Source: Candidatus Omnitrophota bacterium (GTDB taxonomy: Bacteria; Omnitrophota; Gorgyraeia; Gygaellales; Profunditerraquicolaceae). From it: a DNA stretch of 48,031 nt. Below are positions 1-48,031 of the stretch, piece by piece (positions within the stretch are counted from its first letter, which is position 1; every line of letters begins with the position of its first letter). The notes under the pieces are model-generated. The model searched no databases and had not been told where the DNA came from. It saw only the letters and a program-made list of their open reading frames with translations. The stretch spans positions 1-48,031 of the forward strand of contig JAPLLU010000091.1 in the NCBI GenBank assembly GCA_026387385.1, in the 5' to 3' direction. The translations under genes were made by a program, and so were the position numbers.

Positions 1-179
1 TCTTTTAGCGACTTATCCCAGCGCTCCCCTTCTTTATAATACACATCAAAACAACTTATCCTGACGCCAAAAGGCCTCAATGCCTCATACCAGGCCAGGA
101 AATGATACGGCATAGAATCCACGATTACTCCGTCCATATCAAAGATGACTGCCTGGGGTTGTTTTTTAAGCTTCTTCAT
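1..179 (-). CDS. HAD-superfamily hydrolase (beta-phosphoglucomutase-like), N-terminal part only; the rest lies beyond the window edge
   Basis: The reverse complement translates from ATG (177-179) as MKKLKKQPQAVIFDMDGVIVDSMPYHFLAWYEAL..., carrying HAD motif I (DxDGV). The frame stays open to position 1. It is absent from the ORF track because it is shorter than 60 aa. Confidence 0.7.
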   Translation of the reverse strand, partial: MKKLKKQPQAVIFDMDGVIVDSMPYHFLAWYEALRPFGVRISCFDVYYKEGERWDKSLK

Positions 180-181
180 TC

Positions 182-2002
182 TTATTTTCTGCCTGAAGCA
201 TGAACCATATCTTTTATTTCCTTAGTGACTTTATGCTTAAGGAGTTCTTCGAGAGAAAGTGGGATGGCGAGAGACCAGTTTTTAGGGTTTATGGTACCGG
301 GGGTATTGATCCTGTATTGATAAGGATCTCCTTTAAAGATATCGGCGAGATACAGCCAATCCACGATAAGATTAATACAGAATATCGCCTCTGATTCCAA
401 TGTAATTTTCAGCGCCGCACGCACAATCTCAGCGTCGGATTCTTCCCTTCCCCGGCCCTTGATATTTAAATGTTGCCAGAGTTTTTCTTTTTCCCGGTGA
501 GAATTCTCATACAAATCTATAAAATCCCCGACCTCTTCTTTTTTCTTGTCTAAGATGGATATGAGCAAATTAACAGAGGTAACACTGTCTTGCCAGCGTA
601 ATCTTCCGCAACGCGAGCGGCTAAAATCAAACAATTTATCTTTTACGGCATTGTAATCTATCTTTCTATCAGCGCATTTCCTTCTAAATAAATCCTCGTC
701 TATGGTGCCTGCCTCATTTTCCCACCAGGCCGGCCAGTTTGTGGTGTCGTGGGTAGATAACATGGCTACGGAAATACCGCGGTAACTTTTAGGTTCAAGA
801 AAATCGTGCTCTACCTTCCAGTCTTTGACCCAACGCTGGACATCATTACCGGGTATGCCCATTTCCTTTAAAGTGTCTGGGCAGGCCTTAGGTATTACTC
901 CCAAATCCTCAGCGCATAAAAGCATCCTTGTATTATCATTTAGAACCGAAAGCAGATTTTTCCCGTGCTCTCTCCATCTTTTTTCATCCTTCGGGTCAAA
1001 AAAACCATTCAGTCCTTTATTTTCCAAAGGCTCATTATACGGTATACTCCAGATCCTAAACAAACCCACTACGTGGTCTATCCTCAGGATATCATAGAAG
1101 TTTTCAGCGTATTTAAGTTTCTCTTTTACGTAGTTAAACCCGCCTATTGCGATCTCTTCCCAATTATAGGTAGGCATACCCCAGCGCTGTCCTTTTGCGC
1201 AATACGTGTCGGCAGGAGCACCCGCTGCAAACTCCAATTTAAAGAATTCTGGATGCTGCCATACATCAGCGCTATCTCTTGATACCAATATCGGCAGGTC
1301 TCCTTTTATGAGAACCTTCTTAGATTCAGCGTATTTTTTTACATCTTTGAACTGCTTAAAAACCAACCACTGCACCCAAGCCTCAAAACAGATTTCTCTC
1401 TCGTGCTCCTTCTTAAAAATCTCGAATTCCAGCGACTTACGGTTCCTATAGCTATCCTCCCATTCATACCAGGCTTTTTGCGAATGATGTTCTTTGAGGA
1501 CTTTAAATAGCGCGAAATCATCGATCCAGTAACTGTTTTCTTCTTTAAATTTATTGAATTCTTTGGAGGCGGATGAGCCGTTTTCAATAAATATATCCCA
1601 AAGCAGGCGTATCTTCTCTTTCTTTATCCGGTAATCCACATAAGTGTTTCCCTTAGGAAACATTCTCCTTAAGTTTTCTAATTTCTCTCTGACCGATTTT
1701 TTCTTTGTGCCGGGAATCAGTCTTAATGATATGTATGATGGCTCTAAAGCAAAAGAACTTACAGAATCATAAGGACAAAATAGAGAGCCGACTTCATTCA
1801 AAGGCAGAAGCTGGATTATGGAATTACCTGTCTTATGAGCCCAATCTATAAGCAGCCGTAGGTCGTCTAACTCGCCTATGCCGATACTATCGTTAGAATA
1901 TACAGAGAATAACGGAACCAATACCCCTGCTCTTTTACGCAGGCCAGTATTCAGCCATTTATCTTTTGAGGGAGTATTCAGTAAAGAACTGTCTACGCTC
2001 AT
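182..2002 (-). CDS. malQ: 4-alpha-glucanotransferase (amylomaltase, GH77)
   Basis: 606-aa ORF with GH77 hallmarks: LPLNEVG..SPYDS, GDLPILVSRDSADVW, RIDHVVGLFRIWSIP, CAEDLGVIP, STHDTTN. Confidence 0.9.
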   Translation of the reverse strand: MSVDSSLLNTPSKDKWLNTGLRKRAGVLVPLFSVYSNDSIGIGELDDLRLLIDWAHKTGNSIIQLLPLNEVGSLFCPYDSVSSFALEPSYISLRLIPGTKKKSVREKLENLRRMFPKGNTYVDYRIKKEKIRLLWDIFIENGSSASKEFNKFKEENSYWIDDFALFKVLKEHHSQKAWYEWEDSYRNRKSLEFEIFKKEHEREICFEAWVQWLVFKQFKDVKKYAESKKVLIKGDLPILVSRDSADVWQHPEFFKLEFAAGAPADTYCAKGQRWGMPTYNWEEIAIGGFNYVKEKLKYAENFYDILRIDHVVGLFRIWSIPYNEPLENKGLNGFFDPKDEKRWREHGKNLLSVLNDNTRMLLCAEDLGVIPKACPDTLKEMGIPGNDVQRWVKDWKVEHDFLEPKSYRGISVAMLSTHDTTNWPAWWENEAGTIDEDLFRRKCADRKIDYNAVKDKLFDFSRSRCGRLRWQDSVTSVNLLISILDKKKEEVGDFIDLYENSHREKEKLWQHLNIKGRGREESDAEIVRAALKITLESEAIFCINLIVDWLYLADIFKGDPYQYRINTPGTINPKNWSLAIPLSLEELLKHKVTKEIKDMVHASGRK

Positions 2003-2811
2003 TGTATAAAGATTAGACGGATTATTTTATCTGCCCAGAATAATGAAACAAGTGCAGCTAAGGATAAGAATGGGCCGTAAGGTATGAGGTGTTCTTTTTT
2101 TACGATAAGATTTATTATCCCGATGACCGCGCCAAATAAAGGAGCAATGAAAAAAGTCAACACCGCGCCTTGCCAGCCTAAGAATGCGCCGATCATGGCT
2201 AATAATTTTACATCTCCGCCGCCCATAGACTCGGTTTCACCCTGTATGGGAGGTTTTTTTAGGAGTTTAAAATAAACCAGGTCAAAGAGGAAACCCGTAA
2301 GATATATAATACCGCCGCCGATAATAATACCCAACAAAGAATCAAGCATGGGTTTTATATTATAGGAAAAGGGGGCTAAGTTAAAACCTTTTATAGCGCT
2401 CAGTACAAAACCCACAATCATCCCGCCGATAGAAACTTCATCAGGTATGATGCGGTGTTTTATATCTACAAACGAGGCAATGATTAAGTTACAGACAAAA
2501 ATGGCGTAGATAAAGAATTCGTATTTTAGGCCGTAGAGGTTATAAAGTACTACAAAGGCCAGGGCAGTTAACAACTCGACTACTAAATACCTTAGCGATA
2601 TCCTTTCTTTACAAAAGCGGCATCTGCCTCTTAAAAATAAATAACTTATAAAAGGTAAGTTGTCATACCAAGGTATCTTCTTTTCGCATTTAGGGCAATG
2701 AGAATGCGGCCAGACTACCGACTTACCAAGCGGCATGCGGTATATGCAGACGTTTAAAAAACTACCGACAACAGAACCGAAAATAAATGCTAATATTTTG
2801 GCTTCTATCAT
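1999..2811 (-). CDS. Prepilin peptidase / N-methyltransferase (A24 family, PilD-like)
   Basis: 270-aa polytopic membrane ORF with the CxxC...CxxC zinc motif (CPKCEKK...CRFCKERIS) and GGGDVKLLAMIGAFLG. It overlaps both neighbouring genes by 4 nt. Confidence 0.88.
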   Translation of the reverse strand: MIEAKILAFIFGSVVGSFLNVCIYRMPLGKSVVWPHSHCPKCEKKIPWYDNLPFISYLFLRGRCRFCKERISLRYLVVELLTALAFVVLYNLYGLKYEFFIYAIFVCNLIIASFVDIKHRIIPDEVSIGGMIVGFVLSAIKGFNLAPFSYNIKPMLDSLLGIIIGGGIIYLTGFLFDLVYFKLLKKPPIQGETESMGGGDVKLLAMIGAFLGWQGAVLTFFIAPLFGAVIGIINLIVKKEHLIPYGPFLSLAALVSLFWADKIIRLIFIQ

Positions 2812-3653
2812 AACTTTCTCACCTCTTTCTCTAAGACCTCTCTCATTACCTTGACTGGTGCTTTTTTATCCGTCCACAACTCAAAAGAAAGTGCCCCCTG
2901 ATGTAAAAGCATGCCTAAACCATTAGAAACCTTGGCGCCAACTTCTTTTGCCAATGCCAATAATTTTGTTTCCGCTGGATTATAAATTAAATCGTATACT
3001 AAAAGTTTTGAATGCAAGGCATCCGGGTTAACTAAACACGGATCGCTATCTTTCATGCCGATAGGGGTAGCATTAATCAATAAATCAAGATTTGGCATAT
3101 CGAGCTCTGCGACCGAATTTACGGCTGCATAATTTACGTCGCCAAAGATTTTTTTTAAATGGCTTACCAGCGCCATTAATTTGGGTTTATCTATATCGTA
3201 AATGGCGATCGCTTTTGGCTTTGTTTTACTCAGACAGACAGAAACCGCTTTTGCTGCGCCCCCTGCGCCAAGGATAGCAATATTTTTACCTTTTGGTTCA
3301 AAATTTAAATCTTCGCTTAAAGATTTAAGGAAACCTGATCCGTCGGTATTAAAACCCTCTAATCTGGATTTCGAAACTTTAATAGTATTAACCGCGCCTA
3401 TCAATTCTGCTTCAGAAGATATGCTATCCAAAGAAGGCATGACTTTTTCTTTATACGGCACAGTGACATTCAAACCGAAAATATTATTCTTTGCAAGCGA
3501 ACTTAAAAAAATATTTAATTCAGAAGGCTCAATTTCAAAAATCTTATATTCGGCATTTATTCTTAAGGCTTTGAATGCAGCGTTGTGCATTACCGGCGAG
3601 AGGCTGTGTTTGGCAGGATAACCTAATACACCGTATATTTTAGTGTAAGGCAT
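2808..3653 (-). CDS. aroE: Shikimate dehydrogenase
   Basis: Motifs YGVLGYPAKHSLSPVMHNAAF, NVTVPYKEKV, NTDGSGF, ILGAGGAAKAV. The ORF track extends to a TTG at 3683, but those 10 codons lie on the arm of repeat B1. ATG at 3651-3653 (MPYTKIYGVLG) fits the family N-terminus better. Confidence 0.85.
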   Translation of the reverse strand: MPYTKIYGVLGYPAKHSLSPVMHNAAFKALRINAEYKIFEIEPSELNIFLSSLAKNNIFGLNVTVPYKEKVMPSLDSISSEAELIGAVNTIKVSKSRLEGFNTDGSGFLKSLSEDLNFEPKGKNIAILGAGGAAKAVSVCLSKTKPKAIAIYDIDKPKLMALVSHLKKIFGDVNYAAVNSVAELDMPNLDLLINATPIGMKDSDPCLVNPDALHSKLLVYDLIYNPAETKLLALAKEVGAKVSNGLGMLLHQGALSFELWTDKKAPVKVMREVLEKEVRKL

Positions 3654-3668
3654 TTTATAAAGATGGAT

Positions 3669-3770
3669 AAATCCCAAATTCAAAACTCAAGTTTAGCATT
3701 TGGCACTTCGACTATGCTCAGTGCCAATGGTGAGCGCAGTCGAAACATTGGAAATTGGAACTTGGGATTT
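3669..3770 (+). repeat. Family B structured module (copy B1) inside an outer AT-rich stem
   Basis: Core 3697-3751: catttggcac TTCGACTATGCTC a gtgccaatg gt GAGCGCAGTCGAA acattgg. Outer arms aaatcccaaattcaaaactcaag / ggaaattggaacttgggattt. Confidence 0.85.
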
Positions 3771-3792
3771 AAATGTCATTAAATAACTCTCC

Positions 3793-5298
3793 TTATAAAC
3801 TCTCTATCTTATTCAGGGCGTTTATGTATGCCCTTACCGATGCCTCAATAATATCCGTGCTTGAGCCGCGCGCAGTCACTACCCTGCCTTTAGCTTTCAA
3901 CTTCAGACTTACCTCTCCAAGTGCATCCTTGCCCTTCGTAACTGCTTCGATACGATAATCCTGAAGTTCTCCTTTTATTCCGGTAATTTTGTCTACTGCC
4001 TTAAAACAAGCATCCACCGGTCCGTCTCCGGATGACTTTGCTGAAAGGGGTTTATTTTTAAACTTCAAGGTAAGAAAGGCTTCGGGAATAATTTTTGTCC
4101 CGGAATTAATCACGAAACTTTCAAATCTCCAGGTGGACTTAATCAGTTTGATTTCATCCTCAACAATAGAGATTAAATCCTCATCGAATATATTCTTCTT
4201 CTTATCGGCCAGCTCCTTAAAACGCTCGTTAACTTTATCGATTTCTTCCTGAGAAAGAACAAAACCCAGTTCTTTCAATCTTTCGTTTAAGGCATGCCTT
4301 CCCGAATGTTTCCCCAGGACAATGCCCGTTCCCGTGAAGCCGACATCTTCTGGCTTAATGATTTCATAGGTAGAACGCTCTTTTAAAACTCCATCCTGGT
4401 GGATGCCGGATTCATGCCTAAAGGCATTACTGCCGACTATCGCCTTATTAGGAGCGACTACGAATCCGGTTAATTTGCTTACCAGACGAGAAACCTTATG
4501 GATCTGATGCGTGTTAATCTGCGTTTCTACATTAGAGAATATGTCTTTACGCGTCTTAATAGCCATGACAATCTCTTCCATGGAAGCGTTCCCTGCGCGC
4601 TCTCCTATTCCGTTTATAGTGCATTCGACCTGGCGTGCGCCGTTTTTTATCGCTTCCAGGGAATTAGCCACAGCTAACCCTAAATCATTGTGGCAATGCA
4701 CAGAGATAACCGCCCTGTAAATATTGGGGACATTTTCTTTTATAACCTTAATCAAATCTCCGTACTCAACAGGTTCTGCATACCCGACGGTATCGGGGAT
4801 ATTGACGGTGGTAGCGCCTGCGTTGATAACAGCTTCGACAACCTTAAAAAGAAACTGTCGTTCGCTGCGGGAAGCATCCTCAGGAGAAAATTCTACATCC
4901 TCACAAAATTTTCTGGTGTACTTAACTGATTCTACAGCAAGCCTCAGGATTTCTTCTTCTGCTTTTTTTAATTTATACTGCATATGAATCTTGGAAGTAG
5001 CCAGAAACACATGGATGCGGGAGTTTTTCGCGTATTTCACCGCTTCATGTGCTGCATCTATGTCCTGTTTAATTGCGCGTGCGAGGCCGCAGATAACCGG
5101 GCCCTTAATGGATTTGGCGATATTTTTTACCGAATCCAAGTCTCCCTTGCTTGATATGGGAAAACCTGCCTCAATAACATCTACGCCTAAATCTGCCAGT
5201 GCATGCGCAATCTCAAGTTTTTCTGCCGGATTCAGGCTTGCTCCCGGCGCCTGCTCTCCATCGCGTAAAGTTGTATCAAATATAATTATCTTTTCCAT
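3793..5298 (-). CDS. leuA: 2-isopropylmalate synthase
   Basis: 501 aa: IFDTTLRDGEQAPG, HCHNDLGLAVANSLEA, and a C-terminal LeuA dimerisation/regulatory domain. Confidence 0.92.
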   Translation of the reverse strand: MEKIIIFDTTLRDGEQAPGASLNPAEKLEIAHALADLGVDVIEAGFPISSKGDLDSVKNIAKSIKGPVICGLARAIKQDIDAAHEAVKYAKNSRIHVFLATSKIHMQYKLKKAEEEILRLAVESVKYTRKFCEDVEFSPEDASRSERQFLFKVVEAVINAGATTVNIPDTVGYAEPVEYGDLIKVIKENVPNIYRAVISVHCHNDLGLAVANSLEAIKNGARQVECTINGIGERAGNASMEEIVMAIKTRKDIFSNVETQINTHQIHKVSRLVSKLTGFVVAPNKAIVGSNAFRHESGIHQDGVLKERSTYEIIKPEDVGFTGTGIVLGKHSGRHALNERLKELGFVLSQEEIDKVNERFKELADKKKNIFDEDLISIVEDEIKLIKSTWRFESFVINSGTKIIPEAFLTLKFKNKPLSAKSSGDGPVDACFKAVDKITGIKGELQDYRIEAVTKGKDALGEVSLKLKAKGRVVTARGSSTDIIEASVRAYINALNKIESL

Positions 5299-5316
5299 AT
5301 ATTAACCTACTCTTGA

Positions 5317-5433
5317 GGTTGTAAGTTGCAGATTCAAGTTTAGTGGGTGGCACGGGGATGCTTCGCAGCGCGTCTTAGCGCAAGAAGCGCCCCGTGACAG
5401 GACCCGCTAAACGCGTACGTGCAACTTATAACC
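5317..5433 (+). repeat. Family C hairpin element (copy C1) with an extra outer stem
   Basis: Core 5339-5412: tttagtgggtggc-acgggg-[loop]-ccccgt-gacaggacccgctaaac. Outer stem ggttgtaagttgca / tgcaacttataacc. It fills the ilvC-leuA gap. Confidence 0.88.
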
Positions 5434-5435
5434 TT

Positions 5436-6428
5436 CTATTTCCTCATCCAGGGCATCATCTCCCGTAGCTGCTTTCCCACTTTCTCTATCTGATGTTCGT
5501 CGCCCTTCTTTAAGAGCTCATTAAATACAGGCCGGCCGGCCTCATTCTCTTTAATCCATTCGCGGGCAAACTTTCCGGATTTAATATCCTTTAAGAGTTT
5601 CTTCATGGCCTTGCGAGTCTTTTCGGTAATAATCTTCGGGCCCCGGCTTAAATCCCCATAGCAGGCAGTATTAGAAACACGCCTACGCATACCGGATATG
5701 CCTGTCTCCTGTATAAGGTCGGTAATTAGTTTTAATTCATGCAAGACTTCAAAATAAGCAATCTCAGGCTGATAACCTGCTTCCACTAAAGTATCAAAAC
5801 CTGCTTTTATTAATTCAGTCACCCCTCCGCAAAGCACTGCCTGTTCACCAAATAAATCAGTTTCTGTCTCTTCGTCGAAAGTTGTCTCTATTACGCCTGC
5901 TTTTGTGGCGCGTAGTGCCTTTGCGTAAGCTAAGGCCAGCTGTTTTGCTTCGCCACTGCCATTCTGAAAAACCGCGACCAATGACGGAACGCCCTTACCT
6001 TCTTCATACATACGCCTTACCAAAGCACCGGGACCTTTAGGCGCAATCATAAATACATCCACATTTTTAGGCGGTTTTATCTGTTTAAACCTGATATTAA
6101 AACCATGCGAAAAGCAAAGTGCCTTACCCTTTTTTAAATACGGCCTAATGCTTTCTTTATAAACCTTTGCCTGGACGTGGTCCTGGGTGAGAATCTGTAT
6201 GATATCAGCAGATTTAACAGCATCAGCCGCACTTACGGGTACAAAACCGTCCTGCTTTGCCTGTTCGTAATTAGGCGTGCCTTCCAATTCAGAAATAATC
6301 ACCCTGCATCCAGAATCACGCAAACACAATGCCTGTCCGCGGCCCTGAATACCGTAACCGATAATAGCGATTGTCTTATCTTTTAAAAGTTCCAAATCTG
6401 CATCCTGGTCATAATAAATCTTTGCCAT
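5436..6428 (-). CDS. ilvC: Ketol-acid reductoisomerase (class I)
   Basis: 330 aa: [41 protein letters not shown]. An AGGAGG RBS lies 4 nt upstream. Confidence 0.93.
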
Positions 6429-6437
6429 ACTTCCTCC

Positions 6438-6624
6438 TTAAATGAGCACTTGATTTATGGAGCCTATAAAGGCGACATAAATCAATCTTCTATGAGACAC
6501 TATCCTGTTTGTGCGAATTTAACCCCTCACTCAGAGACGTTATAGAGTGTAATTCGATATCTGAGTGAGGGGTGAGTTCGGCCAAATAACTTATGTCGCA
6601 CTACGCGCTCCATAAGTTATGGCC
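6438..6624 (+). repeat. Family F tripartite structured repeat (copy F-C)
   Basis: ttaaatgagc + hairpin (ttgatTTATGGAGC..GCGACATAAatcaa) + gcgaattt + hairpin (aacccctcactcaga..tctgagtgaggggt) + gagttcgg + hairpin (ataacTTATGTCGC..gCTCCATAAgttat). It fills the ilvN-ilvC gap and abuts the ilvC RBS. Confidence 0.88.
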
Positions 6625-6628
6625 TCAC

Positions 6629-7102
6629 TCAGGAACTAATAGCTAGTCTTCCTGTTCTTACTAACTCCTTAATCCCGAATTTATTTAATACCTCAAGTAA
6701 TTGTTTGATATTTTCCTGCTTATCCGCTGCCTCGATAATTGCTACATCGCCTTTGTGTTGAATTATCTTGGCCACGTATTTTTTTAATACGACCTCAAGC
6801 TTATCCTTATCTTTTGCAGAACAATTCACCTTTGACAGGACTAATTCACGATCAACGTGTTCTTTCTTGGTAAAATCAGTTATGGAAATAACATCGATAA
6901 GCTTATTGAGCTGCTTCTTTATCTGCTCCAAGACCTTCTCATCTTCTGCTTCCACCACTATTGTCATATAAGAAGTATCCGGATCCAGCGTCTCACTTAC
7001 TGCTAAAGACGCAATATTGTATCCTCGGGCACTGAATAATCCCGCAATACGCGCCAAGACTCCGAATTTATTTTCTACTAAAACTGATATTGTATGCCTC
7101 AT
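6629..7102 (-). CDS. ilvN: Acetolactate synthase small (regulatory) subunit, ACT domain
   Basis: 157 aa: MRHTISVLVENKFGVLARIAGLFSARGYNIASLAV is the typical IlvN/IlvH start. Confidence 0.9.
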   Translation of the reverse strand: MRHTISVLVENKFGVLARIAGLFSARGYNIASLAVSETLDPDTSYMTIVVEAEDEKVLEQIKKQLNKLIDVISITDFTKKEHVDRELVLSKVNCSAKDKDKLEVVLKKYVAKIIQHKGDVAIIEAADKQENIKQLLEVLNKFGIKELVRTGRLAISS

Positions 7103-7130
7103 TCGTCGCTCTCGCTCCTCAATCTTAGAA

Positions 7131-7264
7131 CGTAAAGCGCAAAACGTAAAGTTACAACGCCTGCCTGACGGCAGTCAGGTAAAACTTAAAACGTTTTAAG
7201 TTTTTAGCTTTCCTGCCTACCGGCAGTCAGGAGTTTTTCGCTTTTCGCTTTACACTTTACGCTT
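7131..7264 (-). repeat. Family A palindromic repeat, long form (copy A1), inverted relative to A2-A5
   Basis: Its reverse complement aligns along the full length with A3 (about 88% by eye). Ends are agcgtaaagtgtaaag / ctttacgct. It contains two cctgNctgccgNNaggcagg palindromes. It fills the ilvB-ilvN gap. Confidence 0.9.
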
Positions 7265-7265
7265 A

Positions 7266-8930
7266 TTATGCCAATCCCTCTATCATCCTGTTTATCGCCT
7301 CGCCCGCAGGCACCATAGGATAAACATTTTCCTCAGGTTCGACATGAAAATCAACAAAAACCGTATTTTCTGTTGATAAGGCCTTATCGATTGCCGGCCT
7401 TACGTCTTCTTTACGGTCCACCCTTATTCCTACAGCGCCGTAACTTTGCGCCAGCTTCACAAAATCAGGGGAAGTAATACAAACCTGTGAATAGCGCTTC
7501 TTATAGAATAATTCCTGCCACTGCCGCACCATCCCCAGATACCCGTTATTCAGTATCGCTACTTTTACATTTATCTTATTGCACACACAGGTACCTAACT
7601 CCTGTATGTTCATCTGGATTGAGCCATCTCCGGCGATATCAATAACCACCTTATCAGGACAACCCATCTTAGCGCCCATTGCTGCAGGAAAACCAAAGCC
7701 CATAGTACCCAAGCCACCACTGGATATAAATGAACGCGGATGGTCATACTTATACCATTGCGCTGCCCACATCTGATTCTGGCCTACTTCAGTGGTAATA
7801 ATCGCATTGCCTTTGGTAGCCTCGTAAATCTGTTCCACCACGTATTGCGGCTTAAGCCTTCCGTCATCTTTATATTTCAAAGGATGTTTTTTCTTAAAAC
7901 CCTCTACCGTCTTAATCCAGTCAGAAGTATCAGGGGCTTTTTTAAGCTGCTCAGATAATTCACCGAGTATATTTTTGGCATCACCGACTATCGGGATATC
8001 AACCCTGATATTCTTACTGATCGAAGCTGGGTCAATATCAATGTGGATAACTTTTGCCCCTGGTGCAAAAGTATCGGTCCTACCGGTAACACGGTCATCA
8101 AAACGCGCTCCTACCGCAATAATTACGTCTGCCTCCATTATTGCGTGGTTGGCATAAGCCGTACCGTGCATACCAAGCATCCCTAAAGAAAGTCTATGCG
8201 TAGCAGGAAACCCTCCAATACCCATCAGGGTCCAGGTAACCGGTGCCTGGATTTTCTCTGCCAGTTCTCTCAATTCCTGATTTGCGCCGCTAGTAATAAT
8301 TCCGCCACCTGAATAAATAATGGGTTTTTTGGCCTGGGCAATAATTTTTGCGGCTTTTTTAATCTGGCCGGGATGACCAAAATAAGTAGGATTATATCCC
8401 CTCATTTTAACTTCCTCGGGCCAGATAAATTCCGTGTCTTGTAGCTGTATATCAGAAGGGATATCTATTAAAACCGGTCCGGGCCTACCCGTAGAAGCAA
8501 TATGGAAGGCCTCCCGTATAATACGCGCCAAATCTTTCACGTCTTTAACCAGATAATTATGTTTGGTTATCGGCCTGGTAACTCCGGTAACATCTGCCTC
8601 CTGAAATGCATCATTACCAATCAAAAAAGTTTTGACTTGCCCGGTAATTGCCACCAACGGAATTGAATCCATGTAGGCATTGGCAATGCCTGTAGTCAAG
8701 TTGGTTGCACCCGGCCCGGAAGTAGCAAGACAAACTCCGACTTTTCCGGTGGCACGGGCATATCCATCCGCTGCGTGCGCTGCGCCCTGCTCATGCCGCG
8801 TCAAGATAAATTTCAGATCAGCGTCGTAGAGCTTATCAAAGATAGGCAGGACCTGCCCGCCGGGATAGCCAAACATCACTTCCACGCCTTCTCGCTTCAA
8901 ACACTCTAATAAGATTTGTGCACCAATCAT
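7266..8930 (-). CDS. ilvB: Acetolactate synthase large subunit (ThDP-dependent)
   Basis: [25 protein letters not shown]..., plus the ThDP motif [14 protein letters not shown]. The ORF track starts at 8963, but the first 11 codons run into repeat D1. ATG at 8928-8930 matches the family N-terminus. Confidence 0.9.
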
Positions 8931-8957
8931 TATTATACTCCGAAATAAATTACAGAA

Positions 8958-9005
8958 GTCCACAGTCCACAGTCAACGGTCCGCAATGGACTGTTGACTG
9001 TCGAC
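8958..9005 (+). repeat. Family D octamer-repeat hairpin (copy D1)
   Basis: gtccacagtccacagtcaacggtcc gcaat ggactgttgactgtcgac. It fills the ilvD-ilvB gap. Confidence 0.85.
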
Positions 9006-9016
9006 GCGCAATATAT

Positions 9017-10669
9017 CTACGCTAATATAGCGCCTTTATCCGCCGAGCTCACCAGCTTAGAATACCGGGCGAGATAACCCGTTTTAATCTTAGGTGGAAT
9101 CGGCTTCCAGGATTTAAACCTTTTCTCTATTTCAGTTTTACTCAAAGCCACTTCTAACTTTCTATTCGGTATATCTATAGTAATTATATCACCGTCTTTT
9201 AATATGGCAATGGTGCCTCTGCTTGCTGCCTCAGGTGAAATATGCCCGATACAGGGCCCTTTTGTTCCGCCTGAAAATCTTCCATCGGTGATCAGGGCCA
9301 CAGAATCAGCCAGGCCCATCCCCACGATAGCAGAGGTAGGCGCAAGCATTTCGCGCATGCCGGGTCCGCCGCTAGGCCCTTCATAACGGATGACTATACA
9401 ATCGCCTTTATCTATCTTTTTAGATAAAATTGCCTGCATTGCCTCTTCCTCACGGTTAAACACCCGTGCGCGGCCAGCAAATTGCATCATCTTCGGATTC
9501 ACCGCTGATTGTTTCACCACAGCTCCTGCGGGAGCAAGATTACCGAATAAAACCGCAATGCCTCCCTGTTTATGGTAGGCGCGGCTTGTGGTGCGAATGA
9601 CTTCCTCATCGAAAATCTCAGCACTATCTGCGATATCAAAAACCTTCTTCCCGCTTAACGTCAGAGTATTATTTAATTTACCCTTCAGCCTTTTTAAGAC
9701 TGCGGGAATACCTCCAGCATATTCTAAATCTTCCATAAAATGTGGGCCTGCGGGCTCAAGATTAGTAATATGGCAGACTTCTTTGCTTATCTTATCAAAA
9801 GTCTTAAGGCCTAACTCCAACCCTGCCTCATGGCTAATCGCCATCAGATGTAAAACAGTATTACTCGACCCGCCCAGGGCCATATCCACAATAATGGCAT
9901 TCTCAAGGGATTTCTTATTAATAATATCTAAGGGAGTAATATTTTTTTTGACTAACTCCACGATGCGTTCACCGCTTTCCTCGGCAATCCTGCGTTTCTT
10001 GGCAGAAACTGCTAATGCGGTCCCGCATCCGGGAAGAGACATTCCCATAGCCTCAGTTAGACAAGCCATAGTATTAGCTGTATACAAACCCTGGCATGAG
10101 CCAGCGCCTGGACAGGCCTCCATCTCTAAACAGGATAATTCCTCTTTTGAGATATCGCCTTTTTTCCCCCGGGCTAAGGCCTCATAAGTATCATGCACAA
10201 AAGCAAGCTTCTTTTGCCTAAAGCGCCCTGAAAGCATAGGGCCTGCAGTAACAATAATTGCCGGAATATTCAGGCGGGCTACACCCATGAGCATGCCTGG
10301 TGTGATTTTGTCGCAATTAGTCAGGCACACAATTCCGTCTAGGCTATGCGCATTACAGACCGTCTCAATAGTATCTGCCACGATCTCCCTTAAAGCCAAA
10401 GGATAGCACATGCCTAAATGCCCCATGGCAATACCGTCGCAGATACCCGGCACACCAAATAGAAACGGTACTCCGCCTCCGTAACAAATTCCCCGTTCAA
10501 TGAAACGTTCTAAGTCACGCATGCCGATATGTCCGGGGATTAAGTCCGTAAAAGAACTGGCTATGCCGATAAATGGCCTCTCCAAATCTTTCTTTCCTAG
10601 CCCTGTGGCATGCAAAAGCGCGCGGTGCGGAACCCGCTCTAATCCTTTCTTAATTTTATCGGAACGCAT
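9017..10669 (-). CDS. ilvD: Dihydroxy-acid dehydratase
   Basis: 550 aa: [43 protein letters not shown]. Confidence 0.93.
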
Positions 10670-10696
10670 AATTTATCTCCTTCTAAATATACATGT

Positions 10697-10810
10697 AGCG
10701 TAAAGTGTAAAACGTAAATCGAAAAACTCCTGCCTGCCGGCAGGCAGGGAAACTTAAAACTCAAAACTTTAAGCTTTAACTTTACGCTTTTCGCTTTAAG
10801 CTTTACGCTT
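10697..10810 (+). repeat. Family A palindromic repeat, short form (copy A2)
   Basis: agcgtaaagtgtaaaacgtaaatcgaaaaact-CCTGCCTGCCGGCAGGCAGG (perfect 20-bp palindrome, 10729-10748)-...ctttacgcttttcgctttaagctttacgctt. It lies between the aldolase gene and ilvD. Confidence 0.9.
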
Positions 10811-10811
10811 T

Positions 10812-12143
10812 TTAATCTGCCCCTTCTCCGTCATGCACTACAGCTTTTACTTCTTCTCCTTTGTGCTTACGCACAATAACGCGTTTTAAGGTTACATACT
10901 TATCTACTAATTCTCTATTATTTACCGAATTGAGTTGCTTAAACAGAAAATCAAATTTATCCTCGATTTCCTTTGCGATTGCGCTCCTGGCTTCAGCAGA
11001 AAGCCCCATAATATCCTTCTTAAATGGCCCGAGTGCTTTTTTACGCGTCTTATAGAAAAATTGTTCCTCTGTTTCCCCTTCTTTCCGCTCTGAAGCGGCA
11101 TTGGTTTTTAACCAATCATACATCTTCGTTTTTAAATCAACGGGAAAATGCTTGCTTTCATAAATCATGTTCTGAAATTCCGTGGCCAGATGCACCTCAC
11201 AGGTTTCTGTCTCCGGGAATTTATGGAATGCCTCAGCCGGTAGCGTAGATGCTCCGTGCTGGACTGCTCCGGCTAAACCATATTCTTTCCTGGCAATTTC
11301 AGAAAGGCCTTTTAAGGTATTAAAGTCTAGTTTCACCTGTGCTATTGTTCCATCAGGTAAAACTACTCCTCCATGAGAAGTCCCTGTCTGAACTGAAATC
11401 TTACTTATACCGATTAATCCTTTGCGTAGCCTCTCTCTAAACCCAAGCATAAACGCATGCAGGTCTTCTGGAGTAGAATTCTGATGCCCTACTTCGCCTA
11501 TCTCGCCGCCTACGGAAACGGTTATGCCCCTAGGCTCAATCTGCCGGATAAACTGTGTGAGTTTTGCACAGACTTCATAGTTAAAACGCTGCTGCTTTTT
11601 CACATCCGGCTTGGATAAATCCACTAAAGTAGAAGAATCAATATCGATGTTATAAAATCCGCAGGAGACGCAACCGGCAATTATTTCTTTTAAACTCTCA
11701 ATTTCTTTTTCCGGGTTTTCATTAAACTTCTTAGCATTTGCCTGAGTATGGTCTGCCTGAATAAATACAGGACCCTTAAAATCTTCCTTTATGGCTGCTG
11801 CCAGGATTACGCTTGAATATTCCAGTGGTGGTTGAGCAGTGTATCCCATCTCTGACTTGGCAATCTCAAAGATAAACGCGCCGCAATTATTTTTCTTAGC
11901 TACCCTGAATATTGCCTTGGCTAAATCATAGGTCATACTCCTTAAGTTTATCGCCGGAACTGTAAAGCCGCCAAACCCCCCTTTTCCGCGCTCAATATAA
12001 AACTGGTGAATGCTGGAAGGATAAATTTCTTTTTTATAAGCCATATCAAAAATCTTTTTGGCTAATATTTTCTTTTTTGCTACATCATCCGTCATTATCA
12101 AATCCATTGCAATTTTTTCTACATCAAGTGGCCTCCTGCCCAT
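10812..12143 (-). CDS. Class II (metal-dependent) fructose/ketose-bisphosphate aldolase family protein, long 443-aa form
   Basis: Pattern of the PF01116-type fold: FTVPAINLRS..., FIQADH, QTGTSHGG, AVQHGASTLP. AGGAG RBS upstream. Adjacent to pfkA. Confidence 0.7.
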   Translation of the reverse strand: MGRRPLDVEKIAMDLIMTDDVAKKKILAKKIFDMAYKKEIYPSSIHQFYIERGKGGFGGFTVPAINLRSMTYDLAKAIFRVAKKNNCGAFIFEIAKSEMGYTAQPPLEYSSVILAAAIKEDFKGPVFIQADHTQANAKKFNENPEKEIESLKEIIAGCVSCGFYNIDIDSSTLVDLSKPDVKKQQRFNYEVCAKLTQFIRQIEPRGITVSVGGEIGEVGHQNSTPEDLHAFMLGFRERLRKGLIGISKISVQTGTSHGGVVLPDGTIAQVKLDFNTLKGLSEIARKEYGLAGAVQHGASTLPAEAFHKFPETETCEVHLATEFQNMIYESKHFPVDLKTKMYDWLKTNAASERKEGETEEQFFYKTRKKALGPFKKDIMGLSAEARSAIAKEIEDKFDFLFKQLNSVNNRELVDKYVTLKRVIVRKHKGEEVKAVVHDGEGAD

Positions 12144-12159
12144 AATGCTCGCTCCTTCT

Positions 12160-13125
12160 TTAAGTCAAGATTCTAACTAAACGGTATAAACTATCCAAAT
12201 CCATTTCTTTCTTTTCCATGGCGGACTTTATATCCGTAATATTTAAATTTTCGCCTTTAACCCCCACTGATTTTCCGAATTCACTTTTCAAAATAAGGTC
12301 GACTGCCGCAGTGCCTAGTTTTGCTGCTAAGATTCTATCATTTGCGGTTGGAGCCCCTCCTCTTTGCACATGCCCTAAGACTACGGTCCTTACTTCTAAA
12401 TCCGTCATTTCTTCGATCTTTGTGCCGATCTCTTTAGCGCTACCGGCCCCTTCTGCCACAACAATAATCCAGGAAATCTTACCTTTCAGATTACCCTGAA
12501 CAATATCATGGCAGATCTTCGAAAAATCCAATTTCTTCTCAGGAATCAAAATCTCCTCGGCTCCCGAAGCCAACCCTACATGCAGGGCAAGCAAACCGCA
12601 GTCTCTTCCCATTACCTCAACTACAAATATCCTCTCCATAGAGGTAGCAGTATCTCGTATTTTATCTATAGCCTCTAACGCGGTATTGACTGCTGTATCA
12701 TAACCTAAAGTGCGGTCAGTTCCATTCAAATCATTATCTATGGTAGAGGCAATGCAAACTAAAGGAATCTTCCATTTATTAAATAGTTCCCAGGCTCCTC
12801 TGTGTGTACCGTTACCGCCGATAATAACCAAGGCGTCAATATTATTCTTTTTTATCGCCTGCACCGCCCTTATTTGACCTTCTTCTGTCAGAAGTTCAGG
12901 ACACCGCGCTGTCTTTAAAATAGTCCCGCCGCGATTGATAATATTTGATACTGAGCGATGATTAAGCTCTTTTAGTTCTTCATTTATCAGTCCAGCATAA
13001 CCGCGGAATATCCCTACAACTTCTAATTTGTTGTGAATGGCGTAACGTACAACAGTACGAATAGCCGCATTCATCCCGGGACAATCTCCACCGCTGGTCA
13101 AAAGTCCGATTCTTTTTATTTGCAT
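12160..13125 (-). CDS. pfkA: ATP-dependent 6-phosphofructokinase
   Basis: 321 aa: IGLLTSGGDCPGMNAAIR, IGGNGT, TIDNDL, MGRDCG. Confidence 0.92.
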   Translation of the reverse strand: MQIKRIGLLTSGGDCPGMNAAIRTVVRYAIHNKLEVVGIFRGYAGLINEELKELNHRSVSNIINRGGTILKTARCPELLTEEGQIRAVQAIKKNNIDALVIIGGNGTHRGAWELFNKWKIPLVCIASTIDNDLNGTDRTLGYDTAVNTALEAIDKIRDTATSMERIFVVEVMGRDCGLLALHVGLASGAEEILIPEKKLDFSKICHDIVQGNLKGKISWIIVVAEGAGSAKEIGTKIEEMTDLEVRTVVLGHVQRGGAPTANDRILAAKLGTAAVDLILKSEFGKSVGVKGENLNITDIKSAMEKKEMDLDSLYRLVRILT

Positions 13126-13137
13126 CTTATAATTATA

Positions 13138-13168
13138 GGCTCAAAGCTCCAGGCTCCAGGCTCCAAGC
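13138..13168 (+). repeat. Family E heptamer-repeat element, single arm (copy E1)
   Basis: ggctcaaagctccaggctccaggctccaagc (GCTCCAG units). It ends in ctccaagctatgtgcc, which resembles the E2 and F terminus ctccaNaNcttatgtcc. Confidence 0.7.
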
Positions 13169-14415
13169 TATGTGCCTAATTCCCAACTGCCAAGATACTT
13201 CTTCTGCTCTTTCGTTAGGGTATCTATTTTAATGCCCATTGATTTCAATTTTAAGCCTGCGATATTCTTATCTATTGCCTCAGGTACGCTATAAACTTCA
13301 TGTTTTAATCCCTTATAGCGCTTGGCAATGTACTCTGCGCTCAATGCCTGATTAGCAAAAGACATATCCATTACCTGTGCCGGGTGGCCTTCGGCTGCAG
13401 CCAGGTTTATTAAACGCCCCTCTCCTAAGAGATAAATCTTACGGCCGTCTCTCAGGGTATATTCATCCACAAACTCGCGGATACGTTTTTTCTTTCGGCT
13501 TAATTTTTCTAAAGCAGAAATATCTATTTCCACGTTAAAATGCCCGGAGTTAGCTACAATAGCGCCCTCTTTCATCACCTGAAAATGCTCCTTGCGGATT
13601 ACATCAATGTCTCCGGTAAGGGTAATAAAAATATCGCCTATCTTTGCCGCGTTACTAATCGTCATCACTTGATACCCGTCCATATTTGCTTCTAAGGCAC
13701 GCAAGGGGTCAACTTCCACTACGATTACCTTCGCGCCCAAGCCGGCAGCACGCATGCTAACCCCCTTACCGCACCAGCCATATCCGCAGATTACTACGTT
13801 TAGCCCAGCGATTAGGCGGTTAGTGGCGCGGATTAATCCGTCGAGCGTAGACTGACCCGTGCCGTATCGGTTGTCAAAAAGATGCTTGGTCTCGGCATCG
13901 TTAACCGCGATAATCGGGTATTTAAGTACGCCCTTCTTTTGCATTGCGCGTAACCTGATTACTCCGGTAGTAGTCTCTTCTGTCCCCCCTAATGGGAAAA
14001 ATTTCTTTTCCTTATGTATGACTGAGACTAAATCCGCACCGTCATCCATAGTGATATTCGGCTCGGGAGCCAACGTTGCTTTTATATGTTTATAATAAGT
14101 CTTATTATCTTCTCCTTTTATGGCAAATACAGGGACTTTCAGGTTTTTCACCAGCGCCGCGGCAACATCATCTTGGGTAGAAAGGGGATTAGAAGCGCAA
14201 AGATAAACTTGTGCGCCCCCGGCTTTAAGAGCTCTGACTAAATTTGCCGTTTCTGTGGTAACATGTAAACAGGCGGCAAGGCGCATTCCTTTCAAAGGCT
14301 TTTCTTTTGCGAAACGCTTTTCAATTAAACGCAATACCGGCATATCCTGCCGCGCCCATTCGATACGCAAGGCTCCTTTAGCAGCTAATTTTATATCTTT
14401 GATATCGTACTTCAT
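13168..14415 (-). CDS. ahcY: Adenosylhomocysteinase
   Basis: 415 aa: [31 protein letters not shown]. Confidence 0.92.
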
Positions 14416-14435
14416 TTATTCTCCTTAACAATTTC

Positions 14436-14588
14436 TTGGCTTCAAGCTGCAAGACTCAAGATTCAAACTTCATGACTCAGGCTTCAGGAAGAATTAAGTT
14501 AGGAGTTCGGAGTTTTGAGTTTGGAGTTATACTCCTAGCTCCAGACTCCTAACTCCAAGCTTATGTCCTGTATCTTATAGCTTGTGGC
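14436..14588 (+). repeat. Family E heptamer-repeat hairpin element (copy E2)
   Basis: Central imperfect hairpin 14497-14554: GGAGTTN x4 (agttaggagttcggagttttgagtttggagt) facing actcctagctccagactcctaact. Terminal box ctccaagcttatgtcc. Confidence 0.8.
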
Positions 14589-14592
14589 AATA

Positions 14593-15665
14593 TTATAATC
14601 TCGCCGCTTCTTTCTTTAATGCCGCTGCCTTATCGGTATTCTCCCAGCTAAACTCTGGTTCCGTCCTGCCAAAATGTCCGTAACAGGCAGTCTTTAAGTA
14701 TATAGGACGCAAAAGGTCTAATGACTTAATCATACCCTGCGGCGTAAGGTCAAAATTTTCCCTGATCTCAGGCATTTATCGGCCAAGCCTGCGGCAACGA
14801 TATTTTTGGCAACATACCTGGCCATATAGGCTGCTGAACGGTCGACCTTCGTGGGATCCTTCCCGGAAAACGCCCCGCCTCCCGGAGCCACTACTCCTCC
14901 GTAGGTATCTACGACGATCTTCCTTCCGGTCATACCTGTATCGGATTGCGGGCCGCCGATAACAAACTTTCCGGTCTCATTAACATAATATTTTGTATCT
15001 TTATCTATATATTCCTTTAATATCGGCTTGGCAATAACATCAATTAACTCCTGACGCGCCTTTTTGGTAATCTTATCACCCGTGGCATCCAGGACCTCTT
15101 CGGTATGCTGACAAGCCAAAACACAAGAATCCACTCTCTTAGGATGGTTATCATGATATTCTACCGCTACCTGAGATTTACTGTCAGGGCCAAGATATTT
15201 TAAGATACCCTTCCTCCTTACTTCAGCCATACGCCTGACTAACTTATGAGCAAGCATTATCGGTAAAGGCATCAATTCCGGCGTCTCGCGGCAGGCATAA
15301 CCTGTCATAAAACCCTGATCTCCGTCGCCGCCTCTATTTACGCCCTGGGCAATATCCGGTGATTGGCTATGTATTGTATTTATAACTGCGCAGGTATGAT
15401 AATCAAAGCCGTATTTAGAATGAGTATAACCTATCTTTTCTAAAACATCGCGGGTGAGATTATTCACATCTACAAATCCGGTTGTGGTAATTTCACCGCC
15501 GACTATCAATAGCCCCATAGTAACATATGTCTCGCAGGCAACCCTGCCGTAGGGATCCTGCCTTAATACATCATCAAGCACGGCATCGGATATCTGGTCG
15601 CAGACCTTATCAGGGTGGCCCTCACCGACTGATTCAGAGGTGAAAAAATGCTTACGCGTTGCCAT
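14593..15665 (-). pseudogene. metK: S-adenosylmethionine synthetase, disrupted by an internal deletion of about 33 codons plus a frameshift
   Basis: The 311-aa ORF (14730-15665) is MetK-like up to ...[37 protein letters not shown], then runs out of frame into [13 protein letters not shown]. The 60-aa ORF (14593-14775) resumes at [36 protein letters not shown]. The segment equivalent to E. coli [33 protein letters not shown] is missing. Confidence 0.8.
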
Positions 15666-15720
15666 AATTCCTCCTATTCAAGAAAATCGCTTCGCGATAA
15701 CTTCAATGCGATTTTAGAGT

Positions 15721-15753
15721 GGTATAGGAAAGTGTTTTATACTTTCCTATACC
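15721..15753 (-). other. Perfect 13-bp hairpin overlapping the nucleotidyltransferase stop codon, in the metK leader region
   Basis: ggtataggaaagt gttttat actttcctatacc. No T-tract follows it in the transcribed (minus) sense. A second 8-bp hairpin, aaaatcgc...gcgatttt, lies at 15682-15715. Confidence 0.5.
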
Positions 15754-16490
15754 ATAAAAAACTTGTGTTTTGCTTCTTCGTAAAATTTATGGTGCCCAAT
15801 ATCAAACCAGCGGCCATGGAATATAAATGCAAAAACGCGCTCCCGCTTAGTAAGCCAATCTATGTAGAAACCAGTCGCGTCATTGTGCGCGGTTTTAACA
15901 TCAAGATATTCTCTTATTAATTTCAGCTTCTCCTTAGGAAAATAATAAAGGCACATTGCTATAAGCGCTGTCTTTGGCCAGTTTGGTTTTTCCTCGAAAT
16001 CTATCACTCTGTTTTCTTTATCTAACTTAATCACGCCGTATTCCCTTGCTGCATGCAACTTCCTTATATTATAAGCGCCTATCACGGGTTTATTCCTGCG
16101 CGCTTTAGCGAAATCCAAAAAAACATTCAAATCTCCGTCAAACAGGTTATCCCCGCCTATAACCAAAAGGTCATCTTTTATGCGCTTTTTATTTACGGCA
16201 AAGTTCATATCGCCTATTGCCCCGCGCCTGTCGCTATGGGTCTTAGTCAAATCATCAACCAGGCTTATGCGTTTCTTAGTCGGATGCTTAGACGCCCAAA
16301 CTTTAAAGCGCGATATAAATTTAGAGTTTGTAACTACAATTATCTCGTTTATCTGGTCTACTGACTCTAACTTATCAATAATATAATCGATTATTGGCCG
16401 GTGTCTTACCAAAAGAAGCGGCTTGGGAAATTCTTTGGTCAGCGGATATAATCTCCTGGCATAACCTGCCGCTAATATCAGTGCTTTCAT
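15747..16490 (-). CDS. Sugar-1-phosphate nucleotidylyltransferase family protein
   Basis: 247 aa: MKALILAAGYARRLYPLTKEFPKPLL is the NTP-transferase G-loop; IGGDNLF is also present. Confidence 0.8.
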   Translation of the reverse strand: MKALILAAGYARRLYPLTKEFPKPLLLVRHRPIIDYIIDKLESVDQINEIIVVTNSKFISRFKVWASKHPTKKRISLVDDLTKTHSDRRGAIGDMNFAVNKKRIKDDLLVIGGDNLFDGDLNVFLDFAKARRNKPVIGAYNIRKLHAAREYGVIKLDKENRVIDFEEKPNWPKTALIAMCLYYFPKEKLKLIREYLDVKTAHNDATGFYIDWLTKRERVFAFIFHGRWFDIGHHKFYEEAKHKFFMV

Positions 16491-16506
16491 ACTTAACTTC
16501 TCTCGT

Positions 16507-16582
16507 CAACAGTCCACAGACCACAGTCCACAGTCCACAGTTATTGTTTTTCTGTCGACAGTCGACTGTCGACTATGGACTA
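16507..16582 (+). repeat. Family D octamer-repeat hairpin (copy D2)
   Basis: Left arm caacagtccacagaccacagtccacagtccacag (about four CAGTCCAC units). Right arm ctgtcgacagtcgactgtcgactatggactat. A C.C mismatch recurs every 8 nt. Confidence 0.88.
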
Positions 16583-17640
16583 TTTTTCAACTGCTCTTTC
16601 AAATAAGTTACTCTATCTACCGGTGTCGGGTCAATACCATACAGTATTGCTAAATAATACGAGATGAAGTCGCCTATATATATTAAAGAAAAGATTCTGC
16701 TTAATAAATCCTCACCCCGTGACCAAATCTCTACGAAACTAACCCCTTCTTTTTTAAGCATTTCGCAGGTTATATCCATTCTCTTTGCTACCCGAGGATG
16801 CATATTTTGATCGCGAAGCATAACCACTACAAAATTCTTAAATAATATTTTAGGGTTCTGCCAGCCTACAATTTCATTATGGTTCATTTCAGGAAAGAGA
16901 TGGCTTGAGGCTAAGGCTTTCGAATTCTCGTTAAGCTGCCCTCTCAAGCGCATTGCCGCCACATCAAAATGTATAGAACCAGAATAGATAACCGTAAATT
17001 TATTCAGAAGTTTTGCGGCAATATATTTAGCGATATTATCTTTTTGTCCTATGCCGGGATTAATATTTCTACGCAATTCCTCTAATAGAGAGGCTGCCTG
17101 ATTAATAGAGGTACTTAGTTCTTTTATCAGGCCTAGTTTAGCTAATAAGCACAAAGGCAGGACGCTTAAATACCCCAAGGCGCATCTTGGCGGTAGGCCT
17201 TGCGGTATCTGTATAAAAGAGACCTTGTCATTTTTGGCATACTCTTGTAATTTTCCTCCTGATGAAATAGCAACTATATTGCAACCTCTTTCTTTTGCCT
17301 GATGATAAACACTCAAAACCTCTTCGGTATTTCCGGAATAACTCGATACAAATACCAGTGCTGAATTATCCGCATAGCGTGGCAGCTCATATTCGCGTAT
17401 GACCGTAATAGGAATTTGGCTTTCAAAATATAAGTACGACCTTACCAGGTCCGCTCCAATAGCTGAGCCACCTAACCCGGCAAAGACAATTTTCTTAAAT
17501 TCTCTTTTTTCAAATAATATATCTGCTTTTTTGGCTAAATCCTGGGCCACTTTAAGCTGCAAAGGAAAATCAAGCAACAGATCCAACATCTTAGACTTAT
17601 CTATCTTTTTTATATTTTTTAGGCTCAAGGATTGTGTCAT
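16573..17640 (-). CDS. Bifunctional phosphoglucose/phosphomannose isomerase (SIS domain, archaeal-type PGI/PMI)
   Basis: 355 aa with tandem SIS features ([19 protein letters not shown]). The last codons overlap repeat D2. It overlaps ptsI by 4 nt. Confidence 0.78.
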
Positions 17641-19367
17641 TTCAAAATCTCCCTTAATCTGGCTTCACAGAATTCCTCGACTTCTTTTCCCGTAGCTAAT
17701 TTCAAAACCTGTTTAGCAATATCCTGCACCTGTTTCAAAGTAACAGAACGAACTAAATATTTTACCTCAGGAACCACCTGCGGCGGCATACTGAATTCAT
17801 CTAAGCCTAAGCCCAGCAGGATCAACACCAAACTTGACTCACCGGCCATTTCACCGCACATCCCTACCCAAATCCCGGCATTGTGTGCTGAATCAATTAT
17901 ATTCTTAATCATCCTTAATACAGCAGGATGGGTAGGCTCATAAAGGTAAGCTACTTTTTCGTTTGTCCTATCAACAGCTATAGAATACTGAATTAAATCA
18001 TTGGTACCGATGCTGAAAAAATCTACCTCGGTTGCTAACAAGTCCGCGGTCATTGCCGCAGAAGGTACCTCGATCATCGCGCCTACTTGGATGTCTTTAT
18101 CATAGGCAATGCCTTCCTTGTTTAATTCTTCCTTTACGTCTTTTAGTATCTTATTTGCCTGTTTTAGCTCCTCTATCCCTGAGATCATCGGATACATAAG
18201 CCTTAGCTTTCCATGCACAGAGGCCCTTAATATCGCCCGAAGCTGCACTTTGAAGATCTGTGGCTGGGCAAGGCAAAATCTGATTGCCCGCCATCCTAAA
18301 AATGGCTGCATCTCTTTGGGTATTTCGAATTGAGATAAAAATTTATCGCCTCCTAAATCCAGGGTACGGATAATTACCGGAGACGGGCTCATCTCTTCAG
18401 CCACATACTTATAAGCCTGATAATGCTCTTCTTCCGAGGGCTGGTCTTTTCTGTTCATATAAAAAAACTCTGTGCGGTAAAGACCGATGCCGTGTGCACC
18501 ATGAAGCTTTGCTGAAGGCACCTCATCCGGTAATTCTATATTGGCGGATATCTCTACTTGCTTACCATCACGCGTAACTGCCGGGAGTTCCTTGACTAAG
18601 AAAAACTTTTCTGTTATGCCTTTAAGTTTTTGTTCCTCTTGTTGATAAGCCTGCAGGATTTCCTCATCAGGATTAATAATCACAATTCCCATGCCGCCAT
18701 CGACTATCAACATATCATCCGTGTTAATCTTTAAGGTTGCATTTTCTAAGCCCACCACAGCAGGTATTTCAAGTGACTTAGCCATGATCGCCGTATGAGA
18801 AGTTTTGCCTCCGATATCCGTAATAAAAGCGCATACTTTCTGCTTGTGCATCGCTGCGGTATCTGAAGGAGAAATGTCATGTGCCACCACTACTACTCTA
18901 TCCTTTACATCTTCCAAAAGCGACCTTTTTTTTCCAAGCAGATTACGCAGGATTCTTTTACCCACGTCATTTATATCTGAGGTGCGCTCTTTTAAATATT
19001 CGTCTTCAATCTTAGAAAAAACCTCGATGTATTTCTTCAGGACCTCTGAAAATATATAAGCCACGCCTACAAGTTCTTTTTTCAGGCGCGAGATGACCTC
19101 TTCTATGAGCATCCTGTCTTCCAGGACCAAAAGATGCGCATCAAAAATCTCCGCCTGGTCCTGACCCATATCGACAGCAATTCTCTTTTGTAGTTCTATA
19201 ATTTCTCTGCGGGTCTGAATTAATGCCTCCTCAAAGAGCTGAATCTGCACAGGTATGTCTTCCTGCTTAATCGGCTGTTTGGGAATAATGAATTCCTCAC
19301 TGCCTACCCTAAAGGCCCTTCCAATACTAATTCCTGAAGCTGCGGCTATGCCTTTAAGTTTTATCAT
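17637..19367 (-). CDS. ptsI: Phosphoenolpyruvate-protein phosphotransferase (PTS enzyme I)
   Basis: 576 aa: [14 protein letters not shown] (active-site His), [20 protein letters not shown]. Confidence 0.93.
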
Positions 19368-19370
19368 CTT

Positions 19371-19634
19371 TTATTCCTCGCTGGTTATTACCTTCTCTAA
19401 TTCCGATATGGCCACAGTGGCATCATCGCCTTCGGCTTCTATAATAATTTGACTGCCTTTTTCTGCGCCCAACATCAGGATGCCCATGATAGACTTACCG
19501 TTTACTTCCTCTTCATCGTTTCTAACCGTTATACGCGCATCAAATTTATTTGCCACCTGCACAAATAATGCCGCCGGCCTTGCGTGTAAGCCCTGTTTAT
19601 TTTTTACTGTTAACTTCTTTTTGACTAAACCCAT
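19371..19634 (-). CDS. ptsH: Phosphocarrier protein HPr/NPr
   Basis: MGLVKKKLTVKNKQGLHARPAALFV carries the active-site His. The ORF track extends to a GTG at 19697, but that extension is encoded by the left hairpin of repeat F-A. ATG at 19632-19634 gives a canonical 88-aa HPr. Confidence 0.85.
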   Translation of the reverse strand: MGLVKKKLTVKNKQGLHARPAALFVQVANKFDARITVRNDEEEVNGKSIMGILMLGAEKGSQIIIEAEGDDATVAISELEKVITSEE

Positions 19635-19635
19635 G

Positions 19636-19861
19636 TTAATGAGCCCACAACTTACGTAAACATTAGTGAACGTAAGTTGTTTGGGCGAATTGAGCACCTA
19701 AAGCTTTGGTTTGACGAAATCCCTGTGAGCCTAAGCGAACAAGGATAACCCCACACTAGAGCAGTAATAATCAAATCTATTGCTTTCTGGGTGTGGGATA
19801 AGTTCGGACAGATAAGTTATGTCGCATATATCTTTTGCATAAAGCTCCATAACTTATGTCC
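19636..19861 (+). repeat. Family F tripartite structured repeat (copy F-A), with an extra ~50-nt insert
   Basis: ttaatgagc + hairpin (cccacaacttacg..cgtaagttgtttggg) + gcgaatt + insert + hairpin (ccccacac..gtgtggg) + ataagttcggac + hairpin (ataagTTATGTCGC..gCTCCATAActtat) + gtcc. Confidence 0.88.
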
Positions 19862-19865
19862 TTAC

Positions 19866-21131
19866 TTAAAACTCCTCAATAAATCCTAGGATGACTTTTG
19901 CCAATTTCTCAGAGTCATGCCTTATCACATCGCTTATAGCAACAGTGTCTTCTTCTATCACGCGATAACCCATCCTCGCTATTTCTTCTGTGTCGCAATT
20001 AACCAGATGGGATTTCTCCTGCTCATAACGCTTCAGTGTCTCTTTAGGGATTTCTCCTGAATTTACTATACAGTAATCAAAAATACGCGGATGACTGTGC
20101 TTTATAAGCGCTCTTATATGATCTGCGGTATCATAGCCGTCCGTCTCTCCTGGTTGAGTCATTATATTGCATACGTACATCTTAATTGCGCTTGATGCCA
20201 CAATACTGTCGGTAATCTCTTTTATCAAAAGGTTAGGTATAATACTGGTATATAGCGAACCAGGGCCTAAAACTATAACCTGCGCCTCTTCAATTGCCTT
20301 TAATGCCTCTGGAGTTGCCTGATATTCAAATGGTCTAAGAAAAACTTTTTTTATTGGTATACCCTTTTTAGGAATCTTATTTTCTCCTTCAGTAGTTGAG
20401 CCGTCTTTATGTTCTGCCACCAATACCACATTATTCAATGTCGAAGGAATCACCTGCCCTCTTAGGGCTAATACTCGGCTAGTTTCTTTAATCGCCTTCT
20501 CGAAATCTCCGGTCAATTGAGTCATCACAGTAATAAAAAGATTTCCGAAGTTATGCCCGGACATCTCTGAATCTTTGCCAAACCTAAATTGGAATAAATC
20601 ACGCATCAATGTCGGTGCATCAGCTAAAGCCACCAGACAGTTACGTATATCTCCGGGGGGCAGTATATCAAATTGCTGTCTCAAGCGCCCGGAGGAACCG
20701 CCGTCATCGGCAACCGTAACGATGGCCGTGATATTATAGGTGTATTCCTTAAGCCCGCTTAAAATTACTGATAAGCCGGTACCGCCTCCTACAGTTACAA
20801 CTTTTGGGCCGCGGGCAAGCTGTCTTTTTTGATATAAAATATCTACGAGTTGGACATTTTTTTCAGAAGGACCAAATTCTCTTATGAAAAAACGCATCAA
20901 CCTCTTGATACCTAGAATTAAAATTATTATGCCGGAAATCAATACTATTGCATTTAGTGCCTGTACTATCCGCAATTCTTCTGTCCGTAAACCTAGTGAC
21001 CCGATAATTATAAGAATAACCCCAAAGGCCGAAAGGGAAATCCAGCGTTTTATGCCTATGCCCGGATAAAACCACTTCAATACTATCCTGGCCTTAAGCC
21101 CCATTTTATTTACATCAAATCTTTTTCTCAT
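19866..21131 (-). CDS. YvcK/CofD-family (UPF0052, gluconeogenesis-factor-like) protein with an N-terminal two-helix membrane extension
   Basis: 421 aa: VVTVGGGTGLSVILSGLK, VADDGGSSGRLR, GPGSLYTSIIPNLL. Roughly the first 90 aa are hydrophobic. Confidence 0.82.
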   Translation of the reverse strand: MRKRFDVNKMGLKARIVLKWFYPGIGIKRWISLSAFGVILIIIGSLGLRTEELRIVQALNAIVLISGIIILILGIKRLMRFFIREFGPSEKNVQLVDILYQKRQLARGPKVVTVGGGTGLSVILSGLKEYTYNITAIVTVADDGGSSGRLRQQFDILPPGDIRNCLVALADAPTLMRDLFQFRFGKDSEMSGHNFGNLFITVMTQLTGDFEKAIKETSRVLALRGQVIPSTLNNVVLVAEHKDGSTTEGENKIPKKGIPIKKVFLRPFEYQATPEALKAIEEAQVIVLGPGSLYTSIIPNLLIKEITDSIVASSAIKMYVCNIMTQPGETDGYDTADHIRALIKHSHPRIFDYCIVNSGEIPKETLKRYEQEKSHLVNCDTEEIARMGYRVIEEDTVAISDVIRHDSEKLAKVILGFIEEF

Positions 21132-21585
21132 CTTCCTGGCTGATTATGTTTATAACAGACTTATCATCTTGGCACGCGCGCAGGTTGTCGCGAAAATATT
21201 TATCTTTAAGCAGGCGTGAAATTCTTGCCAATGCCTTTAGATGTGGACCGGCAGAATCCTGTGGTGCTACTAACAAAAAGAATATATACGCGGGTTCTCC
21301 GTCTAAGGAATCAAAGTCTACCCCCTTTTTAGAAAGACCAAAAGCCGCTACAAGCTTTTTTATTCCTTCTATTTTTGCATGCGGTATAGCTACCCCATGG
21401 CCGATAGCAGTCGAGCCCAAAGACTCTCTTGCAATTAATGCTTCAATGAGCTTGTTTTGATAGCGTCCTTCAATTTCATCGGCCCTAATTAACACCTCTA
21501 CTAATTCTTTAATTACGTCTTCTTTCTTTGCAGACTTAACGTCAGTAATTATTGCTTTCTTGGATAAAAACTCTAGTATATTCAT
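21115..21585 (-). CDS. ptsN: PTS EIIA-Ntr type (fructose/nitrogen family IIA) protein
   Basis: 156 aa: GSTAIGHGVAIPHAK is the EIIA type-2 phosphorylation site. A GGAGG RBS is present. Confidence 0.85.
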   Translation of the reverse strand: MNILEFLSKKAIITDVKSAKKEDVIKELVEVLIRADEIEGRYQNKLIEALIARESLGSTAIGHGVAIPHAKIEGIKKLVAAFGLSKKGVDFDSLDGEPAYIFFLLVAPQDSAGPHLKALARISRLLKDKYFRDNLRACQDDKSVINIISQEDEKKI

Positions 21586-21703
21586 CAGAATTATTCCTCC
21601 TTTGTTAGTATAATCAAGCTAAGCTTAAAGCGCGGTAAGCGACGAACACATCTCTTCCGCCTCAAAACCCTTTAGATTTAGCTTCCTTTTTTAACGCCTT
21701 TTA

Positions 21704-21775
21704 AGCGGCGGACGGGACTTGAACCCGTGACATTCTGCTTGGCAAGCAGACATTCTACCGCTGTATTACCGCCTC
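21704..21775 (-). tRNA. tRNA-Gly (GCC); no encoded CCA; two stem mismatches
   Basis: Minus-strand read: GAGGCGG TA ATAC AGCGGTA GAAT G TCTGC TTGCCAA GCAGA ATGTC ACGGG TTCAAGT CCCGT CCGCCGC T. The cloverleaf fits, except for A2.G71 in the acceptor stem and A12.A23 in the D stem. Confidence 0.75.
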
Positions 21776-21830
21776 TTTATTTCCTAAACCTCTATCGCTT
21801 GACCTTTAAAAAACCTTATCTTAAACGATC

Positions 21831-21915
21831 TGGTGCGGACGGAGGGAGTTGAACCCCCAAGGGTTGCCCCACAAGATCCTAAATCTTGCGCGTATGCCAG
21901 TTCCGCCACGTCCGC
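21831..21915 (-). tRNA. tRNA-Leu (TAG), long variable arm, CCA encoded
   Basis: Minus-strand read: GCGGACG TG GCGGAACTGGCATACGC G CAAGA TTTAGGA TCTTG TGGGGCAACCCTT GGGGG TTCAACT CCCTC CGTCCGC A CCA. Confidence 0.9.
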
Positions 21916-21943
21916 GATAATAAATAAGCGATACGAAAATTTA

Positions 21944-22016
21944 TGAGCCTCCCGCGATTCGAACGCGGCACGGCCATCTTAAAAGGATGGTGCTCTACCA
22001 AATGAGCTAGAGGCCC
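21944..22016 (-). tRNA. tRNA-Lys (TTT); no encoded CCA
   Basis: Minus-strand read: GGGCCTC TA GCTC ATTTGGTA GAGC A CCATC CTTTTAA GATGG CCGTG CCGCG TTCGAAT CGCGG GAGGCTC A. Confidence 0.9.
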
Positions 22017-22026
22017 GAATTTATTC

Positions 22027-22158
22027 AGCGTAAAGTGCAAAGCGAAAAACTCCTGCCTGCCGGTGAGGTAGGAAAGTTAAAAACTTAAAACCTTTTTAGT
22101 TTTACCTGACTGCCGTCAGGCAGGCGTTTTAACTTTACGCTTTAAGCTTTTAGCTTTA
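22027..22158 (+). repeat. Family A palindromic repeat, long form (copy A3)
   Basis: It lies between tRNA-Lys and frr and has the same ends and internal palindromes as A1. Confidence 0.9.
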
Positions 22159-22160
22159 TA

Positions 22161-22721
22161 CTAAAACTCTAAAATTTCTTTTTCTTTACTTTTTAATAAT
22201 ACGTCTATATTAGCGATATATTTATCTACGAGCTTCTGAAGTTCATCAATACCTCTGAACTTATCATCTTCGGCTATAACTTTATCTTTTTCTAATTTTT
22301 CCAGTGCCTCTTTTGAATCACGCCTAATGGTGCGTAAGGATACCCTGCCTTCTTCGGTCATTTTATGCACTACCTTAACCAACTCCTCGCGCCTTTCTTT
22401 AGATAAAGGCGGCACTGCTAGCCTTATTAACGTTCCGTTGTTGGAAGGATTAATCCCTAAATTAGATTTCATAATTGCTTTTTCAATTTCAGGTATTGCT
22501 GTTTTATCCCAGGGCTGTATTGTAATCAGGTGCGCATCGGGAGAAGAAATAGAAGCCAGCTGCTTAAGTAAAGTCGGCGTGCCATAGTAATCAACATGCA
22601 AGCCCTCTACAAGAGTCGGGCTAGCCCTGCCTGTCCTAATCTCGTGAAACTCTCTATTCACCGATTCTACTGCCTTTTTCATTTTGTCTTCGGTATTGTG
22701 CAAGATTTCTTTCACGGCCAT
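22161..22721 (-). CDS. frr: Ribosome recycling factor
   Basis: 186 aa: typical RRF (FHEIRTGRASPTLVEGLHVDYYG..., PPLSKERREELVK). Confidence 0.93.
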   Translation of the reverse strand: MAVKEILHNTEDKMKKAVESVNREFHEIRTGRASPTLVEGLHVDYYGTPTLLKQLASISSPDAHLITIQPWDKTAIPEIEKAIMKSNLGINPSNNGTLIRLAVPPLSKERREELVKVVHKMTEEGRVSLRTIRRDSKEALEKLEKDKVIAEDDKFRGIDELQKLVDKYIANIDVLLKSKEKEILEF

Positions 22722-22789
22722 TTTTAATCATCTCCTTCAATAAATAATATTTTTAACAGGCTAATTAATCCTATTCCTTTTATTATCTG

Positions 22790-22879
22790 CCCCGTTAGAA
22801 AAACCGTTATTTATGGCGCAGGGATAAGATTGATTCCTTACAGAAAGCTCGATGTAAAACCCCACCCTTTCTAACGGGG
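22790..22879 (+). repeat. Family G hairpin element (copy G1)
   Basis: Outer stem ccccgttagaaa / tttctaacgggg. The interior atttatggcg...ggga resembles G2. It lies about 60 nt upstream of the frr RBS in transcript sense. Confidence 0.8.
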
Positions 22880-22891
22880 TCTGCTTCGGAA

Positions 22892-23042
22892 TTTATACTC
22901 CGCGGCCTGTAAACCTGCGCCCTTTAGGGCGCGCCCGCCTCACCGGACGGGCAGGGATGGATTGTGGCCGCTTGAGTATCCAGCCTTTAGGGCCCTTAGG
23001 AACCGCCTAAAGGCTTATAGCCTTTAGGCGGGCGCGGGCTCC
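22892..23042 (-). repeat. Family H repeat (copy H1)
   Basis: Its reverse complement (ggagcccgcgcccgcctaaaggctataagcctttaggcggttcctaagggccctaaaggctggatac...gccctaaagggcgcaggtttacaggccgcggagtataaa) aligns end to end with H2. Confidence 0.88.
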
Positions 23043-23124
23043 ATTTATAGCTAAAAAAAGCTCAAGGATCTAATCTTGTAATCTTTCCCCAGGAAGAAAT
23101 ATTTCTTAATAAAAAGGAGAGGGG

Positions 23125-23847
23125 TCATTTTATAATTGTACCGATTCTTTGACCCAACACCACGTGCCTGATATTATCTTTTTTATTGAGATTAAATACT
23201 ACAATTGGCAATTTGTTGTCCATGCAGAGGCTGACTGCGGTTGCATCCATCACTTTAAGTCTTTTCTTCAATAAATCTATGTATTTTAAACTATTGAATT
23301 TCTTAGCACCTCTTACCTTTAAAGGATCCGCAGAATATACCCCGTCTACCTTAGTTGCCTTTAATATTACTTGTGCGTGTATCTCCATTGCCCGAAGTGC
23401 CGCAGCAGTATCAGTAGTAAAATAGGGGTTACCTGTTCCTGCTACGAATATAACCACGCGGCCTTTCTCTAAATGTCTTATTGCCCTTCTTCTGATATAA
23501 GGTTCGGCAACCCGCTGCATTTCTATGGCTGTCATTACCCGCGTGGGTACACCGGTATTTTCCAATACATTCTGTAGCGCCAGGCCATTAATAACCGTAG
23601 CCAGCATCCCCATATAGTCGGCTACGGACCTGTCCATATCTAGCCCTAAAGAGCAGGTATTCTCCTGTCCGCGGAAGATGTTGCCTCCGCCCAATACTAT
23701 TGCCACATCCACCCCTAAATCTCTTATCTCTTTTATCTGCTGGGAAATGGAAATTAGAACGGTATGATCAATGCCGTGGGGCTTTTTGCCCTGGAGTGCT
23801 TCGCCGCTTAATTTTAGGACTATCCTTTTGTAGATGGGTCGAGCCAT
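23125..23847 (-). CDS. pyrH: UMP kinase
   Basis: 240 aa: [40 protein letters not shown]. Confidence 0.93.
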
Positions 23848-24383
23848 TATTCACCAACTTTATAGCGCATAAATCTGCGGATGACGATATTCTCACCAAC
23901 CTTAACCACCAAACTCGCCAAATAGTCTTTTATAGTAATGGCGGGGTCTTTAACGTAAACCTGTTCTAATAAGCAATAAGCTTTATAAAACTGTTCTTTG
24001 TCTTTTTCCTGGTCAATAACACTAGCCGGAACATCTTCTTTTTTGATATATACAGGATTGCAGGCTGTTATCTGCATAGCTACATCTTTTGTAAACTGAC
24101 AGAAATCTTCATTGCGGGCTACAAAATCCGTCTCGCAGCCGACTTCTAGCAATACCCCAATCTTATTACCCAGGTGAACATAGGCCTCAATTCTGCCTTC
24201 CTTGACTTGTCTTGCCTGTTTTTCTGCAGCAATCTGCAATCCCCGTTTACGCAAAAGTTCAACGGCCTTGTCAATATCGCCTTTTGACTCTTGAAGCACC
24301 TTCTTACAATCTACTATACTGGCAGAGGTCATTTTTCTTAAATCTTTAATTGCATCTATGGATATTTGCTTTCGTGTACTCAT
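23847..24383 (-). CDS. tsf: Elongation factor Ts (short 178-aa form)
   Basis: UBA-like N-terminus ([34 protein letters not shown]) and core ([33 protein letters not shown]). The stop overlaps the pyrH start (TAATG). Confidence 0.88.
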
Positions 24384-25270
24384 TTCTTTTTCGCCCTTGT
24401 TTTTTCTTCTGGAACCTTCCCAGAACGCCCTCTTTTTGTAGGCCCTGCATCTTCTTCGGGACTTTCTATAGTTTCTACTATCTCCTCTATTACTTTTATC
24501 TCTTCTTCAGGAAGCGCTGTTGGTAATTCTGTTTCCTTTCCTTCCTCAGTCTTTATAGCTACCCCTTCTTGGGAAAGATATGACAAAAACCTCTTTCTCC
24601 CCTCAATTATGCTATCGGCAATAAAATTGGTAACAGCCTGTATGGATTTAGTAGCATCATCATTGCCTGGGATGGGATAAGCAATAAGGTCAGGATCGGA
24701 GTTAGTGTCAATAAGGGCGATTACCGGTATGGACAACCTGTTAGCCTCCCTTACTGCCGTCTCTTCTTTCTTGGTATCCACAATAAAAATGGCCTGCGGC
24801 ATGCGCTCCATCTGGACGATTCCTGAAAAATCCTTCATTAACTTAGCTAATTCTTTCTCGAGACGAGCCACTTCCTTCTTGGTAAGATTCTGAAAAGTAC
24901 CGTCCTCTTTCATTTTCTCTATCTCGCGCAGGCGGTTTAAGCTCTTTTTTATGGTGAAGTAGTTGGTAAGCAAGCCTCCGGGCCAGCGTTCAGTTACATA
25001 ATACATCCCAGATCGTATTGCTTCCTTTTTCACAACCTCCTGAGCCTGCTTTTTTGTCCCCACAAACAGCACAAATTCACCTTTTGAGGTTATCTCAAGC
25101 AAAAAATCTCTGGCTTTATTTAAACAATCCTGGGTCTTTTCTAAGTCAATGATGTAAATACTGCTTCTTTCGCCAAAGATAAATTTTTTCATCTTTGGAT
25201 TCCAGCGTGAAGTCTTATGTCCAAAATGTACACCTGCTTCTAAAAGTTCTTTAATTAGTTCTGATGGCAA
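24380..25270 (-). CDS. rpsB: 30S ribosomal protein S2, with a C-terminal extension of about 55 aa rich in Glu and Lys
   Basis: [20 protein letters not shown]... The track start is a TTG at 25297. An internal TTG at 25268-25270 is preceded by GGAAAGGAGA at good spacing and gives [18 protein letters not shown], which matches the family N-terminus length. Confidence 0.88.
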
Positions 25271-25303
25271 AGTACCTGTCTCCTTTCCGGATTTCAAAAT
25301 TTA

Positions 25304-25402
25304 CCCCGCACCTCGTAAAGCCCCGCCATTTATGGCGGGGATGGAAGGGGTACGCTTAATAAGTCTTCCCTAAAGCCTCGTCCTTTAGGACGAGGTGCGG
25401 GG
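25304..25402 (+). repeat. Family G hairpin element (copy G2)
   Basis: Outer stem ccccgcacctcg / cgaggtgcgggg (perfect 12 bp). Inner hairpins ccccgcca-ttta-tggcgggg and cctcgtcc-ttta-ggacgagg. It lies immediately upstream of rpsB. Confidence 0.88.
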
Positions 25403-25487
25403 TTTACTTATTAATGTAAATTTTCCTTTGAGTTATTGTCAAATTAATCTTTTAGTGTAACATATTATTTCTTAGTTTCAACTGTTT

Positions 25488-25623
25488 TTAATGAGCGCAT
25501 ACCTTATGGAGGCGATAGCCGACATAAGGTATATGCGCGAATTAACCCCACACCCAGAAAGCAATAGATTTGATTATTACTGCTGGGTGTGGGGTAAGTT
25601 CGGACGCTCCATAACTTATGTCC
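25488..25623 (+). repeat. Family F tripartite structured repeat (copy F-B)
   Basis: ttaatgagc + hairpin (gcataccTTATGGAGGC..GCCGACATAAggtatatgc) + gcgaatt + hairpin (aaccccacaccca..tgggtgtggggt) + aagttcggac + gCTCCATAActtatgtcc. Confidence 0.9.
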
Positions 25624-25627
25624 TCAT

Positions 25628-27418
25628 TTATCTACGTAATTCCTGCATCTGGTAAAGCCTTTTATATAATCCATCGCAGGTAATAAGAGATTCGTGATTG
25701 CCCTGCTCAACAATTCTCGATTCATTAATAACAATAATCCTATGCGCATTTCTTATTGTAGATAGCCTGTGCGCTATCACAAATACAGTGCGTCCTTTTA
25801 TAAGCCTATTTAGTGCTTCCTGGACAATACGCTCTGATTCTAAATCCAGCTGCGAAGTGGCTTCGTCTAAGATTAAAACAGGCGGATCCTTAAGTAAGGC
25901 GCGAGCAATTGCAATCCTCTGGCGCTCTCCCCCGGAAAGCCTCATGCCCCTATCACCGATAACTGTCTCATACCCACAAGGAAAATGCTCAATAAAATCA
26001 TGCGCGTAAGCCTCTTTTGCTGCCTTCTCTATATCCTGCAATGAGGCGCCTGGTTTACCATAAGCAATATTTGCCTTTATTGTATCATTAAAAAGTATAG
26101 TCTCCTGAGTAACTATGCCTATTTGTTGACGTAAGGATTTAAATGAAACCAGCCTTATATCCTTACCGTCAATTAATATCCTGCCTTTTTGGGGGTCGTA
26201 GAAACGGGGGATTAGGTCTACTAAAGTAGTCTTACCGCATCCGCTCGGACCAACTATGGCCAGTATTTCTCCTCTTTTTACTTCCAAATTTATTCCCTTT
26301 AGGATCTGCTGACTACCGTAGTTAAACCATACCTCCTCAAAAACTATATTGTTTTTGAATTCAGTTAACTCATCCGCATTTTCTTTTTCCGCAACTGATT
26401 GATGAGCATCTAATACTTCATAAATACGGCTACTGGCTGCCATGGCCTGCTGATTAGTGGCATTAACCTGGCTTAATTTTTTAAATGGCTTGACCAGTGA
26501 TAATAACGAACCTAAAAAAAGTCCGAATACCCCAAAAGAAAGCCTACCGGCAATAACCTCTTTGCCTCCCCAGAAAAATACAAATACCCCGGCAATGGCG
26601 CCTAAGAATTCCGTGGAGGGTCCTAAAATAAGATTACGTTTTATGGATTTCATGGCCACCTTATAATAATCGCGGTTGACCTGGTTAAATCTTTTTATCT
26701 CGTAATCTTCCATATTAAAGGCCTTAACAATCCTTACGCCTATGATTGTTTCGTAAAGTAGCGAATTCGTATCCGCTATCTTTTCCTGCCCCTTACGGGA
26801 TAATTTTCTTAACACCTTGCCCACCTTTATGATGGGAATACTTATGAGCGGTAAAAGTATCAGTGTGATTAGGGCAAGCTTAGCATAAATAAAGAATATT
26901 AACACAGTAAATAAAACTACCTGTAAACTTTGGTAGATTAAGTCCGTAGAGCCATAAGAAACCGCATTTTCTACAAGCCTTACATCATTGGTGATGCGTG
27001 AAATAAGCTCGCCTCCGCGTTTATGGGTAAAATAATCCATTGAAAGGGCCTGAAGCTTTGCATATAGTTTTGATTTTATATCTCTGACCACCCGTTGTCC
27101 GATGTCAGACATAAGATAGGTCTGTAAAAATCCGAATATCCCCTTAAGAAAAAAAAGAGCCAGGACTCCTATCGCCATGTATTTTAATAATACCATGGCT
27201 TCCGTATTATTTAACTTATCCACAAAACCGGCTAAAAAAGCGGGGAGCTTCGTAGGTACAATGATTTTCTGCTTGCTTAATACCTTATCAGCTAACGGAA
27301 CAATCATCGCAAGAGAGACTCCGTCAAATATTGCCGAAAAAAACATACAAATCCCTGCTAAGGTAAATAGGCTAAGGTAAGGCTTGACAAACTTAAGTAA
27401 TCTCAAATATTCGCGCAT
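25628..27418 (-). CDS. msbA: ABC transporter permease/ATPase, MsbA-like lipid A exporter
   Basis: 596 aa: six-TM domain plus NBD (GPSGCGKTT Walker A, LSGGERQRIAIARAL signature, LILDEATS Walker B). It lies next to an lpxB cluster. Confidence 0.8.
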   Translation of the reverse strand: MREYLRLLKFVKPYLSLFTLAGICMFFSAIFDGVSLAMIVPLADKVLSKQKIIVPTKLPAFLAGFVDKLNNTEAMVLLKYMAIGVLALFFLKGIFGFLQTYLMSDIGQRVVRDIKSKLYAKLQALSMDYFTHKRGGELISRITNDVRLVENAVSYGSTDLIYQSLQVVLFTVLIFFIYAKLALITLILLPLISIPIIKVGKVLRKLSRKGQEKIADTNSLLYETIIGVRIVKAFNMEDYEIKRFNQVNRDYYKVAMKSIKRNLILGPSTEFLGAIAGVFVFFWGGKEVIAGRLSFGVFGLFLGSLLSLVKPFKKLSQVNATNQQAMAASSRIYEVLDAHQSVAEKENADELTEFKNNIVFEEVWFNYGSQQILKGINLEVKRGEILAIVGPSGCGKTTLVDLIPRFYDPQKGRILIDGKDIRLVSFKSLRQQIGIVTQETILFNDTIKANIAYGKPGASLQDIEKAAKEAYAHDFIEHFPCGYETVIGDRGMRLSGGERQRIAIARALLKDPPVLILDEATSQLDLESERIVQEALNRLIKGRTVFVIAHRLSTIRNAHRIIVINESRIVEQGNHESLITCDGLYKRLYQMQELRR

Positions 27419-27526
27419 TTCTTCTCTTCCTTAGGTTACTTTATAGAATAACTTAATAAACTTACAAATCTAGCATAATTTTATATTGTAACCCCTGTAA
27501 ATATAAAAGGTATTCTATCATAGCAA

Positions 27527-27555
27527 TTGACTTTTGTCTAATGGTTTGCTATCAT
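27527..27555 (+). promoter_or_regulatory. Candidate promoter for the oxidoreductase-lpxB operon, possibly producing a leaderless mRNA
   Basis: TTGACT (27527-27532) - 17 nt - TATCAT (27550-27555). The ATG at 27563 is only 7 nt past the -10 box, and no Shine-Dalgarno sequence is present. Confidence 0.45.
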
Positions 27556-27562
27556 TTTCGGT

Positions 27563-28480
27563 ATGATTAAGGTCAGAGTAGCCGTGATAGGAACGGGTCA
27601 TCTTGGTAGTATACATGCCAAGATATACAAAGAGATTGAAGCCTGTTCGCTGGTGGCAGTCTGCGATACAGATGAAACCCGCTTAAGCGAAGTATCCCAG
27701 AACCTGAATGTGCGTGGTTACGCTGATTACAGGGAACTTTTTGATAAGGTTGATGCGGTCAGTATAGCAACACCCACCAGGCTGCACTATCAGATTGCAT
27801 ATGATTTCCTAAAACATAATATACACACTCTGGTCGAAAAACCGTTCACCCTGCAGCTAAAAGAAGCTGAATCTTTAATAAAAGTGGCCGGAAGAAGAAA
27901 GCTCATCCTGCAGGTCGGCCATGTGGAAAGGTTCAATTCGGCATTTGCGGCTACACAAAAAATCATTAAGGACCCTAAATTCATTGAATGTCATAGGCTT
28001 AGCCCATTTCCTAATCGTTCGCTGGATATAGGCGTGGTTTTAGACGTAATGATACACGATATAGAAATCGTATTAGGATTAGTCAATTCACCTATAAAAA
28101 AAATTGAAGCGGTAGGCGTACCCGTGCTGACAAATTTTGAGGACATCGCTAATGCCCGTCTTACCTTTAAAAACGGCTGCATATGTAACCTGACTGCCAG
28201 CCGGATATCCGACGAACTGATGCGTAAAATCCGCATATTCCAGAAGAATACCTACATATCGCTGGACTACAAAAATGAAGAAGCGTTTATCTATAAAAAA
28301 ACGCCTTCGGGCATCACAAAAGAAAGCCTCCCCATAGAAAAGGAACAGCCTCTAAAAAAAGAACTCTCCTCATTTGTCGAATGCGTAATCCAGAATAAGC
28401 CCCCTCTTGTTTCAGGTGAAATAGCCAGATACGCCCTGGCAGTAGCCTTTAAAATCTGCAAAGAAATATGGAAAAAATAA
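27563..28480 (+). CDS. Gfo/Idh/MocA-family NAD-dependent oxidoreductase (possibly a UDP-GlcNAc 3-dehydrogenase GnnA-like enzyme, given its lpxB linkage)
   Basis: 305 aa: VAVIGTGHLGSIHAK Rossmann start and the EKP motif (VEKPF). The functional guess rests on gene context only. Confidence 0.75.
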   Translation: MIKVRVAVIGTGHLGSIHAKIYKEIEACSLVAVCDTDETRLSEVSQNLNVRGYADYRELFDKVDAVSIATPTRLHYQIAYDFLKHNIHTLVEKPFTLQLKEAESLIKVAGRRKLILQVGHVERFNSAFAATQKIIKDPKFIECHRLSPFPNRSLDIGVVLDVMIHDIEIVLGLVNSPIKKIEAVGVPVLTNFEDIANARLTFKNGCICNLTASRISDELMRKIRIFQKNTYISLDYKNEEAFIYKKTPSGITKESLPIEKEQPLKKELSSFVECVIQNKPPLVSGEIARYALAVAFKICKEIWKK

Positions 28481-29718
28481 ACCCCGCTCCTCGTCCTAAA
28501 GGACATTTTAATTGCGCCCAACATCCCTGCTCTAAAGAACGTGACTTTACGAGGGGCGGGGTAAACAAAGTCTTGATCGTTGCCGGAGAAGCATCGGGAG
28601 ACCTGCACGCCTCCAATCTGGTTAAAGCTATAAAAAATATTCGCCCACAAATTGAATTTTCCGGTTTAGGAGGAGAAAAACTAAAAGAGGCAGGTGTAGA
28701 TTTATATTTCAATATGGTGGAGCTTGCGGTAGTGGGGTTTCTCGAGGTCTTAAAAAATCTCACAAAATTCCGTAAGATTTTTGCTGGCATCTTGAAAGAA
28801 GTAGACAGGGTTAAACCGGACTTGGCTATATTGGTTGATTATCCGGGATTTAATCTGCGCCTAGCAGAAAAACTTAACAAAAGACGAATCCCCATCATAT
28901 ACTATATCAGCCCCCAGGTCTGGGCTTGGGGCGCAAACAGGATAAAGACTATAAAAAAAGTTATTAGCAGGATGCTCGTTGTCTTTGAATTTGAGGAGGA
29001 CCTTTACAAGAAAAATGCTGTACCGGTATCATTTGTAGGGCATCCCTTGCTTGATGTTGTAAAAACGGATATTGCGAAAGAAGAGCTGTTTCGTAGCTTA
29101 GGGCTTAATGTAAATAATTTCACTTTTGCGCTGCTTCCCGGCTCAAGGGAAAAAGAAGTCACTTCCCTGCTTCCTATAATGCTAGAAACCGCTGGTTTAC
29201 TTTACGAATATTTAGGCAATAATATTCAATTCCTGGTCTTAAGATCAGCTAGCGTAAAAGAAGAAATATTTAACAAGATACTTAAGCGATACAGTTTCCC
29301 GGTACAGATAGTCTCTAATTTGACCTATAATGGATTAGCTGCAAGTAATTTTGCGCTTGTCGCCTCAGGTACAGCTACTCTTGAGACAGCGATATTAGCT
29401 AAGCCCATGGTTATATTATATAAGGTTTCCTTTCTTACCTGGGCTTACCTTAAGCTTATTATAAAAATACCTTATATAGGATTGGTTAATGTCGTCAGGA
29501 AGGAAAAATTTATTGCGGAATTTATACAATATGATGCAAGGCCTAAAAAAATCGCTGATTATATAGCCAGAACTATTAAAGACAATACTGAAATGACCCG
29601 CATTAAAGACGGCCTTTCCGATTTAACATCCAAACTGGGAGAAAAAGGCGCAAGTTCCCGCGCCGCCCAGATTGTCGTAGAAATCCTAGATAAAACTAAA
29701 CCTCAGCCTAAACCTTAA
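28468..29718 (+). CDS. lpxB: Lipid-A-disaccharide synthase; the first ~105 nt of the ORF are repeat G3, so the true start may be TTG at 28573
   Basis: The conserved LpxB sequence begins at VNKVLIVAGEASGDLHASNL (28561 onward). The upstream 31 codons (MEKINPAPRPKGHFNCAQHPCSKERDFTRGG) are encoded by the palindromic element. Confidence 0.85.
   Translation: MEKINPAPRPKGHFNCAQHPCSKERDFTRGGVNKVLIVAGEASGDLHASNLVKAIKNIRPQIEFSGLGGEKLKEAGVDLYFNMVELAVVGFLEVLKNLTKFRKIFAGILKEVDRVKPDLAILVDYPGFNLRLAEKLNKRRIPIIYYISPQVWAWGANRIKTIKKVISRMLVVFEFEEDLYKKNAVPVSFVGHPLLDVVKTDIAKEELFRSLGLNVNNFTFALLPGSREKEVTSLLPIMLETAGLLYEYLGNNIQFLVLRSASVKEEIFNKILKRYSFPVQIVSNLTYNGLAASNFALVASGTATLETAILAKPMVILYKVSFLTWAYLKLIIKIPYIGLVNVVRKEKFIAEFIQYDARPKKIADYIARTIKDNTEMTRIKDGLSDLTSKLGEKGASSRAAQIVVEILDKTKPQPKP
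28482..28561 (-). repeat. Family G hairpin element (copy G3), inverted on the chromosome relative to G2
   Basis: ccccgctcctcgtcctaaaggac...ctttacgaggggcgggg matches the reverse complement of G2 at both ends (gtaaaccccgcNcctcgtcctaaaggac ... ctttacgaggNgcgggg). It starts 2 nt after the oxidoreductase stop codon. Confidence 0.85.
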
Positions 29719-29748
29719 CCTACCAAGAAATAAATAATTTGTATTCTC

Positions 29749-29823
29749 TTTAGCGGGTGGCTTGGGTGTTTTTGAAGCCGCGTGATGCGGCTGAAAAAAT
29801 ACCCAAGACAGGACCCGCTAAAC
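29749..29823 (+). repeat. Family C hairpin element (copy C2)
   Basis: tttagcgggtggc-ttgggt-[loop]-acccaa-gacaggacccgctaaac. It lies between the convergent 3' ends of lpxB and the M48 protease gene. Confidence 0.88.
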
Positions 29824-29832
29824 TTACTCTAA

Positions 29833-31005
29833 TTATAACGACTTTGCGATTGCAATGCGTTCGTCAACAGACGGATGGTCAAAGAAGAAAAATCTGATTA
29901 TAGGATGGGGATTTCTATCTGCGAGATTTTGGGAAGACAGCTTTTCCATCATAGAAATGAATGCCTCTTTTAAACCCGTTACTTTAAGCGCCTCTAAATC
30001 CGCATTTCTTTCGAATCTGCGGCTGATATAGTTCTCAAATGGCTGCATTACTATCCCGAAAATAACAAAATACATTAAAATAACCGGCAAGGCTGCAATA
30101 CCCCATAGTGATGACAGACGGAATATGCCCAGAACATAGTTGTTCGTCATAAATATAATATAAAAAGACAGCATTATAGCTAAAGAATTCACCAATATGA
30201 GCTTGACCAGGTGTCTCAACCTATAATGTGCAAATTCATGGGCCAGGATTACTTCAATCTCATCGTAACTATACTTATCCTTTAAGGTATCGCTTAATAT
30301 CACCCGTTTAGTAGCCCCTAAGCCCACAAAGGCGGCGTTTGCCTTGACTGTCTTTTTGCTAAAATCTACCTGAAAGACATCCAGAATCTTTACCCCGTTA
30401 GAAATCTTGTTGTTTTTTCTTGAAGCTTTGGTATTTCTAACGGGGTTTACCTTCATTTTATCTGCCAATTTTATTATGCGACCCCTTAACACCTCATCGG
30501 AAAGCCTCTCATATTTAAAGAATAAGGGGATAACTATAATCGGCACTAACTCTGCCATAATCAAACTAAAGAATATCCAGAATAAAGAAATTATCAACCA
30601 CCAGGTAAAGAAAAAGTGTCTTATTATATAATAAAAAGCGCTTATTAGGATAACGGCAATGATATATGATATAATGCCGGCTTTAATCTGATCTTTCAGC
30701 CAGCTAGCGACTTTCTGGTTGGATAGGCAGAACTTGCGTTCCAGGGTATATGAACGGTAAAAGTTTAGAGGAAAATTCAATAAGTAATATGCGAGGTAAA
30801 CTATAAAGATATAAGCGGAAACTGTTAGATAATTATTAGCTATAAACCCCGATAAGGCCTGAGCGAGAATTTTAGATAAACCTGAGGCCGCAAATACAAA
30901 AAGAAGCAAAAAAAGATAGACTATATCTATAATAGCCGTAGAGTATTTAAGGCGTGAGTATCTTTTGGCTTTGTCCGGCTGAACACCTTTACTAGGGCTA
31001 TCCAT
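29833..31005 (-). CDS. M48-family (Ste24/HtpX-like) zinc metalloprotease, carrying an in-frame palindromic-element insertion
   Basis: 390 aa, polytopic: HEFAHY (HExxH), NAAFVGLG..KRVILSDTL, FFFDHPSVDERI. Residues NPVRNTKASRKNNKISNG are encoded by hairpin G4. Confidence 0.85.
   Translation of the reverse strand: MDSPSKGVQPDKAKRYSRLKYSTAIIDIVYLFLLLFVFAASGLSKILAQALSGFIANNYLTVSAYIFIVYLAYYLLNFPLNFYRSYTLERKFCLSNQKVASWLKDQIKAGIISYIIAVILISAFYYIIRHFFFTWWLIISLFWIFFSLIMAELVPIIVIPLFFKYERLSDEVLRGRIIKLADKMKVNPVRNTKASRKNNKISNGVKILDVFQVDFSKKTVKANAAFVGLGATKRVILSDTLKDKYSYDEIEVILAHEFAHYRLRHLVKLILVNSLAIMLSFYIIFMTNNYVLGIFRLSSLWGIAALPVILMYFVIFGIVMQPFENYISRRFERNADLEALKVTGLKEAFISMMEKLSSQNLADRNPHPIIRFFFFDHPSVDERIAIAKSL
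30393..30445 (+). repeat. Family G short hairpin (copy G4) inside the M48 protease CDS
   Basis: ccccgttagaaat (30393-30405) / atttctaacgggg (30433-30445): a perfect 13-bp stem with the same sequence as the G1 outer stem and the same flanks, ta-CCCCG...CGGGG-tttac. Confidence 0.88.
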
Positions 31006-31014
31006 TCTTATTCT

Positions 31015-31263
31015 TTAAGGATTAGGCTTCTTCTTTCCGCAAGAAACATTTATATAAGTCCTTACCTTTCCGTGACTGGTTTTTCTCTTAGAAAAATAAA
31101 CCTCGCCGTCACAAAGGGCATACAGCGTGCTCAACCCTTTTACGTTCGAGCCTGCTTTATAATTACTAAAACCCCTTGCAAGGATTGTGCCTGTCCTAAC
31201 TAACTGACCGCTACCAACCTTAACAGCCTTGTCCTTTCTGGGCGTTGCTTTTCCTCCTGCCAT
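31015..31263 (-). CDS. rpmA: 50S ribosomal protein L27 (divergent)
   Basis: 82 aa: AGGKATPRKDK..VKVGSGQLVRTGTILARG...AGSNVKGLSTLYALCDGEVYF follows the L27 pattern (G.KV..GQ.V..G.I..R..G....G.NV..G.D.TL.AL.DG.V.F). The RQRG core is replaced by ARGF. Confidence 0.65.
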   Translation of the reverse strand: MAGGKATPRKDKAVKVGSGQLVRTGTILARGFSNYKAGSNVKGLSTLYALCDGEVYFSKRKTSHGKVRTYINVSCGKKKPNP

Positions 31264-31333
31264 CTTAGTCCTCCTTATTAAAGTAATTTCTTGCTATCTT
31301 CTTTGAAAAAATATCCGGATTGAAATCGTTATA

Positions 31334-31361
31334 ATTCTACACAGATTAAAATATTTGTCAA
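31334..31361 (-). promoter_or_regulatory. Candidate sigma70-type promoter for rpmA
   Basis: Minus-sense TTGACA - 16 nt - TAGAAT, then a leader of about 70 nt and an AAGGAGG RBS. Confidence 0.5.
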
Positions 31362-31406
31362 TTAGTTTAGTTATTGCAAAGCGGCAAGCGTTATTGTAGG
31401 TTTTAA

Positions 31407-32546
31407 TCAGTAGCTATCTTTCAATTGTTTTGGCTCTTGAGGCTTGCTAAACAGATACCCCTGCCCAAACTCTACCCCCATGGAAATCAGGGTCTTGTTT
31501 TCCTCTTCGGTTTCTATACCCTCAGCAATAATAACTCCGTTTAGCCTTTTAGCTAAATCAACGATTACCTGTATGATGCCTCTCTTTCCTTCGTCTCTAT
31601 CCACATTACGCACAAGGTCTAAGGTTACCTTCATGAATTCCGGCTTCAGCTCTGCAAGCGCCTTCAGGCTTGAATATCCCTCTCCTATGTCATCAATACT
31701 TATCTTGACTCCCAAAGATTTAAAATAATTTAAATCCGATGATAATTTGGCGAAGTTATTAATGTAAACGCGTTCGGTTATTTCGATGGAGACCTGAGAA
31801 GGTTTTATGGATGAGCCTTTCAAAAAATCCATATTCTTAAAATGTTCGGTATTTACCATCAGGGGGTCTATATTAAGAAACAGAAGCTCGCCTGGTTTGA
31901 TAAAATCCGCTTTCTTTGCCGCAAGGGTAAGGCAGATTGTATTCAGCTCAATAAACATATTGGCTTCCGTAGCTAAAGTAAAAAGATTAACCGGGCTCTC
32001 TAAGAAAGTCCCGGCGGGCCCTCGAGTTAAAGCCTCATAACCTATTGGTTTTCTGGTAGCAATATTGACTATTGGCTGGAAGAGTATGCGCAGGTTTTTA
32101 TCTTCGATTATTCTACGCAACTCTATAATCATTTTACTCCTCTCATCATTTGTCTGAGAGCTCACTCTGGGTGAGGCCTGCCTAAGGACAGCCTGTATCC
32201 TGGCAAGGATCTCTTCAAAAGAGAAGTTTTTACCAATATAATCCGCTACCCCCAACTCAAATGCTTCAACTTTATCCAGAGTGCTATCCTGCGAGGTAAA
32301 CATAATGATGGGGATATTCAGGGCATCGTTATCTTCCTTAATGCGTTTACACATCTGGTGGCCGTCAATTCTCGGCATTTTTAAATCAAGAAGAATAAGG
32401 TCGGGCTTAAGTTTTACTTTTTCCAAGCCTTCTTCCGGAGTAGGGGCAGCGATAACGCGGAAATTAGAGCCTTCTAAGAAAAAACGCATGGTTTGCAAAA
32501 AATCAGGCTCATCATCTATTATCAGTATTAGTTTTTTAACTTCCAT
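31407..32546 (-). CDS. Response regulator with EAL domain (c-di-GMP phosphodiesterase)
   Basis: 379 aa: REC domain (DDEPD..., LDLKMP) followed by EAL motifs (YEALTR, DDIGEGYSSL, AEGIETEEE, GQGYLFSKP). Confidence 0.88.
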   Translation of the reverse strand: MEVKKLILIIDDEPDFLQTMRFFLEGSNFRVIAAPTPEEGLEKVKLKPDLILLDLKMPRIDGHQMCKRIKEDNDALNIPIIMFTSQDSTLDKVEAFELGVADYIGKNFSFEEILARIQAVLRQASPRVSSQTNDERSKMIIELRRIIEDKNLRILFQPIVNIATRKPIGYEALTRGPAGTFLESPVNLFTLATEANMFIELNTICLTLAAKKADFIKPGELLFLNIDPLMVNTEHFKNMDFLKGSSIKPSQVSIEITERVYINNFAKLSSDLNYFKSLGVKISIDDIGEGYSSLKALAELKPEFMKVTLDLVRNVDRDEGKRGIIQVIVDLAKRLNGVIIAEGIETEEENKTLISMGVEFGQGYLFSKPQEPKQLKDSY

Positions 32547-32569
32547 TTATAGCTCCTTAATGGATATAT

Positions 32570-32598
32570 AGTATACTTTAAAAATTAGGAAGTTCCAA
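32570..32598 (-). promoter_or_regulatory. Candidate promoter for the REC-EAL gene
   Basis: Minus-sense TTGGAA - 17 nt - TATACT, followed by an AAGGAG RBS. Confidence 0.35.
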
Positions 32599-32645
32599 CA
32601 AAATAAAGACCAAAAGCACGCCCAAAAAAATTATATTAGCGCTAC

Positions 32646-34040
32646 TTACAACAAACTAATCTCTTCGTCTTTAGAAGGGATATATACATTAAGGCCCAGC
32701 CTCAAGAGCGTATCCGATAAAATCTTTGATTGGTCAGGTTCTCCGTGAACCAGGAATATGCGTTTTAAGGGCAGGCACGAAGACACAAAATCAGTAAGTT
32801 CATTTTTATCTGCATGGCCTGAGAAGGCATTAATTACTACCACTTCGGCATTCAACTCGTGCTCTACTCCGAATATGCGCACGATACGAGCCCTCTCCAC
32901 TATTCTCTTGCCCAGAGTATCTCTAGCCATATAACCCACCACTAATATGGTATTTCGTGAATCTTCAATATTATTTTTTAAATGATGCAGTATCCTGCCT
33001 GATTCGCACATGCCAGAGCCGGCAATAATAATCATCGGGCGCTTATCATTATTGAGAGTTTTTGATTCTTTTTGATCTTTTATAAACCTAAGATTTAAGA
33101 ATTCAAAAGGCCCCTCTCCTCTATTTACGGCTTGACGAGTTTCTTCATCCATATAAGCGAGATGATATTTAAACAGGTCTGTTATATGCACTGCCAAAGG
33201 GCTGTCTACATAAATGGGTATTGGAGGGATAAGTTTTTCTTTCAAAAGTTCATTCAAAAAATAGAGCACCTCCTGCGAACGTTCTAAGATAAAGGAGGGA
33301 ATAAGAATCTTGCCGCGGCGCTCTACAGTACGGTTGATTGCTTCTCTTAATTTGGCTTTCGCTTCTTCAATGGGGGCATGTAGTCTGCCCCCGTAAGTAC
33401 TTTCTAGAATAAGATAATCAAGTCCTCTTGGTATAGTCGGGTCGTTTAGTAATGGTAAATTCTTTCTCCCAAAATCTACTGCATAACCTAATCTGATATT
33501 GTGCAGGCTTGCTTTTATATCTAATACAATCATGCTTGAGCCTAAGATGTGGCCCGCATCGTATAAAGTAACAAAGATATCCTTTGCAATACAGAACCTC
33601 TGTTCATAAGAAAGCGGACGGAACCTTTTTGTAGCAAGGCTCGCTTCTCTCTTGGTATAAAGAGGCTGCCTTAATGCTAGGCCCAGTCTTTTATTAATCT
33701 TATTAACATATCTTATATCTTCTTCCTGTATCTTCCCTGAATCTTCTAGCATAAGCTCGCATAAGTCTTTTGTTGCAGAAGTCGCATAAATCTTACAACG
33801 CATACCCAATTTTATTAAAGTAGGGATATTACCGCAGTGGTCCAGGTGCGCATGGGATAAAACAAGTGCATTCAATTTACGCGGATTATAACTGAAGGTG
33901 GTATTTACTCGATAAAATTCATCGCGACGGCCGTGGAATAAGCCTGCGTCAAGCAAGACTTTCGACTTGTCAGTTGATACCAAATGGCTTGAACCTGTTA
34001 CTGTCCCTACCCCGCCTAAAAATTTTATATTTATAGACAT
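32646..34040 (-). CDS. MBL-fold metallo-hydrolase of the beta-CASP type (RNA-processing nuclease-like)
   Basis: 464 aa: HAHLDHCG (HxHxDH), ESTYG, and C-terminal GHAD/VHGE motifs. Confidence 0.8.
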   Translation of the reverse strand: MSINIKFLGGVGTVTGSSHLVSTDKSKVLLDAGLFHGRRDEFYRVNTTFSYNPRKLNALVLSHAHLDHCGNIPTLIKLGMRCKIYATSATKDLCELMLEDSGKIQEEDIRYVNKINKRLGLALRQPLYTKREASLATKRFRPLSYEQRFCIAKDIFVTLYDAGHILGSSMIVLDIKASLHNIRLGYAVDFGRKNLPLLNDPTIPRGLDYLILESTYGGRLHAPIEEAKAKLREAINRTVERRGKILIPSFILERSQEVLYFLNELLKEKLIPPIPIYVDSPLAVHITDLFKYHLAYMDEETRQAVNRGEGPFEFLNLRFIKDQKESKTLNNDKRPMIIIAGSGMCESGRILHHLKNNIEDSRNTILVVGYMARDTLGKRIVERARIVRIFGVEHELNAEVVVINAFSGHADKNELTDFVSSCLPLKRIFLVHGEPDQSKILSDTLLRLGLNVYIPSKDEEISLL

Positions 34041-34046
34041 AAAAAA

Positions 34047-34712
34047 TTAGTGCTTGGCTTTAATCTTTAATGCTACCACTATGACTAATACAAGGTATAT
34101 TAAGCTGAAAATAAATACCGGCTTGTTCGAAGTTATAAATTCTACCAGGGCATATGGATTACTGAATAGACTCTTGCCCATCCCGGCAAGGACATACTGC
34201 ACCCAGAATATCCTCAAGGGGGAACCCAAAATAACCGCAGATAAATATCTTCTAAAAGTGATTCTGGTAAGACCGCAATACAAATCTAAGAATCTAAAAG
34301 GAACCAGAGGCACTGCCCGAAAAAGAAAAAGCCATAAAAAATTGACTCTTCCTAATCTTTCATCGAGTTTATCGTATCTTTTTTTTAGAGTACTCTCTAC
34401 GAAGCCTCTGCCTAATGAACGGGAAAAATAAAACAAAATAAAGGCATTGATAATCTCAGCGATCAAAATTAGTAAAGTGCTAAACCAAGCCCCGAATATG
34501 ACTGCGGCTATAAATCTAAATACGTCTTTGGAGAGCCAAATAAAAAAAGTAACAATACAATAAAGGAGAACAAAAACTATTCCCGAATATAAAGAGGGAA
34601 TTTTTTTAAAAAAAATTTCTATGGCTTGTGCGTTTACAGGAAAGAACCTCTGCAGAAACCAAATCAGGACTATCGCGATAATTAAAACCAAAAACTTAAT
34701 CCTGTTATTCAT
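34047..34712 (-). CDS. TVP38/TMEM64 (DedA-related, VTT domain) membrane protein
   Basis: 221 aa with multiple TM helices; RAVPLVPFRFLDLYCGLTRITFRRY resembles the VTT-domain core. Confidence 0.65.
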   Translation of the reverse strand: MNNRIKFLVLIIAIVLIWFLQRFFPVNAQAIEIFFKKIPSLYSGIVFVLLYCIVTFFIWLSKDVFRFIAAVIFGAWFSTLLILIAEIINAFILFYFSRSLGRGFVESTLKKRYDKLDERLGRVNFLWLFLFRAVPLVPFRFLDLYCGLTRITFRRYLSAVILGSPLRIFWVQYVLAGMGKSLFSNPYALVEFITSNKPVFIFSLIYLVLVIVVALKIKAKH

Positions 34713-36235
34713 CAGGTTACAAAGAGATTCCGGGAGGAGAATTTTCCGTCGGTTGTAAGATTGACTCCTAGCCTTTTCAATCCGACTTCATCTCCGGGGG
34801 TAGGAATGTGAGTCATGTGGACTTCGCAACTTTTTAAATCTATAAGTTTCTTCATCGCTAATTCCACCGTATGATTGGTGGCTGCGCTTATGGAAAGAGC
34901 AATCAGGGTTTCTTCCAAATCTAAGCTTTCTGATTCGGCGTTTAGAATCCCTTCTTTTAATTTTGATATTTGTTCTATTATGTTGGGAGAAAGCAATAGG
35001 ATCTCGTCGGGAATTTTCGCCAGGACCTTCACCGCATTTAACACAAGGCTTGAGGCGGCATGCAGGAGCTTTGAATTCTTTCCGGTTACAATCCGTCCAT
35101 CGCTTAATTGAATAGCCGCTCCGCAATATATTCCGGCATTACCTTTGCCTTTTATCTCTGCCTGCTCAGCAGTAGTTCTGGCTACCTCAACCACTACCCT
35201 ATCTGCAACCTTTACTCCCATTTCTTCCATTAAGAGAACTACCCTATCTACCGTCTCTTTTTTTTCTATACCCAATACGTATTCCGTATTGTATCTAAAG
35301 TATCTGCGGATCAATTCTTGTTTTGCCGCCTGCTGCACCAAATCATCATCTACTATGCCAAAGCCTGCCCGATTAACCCCCATATCCGTAGGAGAATTAT
35401 ATACCGGAAGATTAGCGCCTTTATTAAAAATCCTACTTAATATTAATTTTAATATCGGAAAGCTTTCGACATCCCGGTTATAATTTATGGCGGTTTCCTT
35501 ATATATATTCAGGTGAAAGGGGTCTACTAAGTTAAAATCTTGTATATCAGCAGTGGCTGCTTCATAGGCAACATTTACAGGATGCTTAAGCGGAAGATTC
35601 CAGATAGGAAAGGTTTCAAATTTAGCATAGCCTGCATTTATGTTGCGTTTATGTTCATTGTATAATTGCGAAAAACAGGTTGCCAGTTTCCCGCTACCCG
35701 GTCCGGGCCCCGTGATTACTACGATAGGATTGCGTGTCTCTATATATTCGTTTCTGCCAAAGCCATCATCGCTTACTACCAGGTCTATATTAACGGGATA
35801 TCCCTCTATAGGGAGATGTAAATAGACCTTTACCCCTCTATGCTCCAGTTTATTTTTAAAGATTATTGCTGAAGATTGGTTATTAAATCGCGTGATTACA
35901 ACCGCGAGTATATCCAACCCCCACTTTCTTAAATCATCGATTAACTTTAATGTTGCGGCATCATAGGTTATACCAAAATCCCCCCTGACTCTGCCTTTTT
36001 CAATATCTCCTGCGTAAATACAAAGGACAATATCTATCTTATCCTTTAATTGCTGTAACAACCTTATCTTGACGTTGGGGTCATAACCGGGAAGGACCCT
36101 GGCAGCATGGTAATCAAAACAAAGCTTCCCGCCGAACTCTAGATAAAGTTTATTATCAAATTTCTTGACCCTGTCTAAAATCGCAGCACTCTGCTCTTTT
36201 AGATATTTTTCATTATCAAAACCTATTTTTTTCAT
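34712..36235 (-). CDS. UPF0371/DUF1846-family protein
   Basis: 507 aa: MKKIGFDNEKYLKEQSAAILDRVKKFDNKLYLEFGGKL..DYHAARVLPGYDPNVK is the characteristic family N-terminus. Confidence 0.75.
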   Translation of the reverse strand: MKKIGFDNEKYLKEQSAAILDRVKKFDNKLYLEFGGKLCFDYHAARVLPGYDPNVKIRLLQQLKDKIDIVLCIYAGDIEKGRVRGDFGITYDAATLKLIDDLRKWGLDILAVVITRFNNQSSAIIFKNKLEHRGVKVYLHLPIEGYPVNIDLVVSDDGFGRNEYIETRNPIVVITGPGPGSGKLATCFSQLYNEHKRNINAGYAKFETFPIWNLPLKHPVNVAYEAATADIQDFNLVDPFHLNIYKETAINYNRDVESFPILKLILSRIFNKGANLPVYNSPTDMGVNRAGFGIVDDDLVQQAAKQELIRRYFRYNTEYVLGIEKKETVDRVVLLMEEMGVKVADRVVVEVARTTAEQAEIKGKGNAGIYCGAAIQLSDGRIVTGKNSKLLHAASSLVLNAVKVLAKIPDEILLLSPNIIEQISKLKEGILNAESESLDLEETLIALSISAATNHTVELAMKKLIDLKSCEVHMTHIPTPGDEVGLKRLGVNLTTDGKFSSRNLFVT

Positions 36236-36264
36236 AATATCTTTTCCTTTAAACTGGACAACTC

Positions 36265-36293
36265 ATTATAATATACTCTTTTAGATTTGTAAA
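36265..36293 (-). promoter_or_regulatory. Candidate promoter for the DUF1846 gene
   Basis: Minus-sense TTTACA - 17 nt - TATAAT, about 30 nt upstream of the ATG. Confidence 0.45.
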
Positions 36294-36330
36294 TATCTTA
36301 TAAATTTTACCAGTTAGTATAGCAAATAAT

Positions 36331-36456
36331 GGAGCCCGCCTAAAGGCTATAAGCCTTTAGGGGTTCCCAAGGGCCCCAAAGGCTGGATACTTGAAGCGTC
36401 CAATCTCCTATCCAGAGCCCTAAAGGGCGCAGGTTTAAAGACCGCAAAAGTATAAA
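36331..36456 (+). repeat. Family H repeat (copy H2)
   Basis: ggagcccgcctaaaggctataagcctttaggggttcccaagggccccaaaggctggatac...gccctaaagggcgcaggtttaaagaccgcaaaagtataaa. It lies between the HD-GYP-like gene and the DUF1846 gene. Confidence 0.88.
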
Positions 36457-36551
36457 GCATAAACTTAGGCTTATCGGGGTTAATCAGAAGAAAACCTTCG
36501 GACCGGAAGATTTGCCTTTGGTTGAACGCGCTTTCAGGAATTCGGGCTACT

Positions 36552-37904
36552 TTAAGTGCAGAAGACTTTGACCGTATCTAAAAATTCTTTACCTTCTTTT
36601 AAAGGATTAATGTAACCGTCAATCCTGACAATGTCTTTTTTTTCTTTTAAATCTATAAATTCCTTTTTTTCTGGGGGAGAAATCACTTCCACTTGAGGTG
36701 AAAATATATCATACTCATTTTCATCCCTGACCACGGCGATCCTTCCGTCGCTTAATCTAACAATCGAGCCGATAGGCCAGACACCGATGATCTTGAAGAA
36801 TCTATCTATAAGCCTTGGCTCAAATGATTCTCCTTTGCCTTTTATCATTAAATTATAGATTAAATCAGGGGAATAATCTGTTTTACGTCCTCTTTTGCGA
36901 AAAAGGGAATCGTAAATATCACATATTGATACTATCATAGAGGCGATATGAGGTTTTTTGGGAAAAAACAGCTTAGGGGTCCCTTTAAGATTATATTTTA
37001 AGTGATGTTCAAAAGCTACGACAATGGGCAAAATCCCTAAGGTGTCTACGTATCGTAACAGAAGCTTGGCTCCCAATATGGTATGGCTTTCATCTAAAGC
37101 AGAAACTCCTTCTTGAGGCCCAGCGGGCCTACCGGTAGTTTTTCTGAAAATATACTGCCTACCGATATCGTGAAATAATGCGGCAACGCCGATATCCAAG
37201 ACGTCTTCTTTAACAAATCCAATCCTGGAAGAAAAATACATAGATAGAATAGATACATTTAGTAGATGTTCGTACATGCCTAAATCGAGCGTCTTTAACG
37301 TTGCCAATGTCAAAATACCCTGATATTTCCCTGTCAGCCCCTCCATAATATTGTTTATCGAAAAACGTAAGGCCAGGGAATCGATTGTTTCTGTTTCCAA
37401 TATATTTGTAAATGTTTTCTGGACTTTAGTTATAGAGTTTTCGTATAAATTTGAAAGGCTTATGACTTTTATCTCTTTATCAGATATATCGGTTTTTAGT
37501 TTCCCAATAGATATATTTTTAATTCCCAATAGCGCAAAGTGGTCACTGGTTTTTGTTTCTATCTCCGCACGGGGAGTTACTAAAAACCTGATAAAATTAT
37601 CCAGCTCTTCTTTTTGCATGCCTATATAAAAGGTGATCCTCTCTATCCCTTTAGATTTTAAATATAGGATTTCCGGCCTGGCAGATTTGCTTAAATCAAA
37701 AAATACCTCTTTTCCAAAAGCCAACTCCTCTTCCACAATCCCAAAAACTAACTCTTTTTTTTCCATTAAAATATTGTGCAGACTCGAATATACATTTTCT
37801 ACGGATTTTTTGAATAAAAGATGCTCTAGCCCGTAGAGTTTAGCTGCCTGCAACGAAGCCAACAAGCTCCGAAATGCGCTTTCGATATTTTCTAAGTCTG
37901 CCAT
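36552..37904 (-). CDS. HD-GYP-like phosphohydrolase-domain protein with a degenerate GYP motif (GTP) and an uncharacterised N-terminal domain
   Basis: 450 aa: HLLNVS...AALFHDIGR...FEHHLKYNLKGTPK...ICDIYDSL...WPIGSIVRLSDGRIAVV. The canonical motif would be HHERxDGSGYP. Confidence 0.75.
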   Translation of the reverse strand: MADLENIESAFRSLLASLQAAKLYGLEHLLFKKSVENVYSSLHNILMEKKELVFGIVEEELAFGKEVFFDLSKSARPEILYLKSKGIERITFYIGMQKEELDNFIRFLVTPRAEIETKTSDHFALLGIKNISIGKLKTDISDKEIKVISLSNLYENSITKVQKTFTNILETETIDSLALRFSINNIMEGLTGKYQGILTLATLKTLDLGMYEHLLNVSILSMYFSSRIGFVKEDVLDIGVAALFHDIGRQYIFRKTTGRPAGPQEGVSALDESHTILGAKLLLRYVDTLGILPIVVAFEHHLKYNLKGTPKLFFPKKPHIASMIVSICDIYDSLFRKRGRKTDYSPDLIYNLMIKGKGESFEPRLIDRFFKIIGVWPIGSIVRLSDGRIAVVRDENEYDIFSPQVEVISPPEKKEFIDLKEKKDIVRIDGYINPLKEGKEFLDTVKVFCT

Positions 37905-39817
37905 TTTTTTAGCACCTGCATTGCTTTATCCTTTATGTCTCTATTCCAAAAGAACCTTTTCTTACTAAAAGAAACCAAATAACTGCTTGCCTCTTTAAGA
38001 CGGATGTTTTCAATAATCATTATATTCTCCATCAGCAGATCGTTTTCTATGCCGAAAAAATTAGGGATAGAAAGAAGCATCCTTATCGCCTCTTTTTTTT
38101 TGCTTTCATCCTTAGCTAACACCGTCAAGGCCTCTTCTTTCAAAGCAAAATCTCCTTTAGACAAAATTGAAAATAGGAATTCCGCATCAATTTCCGATAA
38201 TCCCCCCATAGCTCTTAATACCTGGACTTTTTCAAATTCGTTAGCAAATAAAAAAATATTTTTAAGGATTTCAAGAGTCATCGGAGAATTAAGTATTTTT
38301 AAGCTCTCTATTATCTTAGTGGTAAATTCTATATCGATTTTGCCCTGTTCCAGGCATTGATAAAAAAACGGTAAGGTATCGGGAAAGAATCTCAAAAAGA
38401 GTCCCAGCGCGTAAGGACCTGCTTTCTTTTCCTCAAATATCTTGGCAAGATAAAAATCGGATTTGAAAGAGGGCTTTTCAAGATAATCTACAAAATATTT
38501 CAGATCCAACTGGTCATCTTCTTCCCATACCAGGCTTTCGATATATTCAGAAATATGCCTATCCAGCTCCTCGAAAATAAAGGAATATGAAGGTTTTTCT
38601 TTTTTTATTAGTTTTACGATCTCCAAAAGTTGTTTCAGATATTCTAGATTCATTGAACCGACGATCCCAGACCATTCATGGGAGATTGTTTTAGCGATCA
38701 GGCTTAAAGGCTCCTCGTTCTTCTCTTTGTTCAATAACTCGGCTAAAACAAAATGGTAACAGGTATTCAGGAAATTGTGGTCAAAGAAAAATTCCTTCTC
38801 AAAAGATATTCCTTCCAACATAGAGGAGAGCGTATTGCGATAAACGTCGGGAACGATTTCGTTTCCGGGAGCAAATAACAGGGCCTGAATTCTCATGACT
38901 GCTTCAGGGTGATCTTTTAAAAGCATTTTCTGCGCTGTTTTACTTTCTAAAGTAGATGAAATCTTCCCATGCTTTACTTCACCCGTAATCTGCGAGAATA
39001 ATTTAAAACTTAAGGTATCAAAATTGGCGTTAGAAAGTATTTGGTTCCATAACAGGCCAGCTAAGTCTTCTTCATTCAAGTTAACAAAAAATGGTTTTAC
39101 CTTATCTATATTCTCATCTTTTAGTAACTCCTTATATTTAAGAAGCCATTCAAACATATCTGAGGAGCATCTTGTGAATGCCTCTTTTTGGTTATCCCGA
39201 AGGTAGTTAAGAAAATTGCAGATCTCTTGACTTAATTCCTTATCCTCCAACAAACTCTGAGCTTTAAATTTTCCTATTATCCCTCCAAAGTTATCGGAAA
39301 GCTCTTTTATTCTAGCGGCATCCTGCTTTTTAGAGGCATCCCTGAATTTGTATACCCATATATCAAGGGCCTCTTCCCCCTCTCCTTCTAAAAGTTGTGC
39401 ATAATTCAGCTCATCGACTAAGATATGAAGAATGCCTTTTTTCTTAAGAATATCCCGGACTCCGCCGGCCCTTAAAATTTCTTTTTTCGGCTTGGAAACT
39501 TCGTTAACAAAATCAGTCAGTTCTTCTAACGTTACCCCTCTTTTTATTTCTACTCCTTCTATCTTGCGTTGATGGAATAGCTGACCGAGTTCAATATATG
39601 AAGAAAGTTTATCCCAAACTACGCCATCTATAAATAAGGATCTAGGAGTAAAATTGACCTTGACGCAATCTAAAAAATTGAACAATACATCGATTTTTTC
39701 TTTGAAATTGAGGAGAGATTTTAAATAAAGGGGATGGGTTCTAGAATAAGCTGAGCCATTGTATACGGCTATGCGGAAACCAGCTACAAAATCCTTTAAC
39801 GCCTCTTCTTTATTCAT
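37892..39817 (-). CDS. Hypothetical 641-aa protein; the N-terminal domain is paralogous to that of the downstream HD-GYP-like protein, and the C-terminus is HEAT-like
   Basis: Long uninterrupted ORF overlapping the next gene by 13 nt. I recognise no catalytic motif. N-terminal similarity was judged by eye (Y..HP..LKS...GIE.I....G...EEL.DF). Confidence 0.6.
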   Translation of the reverse strand: MNKEEALKDFVAGFRIAVYNGSAYSRTHPLYLKSLLNFKEKIDVLFNFLDCVKVNFTPRSLFIDGVVWDKLSSYIELGQLFHQRKIEGVEIKRGVTLEELTDFVNEVSKPKKEILRAGGVRDILKKKGILHILVDELNYAQLLEGEGEEALDIWVYKFRDASKKQDAARIKELSDNFGGIIGKFKAQSLLEDKELSQEICNFLNYLRDNQKEAFTRCSSDMFEWLLKYKELLKDENIDKVKPFFVNLNEEDLAGLLWNQILSNANFDTLSFKLFSQITGEVKHGKISSTLESKTAQKMLLKDHPEAVMRIQALLFAPGNEIVPDVYRNTLSSMLEGISFEKEFFFDHNFLNTCYHFVLAELLNKEKNEEPLSLIAKTISHEWSGIVGSMNLEYLKQLLEIVKLIKKEKPSYSFIFEELDRHISEYIESLVWEEDDQLDLKYFVDYLEKPSFKSDFYLAKIFEEKKAGPYALGLFLRFFPDTLPFFYQCLEQGKIDIEFTTKIIESLKILNSPMTLEILKNIFLFANEFEKVQVLRAMGGLSEIDAEFLFSILSKGDFALKEEALTVLAKDESKKKEAIRMLLSIPNFFGIENDLLMENIMIIENIRLKEASSYLVSFSKKRFFWNRDIKDKAMQVLKKWQT

Positions 39818-39883
39818 GGTTATAACTATTCTATTCTGCCGTAACTATTATATTCTACTATTAAAATATGATTTATACAATAT

Positions 39884-39916
39884 AAACAAAAACGCCCTAG
39901 AAGATAGGGCGTTTTG
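39884..39916 (-). terminator. Rho-independent terminator downstream of gdhA
   Basis: Minus-sense gcAAAACGCCCTAtcttcTAGGGCGTTTTTgtttata: an 8-11 bp GC-rich stem followed by a T-tract. Confidence 0.8.
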
Positions 39917-39971
39917 CACGAAAACTAAAAAGAAAGATTAAAATATATTCTTTTGTGCTTAACACATAACT

Positions 39972-41309
39972 TTATACCAATCCTTGATCTATCATAGCAT
40001 CAGCTACTTTGACAAAACCGGCAATATTGGCCCCATTTACATAATTCACATAATTACCTTCTTTTCCATATTTCACGCACTGTTCATGGATAGCTGTCAT
40101 AATCTCACTTAGTTTTTTATCCACTTCTGCACGCGACCAGGATAGCCTCATACTGTTTTGGGTCATTTCCAGTCCGGAAGTAGCTACGCCGCCGGCATTG
40201 GACGCCTTGCCAGGGGCATACAAAATCTTTGCCTTCTGAAATACCTCAACTCCTTCCGGAGTAGTAGGCATATTTGCTCCTTCACCAATAGCAATACAGC
40301 CATTCTTGACTAAGGTCTTTGCATCATCTTCATCTATCTCGTTCTGTGTAGCGCTGGGGAAAGCAATATCGCATTTTATTCCCCAGGGCTTTTTATTCTC
40401 GAAGTATTCGCACTTAAAATTATCTGCACACTCTTTTATGCGGCCGCGCTTTACATTCTTAAGCTCAAGCACGCAGGACAATTCTTTTTTGTCTATGCCG
40501 CCTTTATCATAAATAAACCCGTTGGAATCTGACAATGTTACTACCTTCGCCCCTAACTGTATAAGTTTTTCTACGGTATATTGAGCAACATTACCTGAGC
40601 CTGAAACAGCACAAACCTTACCCTCCAAAGTCTCGCCTTTAGTCTTTAACATCTGCTCTACAAAATAGACGCAACCATAACCTGTAGCCTCAGGCCTGAT
40701 TAAACTACCTCCCCAATTCAAGCCTTTGCCGGTAAAAACTCCGGTAAATTCATTGCGTAATCGTTTATACTGACCAAACATATACCCAATCTCGCGTCCT
40801 CCTACGCCAATATCACCGGCAGGAACATCGGTATCCGGACCTATGTGCCTTGATAGCTCTGTCATAAAACTCTGGCAGAACCGCATTACCTCATTATCGG
40901 ATTTTCCTTTGGGGTCAAAATCAGAACCCCCTTTTCCGCCACCCATGGGAAGGGTAGTCAAGGCATTCTTAAAAACCTGTTCAAAGGCTAAGAATTTTAA
41001 AATTCCCAGATTCACACTGGGATGAAAACGCAAACCGCCTTTATAGGGCCCGATGGCGCTGCTCATTTCTATGCGATAACCTCTATTTATCTGGATTTCT
41101 CCTTTATCATCAGCCCAGGGGACACGAAACATTATCACCCTTTCCGGTTCTACCATTCTTTCAAGAATCTTGGCTTTCTGATACTTCGGATTCTTCTCAA
41201 TGAAAGGCATTACTGATTCCGCTACTTCCCGCACTGCCTGATGAAATTCTGATTCACCGGGATTTTTTTCAATTACTTTCGCCATAAATTCTTCGATTTT
41301 CTTTGCCAT
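39972..41309 (-). CDS. gdhA: NADP-specific glutamate dehydrogenase
   Basis: 445 aa: GPYKGGLRFHPSVNL, LPMGGGKGGSDFDPKGKS, GSGNVAQY. Confidence 0.93.
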   Translation of the reverse strand: MAKKIEEFMAKVIEKNPGESEFHQAVREVAESVMPFIEKNPKYQKAKILERMVEPERVIMFRVPWADDKGEIQINRGYRIEMSSAIGPYKGGLRFHPSVNLGILKFLAFEQVFKNALTTLPMGGGKGGSDFDPKGKSDNEVMRFCQSFMTELSRHIGPDTDVPAGDIGVGGREIGYMFGQYKRLRNEFTGVFTGKGLNWGGSLIRPEATGYGCVYFVEQMLKTKGETLEGKVCAVSGSGNVAQYTVEKLIQLGAKVVTLSDSNGFIYDKGGIDKKELSCVLELKNVKRGRIKECADNFKCEYFENKKPWGIKCDIAFPSATQNEIDEDDAKTLVKNGCIAIGEGANMPTTPEGVEVFQKAKILYAPGKASNAGGVATSGLEMTQNSMRLSWSRAEVDKKLSEIMTAIHEQCVKYGKEGNYVNYVNGANIAGFVKVADAMIDQGLV

Positions 41310-41333
41310 GCTTATCCTCCCCTTTGAATATTT

Positions 41334-41363
41334 ATTCTACCTAATTCCATATTTTATAGGCAA
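41334..41363 (-). promoter_or_regulatory. Candidate sigma70-type promoter for gdhA
   Basis: Minus-sense TTGCCT - 18 nt - TAGAAT, about 25 nt upstream of a GGGGAGGA RBS. Confidence 0.4.
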
Positions 41364-41371
41364 TATACCAT

Positions 41372-41411
41372 AAAAAAAAGCGTCCGACAATGACATAATT
41401 ATCGGACGCCT
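41372..41411 (-). terminator. Rho-independent terminator downstream of the Na/Pi transporter gene
   Basis: Minus-sense aaGGCGTCCGAtaattatgtcattgTCGGACGCtttttttt: an 8-9 bp stem followed by T8. Confidence 0.8.
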
Positions 41412-41529
41412 TTGTCCTTACTAAGTTATAGTAACGATAATAACATAAAAAGTTTGTTCGTCAAGAAAAAATATTATTCGGCTTTGATAAAACAAGTTAA
41501 GATATGCCAGAAGCCTTTTTAATCTGGGC

Positions 41530-43140
41530 CTATTGCAGCCCTTCGATTACTGCCTGAGCCACATTGGTGAGATGATCGCCTATCTTTTCCAGATTGCTTA
41601 TCATATCTAAAAAGACTACTCCTGAGAGGACTTTACATTGCCCCTGCTCCAGGCGCCTTACATGATTATCTTTTAGCCTATCTCTTAAGCTATTGATTTG
41701 GCATTCCTGCTCTAAAACAACCTTTGCTTCATCTACATTGTTTAACTTCAAAGCATTAACCGAACAGTTAATCATATTATTTATATCTAGGTACATCTTC
41801 TTTAATTCTTCTGTAGCCGTATCGGAGAAAAGAATCTTACCGTCAATTTTCTGTTCAGCCAAATCCCTTAAATTTTCTGCATGGTCACCTATTCTCTCCA
41901 CATCATTAATTGCGTGTATAAGCGGAGGTATCTTCTTTGAATCTTCCTTGCTTAGTTCCCGTTGCATCAATTCTACAAGATAGTTAGTGATCGCCTCTCT
42001 TAAAGAATCAACCGCCTCTTCGCTTCTGGCTATTTTTTCTAAAGACTTGGAGTCGTTACTCAGAAAACTATTCATTGCTATGCCAACCATTTTCTGAGTT
42101 AAGCCTAAAGTTCTGATTGTCTCTTTAATCGCCGCTTCTATTGCAATGGACGGCGTATTTAACAAGTGGCGCTCTAGATACTTAGGAAGATATTCGGTTT
42201 CCTCCTCTTCTTTACCTTTTACTATCTTAGTAATGAAACTAGCATAAGCCCGAGTAAAAGGCAGGAAAATAATTGTATTTATTGTATTAAATAGTGTATG
42301 CGCATTGGCAATCTGTCGGATAAGTTCGCCAGATGTATGGCTGACCAGATTTTGGAAAAGACCGAGAAAGGGCAAAAAGATAACCGTTCCGATAGTATTA
42401 AACATAATATGAGCTACCGCTGTTCTTCTTGCAGAAACACCGGTGCCGATAGAGGCCAGTAATGCTGTAGCACAGGTTCCAATATTACAACCAAAAACCA
42501 AAGCGATAGCAGCCCTTAAATCAATTACATTTATCATGGCTAAACCCAGAACCATACCTATAGTAACTGCGCTACTCTGCAATATTCCAGTGATAATTGC
42601 ACCGGCCAATACACCTAAAAGAGGGTTTCTGCTGAAACTTACTAATATATTGTTAAAGACAGGAGAATCCTTTAAGGGCTTAACCGCATCTGTTGATATT
42701 TTTAAACCTAAAAAAAGTATACCGAAGCCTAAGATAAATTCACCAATGTATTTATGTGTTTTCCTTTTGGACAGAAACATAACAAGCATTCCTAAGCCGA
42801 TAAGCGGAAGTGCGTAATCCGTAAGCTTAAAGGCAATTAACTGTACAGTGATAGTCGTACCAATATTAGCACCGAATATCACGCCTAATGCCTGGACAAG
42901 CGTCATTAGTCCGGCATTTACAAATCCTACCACCATCACTGTGGTGGCAGAAGAGGACTGAATTAAAAGAGTTACGCCTACGCCAACCAATACCCCTCTC
43001 ATTGTACTTCCGGTGAGGTTATGCAGAACTCTCCTCATCCTCTCGCCACAGGCCTTATGTAAACCTTCGCTCATTACCCATATTCCATAGATAAATAACC
43101 CCAGGCCTCCAACAAGACCAAAAATAACTTCTTTAATCAT
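41530..43140 (-). CDS. Na+/phosphate cotransporter family protein with C-terminal PhoU-like domains
   Basis: 536 aa: duplicated Na_Pi_cotrans motifs (QSSSATT, QSSAVT) and PhoU repeats (ERIGDHAENL, EKIGDHLTNV). Confidence 0.85.
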   Translation of the reverse strand: MIKEVIFGLVGGLGLFIYGIWVMSEGLHKACGERMRRVLHNLTGSTMRGVLVGVGVTLLIQSSSATTVMVVGFVNAGLMTLVQALGVIFGANIGTTITVQLIAFKLTDYALPLIGLGMLVMFLSKRKTHKYIGEFILGFGILFLGLKISTDAVKPLKDSPVFNNILVSFSRNPLLGVLAGAIITGILQSSAVTIGMVLGLAMINVIDLRAAIALVFGCNIGTCATALLASIGTGVSARRTAVAHIMFNTIGTVIFLPFLGLFQNLVSHTSGELIRQIANAHTLFNTINTIIFLPFTRAYASFITKIVKGKEEEETEYLPKYLERHLLNTPSIAIEAAIKETIRTLGLTQKMVGIAMNSFLSNDSKSLEKIARSEEAVDSLREAITNYLVELMQRELSKEDSKKIPPLIHAINDVERIGDHAENLRDLAEQKIDGKILFSDTATEELKKMYLDINNMINCSVNALKLNNVDEAKVVLEQECQINSLRDRLKDNHVRRLEQGQCKVLSGVVFLDMISNLEKIGDHLTNVAQAVIEGLQ

Positions 43141-43182
43141 ACCTATATCTCCTTTATAAAAACTTACCTAAATTTTTTATTA

Positions 43183-43345
43183 TTAGGCCTTGGAACTGTT
43201 TCGTTTCTTAAGATAAACCATTAAAATAGAAATTGCCGTTGGTGTAATCCCGGAAATGCGCGATGCCTGGCCTAAATTAATAGGCTTAAATCTCTCTAGT
43301 TTATCTTTTATTTCTCACAAAAGCCTTAACATTAATACCGTAAAT
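43183..43345 (-). pseudogene. Decayed duplicate of the mnmG 3' end (last ~45 codons), non-functional fragment
   Basis: The reverse complement reads [43 protein letters not shown], against the mnmG C-terminus [40 protein letters not shown]. An in-frame TGA lies at 43315-43317, there is no start codon, and weaker frameshifted similarity continues upstream. Confidence 0.8.
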
Positions 43346-43370
43346 ATATCCCGCTGTCAAGCGCAATTTC

Positions 43371-44045
43371 TTATATCGTTTTCCCGGTACATGCCTTGAC
43401 ACAAATTCCGCAGATATATTGTTCGACCAAGCGTTGTTTTTGGAAATCCTTTAATTTCTCAAAACATTTAATGTGTTCGAAATCCGAAGGGCTTTCTTTA
43501 ATAGCTCCTGCCGGACAGGCATTGATACAGATCTTACAACCCTGGCAGTTTTGCTTGACAGGTTTGTCTGTTTTTAGCGGCATATCGGTAAGAATCGATA
43601 CGAGGCGAAACTGGCTACCAATGTCTTTATTGACCAATAAATTACTCCTGCCTATCCAGCCTAACCCCGCTAAATAGCCGATTTCTTTGTGTGATAGGTG
43701 CGCCTTTTGATTTTCCCAGTCTAAGATCAAAGAGGCGAGAATGGGTAGAGCCCGGTAGCCTTTCTTTTGTATTCTATTACATACCTTAAGTGCCAATTGA
43801 TCTAACGAGGCATTTACAGTCCGGTAATGATGGAAGTAAAGCTTTGTCGGAGAATCAGAGATCCCTTCCAGGATACTGCCGGATAACCTTATCCCTAAAG
43901 AGATAGCATTATCCAGTTTTTCCAGGACCTTCCCGGATAACATAAAGTCTTTTTTCGTTTTAGAAATATCCGCTACGCCGAACAAATCAGCTTCCAGATC
44001 TTGACAGAATTTCTTAAGAGCAGAATAGTTTTTGTTCTTATCCAT
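43371..44045 (-). CDS. Epoxyqueuosine reductase (QueG)-like 4Fe-4S protein, short form
   Basis: 224 aa: AGLGWIGRSNLLVNKDIGSQFRLVSILTDMPL and CQGCKICINACPAGAI, with a second Cys cluster CGICVKAC. The start overlaps the mnmG stop by 8 nt. Confidence 0.6.
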   Translation of the reverse strand: MDKNKNYSALKKFCQDLEADLFGVADISKTKKDFMLSGKVLEKLDNAISLGIRLSGSILEGISDSPTKLYFHHYRTVNASLDQLALKVCNRIQKKGYRALPILASLILDWENQKAHLSHKEIGYLAGLGWIGRSNLLVNKDIGSQFRLVSILTDMPLKTDKPVKQNCQGCKICINACPAGAIKESPSDFEHIKCFEKLKDFQKQRLVEQYICGICVKACTGKTI

Positions 44046-45897
44046 TTATCTTCCTCAGATACACCATTAAGATTGAAATAGCCGCAGGGGTGACTCCAGA
44101 AATGCGCGATGCCTGGCCTAAATTAAGCGGTTTCAATTTATTCAATTTTTCCTTTATCTCGCGGGAAAGGCCGGAGATATCAGCATAATCCAAACCCTGA
44201 GGCAATTTTATCTTCTCTAAATTCCTAAACCTCCCTACTTCTCTTAACTGTCTTTCTATAAACCCGGAATATTTTACCTCAATTTCTATTTGCTGGTAAG
44301 CAAATTCTGGTATATCTAAATTGAGGTGATCCAGGCTTCTTAAATTTACTAGAGTTATCTCTGGCCTCTTCAGGAGCTCCTCTATAGTAACAGGCTTTTT
44401 TATGGGCTTGGTTTTTAAACGCTCCAGCTCCCTGTTAAATTCTAGACTTGGCTTAAGGCGTGTATTTCTTAAAATATTGATTCCCCGCTTTATTGCCTCA
44501 GTTTTCTCTTGTGTCTTCAGGTAATCTTCTTTTGTTATCAAGCCTAAATCATAACCGATTTTATTAAGCCGTAGGTCAGCATTATCTTGGCGTAAAATCA
44601 GGCGATATTCAACCCGAGAAGTAAACATCCTGTATGGCTCATCTGTGCCTTTGGTGGTCAAATCGTCAATTAATACCCCGATATAACTACTCGCCCGGTC
44701 CAAAATAAGCGGCTCTTTGCCTTTTATGCGTAAAGCAGCATTAATTCCGGCAACCAACCCTTGGGCTGCAGCTTCTTCATAACCTGTGGTACCGTTAATC
44801 TGTCCGGACAGATATAAATTTCTGAATAATTTTGTCTCTAAGGTGGGGTAGAGTTGCGTGGGTTCGACTACTGTATGTTCTATCCCATAACCAAACCTGA
44901 TTACTCTTACCTCTTTTAACCCTTCTATGGAATGCAGCATTTCTAATTGCACGTCTTCCGGAAGGCTAGTGGATAAGCCGTTAGGATAAACCTCATCAGT
45001 TTCATAACCTTCCGGTTCTAAAAATATCTGGTGCCTTTCTTTATCCGCAAACTTCACGATTTTATCTTCTATGGAAGGGCAATATCTTACGCCGGTAGCC
45101 TTGATTATTCCGGCATACAAAGGAGAACGGTTGAGATTATTCTTAATAATATTATGTGTATTTTGATTGGTATAAGTAATATGGCAAGGTACCTGCTTCT
45201 GAGTGATTTCTTTAGTTGAGAAAGAAAACGGGCACGGAGAAGGATCTGCCTCCTGGACGATAAGCTTAGAGAAGTCTATCGTTTTCTTATCCAGGCGCGG
45301 ACAGGTCCCGGTCTTAAACCTAAGCAGATTGAACCCCAGTTCTTTTAGGTTTTGCGCCAAACCAAAGGAGGCCGGCTCATTGATCCTGCCTGCGCTAAAA
45401 TGGTTTAAACCCACATGAATAAGCCCGTCTAAAAATGTTCCCGGGCAGATAATTACCGTATCGGAATTAATCGCTTCGTTTTTGTCGGTAACTATCCCTA
45501 TTACTTTTGTGTCATCAATTATTAGTTTTGTTGCTTCCGCTTCCTTTATAAAAAGACGGTCTTCGTTTTCAACTATCTTCTGCATATATTGCTGATATCT
45601 ATATCTATCTACCTGAGCGCGTAAAGATTGCACTGCCTCACCCTTAGAGGCATTTAACATCCTGAATTGAATACCGCAAGAATCTGTTGCATGCGCCATT
45701 TCTCCGCCGAGGGCATCTATTTCTTTTACCAGCTGACCTTTGCCAATACCGCCAATTGCCGGATTACAACTCATCAGGCCTATGGTATTTTTTTTAAAGG
45801 TCACCATAAGCGTGTTACATCCCATCCGGCTAGATGCTAAAGCAGCCTCTATTCCAGCATGCCCTGCGCCAATGACTATAACATCGTATTTATCCAT
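44038..45897 (-). CDS. mnmG: tRNA uridine 5-carboxymethylaminomethyl modification enzyme
   Basis: 619 aa: [47 protein letters not shown]. Confidence 0.93.
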   Translation of the reverse strand: MDKYDVIVIGAGHAGIEAALASSRMGCNTLMVTFKKNTIGLMSCNPAIGGIGKGQLVKEIDALGGEMAHATDSCGIQFRMLNASKGEAVQSLRAQVDRYRYQQYMQKIVENEDRLFIKEAEATKLIIDDTKVIGIVTDKNEAINSDTVIICPGTFLDGLIHVGLNHFSAGRINEPASFGLAQNLKELGFNLLRFKTGTCPRLDKKTIDFSKLIVQEADPSPCPFSFSTKEITQKQVPCHITYTNQNTHNIIKNNLNRSPLYAGIIKATGVRYCPSIEDKIVKFADKERHQIFLEPEGYETDEVYPNGLSTSLPEDVQLEMLHSIEGLKEVRVIRFGYGIEHTVVEPTQLYPTLETKLFRNLYLSGQINGTTGYEEAAAQGLVAGINAALRIKGKEPLILDRASSYIGVLIDDLTTKGTDEPYRMFTSRVEYRLILRQDNADLRLNKIGYDLGLITKEDYLKTQEKTEAIKRGINILRNTRLKPSLEFNRELERLKTKPIKKPVTIEELLKRPEITLVNLRSLDHLNLDIPEFAYQQIEIEVKYSGFIERQLREVGRFRNLEKIKLPQGLDYADISGLSREIKEKLNKLKPLNLGQASRISGVTPAAISILMVYLRKING

Positions 45898-45902
45898 ATA
45901 AG

Positions 45903-46079
45903 AGCGTAAAGTGTAAAGCTAAAAGCGCCTGCCTACCGGCAGGCAGGTAAAGTTAAATCTTAAAACGTAAAACTTTAAGTTTTGAGGGTTGATGGTTCGA
46001 CTACGCTCGCCATCAACCCTCAAGCGAAGTCGAAGGGTTGAGTTTTAGTTTTTCGCTTTACGCTTTAAGTTTTAAGCTT
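45903..46079 (+). repeat. Family A palindromic repeat (copy A4) carrying a nested family-B module
   Basis: The first 83 nt differ from A5 at 4 positions. A block of about 58 nt (45984-46042) is absent from A5, after which the shared tail ttttagtttttcgctttacgctttaag resumes. Confidence 0.92.
45984..46042 (+). repeat. Family B structured module (copy B2), nested in A4
   Basis: gagggttgatgg TTCGACTACGCTC g ccatcaaccctc aa GCGAAGTCGAA gggttgag. The conserved boxes match B1, and the enclosing stem has a completely different but still complementary sequence. Confidence 0.85.
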
Positions 46080-46089
46080 ATTTATTGTA

Positions 46090-47373
46090 CTACTCTTGGG
46101 CGAACTTTACAAGAAGAGGTAGTATCTCTTGGCCCTTCATTTCGCCCAATGAGCCTAGTTTAGCTGCTTTCTCAGAAAAACTTAAAGAGCCATCAGGCTT
46201 AATATTGTTACCTGCGATAAGTAATGGTACGGGGTCGCTTGAGTGGGCCTTAATGTTGCAGACAGTAGAATGGTCGGCCGTTACAGCGATTACGGTGTTA
46301 GCGATATCGAGTTCGAGAAGTAGGTTAGCAAAAAAGAATTTATCTATTGCCTCGATAATCTCTTTCTTCTTGTTAAAATCACCGTCGTGAGCAGGCTCAT
46401 CCGGGCCTTTGATATGCACATAAATACCGTCGTATTTCTTCAGAGAATCTAATGCTATCTTTGCCCAAACAGGATAATCCACATCCAGGTGGCCGCAAGA
46501 CGAAGGCACATCAATTACATCTATACCGGTCAAAAGAGCGATGCCTCTTTCTACAGGCATTTCCACGAATGAACCGAACTTTAAATTATAAAGATCGCCT
46601 ATTTTGGGAAATTGCGGTAGATGGTCACCGGCATCACGGGATAAAATTATATCTGCCGCGAGCTTATTCTCGGAAATCCTTTTCTTATTTACATGGGATT
46701 CCGAAAGCACCTTATGCGATTTCTGCGTAAACTCATTCAAAAGAAGAGCAGCTTCTTTGGCTAGAGGGGAATTCTCATAACCGGGCATAGGTTTTGCTTC
46801 TTCAACAAAATTTTCAAATTTCTCTTTGGCCACGCCGAATACCCCTTCACGGGCATAAGCAGGATCAGTATTAGTTATCCAGCCGGATAATTTAGAGCGC
46901 ATACCTCTTATAACCAGGACTCCTCTATGTCCGATGGTATTCTTAAACTCAAAAGTCGCACTTGACAGCGTAACTTTTGAGTTTATCTCTTTGGATAAAG
47001 CGACTGCCTCTTCGGTGCTTAAATTTCTCCCCACCCTACGGTCTTTTATGGTCTTGGCATCAGATTCAACCGTGGCAAAATTTACACGCAGGGCCAAATT
47101 GCCGTCGTGTATACTTAAACCCTCTGCAAATGCCTCTAAGGGACCTCTGCCTGTATAATATTTGTGCGCATCGTAACCCAAAAGACTTATTACGGCAATG
47201 TCAGACTCAGGGGCAATGCCTTTGGCCACAGGATAGACTAAACCTGTTTTACCTGTTTGTGCGAGCCTGTCTATATTAGGCGTGAGTGCCGCTTCAAGCG
47301 GGGTCTTGTTGCCCAGCTCTTTAATAGGTAAATCACCTAGGCCGTCAAGTACTACGTATAGTATTTTCTTCAT
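46090..47373 (-). CDS. apgM: Cofactor-independent phosphoglycerate mutase, archaeal type
   Basis: 427 aa: MKKILYVVLDGLGD, VHIKGPDEPAHDGD, TADHST. Confidence 0.85.
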   Translation of the reverse strand: MKKILYVVLDGLGDLPIKELGNKTPLEAALTPNIDRLAQTGKTGLVYPVAKGIAPESDIAVISLLGYDAHKYYTGRGPLEAFAEGLSIHDGNLALRVNFATVESDAKTIKDRRVGRNLSTEEAVALSKEINSKVTLSSATFEFKNTIGHRGVLVIRGMRSKLSGWITNTDPAYAREGVFGVAKEKFENFVEEAKPMPGYENSPLAKEAALLLNEFTQKSHKVLSESHVNKKRISENKLAADIILSRDAGDHLPQFPKIGDLYNLKFGSFVEMPVERGIALLTGIDVIDVPSSCGHLDVDYPVWAKIALDSLKKYDGIYVHIKGPDEPAHDGDFNKKKEIIEAIDKFFFANLLLELDIANTVIAVTADHSTVCNIKAHSSDPVPLLIAGNNIKPDGSLSFSEKAAKLGSLGEMKGQEILPLLVKFAQE

Positions 47374-47381
47374 ATCTTTTT

Positions 47382-47509
47382 AGCGTAAAGTGTAAAGATA
47401 AAAACGCCTGCCTACCGGCAGGCAGGTAAAGTTAAAGTTTAAAACGTAAAACTTTAAGTTTTGAACTTTAGTTTTTCGCTTTACGCTTTAAGCTTTAAGC
47501 TTTACGCTT
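47382..47509 (+). repeat. Family A palindromic repeat, short form (copy A5)
   Basis: agcgtaaagtgtaaagataaaaacgcctgcctaccggcaggcaggtaaagttaaag...ctttacgctttaagctttaagctttacgctt. It lies between nrdJ and apgM. Confidence 0.92.
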
Positions 47510-47518
47510 CTTGCGATT

Positions 47519-48031
47519 TTAACACTTCGAGAAACCGCAGGCATGACATTTAACACAACCTTCCTCATGACGCAATGCTCCGCCACAGTCAGGACAAACC
47601 CCTACAATATTTCTTTCTTCGCTAAAACCAAAATCTGAAACAGTGGCCTCATCGCTATATGAATGCTTCATGGCTACTTGCATAGCATTTTCCGGATCAA
47701 AAGAAACCTGTTGTGCGGTTATGCCATTAGCCAGTCTTTTCTCAACCACGCGGGCAATAGCATCTGCGCAAGAAAATATTCTCTGGCCCTTCTCCCAGGA
47801 AGGCGAAGGACAACGGATATTACGCAATTGTTCAATAATGGACTTTACTTCAATCCCGGAGCGGAAACCTAAAGAAACCAGACGGCCGAGTGCTTCAAGT
47901 TGACTTGCAGCACAACCGCCGGCTTTACCCATTTGGGTAAAAAGCTCAAAAGGCCTTCCTTCTTCATCAATATTAATGGTAACGTAGAGGTTGCCGCAAC
48001 CTGTTGAGACCTTGGTTGTTGTTCCGGTAAT
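47519..48031 (-). CDS. nrdJ: Adenosylcobalamin-dependent (class II) ribonucleotide reductase, C-terminal part; the 5' end lies outside the window
   Basis: The frame is open to the window edge: ITGTTTKVSTGCGNLYVTINIDEEGRPFELFTQMGKAGGCAASQLEALGRLVSLGFRSGI... It ends with a C-terminal CxxC...CxxC zinc ribbon (CPDCGG..CVKCHACG). Confidence 0.88.
   Translation of the reverse strand: MTGTTTKVSTGCGNLYVTINIDEEGRPFELFTQMGKAGGCAASQLEALGRLVSLGFRSGIEVKSIIEQLRNIRCPSPSWEKGQRIFSCADAIARVVEKRLANGITAQQVSFDPENAMQVAMKHSYSDEATVSDFGFSEERNIVGVCPDCGGALRHEEGCVKCHACGFSKC

Follow-up and report, generated by a model that had tools for sequence, protein, structure and literature searches.

Results

Palindromic repeats in the intergenic gaps

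The window analysed here covers positions 1-48,031 of contig JAPLLU010000091.1 of a Candidatus Omnitrophota bacterium and carries, among others, aroE, leuA, ilvC, ilvN, ilvB, ilvD, fba, pfk, ahcY, metK, pgi, cofD, frr, lpxB and mnmG, the HPr and tRNA-Lys genes and a gene encoding a prepilin peptidase. Summed over the window, approximately half of the non-coding DNA (~2.2-2.4 kb of ~4.6 kb) consists of small palindromic repeats (Table 1). We counted five copies of family A, two each of families B, C, D, G and H, two of family E with one extra array, and three of family F with a terminal remnant; seven nested 20-21-nt cores and one degenerate core are also present. Copies at distant sites of the window are 79-91% alike over 66-85 nt. 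This recount is close to the 22 copies in eight families of an earlier sequence-only reading, whose description of gaps filled with structured palindromes, of modular families with common sub-modules and of a density above classical REP/BIME content was confirmed. The elements are real structured palindromes, but the eight families are not equivalent.

Compared with dinucleotide shuffles, the repeat-bearing gaps gave MFE z values of -3 to -8.5, and the gaps previously called promoter or terminator gaps gave values of +1.3 to -3.9. Among the latter, 27419-27562, 31264-31406 and 32547-32645 indeed fold weakly (z between +1.3 and -1.2), while gaps 39818-39971 (z = -2.2) and 41310-41529 (z = -3.9) each contain a GC hairpin followed by T's, which we read as a putative terminator. 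The metK leader (15666-15746), also regarded earlier as free of repeats, contains a small ATCGCTTCGCGAT hairpin also present at other loci; positions 15707-15761, which include the end of the NTP-transferase coding sequence with its stop codon, match the relative L327 at 91%, at a different position there. Gap 43141-43370 was rejected as a palindromic repeat; it is a degenerate copy of the mnmG 3' end.

Some gene boundaries were also revised. In metK, ~33 codons are lost with a frame change near 14766-14769, and homology runs to the stop codon ending at 14593; gap 14416-14729 is therefore partly coding, and the composite element belongs to the metK-ahcY junction. The true start of HPr is at 19634, not 19697. 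The second copy of family G had been overlooked because the lpxB ORF reads through it.

Tandem repeats finder (TRF) detected 14 tandem arrays of at least three copies, every one in a gap and 13 of them with a period of 7. The tandem words proposed earlier exist and can pair in several registers, but their period is 7 and not 7-8 nt, and "CAGTCCAC" is AGTCCAC repeated n times. As previously stated, no mobility gene is present: Pfam searches of all 39 ORFs and tblastn with E. coli RayT found no transposase, RAYT or integrase in the window.

Table 1 Palindromic elements of the window
Element	Position	Strand	Characteristics
Family C hairpin	3690-3760	.	TCGACT[AG][CT]GCTC.../...GAGC..AGTCGA; aroE-leuA junction; gap z weak, -1.8
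Family B copy 1	5339-5411	.	long hairpin; TTTAG(T/C)GGGTGGC, variable inner stem, then GACAGGACCCGCTAAA; ilvC-leuA junction; z = -7.0
Family F copy 1	6442-6628	.	ilvN-ilvC junction; three hairpins; gap z = -7.3
Family A copy 1	7121-7265	.	two 20-nt cores, 7160-7179 and 7212-7231; z = -6.5
Family D copy 1	8957-9005	.	(AGTCCAC)n vs (GTCGACA/GTTGACT)n; ilvD-ilvB junction
Family A copy 2	10696-10811	.	one core, 10729-10748; reaches fba stop codon
Family E half-array	13137-13167	.	AGGCTCC x 4.7; directly 3' of ahcY stop codon
Composite	14441-14580	.	GCTTCAA-type array 14441-14486; E palindrome GGAGTTN/NAACTCC 14497-14561; F-type box remnant (...CTCCAAGCTTATGTCCTG)
Family D copy 2	16505-16573	.	(GTCCACA)x5.3 vs (CTGTCGA)x3.3; pgi-NTP-transferase junction
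Family F copy 2	19639-19865	.	cofD-HPr junction
Family A copy 3	22024-22160	.	tRNA-Lys/frr; cores 22052-22072 (21-nt variant) and 22105-22124
G/H cluster	22895-23040	.	GC-rich TTTA-loop hairpins; degenerate core-like 22-mer 22934-22955
Family G copy 1	25298-25415	.	long hairpin ACCCCGCACCTCG...CGAGGTGCGGGGT, nested small hairpins
Family F copy 3, short form	25491-25627	.	3' side of ABC-transporter gene
Family G copy 2	28472-28570	.	gfo/lpxB junction; inverted vs 25298-25415; inside annotated lpxB ORF
Family B copy 2	29749-29822	.	between convergent lpxB and M48 peptidase genes; z = -5.2
Family H cluster	36330-36450	.	inverted copy of 22902-23033, 85-93%
Family A copy 4	45900-46082	.	core 45928-45947; nested C-type hairpin 45984-46042; z = -6.95
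Family A copy 5	47380-47510	.	core 47407-47426; 95% identical to copy 4 over 83 nt

Characteristics of the families

Judged by its ends and flanks, family F is a conventional MITE-like element of 137-254 bp, with 20-22-bp terminal inverted repeats (TIRs), three internal hairpins and no ORF. The three window copies are flanked by TAA (6439-6441) and TCA, by TTA (19636-19638) and TTA, and by TTA (25488-25490) and TTA, the second triplet being the reverse complement of the stop codon of ilvN, cofD and the ABC-transporter gene, respectively. When copies from L061, L329, L223 and L224 were included, T-N-A was found on all 14 flanks examined, which suggests that family F inserts at T-N-A sites; in half of these flanks T-N-A is simply a stop codon. 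In the window copies, and in every outside copy with a mapped neighbouring gene (L223, L224), the upstream gene's stop codon forms one flank, so that this gene is not disrupted by the insertion. The three-hairpin plan is conserved among the copies, and the box hairpin, 99% paired, has both sides changed in 4 of its 14 pairs and a single side changed in none. Family F also occurs in L118, another Omnitrophota genome, in which the 20-nt core sits in the F loop.

Families A, D and E have arms built of heptamers. Copy 1 of family A is 91% complementary over 85 nt to the copy at 22066-22150. The family A arm was found in at least 120 metagenome contigs, some of them Atribacterota-like, with a core nearby in only 1 of 128 arms in metagenomes; stretches within 50 nt of a core are enriched 5-10 times in heptamer arrays. 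Neither family A nor the 20-nt core shows an evident target-site duplication.

Family B has only two copies, and none was seen in any other fetched locus; this family may therefore differ in kind from the others. The family C motif recurs in the insert nested in family A copy 4. Sequences related to the first G copy are present in L224, and L327 is ~84 nt shorter than the window between anchors spanning the second.

The 20-nt palindrome

Family A contains a nested perfect palindrome of 20 nt, CCTGCCTGCCGGCAGGCAGG, with an 8-bp stem and a 4-nt loop (the core), which the earlier reading had not singled out. It is the most notable component of these repeats, a separate element with a multi-phylum distribution. 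The core was present in at least 119 loci of GTDB species genomes labelled as approximately a dozen phyla, where ~1 is expected by chance (an estimate for 20 fixed bases), and in 84 viral stretches, versus 9 and 7 for two matched control palindromes. No perfect copy was found in 7.3 Gb of plasmids or 2.3 Gb of cultured phages. The flanks of the core are unconserved. In-frame copies lie inside gyrA, polA and aroC, and the GyrA with the core exceeds that of S. aureus by 7 residues at this point. In four viral contigs only ~75% identical around it, the core keeps its position upstream of one gene, which fits selection on function as well as mobility.

These data raise the question of whether the palindrome, and perhaps the family A arm, is the recognition sequence of a widely conserved DNA-handling system (for example in DNA uptake, recombination, partition or nucleoid-protein binding) spread by molecular drive and not by transposition. 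Such a role is consistent with the identity of the 20-mer across many phyla, with few recurrent variants only, with its presence in and between genes and the absence of stop codons from all six frames, with the lack of a linked transposase and with the prepilin peptidase encoded in the window. Uptake sequences are likewise found in genes and between genes and are open in six frames, and the Patescibacteria and Omnitrophota, which include many core carriers, are thought to depend on imported DNA. However, uptake sequences typically occur approximately once per kb, a density above that of the core, which is mostly present once per 8 kb in the recovered loci. Moreover, no known system is common to Bacteroidota, Patescibacteria, Planctomycetota, an archaeon and viruses, and discrete 20-nt indels in another repeat resemble insertions and not point-mutation drift. 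A recognition sequence is thus, in our opinion, a quite improbable explanation.

Comparison with relatives

The comparison of filled and empty sites proposed in the sequence-only reading was performed in five relatives with the same gene order (among them L001, L002, L223, L224 and L225), in which the junctions were empty or differently filled. In L225, most of the compared junctions are overlaps or at most ~20 nt long, and in L224 many are filled with other words. The fba-ilvD junction measures 1 nt in L223 and L225; 4-nt overlaps are found between ilvD and ilvB (L001, L002, L225) and between ahcY and pfk (L001, L002, L223, L225). A copy of family F is also present in L224 at both the ilvN-ilvC junction, which is short and without F in L001, L002 and L225, and the cofD-HPr junction, which is only 3-5 nt long in L001, L223 and L225.

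A closer relative, L341 (91.5% DNA identity; 95.7% amino-acid identity of frr), retains the family A element at the tRNA-Lys/frr site, and the termini of this element are conserved. Both cores are absent from this copy, one as a clean 20-nt gap and the other as a gap of ~20 nt, and the two copies also show a 14-nt (two-unit) difference. The comparison is equally compatible with gain and with loss of the cores. The core-like 22-mer of the G/H cluster is missing from L341, which has a different insert of ~105 nt instead; a AAGCGAAGTCGA-type motif is found in the L341-specific insert.

Could the repeats be artefacts of assembly or sequencing, for instance chimeric joins or palindromes derived from adapters? 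The window comes from a metagenome, its proteins have no record elsewhere, and library artefacts can make palindromes. However, family A occupies the same tRNA-Lys/frr site in the independent contig L341, and family F the same two junctions in L224; copies differ by substitutions with compensatory pairs kept, and the coding frame continues across the in-gene cores. The core is also present in three isolate genomes (Christiangramia, Algibacter and Lutimonas) and in a 1.14-Mb record deposited as a Saccharibacteria chromosome. The repeats are not confined to the window, as the A arm, family F and the core were all found elsewhere, and an artefactual origin is extremely improbable.

A different possibility is that the hairpins were selected in place as functional signals in RNA or DNA (to stabilise mRNA within operons, as sites of processing or attenuation, as terminators acting in both directions, or to keep genes translationally coupled across a gap), their repetition being due to convergent or concerted evolution without mobility. 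Every element is situated between co-directional or convergent genes, 0 to a few tens of nt from a stop codon, and the hairpins are very stable; the convergent setting of the second B copy and the retention of the core upstream of the same gene in the four diverged viral contigs also agree with this possibility, and for REPs a role as RNA elements downstream of genes is assumed (PMC3733652). On the other hand, syntenic relatives such as L225 have nothing at these junctions, which makes the elements dispensable, and a given junction can hold one family in one genome and another family in another. Both strands of the elements fold about equally, as expected for DNA-level palindromes, one-sided (G-U type) changes are absent from the F box, and the elements have no Rfam match. 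By reading of the sequences, most hairpins are not followed by a T-run and are thus unlike intrinsic terminators, and the core copies inside coding genes cannot be terminators. Selection in place is therefore unlikely, although it deserves some weight.

Discussion

REP, BIME and REPIN sequences are repetitive extragenic palindromes mobilised by RAYT tyrosine transposases (PMC3116915, PMC3733652). The elements described here share with them short GC-rich hairpins of 20-40 bp (the core falls into this size class), a multi-copy arrangement mostly downstream of genes between ORFs that are co-directional or convergent, inverted pairs within a larger hairpin (compare family A copies 1 and 3), occasional intragenic copies, including in replication and repair genes, and hotspots of nested insertion. 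The core differs in having no GTAG/CGTC tag, stem-opening A-T pairs or CCA tail, in its unconserved flanks and in its identity across phyla. REP families are known as species- or genus-specific. Some of them occur in several species (PMC3733652). A cognate RAYT was not found: the 2.5 Mb of fetched loci contained only two RAYT-like genes, near cores, each flanked by its own, different repeats. No protein family recurred beside the cores in about 200 loci, and no direct transposition event was observed.

The small dispersed repeats (SDRs) of Nostocaceae were reportedly described by Elhai et al. (2008, Genome Res 18:1484; cited in PMC3116915 and PMC5861425) as "very small mobile repeated elements" of 21-27 nt. 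They resemble our elements in being dispersed hairpin units of ~20-27 nt, in their nesting in other repeats (MITEs, tandem heptamer arrays), and in a mobility seen as discrete indels between related genomes, without a known mover. SDRs are reported only from Nostocaceae, with none found elsewhere among HIP1-rich cyanobacteria (PMC5861425), whereas the core, compared with SDR1-8 by description only, occurs in approximately a dozen labelled phyla and viral contigs and has in-frame copies in housekeeping genes.

Family F is similar to MITEs in its TIRs, length, lack of an ORF, 3-bp T-N-A flanks and multi-copy presence in several genomes. It differs in that no autonomous IS with matching ends was found, that the two flanking triplets are identical in only 4 of 7 copies, and that its internal hairpins are highly conserved with loops accepting further insertions; families A, D and E and the core show no TIR-plus-duplication signature.

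Heptameric intergenic repeats include the STRR of Calothrix and Nostoc and the GGGAATC arrays of Xanthomonas, for which polymerase slippage has been proposed as the cause; an excess of heptamer repeats is a general tendency known from the intergenic DNA of bacteria (PMC4692102, with Mrazek 2007 as cited there), and the heptamer arms described here agree with it. The period-7 arrays of the window are similarly restricted to intergenic DNA, vary in length and sequence at the same site between close relatives and sometimes form inverted pairs capable of stem-loops. They differ in usually forming both arms of a single hairpin, complementary to each other and with termini that are conserved, and the family A sequence is conserved across at least two phyla and is thus not a purely local slippage product.

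Palindromic selfish DNA is also known from the RPE (palindromic elements) of Rickettsia, inserted in frame into protein-coding genes (PMC3733652), and from the yeast mitochondrial GC clusters (PMC4478555), in both cases in AT-rich genomes. The core is likewise found in frame inside protein-coding genes; RPE and GC clusters differ in being longer than the core and confined to one lineage. GC clusters of yeast mitochondria insert in frame into protein-coding genes, and RPE-1 is ~100-150 bp long.

The repeats are structured, nested, present or absent among relatives and widely distributed, and we consider it probable that the gaps have been colonised by nested, non-autonomous, fast-turnover DNA palindromes moved or copied by functions encoded elsewhere. 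Their movement in trans, the kind of enzyme behind it and any effect on mRNA are inferred. Three layers can be distinguished. The first is family F, an ordinary MITE-like element of ~140-250 bp that probably inserts at T-N-A; the second comprises the heptamer-armed families A, D and E, with termini conserved and interiors changing by gain or loss of 7-nt units and by nested insertions; and the third is the 20-nt palindrome, which behaves as an independent micro-element and appears as a ~20-nt indel inside family A. Their tolerance probably stems from their placement after a stop codon and ahead of the next ribosome-binding site, from their lack of ORFs, from their folding back whichever strand is transcribed and, in the case of the core, from the absence of stop codons in all six frames. 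On this reading, gain, loss and remodelling of the palindromes would far outpace change in the neighbouring genes.

The best reading is that of selfish, trans-mobilised palindromes, to which REPs and the cyanobacterial "small dispersed repeats" are nearest. The near-identical palindrome and heptamer hairpin in other phyla and viral contigs would point to very small mobile DNA.

Repeats in the intergenic gaps of the window

The window encodes ~ 39 housekeeping genes, almost all of them on the minus strand, including ilv/leu, glycolysis and PTS genes, rpsB-tsf-pyrH-frr, lpxB and mnmG, together with three tRNAs; the best non-self matches of its IlvD protein have 89% identity and come under the names Omnitrophica or Omnitrophota. 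The palindromic repeats that a sequence-only reading had described in the gaps are visible in the gap sequences, in self-comparison (copies in different gaps are 79–91% alike over 66–85 nt) and in folding z-scores against dinucleotide shuffles, which range from −3 to −8.5 in repeat-bearing gaps versus +1.3 to −3.9 in the gaps set aside by that reading as promoters or terminators. The inventory comprises five copies of family A, two each of B, C, D, G and H, two of E plus one array, and three of F plus a remnant, as well as seven nested copies of a 20–21-nt palindrome, hereafter the core, and one degenerate core. The inventoried elements amount to about 2.2–2.4 kb, approximately half of the noncoding DNA of the window. 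Tandem arrays with at least three copies are all intergenic, and 13 of the 14 have a period of 7; thus, of the word period of 7–8 nt proposed earlier, 7 was borne out and 8 was not.

Some details of the earlier description had to be revised (see table). A gap taken as wholly noncoding is in part coding, since metK homology runs into it up to its stop codon; the list of copies lacked a member of family G masked by the 5′ part of the lpxB ORF; a supposed palindromic repeat is instead a degenerate copy of the mnmG 3′ end; and the limits of family F between cofD and HPr were changed. The reported absence of mobility genes held: no transposase, integrase or Y1/HUH domain was found in the ORFs of the window, and E. 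coli RayT had no match there.

Apart from tRNAs, nothing in the window matched an Rfam 15 covariance model, even with the threshold relaxed to E <= 1. A CRISPR array is ruled out by the single, dispersed copies in different gaps and by the absence of cas domains from the window. Reading the elements as intrinsic terminators also fails: no T-run follows the hairpins in the sense-strand sequences (read by eye), and terminator-like sites with a hairpin and a T-run occur only in two non-repeat gaps.

Several neighboring genes show irregularities of their own. metK seems to be disrupted, with MetK homology covering residues 1–299 in one frame and 333–390 in another and ~ 33 codons missing, so that metK is a pseudogene or the assembly is in error here; the region upstream of it yielded no SAM riboswitch. 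In the gap downstream of a small Fer4 gene, the last ~ 39 mnmG codons recur as a stop-containing copy (76% identity), which suggests that the Fer4 gene was inserted beside mnmG, duplicating its 3′ end. The annotated start of lpxB lies within or upstream of a family G copy, Pfam matches LpxB only from residue 35 onward, and the relative L327 is ~ 84 nt shorter at this 5′ end; either the start was mis-called or the repeat codes for ~ 33 additional N-terminal residues. Finally, a 55-nt stretch that covers the final codons and the stop of the NTP-transferase gene recurs in L327 with 91% identity at a different junction (NTP-transferase/metK versus lpxB/M48) and may represent another small dispersed family.

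Coordinates of features in the window and in loci fetched for comparison
Sequence	Position	Feature
Window	6429–6441	ilvC start codon to family F end (13 nt)
Window	14416–14729	Gap described as wholly noncoding; partly coding
Window	14593–15665	metK; stop codon ends at 14593
Window	about 14766–14769	Frame change in metK
Window	15707–15761	55-nt stretch shared with L327
Window	19634	HPr start
Window	19634–19639	HPr start codon to family F end (4 nt)
Window	19639–19865	Family F copy between cofD and HPr (227 nt)
Window	21703–22931	Segment aligned with L341
Window	22934–22955	Core-like 22-mer
Window	28468–28570	5′ end of the annotated lpxB ORF, overlapping a family G copy
Window	28472–28570	Family G copy at the lpxB 5′ end
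Window	39818–39971	Non-repeat gap with hairpin and T-run
Window	41310–41529	Non-repeat gap with hairpin and T-run
Window	43141–43370	Gap described as a palindromic repeat
Window	43205–43323	Degenerate copy of the mnmG 3′ end
Window	44051–44169	mnmG 3′ end matching this copy
L056 (Chitinophagales)	740–1650	RAYT-like gene
L079 (Planctomycetales)	3264–3800	RAYT-like gene
L237 (Atribacterota-like)	2837–8026	Two inverted family A copies bracketing an ORF
L327	3571–3623	Counterpart of the 55-nt stretch

Orthologous junctions in relatives

Five contigs (L001, L002, L223, L224 and L225) share the order cofD-HPr-ptsI-pgi-NTP-metK-ahcY-pfk-fba-ilvD-ilvB-ilvN-ilvC-leuA-aroE-pilD, mostly continuing to malQ, with an occasional extra gene, and their IlvD proteins are 88–89% identical to that of the window. 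The comparison of orthologous junctions proposed in the sequence-only reading found them filled in some relatives and empty or differently filled in others. In L225, most compared junctions are either overlaps of 4 nt or no longer than about 20 nt. Most are also empty in L001, where two hold palindromic arrays of other words and one a short period-8 array with no partner arm; many are filled in L224, with further words of period 6 or 7. Family F is present in L224 at the same two junctions as in the window (cofD-HPr and ilvN-ilvC), and the cofD-HPr junction of L002 contains the core between CAGTTTA words. Thus, the elements are dispensable, with turnover over the time span of genus-level divergence. 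The main rival explanation, that the hairpins are selected RNA or DNA signals, is weakened by these empty junctions.

Close comparison was made with a single contig, L341 (1.4 kb, from a freshwater-sediment metagenome), the search with Frr having yielded only short contigs. The metagenome belongs to the Ga03152xx series, from which L224 and L001 also come. It is 91.5% identical to the window around tRNA-Lys and frr, and the frr products are 95.7% identical. The family A element between these genes is present in both, with conserved termini; both of its cores are missing from L341, the second absence being a clean 20-nt gap (window GTTTTA[CCTGACTGCCGTCAGGCAGG]CGTTTTA versus L341 GTTTTA-AGTTTTA). 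The family A arms differ by a 14-nt stretch, equal to two heptamer units. A core-like 22-mer in the next gap is found in the window but not in L341, and an insert of about 105 nt in the gap next to the family A element is specific to L341. Within the window itself, the length difference between family A copies that have the second core and those that lack it is exactly 20 nt (AGCTTT, core, AGTTTTTCGC versus AACTTT, AGTTTTTCGC). From these comparisons, we infer that the elements are probably mobile.

Structure of family F

The alignment of family F comprises eight copies, namely, the three of the window and five others (L223, L224, L329 and L118). The left end consists of TIR-L, (G/A)TGAGG(A/C)CATAAGTTATGGAGC, followed by a variable loop and a return arm; the middle contains CGAACTTACCCC, a variable central hairpin and GGGGTTAATTCGC; and the right end has a second box hairpin and TIR-R (...GCTCAT). 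The family end sequence is GTGAGGACATAAGTTATGGAGC. The mapped copies are 137–254 bp long, have terminal inverted repeats and lack an ORF; therefore, family F is MITE-like, while this combination of length, TIRs and absence of an ORF is not found in families A, B, D, E, G and H or in the core. No autonomous IS with family F ends was detected in the fetched loci. The flanks read T-N-A in 14 of 14 cases (seven copies with both ends mapped; triplet pairs identical in four of the seven), a possible target-site duplication, although a stop codon is T-N-A regardless and, in the mapped copies of the window, L223 and L224, the upstream gene supplies one flank with its stop codon. Thus, family F lies exactly at this codon.

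The first box hairpin of family F is 99% paired, with two-sided changes in 4 of 14 pairs and one-sided changes in none, a pattern reached by none of 500 shuffles. Across the elements, comparison of the two strands revealed no consistent difference, both folding equally well, which speaks against selection at the RNA level; together with the strictly Watson-Crick compensatory changes, this suggests that palindromy is maintained at the DNA level. The box loops are hotspots of further small inserts, one of which, in L118, is the 20-nt core. The GGAGTTN words of family E begin directly at an F-type box remnant, so at least some arrays probably grew from element ends.

Without family F, the cofD-HPr junction measures 3–5 nt (L001, L223 and L225) and the ilvN-ilvC junction 12–20 nt (L001, L002 and L225). 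With F copies of 187–227 nt in place, the HPr and ilvC start codons lie a few nucleotides from the element ends (see table), and hairpin folding might bring these ends together for translation of the downstream gene.

Family A and heptamer arrays

At least 120 metagenome contigs, drawn from many samples, contain the arm of family A, AGCGTAAAGTGTAAAGNNAAAA (family hairpin AGCGTAAAGTGTAAAG...), and each listed arm pairs as a hairpin with TTTACGC-type words opposite. Only one of 128 family A arms has a core within 80 nt; thus, the cores in the window copies are secondary inserts. The hairpin tips contain various other small GC hairpins. A highly conserved subfamily occurs on contigs whose Pfk is 85–90% identical to proteins named Candidatus Atribacteria and only 48% identical to that of the window. 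In Atribacterota-like L237, two inverted family A copies bracket one 1694-codon ORF.

Period 7 dominates the arrays in loci picked for the core or family A (110/184, 59/155 and, for family A, 423/589); it accounts for 17 of 26 arrays in relatives and 1 of 10 in control loci. Heptamer arrays are enriched 5–10 times within 50 nt of cores. A bacteria-wide excess of intergenic heptamer repeats, with polymerase slippage as a proposed explanation, has already been published (PMC4692102). At L125 and L188 (GC-rich viral contig), cores lie within GGTGAGA/CCTCTAA heptamer arrays, so the core-heptamer association is not limited to AT-rich genomes. Small GC-rich hairpins also recur across phyla beside cores and in family A tips (L004, L013, L045, L075, L101, L248, L252 and others), such as GTCCGCC-N3-5-GGCGGAT, TCCCGC-N-GCGGGA, TCCCGATAGCTATCGGGA and ATCGCTTCGCGAT, with GTCCGCC-N4-GGCGGAC and CCCGC-N-GCGGG likewise seen beside the core; they may be further micro-element families.

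Distribution and specificity of the core

The core, CCTGCCTGCCGGCAGGCAGG, is a perfect 20-nt palindrome with an 8-bp stem and a 4-nt loop. Scanning one genome per GTDB species with the pattern CCTGCCTNNCGGCAGNCAGGNAAA yielded at least 119 loci versus ~ 1 by chance according to our estimate. Among the matches listed, record labels name many Patescibacteria lineages, nine Omnitrophota, Bacteroidota including three isolates (Christiangramia antarctica KCTC 52925, Algibacter amylolyticus DSM 29199 and Lutimonas halocynthiae CECT 8444), Planctomycetota, Nitrospirota, several proteobacterial labels, Bdellovibrionales, Bacillota, Spirochaetia, Ignavibacteria, Schekmanbacteria and one archaeon, a Nanoarchaeia MAG. 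Saccharibacteria OZ246404.1 is also among the carriers. The NAAA tail is present at only 4 of 94 sites in a flank-unbiased viral set and is not part of the core; thus, the genome scan sampled only a subset of cores.

One reading considered was that the core is just a product of a generic process that forms palindromes from short words. In IMG/VR, the pattern without the tail matched 84 stretches, including many perfect palindromes and as many as six cores in one 29.5-kb contig, whereas two control palindromes of the same build from other 4-nt words matched 9 and 7 stretches, none perfect. Controls about 10 times rarer and never perfect argue against such an origin. No perfect core was found in plasmids (7.3 Gb) or cultured phages (2.3 Gb).

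Core positions 9 and 16 co-vary (C-G; T-A, 11 cases; A-T), and G8→A is a recurrent variant, seen 23 times. Copies within one genome have longer flanks in common; between genomes, only the core is shared. No Rfam family covers the core in 18 loci from several phyla. The core lies at the apex of a host palindrome in single cases (L076, L165, L015 and L079), but flank complementarity at cores versus random positions was not significant (p = 0.6 and 0.96). Selection as a signal may still apply to individual copies, for example in four diverged viral contigs that keep the core upstream of one gene. In all four (L127, L170, L153 and L174; flanks diverged to about 75% identity), the same small, conserved phage gene (M.D.L...NA.GPK...QH) begins 10–45 nt downstream of the core.

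Core copies inside genes

At 25 of 122 sites, the core lies in a stop-free ORF of at least 200 codons, about 15 of which are recognizable genes by reading of the list. The palindrome has a stop codon in no frame, and 14 of the 25 copies encode xLP(A/V)GRQx. The core segment lengthens GyrA by 7 residues compared with the S. aureus protein and chorismate synthase by 3. Such copies inside genes further weaken the explanation by selected signals. In an RluA-like ORF of Staskawiczbacteria (L040), the peptide LPAGRQV occurs twice, which suggests two core-derived insertions. Neither the 20-mer nor the peptide LPAGRQ, nor anything on Omnitrophota repeats, was found in the searchable literature.

Search for a mobilizing gene

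tblastn with E. coli RayT and the RAYT of L079 over 2.5 Mb of fetched loci detected two RAYT-like genes, in L079 and L056, both within 300 nt of a core (positional chance p about 0.006, a rough estimate); in L079, 26 nt separate the end of the core from the start codon. Both genes are bracketed by inverted repeats of their own, which are different. In these loci, the rarity of the genes and their private repeats speak against RAYT as the mover of the core. A weak RAYT match in L270 was also rejected as a transposase given its AAA ATPase context. When all ORFs within 1.5 kb of cores were clustered, no protein family occurred in more than 5 of ~ 200 loci.

Comparison with known repeat systems

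The two REP superfamilies carry an unpaired GTAG or CGTC tag at one hairpin end, and in the CGTC type the stem opens with two A-T pairs and the hairpin has a CCA tail (PMC3733652). The core resembles REPs, which are imperfect extragenic palindromes of 20–40 bp, as a short palindrome in many copies (seven and one degenerate in 48 kb), but base frequencies in the flanks of 124 core matches revealed no conserved tag, and its stem opens with C-G pairs rather than A-T. GTAG is confined to the interior of the common G8→A variant and is absent from the stem foot. Compared with the inverted doublet of REPINs, which forms a larger hairpin, family A copies 1 and 3 have two cores, one per arm, while copies 2, 4 and 5 have one. 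The cognate RAYT gene of a REP is itself flanked by that REP; none was found in the window, and the two RAYT-like genes elsewhere are flanked by other repeats.

The tandem 7-nt units of the window, restricted to noncoding DNA, are STRR-like. The SDRs of Nostocaceae were reportedly described by Elhai in 2008 as dispersed 21–27-nt hairpins, nested in heptamer arrays and MITEs and forming indels between related genomes. The core is similar in its 20–21-nt unit, its nesting in families A and F, the ~ 20-nt indels relative to L341 and the heptamer arrays nearby, a likeness of features; its distribution is clearly different from the reported restriction of SDRs to Nostocaceae. Known analogues exist for every layer (MITEs, REPs, STRR heptamers and cyanobacterial SDRs). 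As far as the searchable literature shows, the new aspects are one 20-nt palindrome and one heptamer-armed family each shared between phyla, their association, and in-frame LPAGRQ-type insertions.

Interpretation and significance

The best-supported interpretation of these sequence comparisons is that the gaps harbor a nested community of non-autonomous DNA palindromes, probably mobilized or copied in trans. It would comprise MITE-like family F, heptamer-armed hairpin families whose interiors would change through slippage and nested insertion, and an SDR/REP-like 20-nt micro-element. The elements would be tolerated because they land between a stop codon and a ribosome-binding site, fold on themselves and, in the case of the core, are stop-free.

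More tentatively, and with somewhat less than even confidence, we propose that the core and at least one heptamer-armed family form a pool of very small mobile DNA that may spread horizontally across Patescibacteria, Bacteroidota, Omnitrophota, Atribacterota, Planctomycetota, Nitrospirota, a Nanoarchaeia archaeon and viruses, inserting in repeats and, in frame, in essential genes, driven by a widespread, unlinked mobilizing activity. If the core really moves, it would be among the smallest mobile DNA units known; to our knowledge, no earlier mobile unit has one sequence common to many phyla and viruses. If true, the spread of REP- and SDR-like micro-repeats, a long-open question, would become testable in the cultured Flavobacteriaceae carriers.

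The elements also matter for the annotation of uncultivated lineages: they inflate ORFs (here HPr and lpxB), sit on stop codons and add loop residues such as LPAGRQ to GyrA, PolA and other housekeeping proteins. Omnitrophota operon junctions, tight or overlapping in some relatives, tolerate self-folding insertions of 50–250 nt, which raises the testable question of how translation of the downstream gene is maintained in these operons.

Follow-up and report, generated by a model that had tools for sequence, protein, structure and literature searches.

Family F, a hairpin repeat at operon junctions of an Omnitrophota genome, carries its central cassette in either orientation between arms of fixed polarity

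Results

Architecture of the family F elements

The window, by which we mean the whole 48,031-nt stretch of DNA that was analysed, belongs to a 1.57-Mb genome assembled in 149 contigs (39.7% G+C; 98% complete), whose PtsI has its best relatives exclusively among Omnitrophota MAGs. Copies of a non-coding repeat, which we call family F, lie at gene junctions of the window (Table 1). The first, F-A, spans the interval from the stop codon of a CofD-like gene (TAA, complement 19866-19868) to the start codon of the HPr gene (complement 19632-19634). The upstream gene is terminated by the first TAA of F-A, and a single base separates the end of the element from the start codon of the gene downstream. 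The second, F-B, follows an MsbA-like gene (stop codon, complement 25628-25630), and its P1 arm is shortened by a deletion. In the copies that we read, the 5' TAA of the element lies at the upstream stop codon and its 3' end adjoins the ribosome binding site or the start codon of the downstream gene.

The anatomy of the family was deduced from an alignment of about 30 copies around the hairpin and from RNA folding of two of them, F-A and F-B. In the mRNA sense, the element is made of three consecutive hairpin modules: P1 (TAAGTGAGGAC..GTCCGAACTTA), a central cassette B (CCCC..GGGG) and P2 (TTAAATTCGCGC..GCGCTCATTTAA). What appear to be linkers are the basal stems of P1 and P2. Since P1 and P2 are related hairpins in mirror orientation, the element looks palindromic overall. 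Cassette B is about 49 nt long; its 12-bp ends are inverted and identical (CCCCACACCCAG or CCCCTCACYCAG) and enclose an asymmetric interior of 25 nt. It is flanked by TAA on both sides (GAATT TAA CCCC..GGGG TAA GTTCGG). The whole element measures 145-235 nt, and about 30 copies with this centre are present in the genome. Its termini, TTAAATGAGCGCATAACTTA and TAAGTTATGTCCTCACTTA, are inverted copies of each other, and comparison of a filled site in genome G054 (aaaaTAA[GTGAGG..CTCAT]TAAAATG) with the empty site in this genome (aaaaTAAATG) reveals a target-site duplication of TAA. With its terminal inverted repeats, small size, lack of coding sequence and multiple copies, the whole of family F has the features of a MITE, and it is a MITE-like element located at operon junctions. 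A search of Rfam returned nothing above chance at the central hairpin of F-A or F-B, the best match being mir-7331 with 26 bits for a cut-off of 100.

Table 1. Coordinates of family F features in the window
Feature	Position	Strand	Evidence or remark
Third copy of family F, whole element	6438..6624		
Cassette of the third copy: stem CCCCTCACTCAG, L2-type loop	6523..6572	.	
F-A, whole family F element	19636..19868	-	RNA fold z = -6.1
P2 arm hairpin of F-A (TTAATGAGCCCACAACTTACG..CGTAAGTTGTTTGGGCGAATT)	19636..19691	-	same stem at the junction in G014 and L071
Z module of F-A: extra 55-nt hairpin module between B and P2	19692..19746	-	absent here in L071 and G014
Cassette B of F-A: outer stem CCCCACAC/GTGTGGGA, imperfect inner stem, L1 loop '+' relative to the arms	19749..19798	.	
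38-nt block, exact reverse complement of 25547-25584	19760..19797	.	BLAST
P1 arm hairpin of F-A, 5' module in the mRNA sense (plus-strand TAAGTTCGGAC..GTCCTTACTTAA)	19799..19868	-	sequence reading and fold
F-B, whole family F element after the MsbA-like gene	25488..25630	-	RNA fold z = -8.4
Cassette B of F-B: perfect 12-bp stem CCCCACACCCAG/CTGGGTGTGGGG, L1 loop '-' relative to the arms	25546..25594	.	

The centres of F-A and F-B are inverted between co-linear flanks

The central hairpin of F-A reads CCCCACAC TAGAG CAGTAATAATCAAATCTATTGCTTT CTGGGTGTGGGA, and that of F-B reads CCCCACACCCAG AAAGCAATAGATTTGATTATTACTG CTGGGTGTGGGG, the latter forming a DNA hairpin of -14.8 and -15.7 kcal/mol on its two strands. 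BLAST and direct reading agree that the 38-nt block of F-A, which comprises the loop and one stem arm, is 100% reverse-complementary to its counterpart on the opposite strand of F-B; the chance of such an identity is about 6e-23 for two given 38-mers. The right arms match each other directly, 19787-19809 being 96% identical to 25583-25605 over 23 nt and, past an indel, 19844-19868 being 92% identical to 25606-25630 over 25 nt. These matches bear out the claim of an earlier note on this DNA, according to which the centre is inverted between the two copies while the flanks stay co-linear. That note had placed both hairpins approximately right, its limits being 1-2 bases off those given in Table 1. 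It had also described the inverted segment as a loop of ~27 nt. The inversion itself stands, but, the 12-bp stem being perfectly palindromic, what was flipped cannot have been confined to the loop.

A repeat search also returned an inverted match of 70 nt (86%), which arises because the whole element is pseudo-dyad symmetric. Inversion of the whole element, posing as a flip of the loop, was ruled out by the polar markers of the element, all of which are co-linear in the two copies: the linkers (GAATT(T)AA versus TAAGTTCGG), the ends (TTAAATGAGC versus CCTCACTTA) and the types of arm hairpin.

Cassette B is randomly oriented between polar arms

The copies were placed in a common frame that puts the linker GAATT(T)AA to the left of B and TAAGTTCGG to its right. 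In this frame, 21 of 25 copies have minus-strand ORFs on both sides, i.e. they are transcribed from P1 to P2 (p = 9e-4). In the arm hairpins, the motif that closes the loop reads forward in 15 out of 15 informative left arms and reversed in 20 out of 20 right arms, with none of the 35 flipped. The central hairpin behaves differently (Fisher's test, central versus arm hairpins: 1e-6). A survey of the genomic F copies for the ratio of the two orientations, as the earlier note had proposed, gave 14 '+' and 14 '-' relative to the arms among 28 orientable copies. Three types of central loop were recognised, namely L1 (GCAGTAATAATCAAATCTATTGCTTTC; 9 '+' and 4 '-'), L2 (GAGACGTTATAGAGTATAATTCAGTATC; 5 and 6) and L3 (GCCAGCAAAAAAGATGGCTATGGGTTTC; 0 and 4). 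Relative to the transcript, the L1 and L2 loops together are nearly evenly distributed, at about 13:11. The central inversion is thus real and is general in family F beyond the pair F-A/F-B.

As the loops are too short for a tree-based count of flips, recurrence was judged from sequence identity within each orientation class and from tables of sub-lineages. Loop identity is 0.87 for same-orientation and 0.89 for opposite-orientation pairs of L1, and 0.85 for both kinds of pair in L2; arm identity, at 0.56-0.64, is far below these values. Stem allele and loop subtype are inherited together. Sub-lineage L1a (A-type stem CCCCACACCCAG, loop AAATC) is '+' in F-A and C74 and '-' in F-B and C133, with identical loops, and sub-lineage L1b (T-type stem CCCCTCACTCAG, loop AAGTC) is '+' in C20 and C94 and '-' in C59, C92 and the metagenome contig L064. 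The length variants of L2, of 28 and 29 nt, are likewise each present in both orientations. These data showed that the orientation of B is random, that the arms are fixed and that flips have recurred within sub-lineages. The imperfect inner stem (TAGAG...CTTAAG, with TAGAG by the CAGTAAT end) turns together with the loop, as seen when F-A, C112 and C99 are compared with L064, so the breakpoints lie within the outer 8-12 bp of the stem or at their outer ends.

A regulated switch is unlikely

The earlier note had proposed a flip bounded by the inverted-repeat stem, by site-specific or homologous inversion, and had raised the possibility of an invertible switch. The bounding by the stem holds, and the flip is recurrent rather than a one-off event, as indicated by the 14:14 ratio, by the two sub-lineages found both ways and by the data from other genera given below. 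The switch did not fare as well. A site-specific invertase driving a reversible, phase-variable switch would account for a segment that is bounded by a perfect 12-bp inverted repeat and found in both orientations, and the genome does encode tyrosine recombinases, two of them Xer-like (~300 aa) and one integrase-like. However, duplex synapsis by known invertases requires an interior much longer than 25 nt. The search for an invertase or recombinase that the note had also recommended detected no small invertase, be it a Hin/Gin-type serine or a Fim-type tyrosine enzyme, in the 98%-complete assembly; the only serine recombinase, of 541 aa, is of the large integrase type and lies beside a phage-type tyrosine integrase. 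No promoter-like or terminator-like site was found in the 25-nt interior of either hairpin, F-A or F-B, and orientation is random with respect to transcription. Moreover, an unrelated hairpin of another genus (G001, see below) behaves in the same way, and the conspecific strains compared at the bgl junction do not differ in orientation. We regard a regulated switch as unlikely and attach very little credence to an invertase as the agent of the flips.

Invertons such as Hin, Fim and the invertible promoters of gut Bacteroidales are also segments bounded by inverted repeats and found in both orientations. Known invertons are, however, about a hundred to several hundred bp long or more, carry a promoter or part of a coding sequence and depend on an invertase, and family F differs from them in all three respects.

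The serine recombinase (C56:4769-6029, L040) and its neighbouring tyrosine integrase are the sole such pair in the assembly and probably belong to an integrated mobile element. An IHF site in the loop was considered and rejected by eye, since the ATCAA of L1 has its TTG one base too distant and L3 has no such site.

An assembly or sequencing artefact at palindromes could be imagined, as the MAG is fragmented and a central hairpin is found no more than 300 nt away from 4 of its 298 contig ends. The 3' end of C133 and the 5' end of C48 overlap by ~140 nt inside an F element, which indicates that these contigs are adjacent and that the assembly was broken at the repeat. Nevertheless, the 12-bp stems are shorter than assembly k-mers, and the two orientations are seen again in assemblies that were produced independently, by different studies and for different genera, which makes the risk of an artefact practically negligible.

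Modules differ between closely related strains

At the F-A junction, conspecific contigs that are 96-98% identical and come from five samples (L065-L069) carry no F element. They contain a 54-nt spacer rich in GGTTGAG-like repeats instead; the strains differ here in the entire intergenic cassette. In strains of 96-98% identity, no element is present at the QueD and S8/L6 junctions either, and the copies of C43 and C133 are, like F-A, absent from conspecific strains. Reciprocally, strain L064 has an F element at a site that is empty in this genome (C144); L064 was the only contig found in a metagenome scan for the L1 loop. F elements are thus polymorphic within the species. The presence/absence loci are located at C43:5979, at C133:4109 and near position 9640 of C144, and were compared with L084-L089 and L064. 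The F copy between the genes of ribosomal proteins S8 and L6 is found in this genome only, when compared with conspecific strains.

Relatives at a slightly greater distance retain the scaffold around other centres. In L071, whose flanking DNA is 91% identical, the P1 and P2 hairpins at the F-A junction are nearly identical to those of F-A (26/27 positions in the visible half of P1), while the central hairpin is unrelated (CCCAGCACTTATTTGGG..) and the Z module is missing. Genome G014 has the same P2 stem at this junction, an L3-like B and no Z. An F-like centre is present there in only 1 of 80 other species, which suggests that the scaffold was inherited and the cassette replaced. From these alignments, the cassette of F-A was probably replaced inside a conserved scaffold. 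The earlier note had envisaged, besides inversion between the stem arms, insertion of the hairpin as a sub-module in either orientation; L071, with the same arm hairpins around an unrelated centre, directly supports this route. At the F-B and RluA junctions, relatives at 92-94% identity likewise have F variants with different hairpins between the same linkers.

The junction upstream of the beta-glucosidase gene (bgl; C88:5403) is the only locus recovered where conspecific contigs share the same B. Strains of 96% identity have B, Z and P2 in common with this genome there, in the same orientation; they differ from it in the modules on the 5' side and in several bases of the inner stem (CCCAG versus TAGAG). 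Across L091/L093, L090 and L092 (96%, 92% and 88% identity, respectively), hairpin modules of this junction have been gained, lost or replaced whole between conserved linkers, and up to five hairpins stand in a row in relatives of 92-96% identity (L090, L091).

Family F in other genera and possible insertion by a transposase

We searched 98 genera of the taxonomic family for the stem pattern CCCCWCACYCAG N22-32 CTGRGTGWGGGG and found it in 10 of them, the reversed-pattern control giving zero. The stem sequence is conserved in these 10 genera and the loops are variable. G041 and G089 each contain B in both orientations relative to the arms. G001 has the same scaffold with an unrelated central hairpin, whose stem is of 17 bp (CCCTTGACATTTTTTGA), and the loops of two of its copies, L057 and L058, are 90% identical in reverse complement and 59% identical in direct alignment. 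Orientation behaviour therefore follows position and architecture rather than a particular sequence.

At three junctions compared between genera, a co-linear alignment of ~2 kb is combined with a reverse-strand BLAST match at the hairpin: upstream of GalT (G061 versus G014), upstream of pfkA (G041 versus this genome) and between S8 and L6 (G014 versus this genome). Two other junction pairs have the same orientation (F-A versus G014, and C46 versus G015). Upstream of GalT, G061 and G014 have a truncated element in common whose hairpin is inverted, 21 of 26 positions being identical in reverse complement; the fast turnover of the elements also allows its replacement. The inverted pairs were first considered as proof of inversion in situ and then downgraded, given how fast gain, loss and replacement proceed between strains at the same junctions. 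They may represent independent insertions or replacements.

Solo B hairpins, devoid of arms, are found in G014 and G041, some of them flanked by TA/TA or TG/TG. An FMN riboswitch of G041 (RF00050, 80 bits; L031 905-1100) carries a CCCCACACCCAG..CTGGGTGTGGGG hairpin, which replaces the native CCCC..GGGG peripheral stem seen at the orthologous site of this genome (C129).

The main rival to the explanation that we prefer (see below) is that B is an independently transposing mini-MITE, its stem serving as terminal inverted repeat and a transposase inserting it either way at TA/TAA sites, including the TAA at the centre of the scaffold. The TAA..TAA direct repeats around B and the solo hairpins, one of them inside the riboswitch, fit insertion of this type equally well as our own explanation. 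It also agrees with the TAA duplication made by the whole F element, with the conservation of the stem but not of the loops across the 10 genera, with the co-inheritance of stem allele and loop subtype and with the gain, loss and replacement of modules between conspecific strains. On the other hand, no F scaffold lacking its central hairpin was found among 101 genomes, the 16 matches to the corresponding pattern being all random coding sequence and fewer than those of the reversed-pattern control. This genome has no solo L1, L2 or L3 hairpin, and the solo hairpin of the riboswitch takes the place of a native stem, with no matching repeat at its flanks. Profile searches of the assembly for transposases of the Y1 (PF01797), IS4/IS5-type DDE (PF01609) and IS630-type DDE (PF13358) families were negative, which is weak evidence since MAGs often lack their IS copies. 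We consider such a mini-element possible but rather doubtful.

Discussion

A proposed orientation-blind exchange of palindromic cassettes

The explanation to which we give most weight, albeit with modest confidence, is that B is a discrete palindromic cassette that does not keep its orientation when it is copied anew or joined again by means of its identical inverted ends, the source being either B itself or another copy. As the two ends of B are indistinguishable, any copying or re-joining anchored at the ends would be blind to orientation. The donor could be the cassette itself, if a strand or template switch took place inside the hairpin while the DNA was being replicated or repaired, or the resident cassette could be overwritten from another copy. 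Over evolutionary time, either process would randomise B relative to the polar arms. Overwriting would explain why the cassettes of the genome are far more alike than the arms, why the cassette of F-A is identical to three others though its scaffold appears old, and why the centre is never empty. The process would probably be template switching or copying at short homologies rather than the work of an enzyme, and the flips would be evolutionary events, not a physiological switch. Against this explanation, no flip in situ was caught between very close strains: at the bgl junction, the one place where conspecific contigs share the same B (96% identity), its orientation is unchanged. Furthermore, a generic strand switching driven by hairpins should also flip the arm hairpins, since their stems are about as long. 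They never do, which requires either selection on the arms or a special status of B.

One could also link the flips to mobilisation, with hairpin-primed or nick-and-unfold copying that would invert the asymmetric interior of the central palindrome at each round. The 1:1 ratio would follow, and the hairpin affected is precisely the one on the dyad axis. The four insertions that are polymorphic within the species (F-A, C43, C133 and L064) are all of type L1, two in each orientation. Yet a search for a HUH/Y1 enzyme was negative, inversion does not extend to the arms beyond the stem, and within an element one arm does not pair with the other. We deem a flip-flop of this kind improbable. The terminal hairpins of parvoviruses, at the ends of a linear single-stranded viral genome on which a Rep nickase acts, exist in flip and flop forms. 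They resemble family F in that the asymmetric interior of a palindromic hairpin occurs in two inverted-complement forms at a ratio of ~1:1. In family F, however, the hairpin is internal to a chromosomal repeat and no Rep-type nickase was found.

Relation to known systems

The flip of B appears as a variant of known phenomena, combining hairpin-loop inversion with mosaic palindromic repeats. 'Minute inversions' in non-coding hairpins of plastids were reportedly described by Kelchner and Wendel in 1996. Inversions of hairpin loops by template switching are known as Ripley-type quasi-palindrome events (Loytynoja and Goldman 2017, PMC5453318; Monttinen and Loytynoja 2022, PMC8794818), and both loop inversion and the perfecting of a stem in one step have been documented (PMC8794818). 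As in family F, a loop enclosed by a perfect inverted repeat gives way to its exact reverse complement of equal length, recurrence and homoplasy are observed, and stems remain perfectly paired through multi-base changes. The inverted loops of rRNA are, however, mostly of 4 nt and at most of ~8 nt (PMC8794818), whereas the interior of B measures 25 nt and is part of a multi-copy mobile element. Family F also differs in that its cassette is exchanged between copies and that the neighbouring arm hairpins never flip.

Mosaic palindromic repeats include the BIMEs of E. coli, made of REP/PU units in alternating orientation, and likewise the Correia elements of Neisseria and the palindromic elements of Rickettsia. 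Family F shares with them short, non-coding, strongly folding intergenic sequences built of modules and conserved linkers, a location between the genes of operons, a high copy number and the lack of an internal transposase. Unlike REP/BIME, it has no associated RAYT/Y1 enzyme (no match to PF01797), and we noticed no GTAG-type REP head in the elements read by eye. We found no literature on such elements in Omnitrophota and, to our knowledge, a three-hairpin scaffold with an orientation-random central cassette and TAA duplication has not been described before.

Implications

If orientation-blind copying is true, family F is a natural, multi-copy record of this process at a palindrome of bacterial DNA, with dozens of loci per genome and a scaffold of fixed polarity as internal control. 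It could be used to measure the frequency, and to identify the machinery, of the inversion and overwriting of hairpin-bounded sequences. It also follows that segments bounded by inverted repeats and found in two orientations across the copies of a repeat should not be taken for phase-variable switches without population data.

The wider system of module swapping may matter more than the flip itself. Many gene junctions are occupied by its modules, which provide stop codons, lie against start codons and vary among strains of 96-98% identity. This is relevant to the question of how mobile, structured DNA is tolerated and put to use in small, streamlined genomes. A bolder idea, which we regard as unlikely although worth stating, is that these modules represent an undescribed type of mobile DNA. 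Its units would be cassettes consisting of a hairpin alone (CCCC..GGGG, with TA/TAA on either side), which would be exchanged, gained and turned around whole between conserved linkers at operon junctions on a within-species timescale, by an unrecognised enzyme or by structure-driven copying that reads only the palindromic ends. The random orientation of B would then be the trace of this activity.

A second family of CCCC..GGGG hairpins (TACCCCGTTA..TAACGGGGT), flanked by TTA/TTTA, is present at 30393-30445 of the window and near position 8560 of C9, so that elements made of nothing but a hairpin and flanked by TA-rich target repeats may form a broader class.

Follow-up and report, generated by a model that had tools for sequence, protein, structure and literature searches.

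To our knowledge, in-frame palindromic selfish DNA in housekeeping genes has so far been treated as a peculiarity of Rickettsia. The Rickettsia palindromic elements (RPEs) are palindromic repeats that lie in frame in unrelated housekeeping genes and are translated there, their tolerance being put down to insertion at places that the fold can accommodate; they are about 100–150 bp long, encode 30–50 residues and occur in Rickettsia only (PMC10969869). The element we describe here is a 53-nt hairpin within a protease gene of a Candidatus Omnitrophota bacterium (the window, i.e., the whole stretch of DNA that was analysed, has 48,031 nt). It is likewise palindromic and, with its relatives, lies in frame in protein-coding genes, among them housekeeping genes of several kinds; it differs from RPEs in its size (53 nt, with a family range of 26–104 nt), its 13-bp terminal inverted repeats, its 4-bp duplication and its occurrence in several non-Rickettsia phyla. 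An earlier note on this DNA had placed the insertion in the manner of RPEs, which is apt for the in-frame outcome and not for the family, as this is a 53-nt MITE-like element with inverted repeats and a target duplication. RPEs are the closest analogy, one of outcome and not of family membership, and no RPE sequence was compared.

Bacterial MITEs (e.g., Correia/CREE, ERIC, Nezha and the Coxiella QMITEs), which are known to fuse in frame with host ORFs on occasion, resemble the element in being short and dispersed in many copies, in lacking transposase coding and in having terminal inverted repeats as well as a target duplication, whereas the hairpin family is much smaller, has stems that are identical between phyla and no detectable parent IS, and combines canonical lengths of 3n-4 with an orientation coupled to an asymmetric 4-nt flank. 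REP/REPIN-RAYT systems and the PATEs of IS200/IS605 are also short hairpin repeats with an in-trans enzyme that may be single-copy, inserted in a strand- and orientation-specific manner next to a tetranucleotide, but REPs are extragenic and without flanking duplication, whereas the hairpin family is intragenic and has variable tetranucleotides duplicated; the element (intragenic, duplicated flank, single hairpin) cannot be assigned to either group. Mitochondrial double-hairpin elements, GC clusters, 'byp' elements and T4 gene 60 are alike in being small mobile hairpins within coding sequence; frame-breakers are bypassed there, whereas the hairpin family always keeps the frame and for that reason is taken to be read through. 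Two further identities were considered and rejected: integron attC sites (for the GTTAGAA/TTCTAAC cores), given the perfect stems without extrahelical bases, the target duplications and the intragenic copies, and Tn3-type ends (GGGG, 5 bp), given the wrong polarity and duplication length.

IS1380 elements, which are related to piggyBac, make duplications of 4–5 bp, and the IS1380-family member ISEcp1 starts with CC (CCTAGATTC). PiggyBac itself makes a 4-bp TTAA duplication, has 13-bp inverted repeats starting CCC and excises precisely (PMC5381638). The element has in common with them that a tetranucleotide of the form T…A is duplicated (4 bp) and that the ends start CCC/CC with inverted repeats of ~13 bp (CCCC…GGGG in the element), and its patchy distribution is compatible with precise excision; it differs in its target, which is TAAA/TGAA (TTAA at only 2 of 72 sites), and in that a DDD/DDE transposase was not found in the vicinity of its copies.

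The hairpin element and its host gene

The host gene (29833–31005, minus strand) encodes a Ste24-type M48 zinc metalloprotease of 390 residues, with Pfam matches to Peptidase_M48_N and Peptidase_M48 (1.6e-22 and 6.1e-21, respectively), an HEFAH motif (HEXXH) that is invariant among the aligned homologues, and the seven-helix chamber fold; a Foldseek search with the predicted model returned the Ste24/ZMPSTE24 fold (TM 0.82 to 4aw6). The element occupies positions 30393–30445, reads CCCCGTTAGAAAT-ACCAAAGCTTCAAGAAAAAACAACAAG-ATTTCTAACGGGG on the gene (minus) strand and is a member of a 53-nt 'ATACCAAAGC' subfamily. Read directly from the window, its terminal inverted repeats (arm 1, 30393–30405, CCCCGTTAGAAAT; arm 2, 30433–30445, ATTTCTAACGGGG) are separated by 27 nt and form a perfect stem of 13 bp, or 14 bp when the flanking A·T is counted; an inverted-repeat search of the window returned the corresponding perfectly complementary 14-nt arms (30392–30405 and 30433–30446, spacer 27 nt), for which our own arithmetic gives a chance expectation of ~0.03 such pairs in 48 kb. 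The repeats start CCCC and are followed by ~8 more conserved subterminal bases per end and a variable centre of ~12 nt, and the computed folding energy of the RNA is -20.9 kcal/mol (z = -4.2 relative to 200 shuffled sequences). The element is flanked at 30389–30392 and 30446–30449 by the two copies of its 4-bp target duplication (plus strand TTTA, gene strand TAAA).

The perfect 13-bp-stem hairpin that the earlier note had reported within the M48 coding sequence, with the frame kept, is confirmed by the arms, the Pfam matches and the intact 390-residue ORF, whereas its size of 18 codons (about 54 nt) has to be corrected: the inserted DNA amounts to 57 nt or 19 codons (N187–V205), i.e., the 53-nt element plus one copy of the 4-bp duplication. 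The same note had tied the element to two intergenic hairpins in the window, by its stem to one and by its flanks to the other, and both ties were upheld. The first of these, G1 (90 nt, 22790–22879, plus strand, between frr and pyrH), is flanked by TCTG on either side (22786–22789 and 22880–22883) and has the same 12-nt terminal stems, the element's stem being the outer stem of G1; the paired-stem pattern had no match in 100 shuffles of the window. The second, G2 (99 nt, 25304–25402, plus strand, upstream of rpsB), has an interior homologous to G1-type elements and terminal stems that differ from those of G1 and the element (CCCCGCACCTCGT), and shares the TTTA/TTTA flanks of the element (25300–25303 and 25403–25406 in G2). 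Between G1 and G2 there are pyrH, tsf and rpsB, and no transposase. An Rfam 15 search at gathering and permissive thresholds gave nothing credible at the element, G1 or G2, three tRNAs being the only matches in the whole window to reach the gathering threshold.

An AlphaFold (AF2) model based on 121 sequences (pLDDT 87.5), which replaced one based on 21 sequences (pLDDT 67, with residues 187–240 all low), contains a single internal segment with pLDDT below 50, residues 187–203. The insert falls in the loop between helix 171–183 and strand 206–213, the first β-strand of the loop-5 domain, in agreement with the loop placement suggested beforehand, and the alignment to ZMPSTE24 has a 19-residue gap at this position. 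In the model, no internal loop of the protease other than the insert is disordered. The host gene is still under purifying selection as far as can be judged from dN/dS, which is 0.21 for the pair of insert-bearing alleles and equal to that of insert-free pairs.

Empty sites, target preference and reading frame

Alignment with orthologues supported the view that the segment is an insertion: it is absent from 117 of 121 homologues, and only 4 have anything at the site. An orthologue with 94% identity has an empty site, the difference between this allele and the filled one being exactly 57 nt. The sister pair P0022/P0019 differs solely by a 26-nt palindrome plus TAAA at one TAAA, and the empty sites in P0022, P0025 and P0003 contain one TAAA each. 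An identical insert is present in two independent assemblies, and its 57 nt are the same in two insert-bearing alleles whose genes differ by 4.1%, which is not significant (0 differences versus 2.3 expected). Judged by these comparisons of sequence, the segment is a recent 57-nt insertion made up of the 53-nt element and a TAAA duplication. The carriers occupy three separate clades of a neighbour-joining tree, and each of them has an empty-site sister; on this evidence three Omnitrophota lineages each received an insertion of their own at the same TAAA, in one case the different 26-nt palindrome. As the tree is a quick one, many precise losses instead of three gains are not formally excluded.

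The element belongs to a family with the pattern CCCCGTTAGAAA…TTTCTAACGGGG and 4-bp YNNR duplications, which ranges from 26 to 104 nt in length and of which more than 120 copies with the exact stem are present among species-representative genomes from many phyla, including Omnitrophota, Planctomycetota, Patescibacteria, Desulfobacterota, Nitrospirota and others. It is unusual for MITEs to have 12-nt stems that are identical between distant phyla, which counts against a MITE-like reading and implies that the elements either spread horizontally or depend on a highly conserved partner. A scan of viral contigs gave a single match to the family, so that phages are not an obvious vector. A literature search with the stem sequence found no paper, and keyword searches yielded reviews on MITEs, RPEs and piggyBac, none of which describes the hairpin family; it is apparently undescribed so far.

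Exact 4-bp direct duplications were found at 77 of the 124 copies in the genome set, with YNNR at both flanks, and the flank preference is a symmetric YNNR with G at -5 and C at +5; the target GTAAAG at the M48 site fits this general preference. In metagenomes, the 53-nt subfamily occupies 72 distinct sites (62 with exact duplication), the flank tetranucleotides including TAAA at 41, TGAA at 8 and TTAA at 2. Equal non-canonical flank pairs (TAAG, TAGA, CAAA, TTAA, CAAG, CACG) occur on elements whose interiors are near-identical to those of TAAA-flanked ones. Two features of this subfamily are unusual: element orientation and the polarity of the duplicated tetranucleotide go together (58:1), with 19 of 20 cross-species related pairs in agreement, and the flank type follows the loop lineage, i.e., it is inherited with the element lineage; where the two flanks are unequal, a constant TAAA is mostly on one particular side. 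These properties fulfil three of the criteria that define a MITE, namely terminal inverted repeats (13-nt perfect arms, identical in more than 120 genomes), a duplication with an empty site in relatives (4 bp; three filled/empty comparisons) and small, transposase-less, dispersed multi-copy units (26–104 nt; several copies per metagenome-assembled genome, three in the window). Our preferred reading is that the 53-nt hairpin is a non-autonomous, MITE-like mobile element, and we put the probability of this explanation as a whole, mechanism included, at roughly 0.8.

Scanning for further in-frame copies with the same stem, which the earlier note had suggested, found many within coding sequences; its statement that in-frame colonisation is rare outside Rickettsia could not be maintained for the hairpin family, in which this is the normal habit in several phyla. 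A copy was counted as lying in a long ORF if an ORF ran across it with 50 codons or more to either side; by this criterion, 21 of the 75 copies of frame-keeping length in the genome set qualified versus 0 of 51 of other lengths, the corresponding values in the metagenome set being 30/81 and 0/17. The long-ORF copies all combine a frame-keeping length with an absence of stops (51/51), and they sit in housekeeping genes (HolB, PheT, FolD, GlyRS, ProB, PrmC, Exo III, Mur ligase and others); frame-breaking lengths were found only outside ORFs. All 30 metagenome copies in coding regions have a single orientation and phase and encode a hydrophilic peptide, and the same peptides recur in many unrelated enzymes. 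The canonical subfamily lengths are 3n-4, and therefore the element and its 4-bp duplication together preserve the frame. Survival would act as a filter in which only frame-keeping, stop-free insertions in permissive loops persist, which would explain why every long-ORF copy has a length of 3n-4.

Proposed mechanism and alternative explanations

We propose that the element integrated at the TAAA within the Val-Lys codon pair GTA/AAG of the M48 gene, those four bases being duplicated. Read in this orientation and phase, the insert contains no stop, so that the gene would encode 19 extra hydrophilic residues, NPVRNTKASRKNNKISNGV, which may form a disordered loop in the loop-5 domain; that the protease stays functional is inferred. 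We count as demonstrated the insertion, the target duplication, the empty sites, the recurrence at one site, the family membership, the in-frame bias, the purifying selection and, by prediction, the disordered loop. Our inference for the enzyme is a DDE/DDD transposase that is supplied in trans and works by cut-and-paste, its chemistry being piggyBac/IS1380-like, and no transposase was found. Such chemistry would involve CCC…GGG ends, a 4-nt stagger and a donor tetranucleotide that is kept on the excised element as 5' overhangs, and this carry-over would explain both the tie between orientation and flank polarity and the inheritance of flank type with the lineage. A symmetric DDE dimer alone does not predict orientation coupling, however, and the preferred target is TAAA/TGAA, not TTAA.

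Our searches for an autonomous parent were negative within their scope. The 114 metagenome loci with the same 21-nt left end contained short elements only, with no long element or transposase, and end pairs 150–6000 nt apart in the genome loci (~0.9 Mb, flanking DNA only) enclosed no transposase, being chance pairs around a secreted protein, a fructose-bisphosphatase and a large ORF. When the ORFs of 120 residues or more in ~1.7 Mb of flanking DNA (not whole genomes) were searched by phmmer with the ISEcp1 transposase as query, none matched, and all-against-all clustering of the locus ORFs returned families of housekeeping genes plus a single large serine recombinase, without a connection to the ends.

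This absence of a DDE partner is one of several points in favour of a different, though in our judgement improbable, route, in which the element moves without a true target duplication, one tetranucleotide copy being owned by the element and an identical tetranucleotide being needed in the target. The enzyme could then be either a site-specific recombinase of the core-sharing type, with the circular junction GGGG-TAAA-CCCC as its substrate, or a single-strand 'peel and paste' HUH/Y1 enzyme, as in IS200/IS605/RAYT, for which the single hairpin is the recognition signal. The 58:1 coupling with its 19/20 agreement of related pairs, the heritable flank type, the constant TAAA usually on one particular side of unequally flanked copies, the single tetranucleotide copy in empty sites and the fact that the entire element is one hairpin would all suit such a route. 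However, the equal non-canonical flank pairs on near-identical interiors are expected of real duplication of a variable target, and the symmetric YNNR with G at -5 and C at +5 is typical of staggered dimer cleavage. Known serine recombinases have a 2-nt overlap and known tyrosine recombinases one of 6–8 nt, not 4, and IS200/IS605 elements require two subterminal hairpins and yield no flank repeats.

Repeated occupancy of a single site could also mean that the insert is kept because it is useful, either as a new surface loop modifying the protease or as an mRNA hairpin tuning translation or stability, with selection behind the three strikes. A stable 14-bp stem within the mRNA, the 57 nt unchanged in alleles whose genes differ by 4.1%, and the single orientation and hydrophilic peptide of the 30/30 subfamily coding copies are in line with this. 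We nevertheless consider it very unlikely, as 117 of 121 orthologues do without the insert, the third occupant of the site, a 26-nt GC palindrome that is unrelated to the element, gives rise to another peptide (the target is common, the product is not), GTAAAG matches what the family prefers in general, the same peptides appear in many unrelated enzymes, the loop is predicted to be disordered, and 0 versus 2.3 expected differences in 57 nt is not significant.

A strong hairpin flanked by 4-nt direct repeats also recalls phage T4 gene 60 and the mitochondrial 'byp' elements, systems with matching codons on either side of a hairpin, and the element could be left untranslated through ribosome bypass or mRNA removal; this is hardly tenable, since skipping would put no constraint on length or stops, yet 51/51 long-ORF copies are frame-keeping and stop-free and frame-breaking lengths occur only outside ORFs. 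Finally, the view that the 19 residues are an ancestral loop since lost from most orthologues, or arose as an artefact of assembly, has nothing to support it beyond the bare presence of the segment and can be set aside in view of the three separate carrier clades, each with a close insert-free sister and a clean single-TAAA site, the recovery of the same insert in two independent assemblies and the membership of the segment in a dispersed repeat family.

Implications of the hairpin family

Returning to the MITE-like reading, the hairpin family arrives at the same outcome as RPEs via a different and much smaller element in Omnitrophota, Planctomycetota, bacteria of the candidate phyla radiation, Desulfobacterota and others, and its insertions bear clean signatures and recur at hot spots. 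In metagenome-assembled genomes it gives rise to annotation artefacts and to spurious protein 'motifs' (NPVRN…ISNGV, PLE…FLTGF), and at the same time it offers a ready natural map of permissive loops in conserved enzymes. We speculate, and only tentatively, that the hairpins constitute a previously undescribed cross-phylum superfamily of minimal transposons (26–104 nt) that lie mostly in essential protein-coding genes, have canonical lengths of 3n-4, strike the same codon pair of orthologues repeatedly and carry their flank tetranucleotide from site to site. The resulting inheritance of orientation and flank type would be the mark of a piggyBac-like enzyme of bacteria that cuts and pastes in a 'seamless' manner, or else of an entirely new enzyme that is specific for hairpins and has no recognisable autonomous element. 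As orientation and flank type are inherited, the family points to a transposition chemistry that is uncharacterised in bacteria and is possibly seamless and piggyBac-like.

A mobile hairpin in an M48 protease gene

The earlier note described a hairpin inside the coding sequence of a Ste24-type M48 protease that shares its stem with one intergenic hairpin (G1) and its flanks with another (G2), and this description was correct. The element, at 30393-30445, reads CCCCGTTAGAAAT - 27 nt - ATTTCTAACGGGG; a repeat search of the window recovered its arms at 30392-30405 and 30433-30446 (14 nt, perfectly complementary; we estimate a chance expectation of ~0.03 such pairs per 48 kb), and the RNA fold of the segment gave -20.9 kcal/mol (z = -4.2). 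Its 12-nt stem is the outer stem of G1, a 90-nt hairpin at 22790-22879, and the paired-stem pattern had no match in 100 shuffles of the window. The third hairpin, G2 (25304-25402), has different stems and the TTTA flanks of the element; 4-nt direct repeats also flank both intergenic relatives (TCTG/TCTG for G1, TTTA/TTTA for G2).

When we aligned the protease with Ste24-type Omnitrophota homologs (21 and 121 sequences, the latter including the best 120 homologs), the segment NPVRNTKASRKNNKISNG was confined in both alignments to the window protein and P0001 (95% identical); it was missing from P0002 (94% identical) and every other close relative, the outcome that the comparison of orthologs suggested by the earlier note needed. 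The DNA of the filled allele is exactly 57 nt longer than that of the empty one; it reads ATGAAG-GTAAA-[CCCC…GGGG]-TAAAG, so that the 53-nt element lies between two direct copies of TAAA (gene strand; TTTA on the window plus strand). The exact same position is occupied in two further homologs, in P0037 (~75% identical) by a 53-nt element that shares the stems of the window copy but not its loop, and in P0019 (~73% identical) by an unrelated palindrome of 26 nt, nearly perfect, CCCCGCTCCTGCGCGCAGGGGCGGGG. Empty counterparts are available for each, e.g., …ATGAAAGTAAAGATACTG… in P0022 versus …ATGAAAGTAAA[26 nt]TAAAGATACTG… in P0019, and ATGAAGGTAAAAATA in P0025 versus GTAAA[53 nt]TGAAAATC in P0037. 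In a quick neighbour-joining tree the carriers fell into three separate clades, each beside an insert-free sister, and on this basis the conserved GTA-AAG (Val-Lys) codon pair is inferred to be an insertion hot spot; a single ancient insertion followed by many precise losses is a formal alternative, but would require at least 10 losses. Judged from these sequence comparisons, the insertion in the window gene is real, recent and in frame.

The host ORF (29833..31005, minus strand, 390 residues) matches Peptidase_M48_N (1.6e-22) and Peptidase_M48 (6.1e-21), with the insert between the two matches. All invariant residues, HEFAH included, were kept in both alignments, and dN/dS between the two insert-bearing alleles was 0.21, the same as for insert-free pairs. 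An AlphaFold model built with the 121 sequences (pLDDT 87.5, pTM 0.82) resembled ZMPSTE24 and Ste24p (TM ~0.8). From the invariant residues, dN/dS and predicted fold, the gene would be expected still to work. Residues 187-203, which form a coil linking helix 171-183 to strand 206-213, were the only internal segment below 50 pLDDT, and alignment with human ZMPSTE24 gave a 19-residue gap exactly at the insert; these matches, together with the Ste24 fold, bear out an earlier guess of insertion into a loop, and the model places the insert as a predicted disordered loop of the loop-5 domain.

Hairpin repeats are unusually abundant in the window, which has five inverted repeats that are perfect over 14 nt or more. 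A composite repeat of ~170 nt occurs twice (6440-6620 and 25490-25650), in the order hairpin TTATGGAG…GACATAA, GCGAATT(T)AA, CCCC…GGGG hairpin, T(G/A)AGTTCGG, CTCCATAAnTTAT; the 12-13-nt stems of its CCCC hairpin differ between copies with complementarity kept (CCCCTCACTCAGA versus CCCCACACCCAG). This inner hairpin has no flanking 4-bp duplication, and the composite repeat may be either another element or a structured RNA. An inverted-repeat family, AGCGTAAAGTGTAAA… / …TTTACGCT, is present in at least three places (10697-10809, 22027-22141 and 47382-47508), a separate inverted repeat of 33 nt is found at 5316-5434, and a GC-rich short-palindrome block (gcgccctttagggcgc; ccgcctaaaggct/agcctttaggcgg) at 22884-23045 adjoins G1, between frr and pyrH.

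A dispersed family, probably translated within genes

A scan of one genome per species with the pattern CCCCGTTAGAAA-N19-79-TTTCTAACGGGG identified at least 120 loci (<1 chance match expected, by our estimate); as exact stems were required, this sample understates the family's diversity. The loci listed are from Omnitrophota, Planctomycetota (Pirellulales, Phycisphaerae), many Patescibacteria, Desulfobacterota, Nitrospirota, KSB1 and a few others. Among these listed matches the interiors are very diverse (16-79 nt between 12-nt stems), yet the two 4-nt flanks are identical in 77 of 124 copies. Each flank fits YNNR, and G is preferred at -5 and C at +5. When metagenomes were scanned with the left end (21 nt) of the window copy, 114 loci were recovered, every one with short elements, 88 of 119 being exactly 53 nt; merging orthologous sites left 72 distinct insertion sites, 62 with an exact duplication. 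The consensus of this 53-nt subfamily has two ~20-nt ends and a variable ~12-nt centre. Tandem arrays (element-TAAA-element-TAAA-partial element, with a single TAAA between) were found in L149 (~400-570), L190 (~2880-2990) and L224, and the duplication next to one copy seems to serve in turn as a favoured target. No Rfam family matched, and none of the papers searched mentions the stem sequence; the family, which is widespread, is apparently undescribed. In the MAG DX4.bin27, identical 94-nt elements lie within a longer repeated unit (L009 2166-2259 and 4941-5034; L008, L038, L020), and two inverted 94-nt copies bracket a gene for a 686-residue secreted protein with no transposase between them.

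The earlier note had proposed a search for in-frame copies in other coding sequences, and these exist. Among the genome matches listed, 75 of 126 elements, duplication added, have a frame-keeping length (42 expected), and 21 of these 75 are read through by an ORF that extends 50 codons or more on both sides, versus 0/51 of other lengths; the metagenome set gave 30/81 versus 0/17. All 30 metagenome coding copies share one orientation and phase, encoding xPVRNTKA…K-ISNGV, the only open phase, since one of the other frames is closed by TAA within TAAA and the other by TAG in the stem. The Pfam-confirmed hosts are ordinary essential genes (HolB, PheT, FolD, GlyRS, ProB, PrmC, exonuclease III, Mur ligase, an AIR-synthase-like protein and a dehydratase), with UvrA and indolepyruvate oxidoreductase added by inspection. 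No frame-breaking copy at all occurs inside an ORF, which speaks for translation of the element rather than bypass.

Variant elements were also seen in L110 (1380-4772), where a 1130-residue ORF has two in frame (stems CCCTGTTAGATAAA / TTATCTAACGGGG) encoding …LDKS(T/M)SQDKHYLTGFT…. Annotated N-termini of several M48 orthologs (P0071, P0099) are really element sequence, the P0071 copy lying just upstream of the start codon. N-terminal peptides such as ANGST(P/L)LT…RSRS and FDKLRTSPERSRG of P0020, P0091 and an L125 ORF (~2300-2600, upstream of the annotated P0019 start) look like other GC-rich repeat families translated at the gene 5' end.

Flank inheritance and mobilization

The element is shown to be a mobile non-autonomous hairpin with terminal inverted repeats and a 4-bp duplication. 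With orientation assigned from the asymmetric loop, flanks in the 53-nt subfamily (L128-L241) were of the TAAA/TGAA/TAGA/TAAG type at 58 sites versus the complementary type at 1, including copies unable to be coding, and among the genome matches listed (L003-L122) this coupling agreed in 19 of the 20 related pairs whose members occupy different sites. In addition, the loop variant …GGTGAAGG[C/A]AAA has TGAA at 5/7 sites and its sister …GGTGAAGACAA[G/A] has TAAA at 7/7: flank type follows element lineage. A symmetric transposase with plain duplication predicts neither orientation coupling nor flank inheritance.

An excised piggyBac transposon retains the donor's four flanking bases as 5' overhangs, which can base-pair with the target. 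Were the target relaxed and non-palindromic, such pairing would steer insertion toward sites of matching sequence and polarity, which would yield both orientation coupling and inheritance of flank type, and occasional flap removal and fill-in may switch an element to a new, equal flank pair. The main rival holds that one tetranucleotide belongs to the element and that the enzyme is a core-sharing recombinase or HUH single-strand transposase; this too explains the coupling, but explains less well the equal non-canonical flank pairs on near-identical elements. By analogy, we prefer to infer piggyBac/IS1380-like chemistry by an unknown enzyme: piggyBac excises precisely, duplicates a 4-bp TTAA and carries 13-bp inverted repeats with CCC at their start (PMC5381638), and ISEcp1, of the bacterial IS1380 family, starts with CC. 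In the element-flanking DNA searched, which did not cover whole host genomes, neither a long element bearing these ends nor a transposase near any copy was found. Four element-carrying loci (L195 and three other metagenome loci) encode a 565-residue large serine recombinase, for which no link to the element ends was seen.

The earlier note likened the insertion to Rickettsia palindromic elements, which are in-frame, translated and tolerated palindromes in housekeeping genes (PMC10969869); the likeness holds for this outcome, but in size and host taxon the element does not fit that family. Of the four criteria applied for a MITE, three are satisfied, i.e., terminal inverted repeats, a target duplication together with empty sites, and small copies that are dispersed and lack a transposase gene; for the fourth, a known parent insertion sequence, no candidate was found in the flanking DNA searched. 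We therefore regard the element as a very small hairpin transposon, of a widespread family with unusual insertion genetics.

Follow-up and report, generated by a model that had tools for sequence, protein, structure and literature searches.

SsnA of Neisseria meningitidis is a single-domain GIY-YIG nuclease whose gene has NTS hairpins on both sides (Chenal et al. 2025, PMC11893778). Ssn cleaves single-stranded DNA only, in a site-specific manner, and its family is assigned to CDD cd10448 (PMC11893778). In the NTS the stem is conserved and the identity of the loop is dispensable, and 71% of the ssnA homologues have the motif nearby (PMC11893778). This is the closest published system to the B family of repeats described here, which may be likened to it as a nuclease-hairpin repeat with the opposite design.

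Other small repeats and elements also share features with the B family. IS608 and ISDra2 insert beside a specific tetra- or pentanucleotide; this resembles the end of the element, and an internal guide matches it. Rickettsia palindromic elements (RPEs) are 100-150 bp long and, to our knowledge, are confined to one genus. The repeats SDR1-8 of Nostocaceae are reportedly mobile, 21-27 nt long, and have a common predicted hairpin with compensatory changes. They are also said to nest within one another and to insert into other repeats, and they have been reported only in Nostocaceae. Their description (Elhai et al. 2008, Genome Res 18:1484) is cited in PMC3116915 and PMC5861425; the citing papers contain no SDR sequences. 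REPINs, RPEs and SDRs are the closest in kind to the B family, the SDRs by description only.

The stretch of DNA analysed here (the window, 48,031 nt) is contig C22 of a 1.57 Mb assembly of 149 contigs from a Candidatus Omnitrophota bacterium. A sequence-only reading of the window had noticed two copies of a short module, B1 and B2, the latter nested in a palindromic element of family A, and had taken their boxes and stems as signs of selection on a pseudoknot-like or switchable structure. The repeat is a precisely inserting DNA element associated with one clade of nucleases. Rather than an RNA switch, the B family is most likely mobile or selfish DNA. B1 and B2 are probably gene-free copies of a tiny inserting DNA repeat which is cognate to one UPF0213/YhbQ-like GIY-YIG clade.

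Architecture of the repeat and its copies in the window

The repeat unit is a hairpin whose stem varies and whose loop, of 12-14 nt, is fixed as T-TCGAC-NNN-GCTC-A. Its usual form is two units in opposite orientation, X-S1-L-S1'-X'-S2-L'-S2'-X. The module measures 48-56 nt, and the usual pair of 48 nt is equal to 16 codons. In compact pairs the central tetranucleotide X' is common to both hairpins, the 5' arm of hairpin 2 overlapping the 3' arm of hairpin 1 by these 4 nt, and X, the reverse complement of X', flanks the pair. In many lineages the arm overlap is replaced by a spacer or by a palindromic centre of 6 nt, and the two boxes lie 6 to 16 nt or more apart. The unit is also found as a single hairpin and in tandem arrays.

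B1 and B2 have the same architecture, as the sequence-only reading had proposed, and both follow the doublet formula given above. B2 reads TTGA-GGG-TTGA-TGGT-[TCGACTACGCTC]-GCCA-TCAA-CCCT-[cAAGCGAAGTCGA]-AGGG-TTGA, with the 5' arm of its hairpin 2 overlapping the 3' arm of its hairpin 1, and B1 reads TTGG-CACT-[TCGACTATGCTC]-AGTG-CCAA-TGGT-[GAGCGCAGTCGA]-AACA-TTGG (Table 1). The box pattern occurs four times in the window against 1.3 expected, and the covariance model matches only the four units of B1 and B2 there. Stem 1 had been described as complementary in both copies and entirely different in sequence. The complementarity is real, and the difference was overstated, non-homologous hairpins having in part been compared. 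When the stems are properly matched, the loop-proximal TGG/CCA is common to both, with compensatory differences in the outer 3-4 bp (CCAA/TTGG vs TTGA/TCAA). The stem types match B1(+) with B2(-). In the alignment B1(+) has 35/52 identities to B2(-) vs 33/52 to B2(+), and the quasi-symmetry of the doublet leaves the relative orientation of B1 and B2 almost ambiguous.

Table 1. Coordinates of the B modules and of their host elements in the window
Feature	Position	Strand	Remarks
B1	3700-3751		TTGG + 48-nt doublet; leuA-aroE spacer of minus-strand operon
B1 TTGG, first and last	3700-3703, 3748-3751
B1 hairpin 1	3700-3727; loop TCGACTATGCTC 3708-3719
B1 hairpin 2	3724-3751; loop GAGCGCAGTCGA 3732-3743
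A4	45903-46079		host family-A palindromic element
A4 core hairpin CCTGCCTACCGGCAGGCAGG	45928-45947		terminator-like on gene-sense (-) strand
Host tetranucleotide TTGA (X_L) at B2 insertion point	45982-45985	+	A4/A5 comparison
B2	45986-46041		56-nt block in A4, missing from A5; inverted pair of loop-conserved hairpins
B2 match to covariance model R1	45987-46018	+
B2 match to covariance model R1	46011-46043	-
B2 hairpin 1 (TGGT type)	arms 45984-45996 and 46009-46021; loop TCGACTACGCTC 45997-46008	+	minimum-energy fold
B2 central TCAA	46013-46016		reverse complement of host TTGA
B2 hairpin 2 (CCCT type)	arms 46013-46020 and 46034-46041; loop cAAGCGAAGTCGA 46021-46033	-	loop box read on minus strand
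B2 final TTGA	46038-46041		host-site TTGA recurring as last 4 nt of insert
A5	47382-47509		"empty site" copy of A4; junction directly after TTGA (47461-47464)

The geometry of the inverted pair accounts for both the pseudoknot and the alternative arm pairing which the sequence-only reading had described. The downstream box, taken as the partner of an H-type pseudoknot, is the loop box in reverse complement and forms the loop of the second hairpin; the two boxes are complementary because the element is an inverted pair of one hairpin. The third segment is the 3' arm of the second hairpin. The mutually exclusive folds derived from it were not general, as the arms overlap in only 17/115 doublets across phyla among the matches listed. 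The minimum-energy folds of the two copies are also unlike: B2 folds into a stem 1 of 14-16 bp and B1 into a box:box (L:L') duplex, with folding z-scores of -4.4 to -5.3 for B2 and only about -2 for B1. Terminator or promoter features were not found at the B regions, the terminator-like hairpin being the A core and not B.

Covariation of the stems

The sampling pattern held the fixed loops only, so that the stems were free to vary and the sample was unbiased. Among the matches listed, the boxes were found in at least 12 phyla, which bears out their conservation beyond the two copies of the window. Stem cells were paired in 78% against 50% after shuffling (150 units from at least 12 phyla, among the matches listed). 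The stems were found to covary strongly, with a score of 0.649 against 0.175 in shuffled stems; none of 500 shuffles scored as high, and the maximum of slid controls was 0.234. The loop-adjacent positions 1-3 were paired in 93-94% of 236 unique units among the matches listed. The loop is invariant and the stems show 4-6 pair types per position. The variable NNN was identical in L and L' of the same doublet in 59/115 cases, against 21.9 expected, again among the matches listed. Such covariation can arise by templated correction in DNA palindromes or because hairpin formation is selected for, and an RNA function is unnecessary to explain it.

Copies in the genome

The pattern TTCGAC-N2-3-GCTCA has 21 copies in the genome and its backwards control has none. 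About 29 units, distributed over 13-14 loci, are detected with the covariance model. The genome has about 10 clean doublets along with longer chains. Five B2-type copies are situated on four contigs (two on C8 and one each on C24, C43 and C22) and are identical or one base or indel apart over 52 nt; these doublets were copied whole, stems included. The B1 subfamily also includes a copy at C81:2375-2430 and one in the relative G018. Near-identical subfamilies are also present in Omnitrophota MAGs (L049, L083, L112).

The A core hairpin has about 103 copies in the genome and about 5 A elements contain B, at variable distance from the core and in both orientations. As few A elements carry B, and at varied positions and orientations, B is independent of A, which agrees with the sequence-only reading. 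Four loci are in frame inside genes, namely an aminotransferase (PSTMLRTNGERSRTIG), an Fe-S protein, a Sua5-like gene and a MiaB-like gene. In the Sua5-like and MiaB-like genes one doublet is nested in the loop of another.

Insertion sites and the tetranucleotide rule

Four comparisons of filled and empty sites revealed precise insertion adjoining a host tetranucleotide (TTGA, TTYGG or TTAA). In all four, the tetranucleotide of the host site is the same as the last 4 bases of the insert and is the reverse complement of the insert centre. In the window, A4 and A5 are colinear over the regions read (45700-46400 and 47370-47530) except for the 56 nt of B2, confirming that A4 equals A5 plus an inserted block. 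The empty junction in A5 falls between 47464 and 47465 (..aagttTTGA^acttt.., the caret marking the junction), and the 2 bases that follow it differ from those of A4. The aminotransferase is uninterrupted in 20/20 relatives inspected with a clear ortholog (..PG(T/S)AFG^K..) and is split here by 48 nt after GCATTCGG, the insert ending in ..CCATTGG. In the Fe-S protein the empty site reads ..AIHV(I/V)D^NLA.., for example ATT GAT AAT, and the filled site has 48 nt after ATTGA which end in ..GGGTTGA. For the MiaB-like protein, relatives begin with MKT(I/V)KF.., several of them having ACC ATT AAA at the site, and the insert follows ACCATTAA and ends in ACTATTAA.

The same rule was observed in compact doublets of this genome, its relatives and other phyla, where a flanking direct repeat of exactly 4 nt was found in 29/82 orientations against 2.9 expected. 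All of X, X' and X agree in 16 compact doublets, with X being TTGA, TCAA, TCGA, TTAA, CGAA or CCAG. X is constant within each subfamily: it is TTGG in B1, C81 and the G018 copy, and TTGA in B2, C8, C24, C43, C29 and the copies in G029 and G024. On account of this constancy and of the 4-nt rule, the site appears to be chosen by the element's own sequence or via microhomology with it, and not to be duplicated from a random target. One doublet, in G025 (L185), is an exception to the complement rule, all three of its X being direct TTCA. The picture is further complicated by three doublets adjacent to tRNA genes (C125:2291 of this genome, G029 L183 and L033), in which 5-8 nt of X and stem are the first bases of the tRNA.

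Two further ideas about the target were discarded. Homology longer than 4 nt looked striking in individual cases, with matches of 8/8 and 7/9 (C131, L186, A5), and was at chance level over the 82 orientations. The other idea took the central tetranucleotide for a piece of the host which had been there first and had gained a hairpin on either side, but the empty sites carry X in direct orientation.

Distribution across bacteria

A scan with the exact pattern, using one genome per species, gave at least 120 loci, and doublets were found in at least 12 phyla among the matches listed. The taxa among these matches include Gammaproteobacteria, Planctomycetota, Bacteroidota, Chloroflexota, Cyanobacteriota, Acidobacteriota, Patescibacteria, Desulfobacterota, Aquificota, Omnitrophota, Spirochaetota and others. 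Individual genomes have 15-821 copies of the loop, against 0-11 of the control pattern, and the forward and reverse counts were equal in every genome counted. The highest number was observed in a Leucothrix MAG (821 copies in 2.9 Mb), and other counts are those of Pseudanabaena (461), a Chloroflexales MAG (309), a Desulfobacteraceae MAG (255), an Aquificaceae MAG (206), Nodosilinea (154), Scalindua (143), Calothrix NIES-2100 (129) and the isolate Treponema saccharophilum DSM 2985 (51). The repeat is patchily distributed among 31 relatives of the present genome, which have 0-21 copies each. The repeat is rare in viral contigs, with 2 matches in the whole viral collection.

Doublets are not in excess near tRNA genes; one of the 120 loci among the matches listed lies near such a gene (7 tRNA genes in 837 kb). 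Rfam gave nothing significant for B1 and B2 in E-value mode, and at the gathering score the window yields three tRNAs and no other match. The related loop variants TCGACAAGCTCAGG and TCGACAGGCTCA and their reverse complements, which are not the loop of B1 or B2 itself, were not found in a full-text search of the literature, and the REP survey papers do not mention them. These searches thus turned up neither an Rfam entry for the loop-conserved B family nor a paper with the related loop variants, the SDRs being compared by description only.

Association with a clade of GIY-YIG nucleases

The small GIY-YIG genes of 15 loop-rich genomes fall into two clades (support 99/99), one of which contains all six genes that have a loop within 400 nt (6/13 against 0/11 in these genomes). 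This loop-linked clade, clade II, represents small, single-domain, UPF0213/YhbQ-like GIY-YIG nucleases. In Nodosilinea, Pseudanabaena and Scalindua the repeat flanks the gene on either side, one flank in Nodosilinea being a tandem array of eight loop-variant hairpins. Bracketed homologues are known for example from Nodosilinea sp. P-1105, Pseudanabaena sp. 'Roaring Creek' and Calothrix sp. NIES-2100, and the last of these and Draconibacterium mangrovi GM2-18 are culturable carriers.

An independent replicate was provided by 80 metagenome loci which were retrieved by two subclade peptide patterns alone. A loop was situated within 400 nt of the gene in 53/80 of these loci, against 0/80 for the backwards control motif. 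Altogether they contain 201 loops vs 3 controls in 192 kb, or about 1 loop per kb. The gap between the start and the nearest copy upstream of it (L' on the sense strand) is 0-50 nt, as is the gap between the stop and the nearest copy downstream (L), and full doublets are often present on both flanks of the gene. Proceeding outward from the doublets, neither a GIY-YIG gene nor any recurrent gene family was found within 4 kb of the 120 doublets listed, a test which is uninformative on the nuclease because repeats outnumber genes by hundreds to one.

Six small GIY-YIG genes are present in this genome. Four of them belong to the other clade and are situated in or beside tRNA genes with duplicated tRNA halves. 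The protein encoded on contig C53 (about 2700-2984) scores 80.5 bits with the profile of the loop-linked clade vs 63.5 with that of the other, and is the sole one of the six scoring better with the former. The solved structures nearest to it are the uncharacterised UPF0213 proteins 1ZG2 and 1YWL. Canonical loops flank none of the six genes (0/6), C53 included. A small GIY-YIG gene is absent from the assemblies of three loop-rich genomes, the Leucothrix MAG, T. saccharophilum DSM 2985 and the relative G029 (16 copies), so the partner is either dispensable for persistence of the repeat or missing from those assemblies. Among the 31 relatives the loop count is only weakly correlated with the number of GIY-YIG genes (rho 0.40), and about equally so with the number of Y1 transposases (rho 0.35).

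Alternative explanations

The signal which had suggested an RNA could come from a structured transcript, with two kissing hairpins, an H-type pseudoknot or a switch acting for example in processing or stability of operon mRNAs, or with a tRNA-like T-loop mimic recognised by a universal RNA enzyme. The strong stem covariation, the invariant loop and the agreement of NNN between L and L' would all fit, many copies lie between operon genes, and the loop start UUCGA resembles a T-loop, with a sub-threshold match to the tRNA model (20.3 bits, gathering 29). We regard this as distinctly improbable, since B1 and B2 present opposite strands to their minus-strand operon mRNAs and have different minimum-energy folds, copies occur in frame within coding sequences, orthologous sites vary in presence and absence, and every genome counted shows as many forward as reverse copies; the Rfam search, the tRNA neighbourhoods and the lack of terminator-like features point the same way. 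Selection on an RNA pseudoknot or switch, which the sequence-only reading had put forward, is accordingly unsupported in view of the opposite orientations, the in-frame copies, the patchy distribution and the clustering around a nuclease, which are features of mobile repeats acting as DNA and not of a regulatory RNA. An ordinary MITE of a DDE transposon is highly improbable. Its terminal inverted repeats would be the loop boxes, which indeed form inverted repeats of about 16 bp near the ends, and the 4-nt direct repeat flanking the insert would be a 4-bp target-site duplication; plain duplication does not predict that X is constant in a subfamily and complementary to the element centre, and the variable box spacing, the single hairpins and tandem arrays and the lack of a gene family recurring within 4 kb of the 120 doublets listed also speak against it.

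The repeat could also be an element of REP/REPIN type moved in trans by a RAYT or an IS200-like Y1 transposase, with the tetranucleotides serving as cleavage site and guide. The doublet is built like a REPIN, the target 4-mer equals the element end and the complement of an internal 4-mer, and Y1_Tnp is present in 14/14 loop-rich genomes vs 6/14 control genomes. However, the present genome has 21 or more copies and 0 Y1_Tnp matches at 98% estimated completeness, a loop lies within about 2 kb of only 1/32 Y1 genes in relatives and loop-rich genomes, and the stem foot has no GTAG or CGTC head, GTAG occurring only inside some loops. Y1 genes are in any case common across the lineage (21/31 relatives), and we consider movement by such an enzyme quite improbable. 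An origin free of any dedicated enzyme, through template switching in replication (quasi-palindrome correction and microhomology copy choice at the 4-nt X), would make the GIY-YIG gene a mere resident among pre-existing hairpins or a nuclease targeting them. It draws on the 4-nt microhomology at every junction, on the three tRNA-adjacent doublets whose copying of the tRNA start resembles local templating, on the possibility that X, X' and X change together in one templated step, and on the loop-rich genomes without the nuclease. It is nevertheless unlikely, as it leaves unexplained both a 14-nt loop constant from Aquificota to Patescibacteria and the clustering of loops around one nuclease clade, and four bases are weak homology for efficient copy choice.

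Proposed mechanism and significance

For an inserting DNA repeat with a cognate GIY-YIG nuclease, the following course may be proposed by analogy with SsnA. The nuclease would read the conserved loop on single-stranded DNA, either extruded or replicating, and would nick near the foot of the hairpin as SsnA does. Recognition through the loop is suggested because the stem is free to vary. The central X' would pair with the matching host tetranucleotide and so select the insertion site. A closed 48-nt unit could form a dumbbell with a stem of 12 bp (S2'-X-S1 with S1'-X'-S2) and two complementary loops, opened at X. This dumbbell might integrate where host X pairs with X', or might be copied from a 3' end terminating in X, and either course would yield the junctions observed, the unit-length inserts and the occasional chains. 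In the present genome the clade-II gene on C53 may act in trans, or the copies may be relics. We know of no strand-joining activity in GIY-YIG nucleases, and a nuclease lacking it would not be sufficient alone to explain insertion. The full proposal, in which the loop-conserved hairpin and the UPF0213/YhbQ-like GIY-YIG clade together make up a self-propagating single-stranded DNA element, its 48-nt dumbbell integrating via the central 4-mer, is tentative and on the doubtful side.

If true, it would be a GIY-YIG counterpart of REP/RAYT and IS200/IS605, few known mobile elements would be smaller, four base changes could reset its target, and a role would be found for a large family of nucleases which have solved structures and are otherwise uncharacterised. 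If the 4-nt centre sets the insertion site, the element would be of interest as a programmable tool for single-stranded DNA, as has been proposed for Ssn. The signal of covarying stems and conserved boxes is explained as DNA repeat biology and not as a new riboswitch-like RNA, which is a caution against false calls of RNA motifs in repeat-rich small genomes. The repeat is abundant, reaching 821 copies in 2.9 Mb, occurs in many phyla and is found in frame within essential genes. Its statistical link to a nuclease makes testable both the role of the small UPF0213/YhbQ-type nucleases and the question of what moves or maintains such tiny repeats.

Comparison with known systems

Like REPs and REPINs, the B family consists of short palindromes, usually in inverted doublets, which are high in copy number, non-autonomous and divided into subfamilies within a genome. 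Unlike the REPIN-RAYT systems, it has no GTAG/CGTC head, this genome has no RAYT, and no Y1 gene examined elsewhere is bracketed; REP sequences are lineage-specific, whereas the B-family loop is conserved across phyla. With IS200/IS605 it shares recognition structures in the form of hairpins and a target 4-mer matching the end and an internal guide. It differs from them in that no HUH/Y1 enzyme is linked to it, the element is only 48 nt long, and the hairpins of its doublet are inverted copies, in contrast to the two same-strand subterminal hairpins of IS200/IS605.

RPEs resemble the B family as small palindromes which are tolerated in frame in essential genes and add a short peptide. The two are unrelated in sequence, and the B unit, unlike the RPE, is 24-48 nt long and found in multiple phyla. 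The SDRs are alike in being tiny hairpin repeats with compensatory stems and nesting, a likeness by description only.

The comparison with Ssn/NTS goes furthest. The published Ssn-related motif (SRM, HGTCWY..YYVSBRH..WNVSBRG..RNCYNB) has 0 matches in B1 and B2 on both strands and 4 in the 1.57 Mb. Unlike Ssn, the B-linked clade is nearest to the UPF0213/YhbQ structures 1ZG2 and 1YWL, its cleavage activity being presumed by analogy, and the B-family repeats also insert in frame into genes. As in Ssn, a small GIY-YIG gene is flanked on both sides by a hairpin repeat which has tens to hundreds of genome copies and is spread over multiple phyla, and the degree of association is similar, 71% of the homologues for Ssn against 66% of the loci for the B-family loop. 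The design itself is reversed in comparison with Ssn, as the B-family loop is conserved and its stem is free.

Doublets and GIY-YIG genes beside tRNA genes

Three family-B doublets, each composed of two hairpin units in inverted orientation, were found immediately 5' of tRNA genes or between them. In these three, the arm X common to both hairpins measures 5-8 nt and is identical to the initial bases of the tRNA downstream; the stem of the hairpin is thereby a copy of that tRNA's acceptor stem. Outside the window, the own genome possesses four small GIY-YIG genes of the clade not linked with the loop, situated within or adjoining tRNA genes and having duplicated tRNA halves on both sides. On contig C106, for instance, a 5' half of tRNA-Arg(CCU) that extends as far as the anticodon loop is followed by the GIY-YIG gene and then by the complete tRNA. 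Such a gene together with the duplicated tRNA halves looks like a tRNA-targeting mobile cassette.

Positions of the repeat and gene features
Feature	Source	Position
tRNA-adjoining doublet	own genome	C125:2291-2360
tRNA-adjoining doublet	L183, relative G029	C26:1195-1434
tRNA-adjoining doublet		L033:2375-2416
Other-clade GIY-YIG gene at tRNA gene	own genome	C106:350-562
Other-clade GIY-YIG gene at tRNA gene	own genome	C113:14042-14245
Other-clade GIY-YIG gene at tRNA gene	own genome	C68:4798-5004
Other-clade GIY-YIG gene at tRNA gene	own genome	C146:352-564
Loop-variant repeat family	own genome	C10:29653; C46:15658; C56:2813; C79:3378; C82:4550
Divergent GIY-YIG gene with inverted repeats	own genome	C121:1560-1900
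Tandem loop-variant hairpins	Nodosilinea sp. P-1105	L248:1170-1400
Doublet with TTCA	L185, relative G025	C1:1130774-1131011
Family-A core hairpin	window, A4	45928-45947
Family-A core hairpin	window, A5	47407-47426
Hairpin in M48 protease gene	window	30393-30445

Loop variants and other repeats

A separate repeat family of the own genome, GGGATTATCCCTG-TTCGCTTACGCTCA-CAGGGATTTCGC..., contains a loop variant of the family-B hairpin. Its beginning is matched by the inverted repeats ACCCCACACCCAG / CTGGGTGTGGGGT which enclose a divergent GIY-YIG gene on C121. In Nodosilinea, eight loop-variant hairpins (GGC-TTCGGCTACGCTCA-GCC) are arranged in tandem with a 25-nt period, immediately downstream of a hairpin-bracketed GIY-YIG gene. 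One doublet of a relative (L185) carries TTCA at the centre, left flank and right end, all directly oriented, and is thus an exception to the rule of other doublets that the centre is the reverse complement of X.

Several loop-rich genomes (G024, G032, G035 and G040) each possess 8-12 open frames with a Y1_Tnp domain, of an unusual length (220-340 aa), which are not flanked by the family-B hairpin in these four genomes. Inside the window, the M48 protease gene contains an in-frame hairpin, ccccgttagaaat...atttctaacgggg, which lacks the TTCGAC..GCTCA loop and represents a different family. The core hairpin of family A, the palindromic repeat hosting doublet B2, has the sequence CCTGCCTRCCGGCAGGCAGG; on the gene strand a T-rich tail comes after it. 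With about 103 copies, no repeat in the own genome is commoner, and the core has the appearance of an intrinsic terminator.
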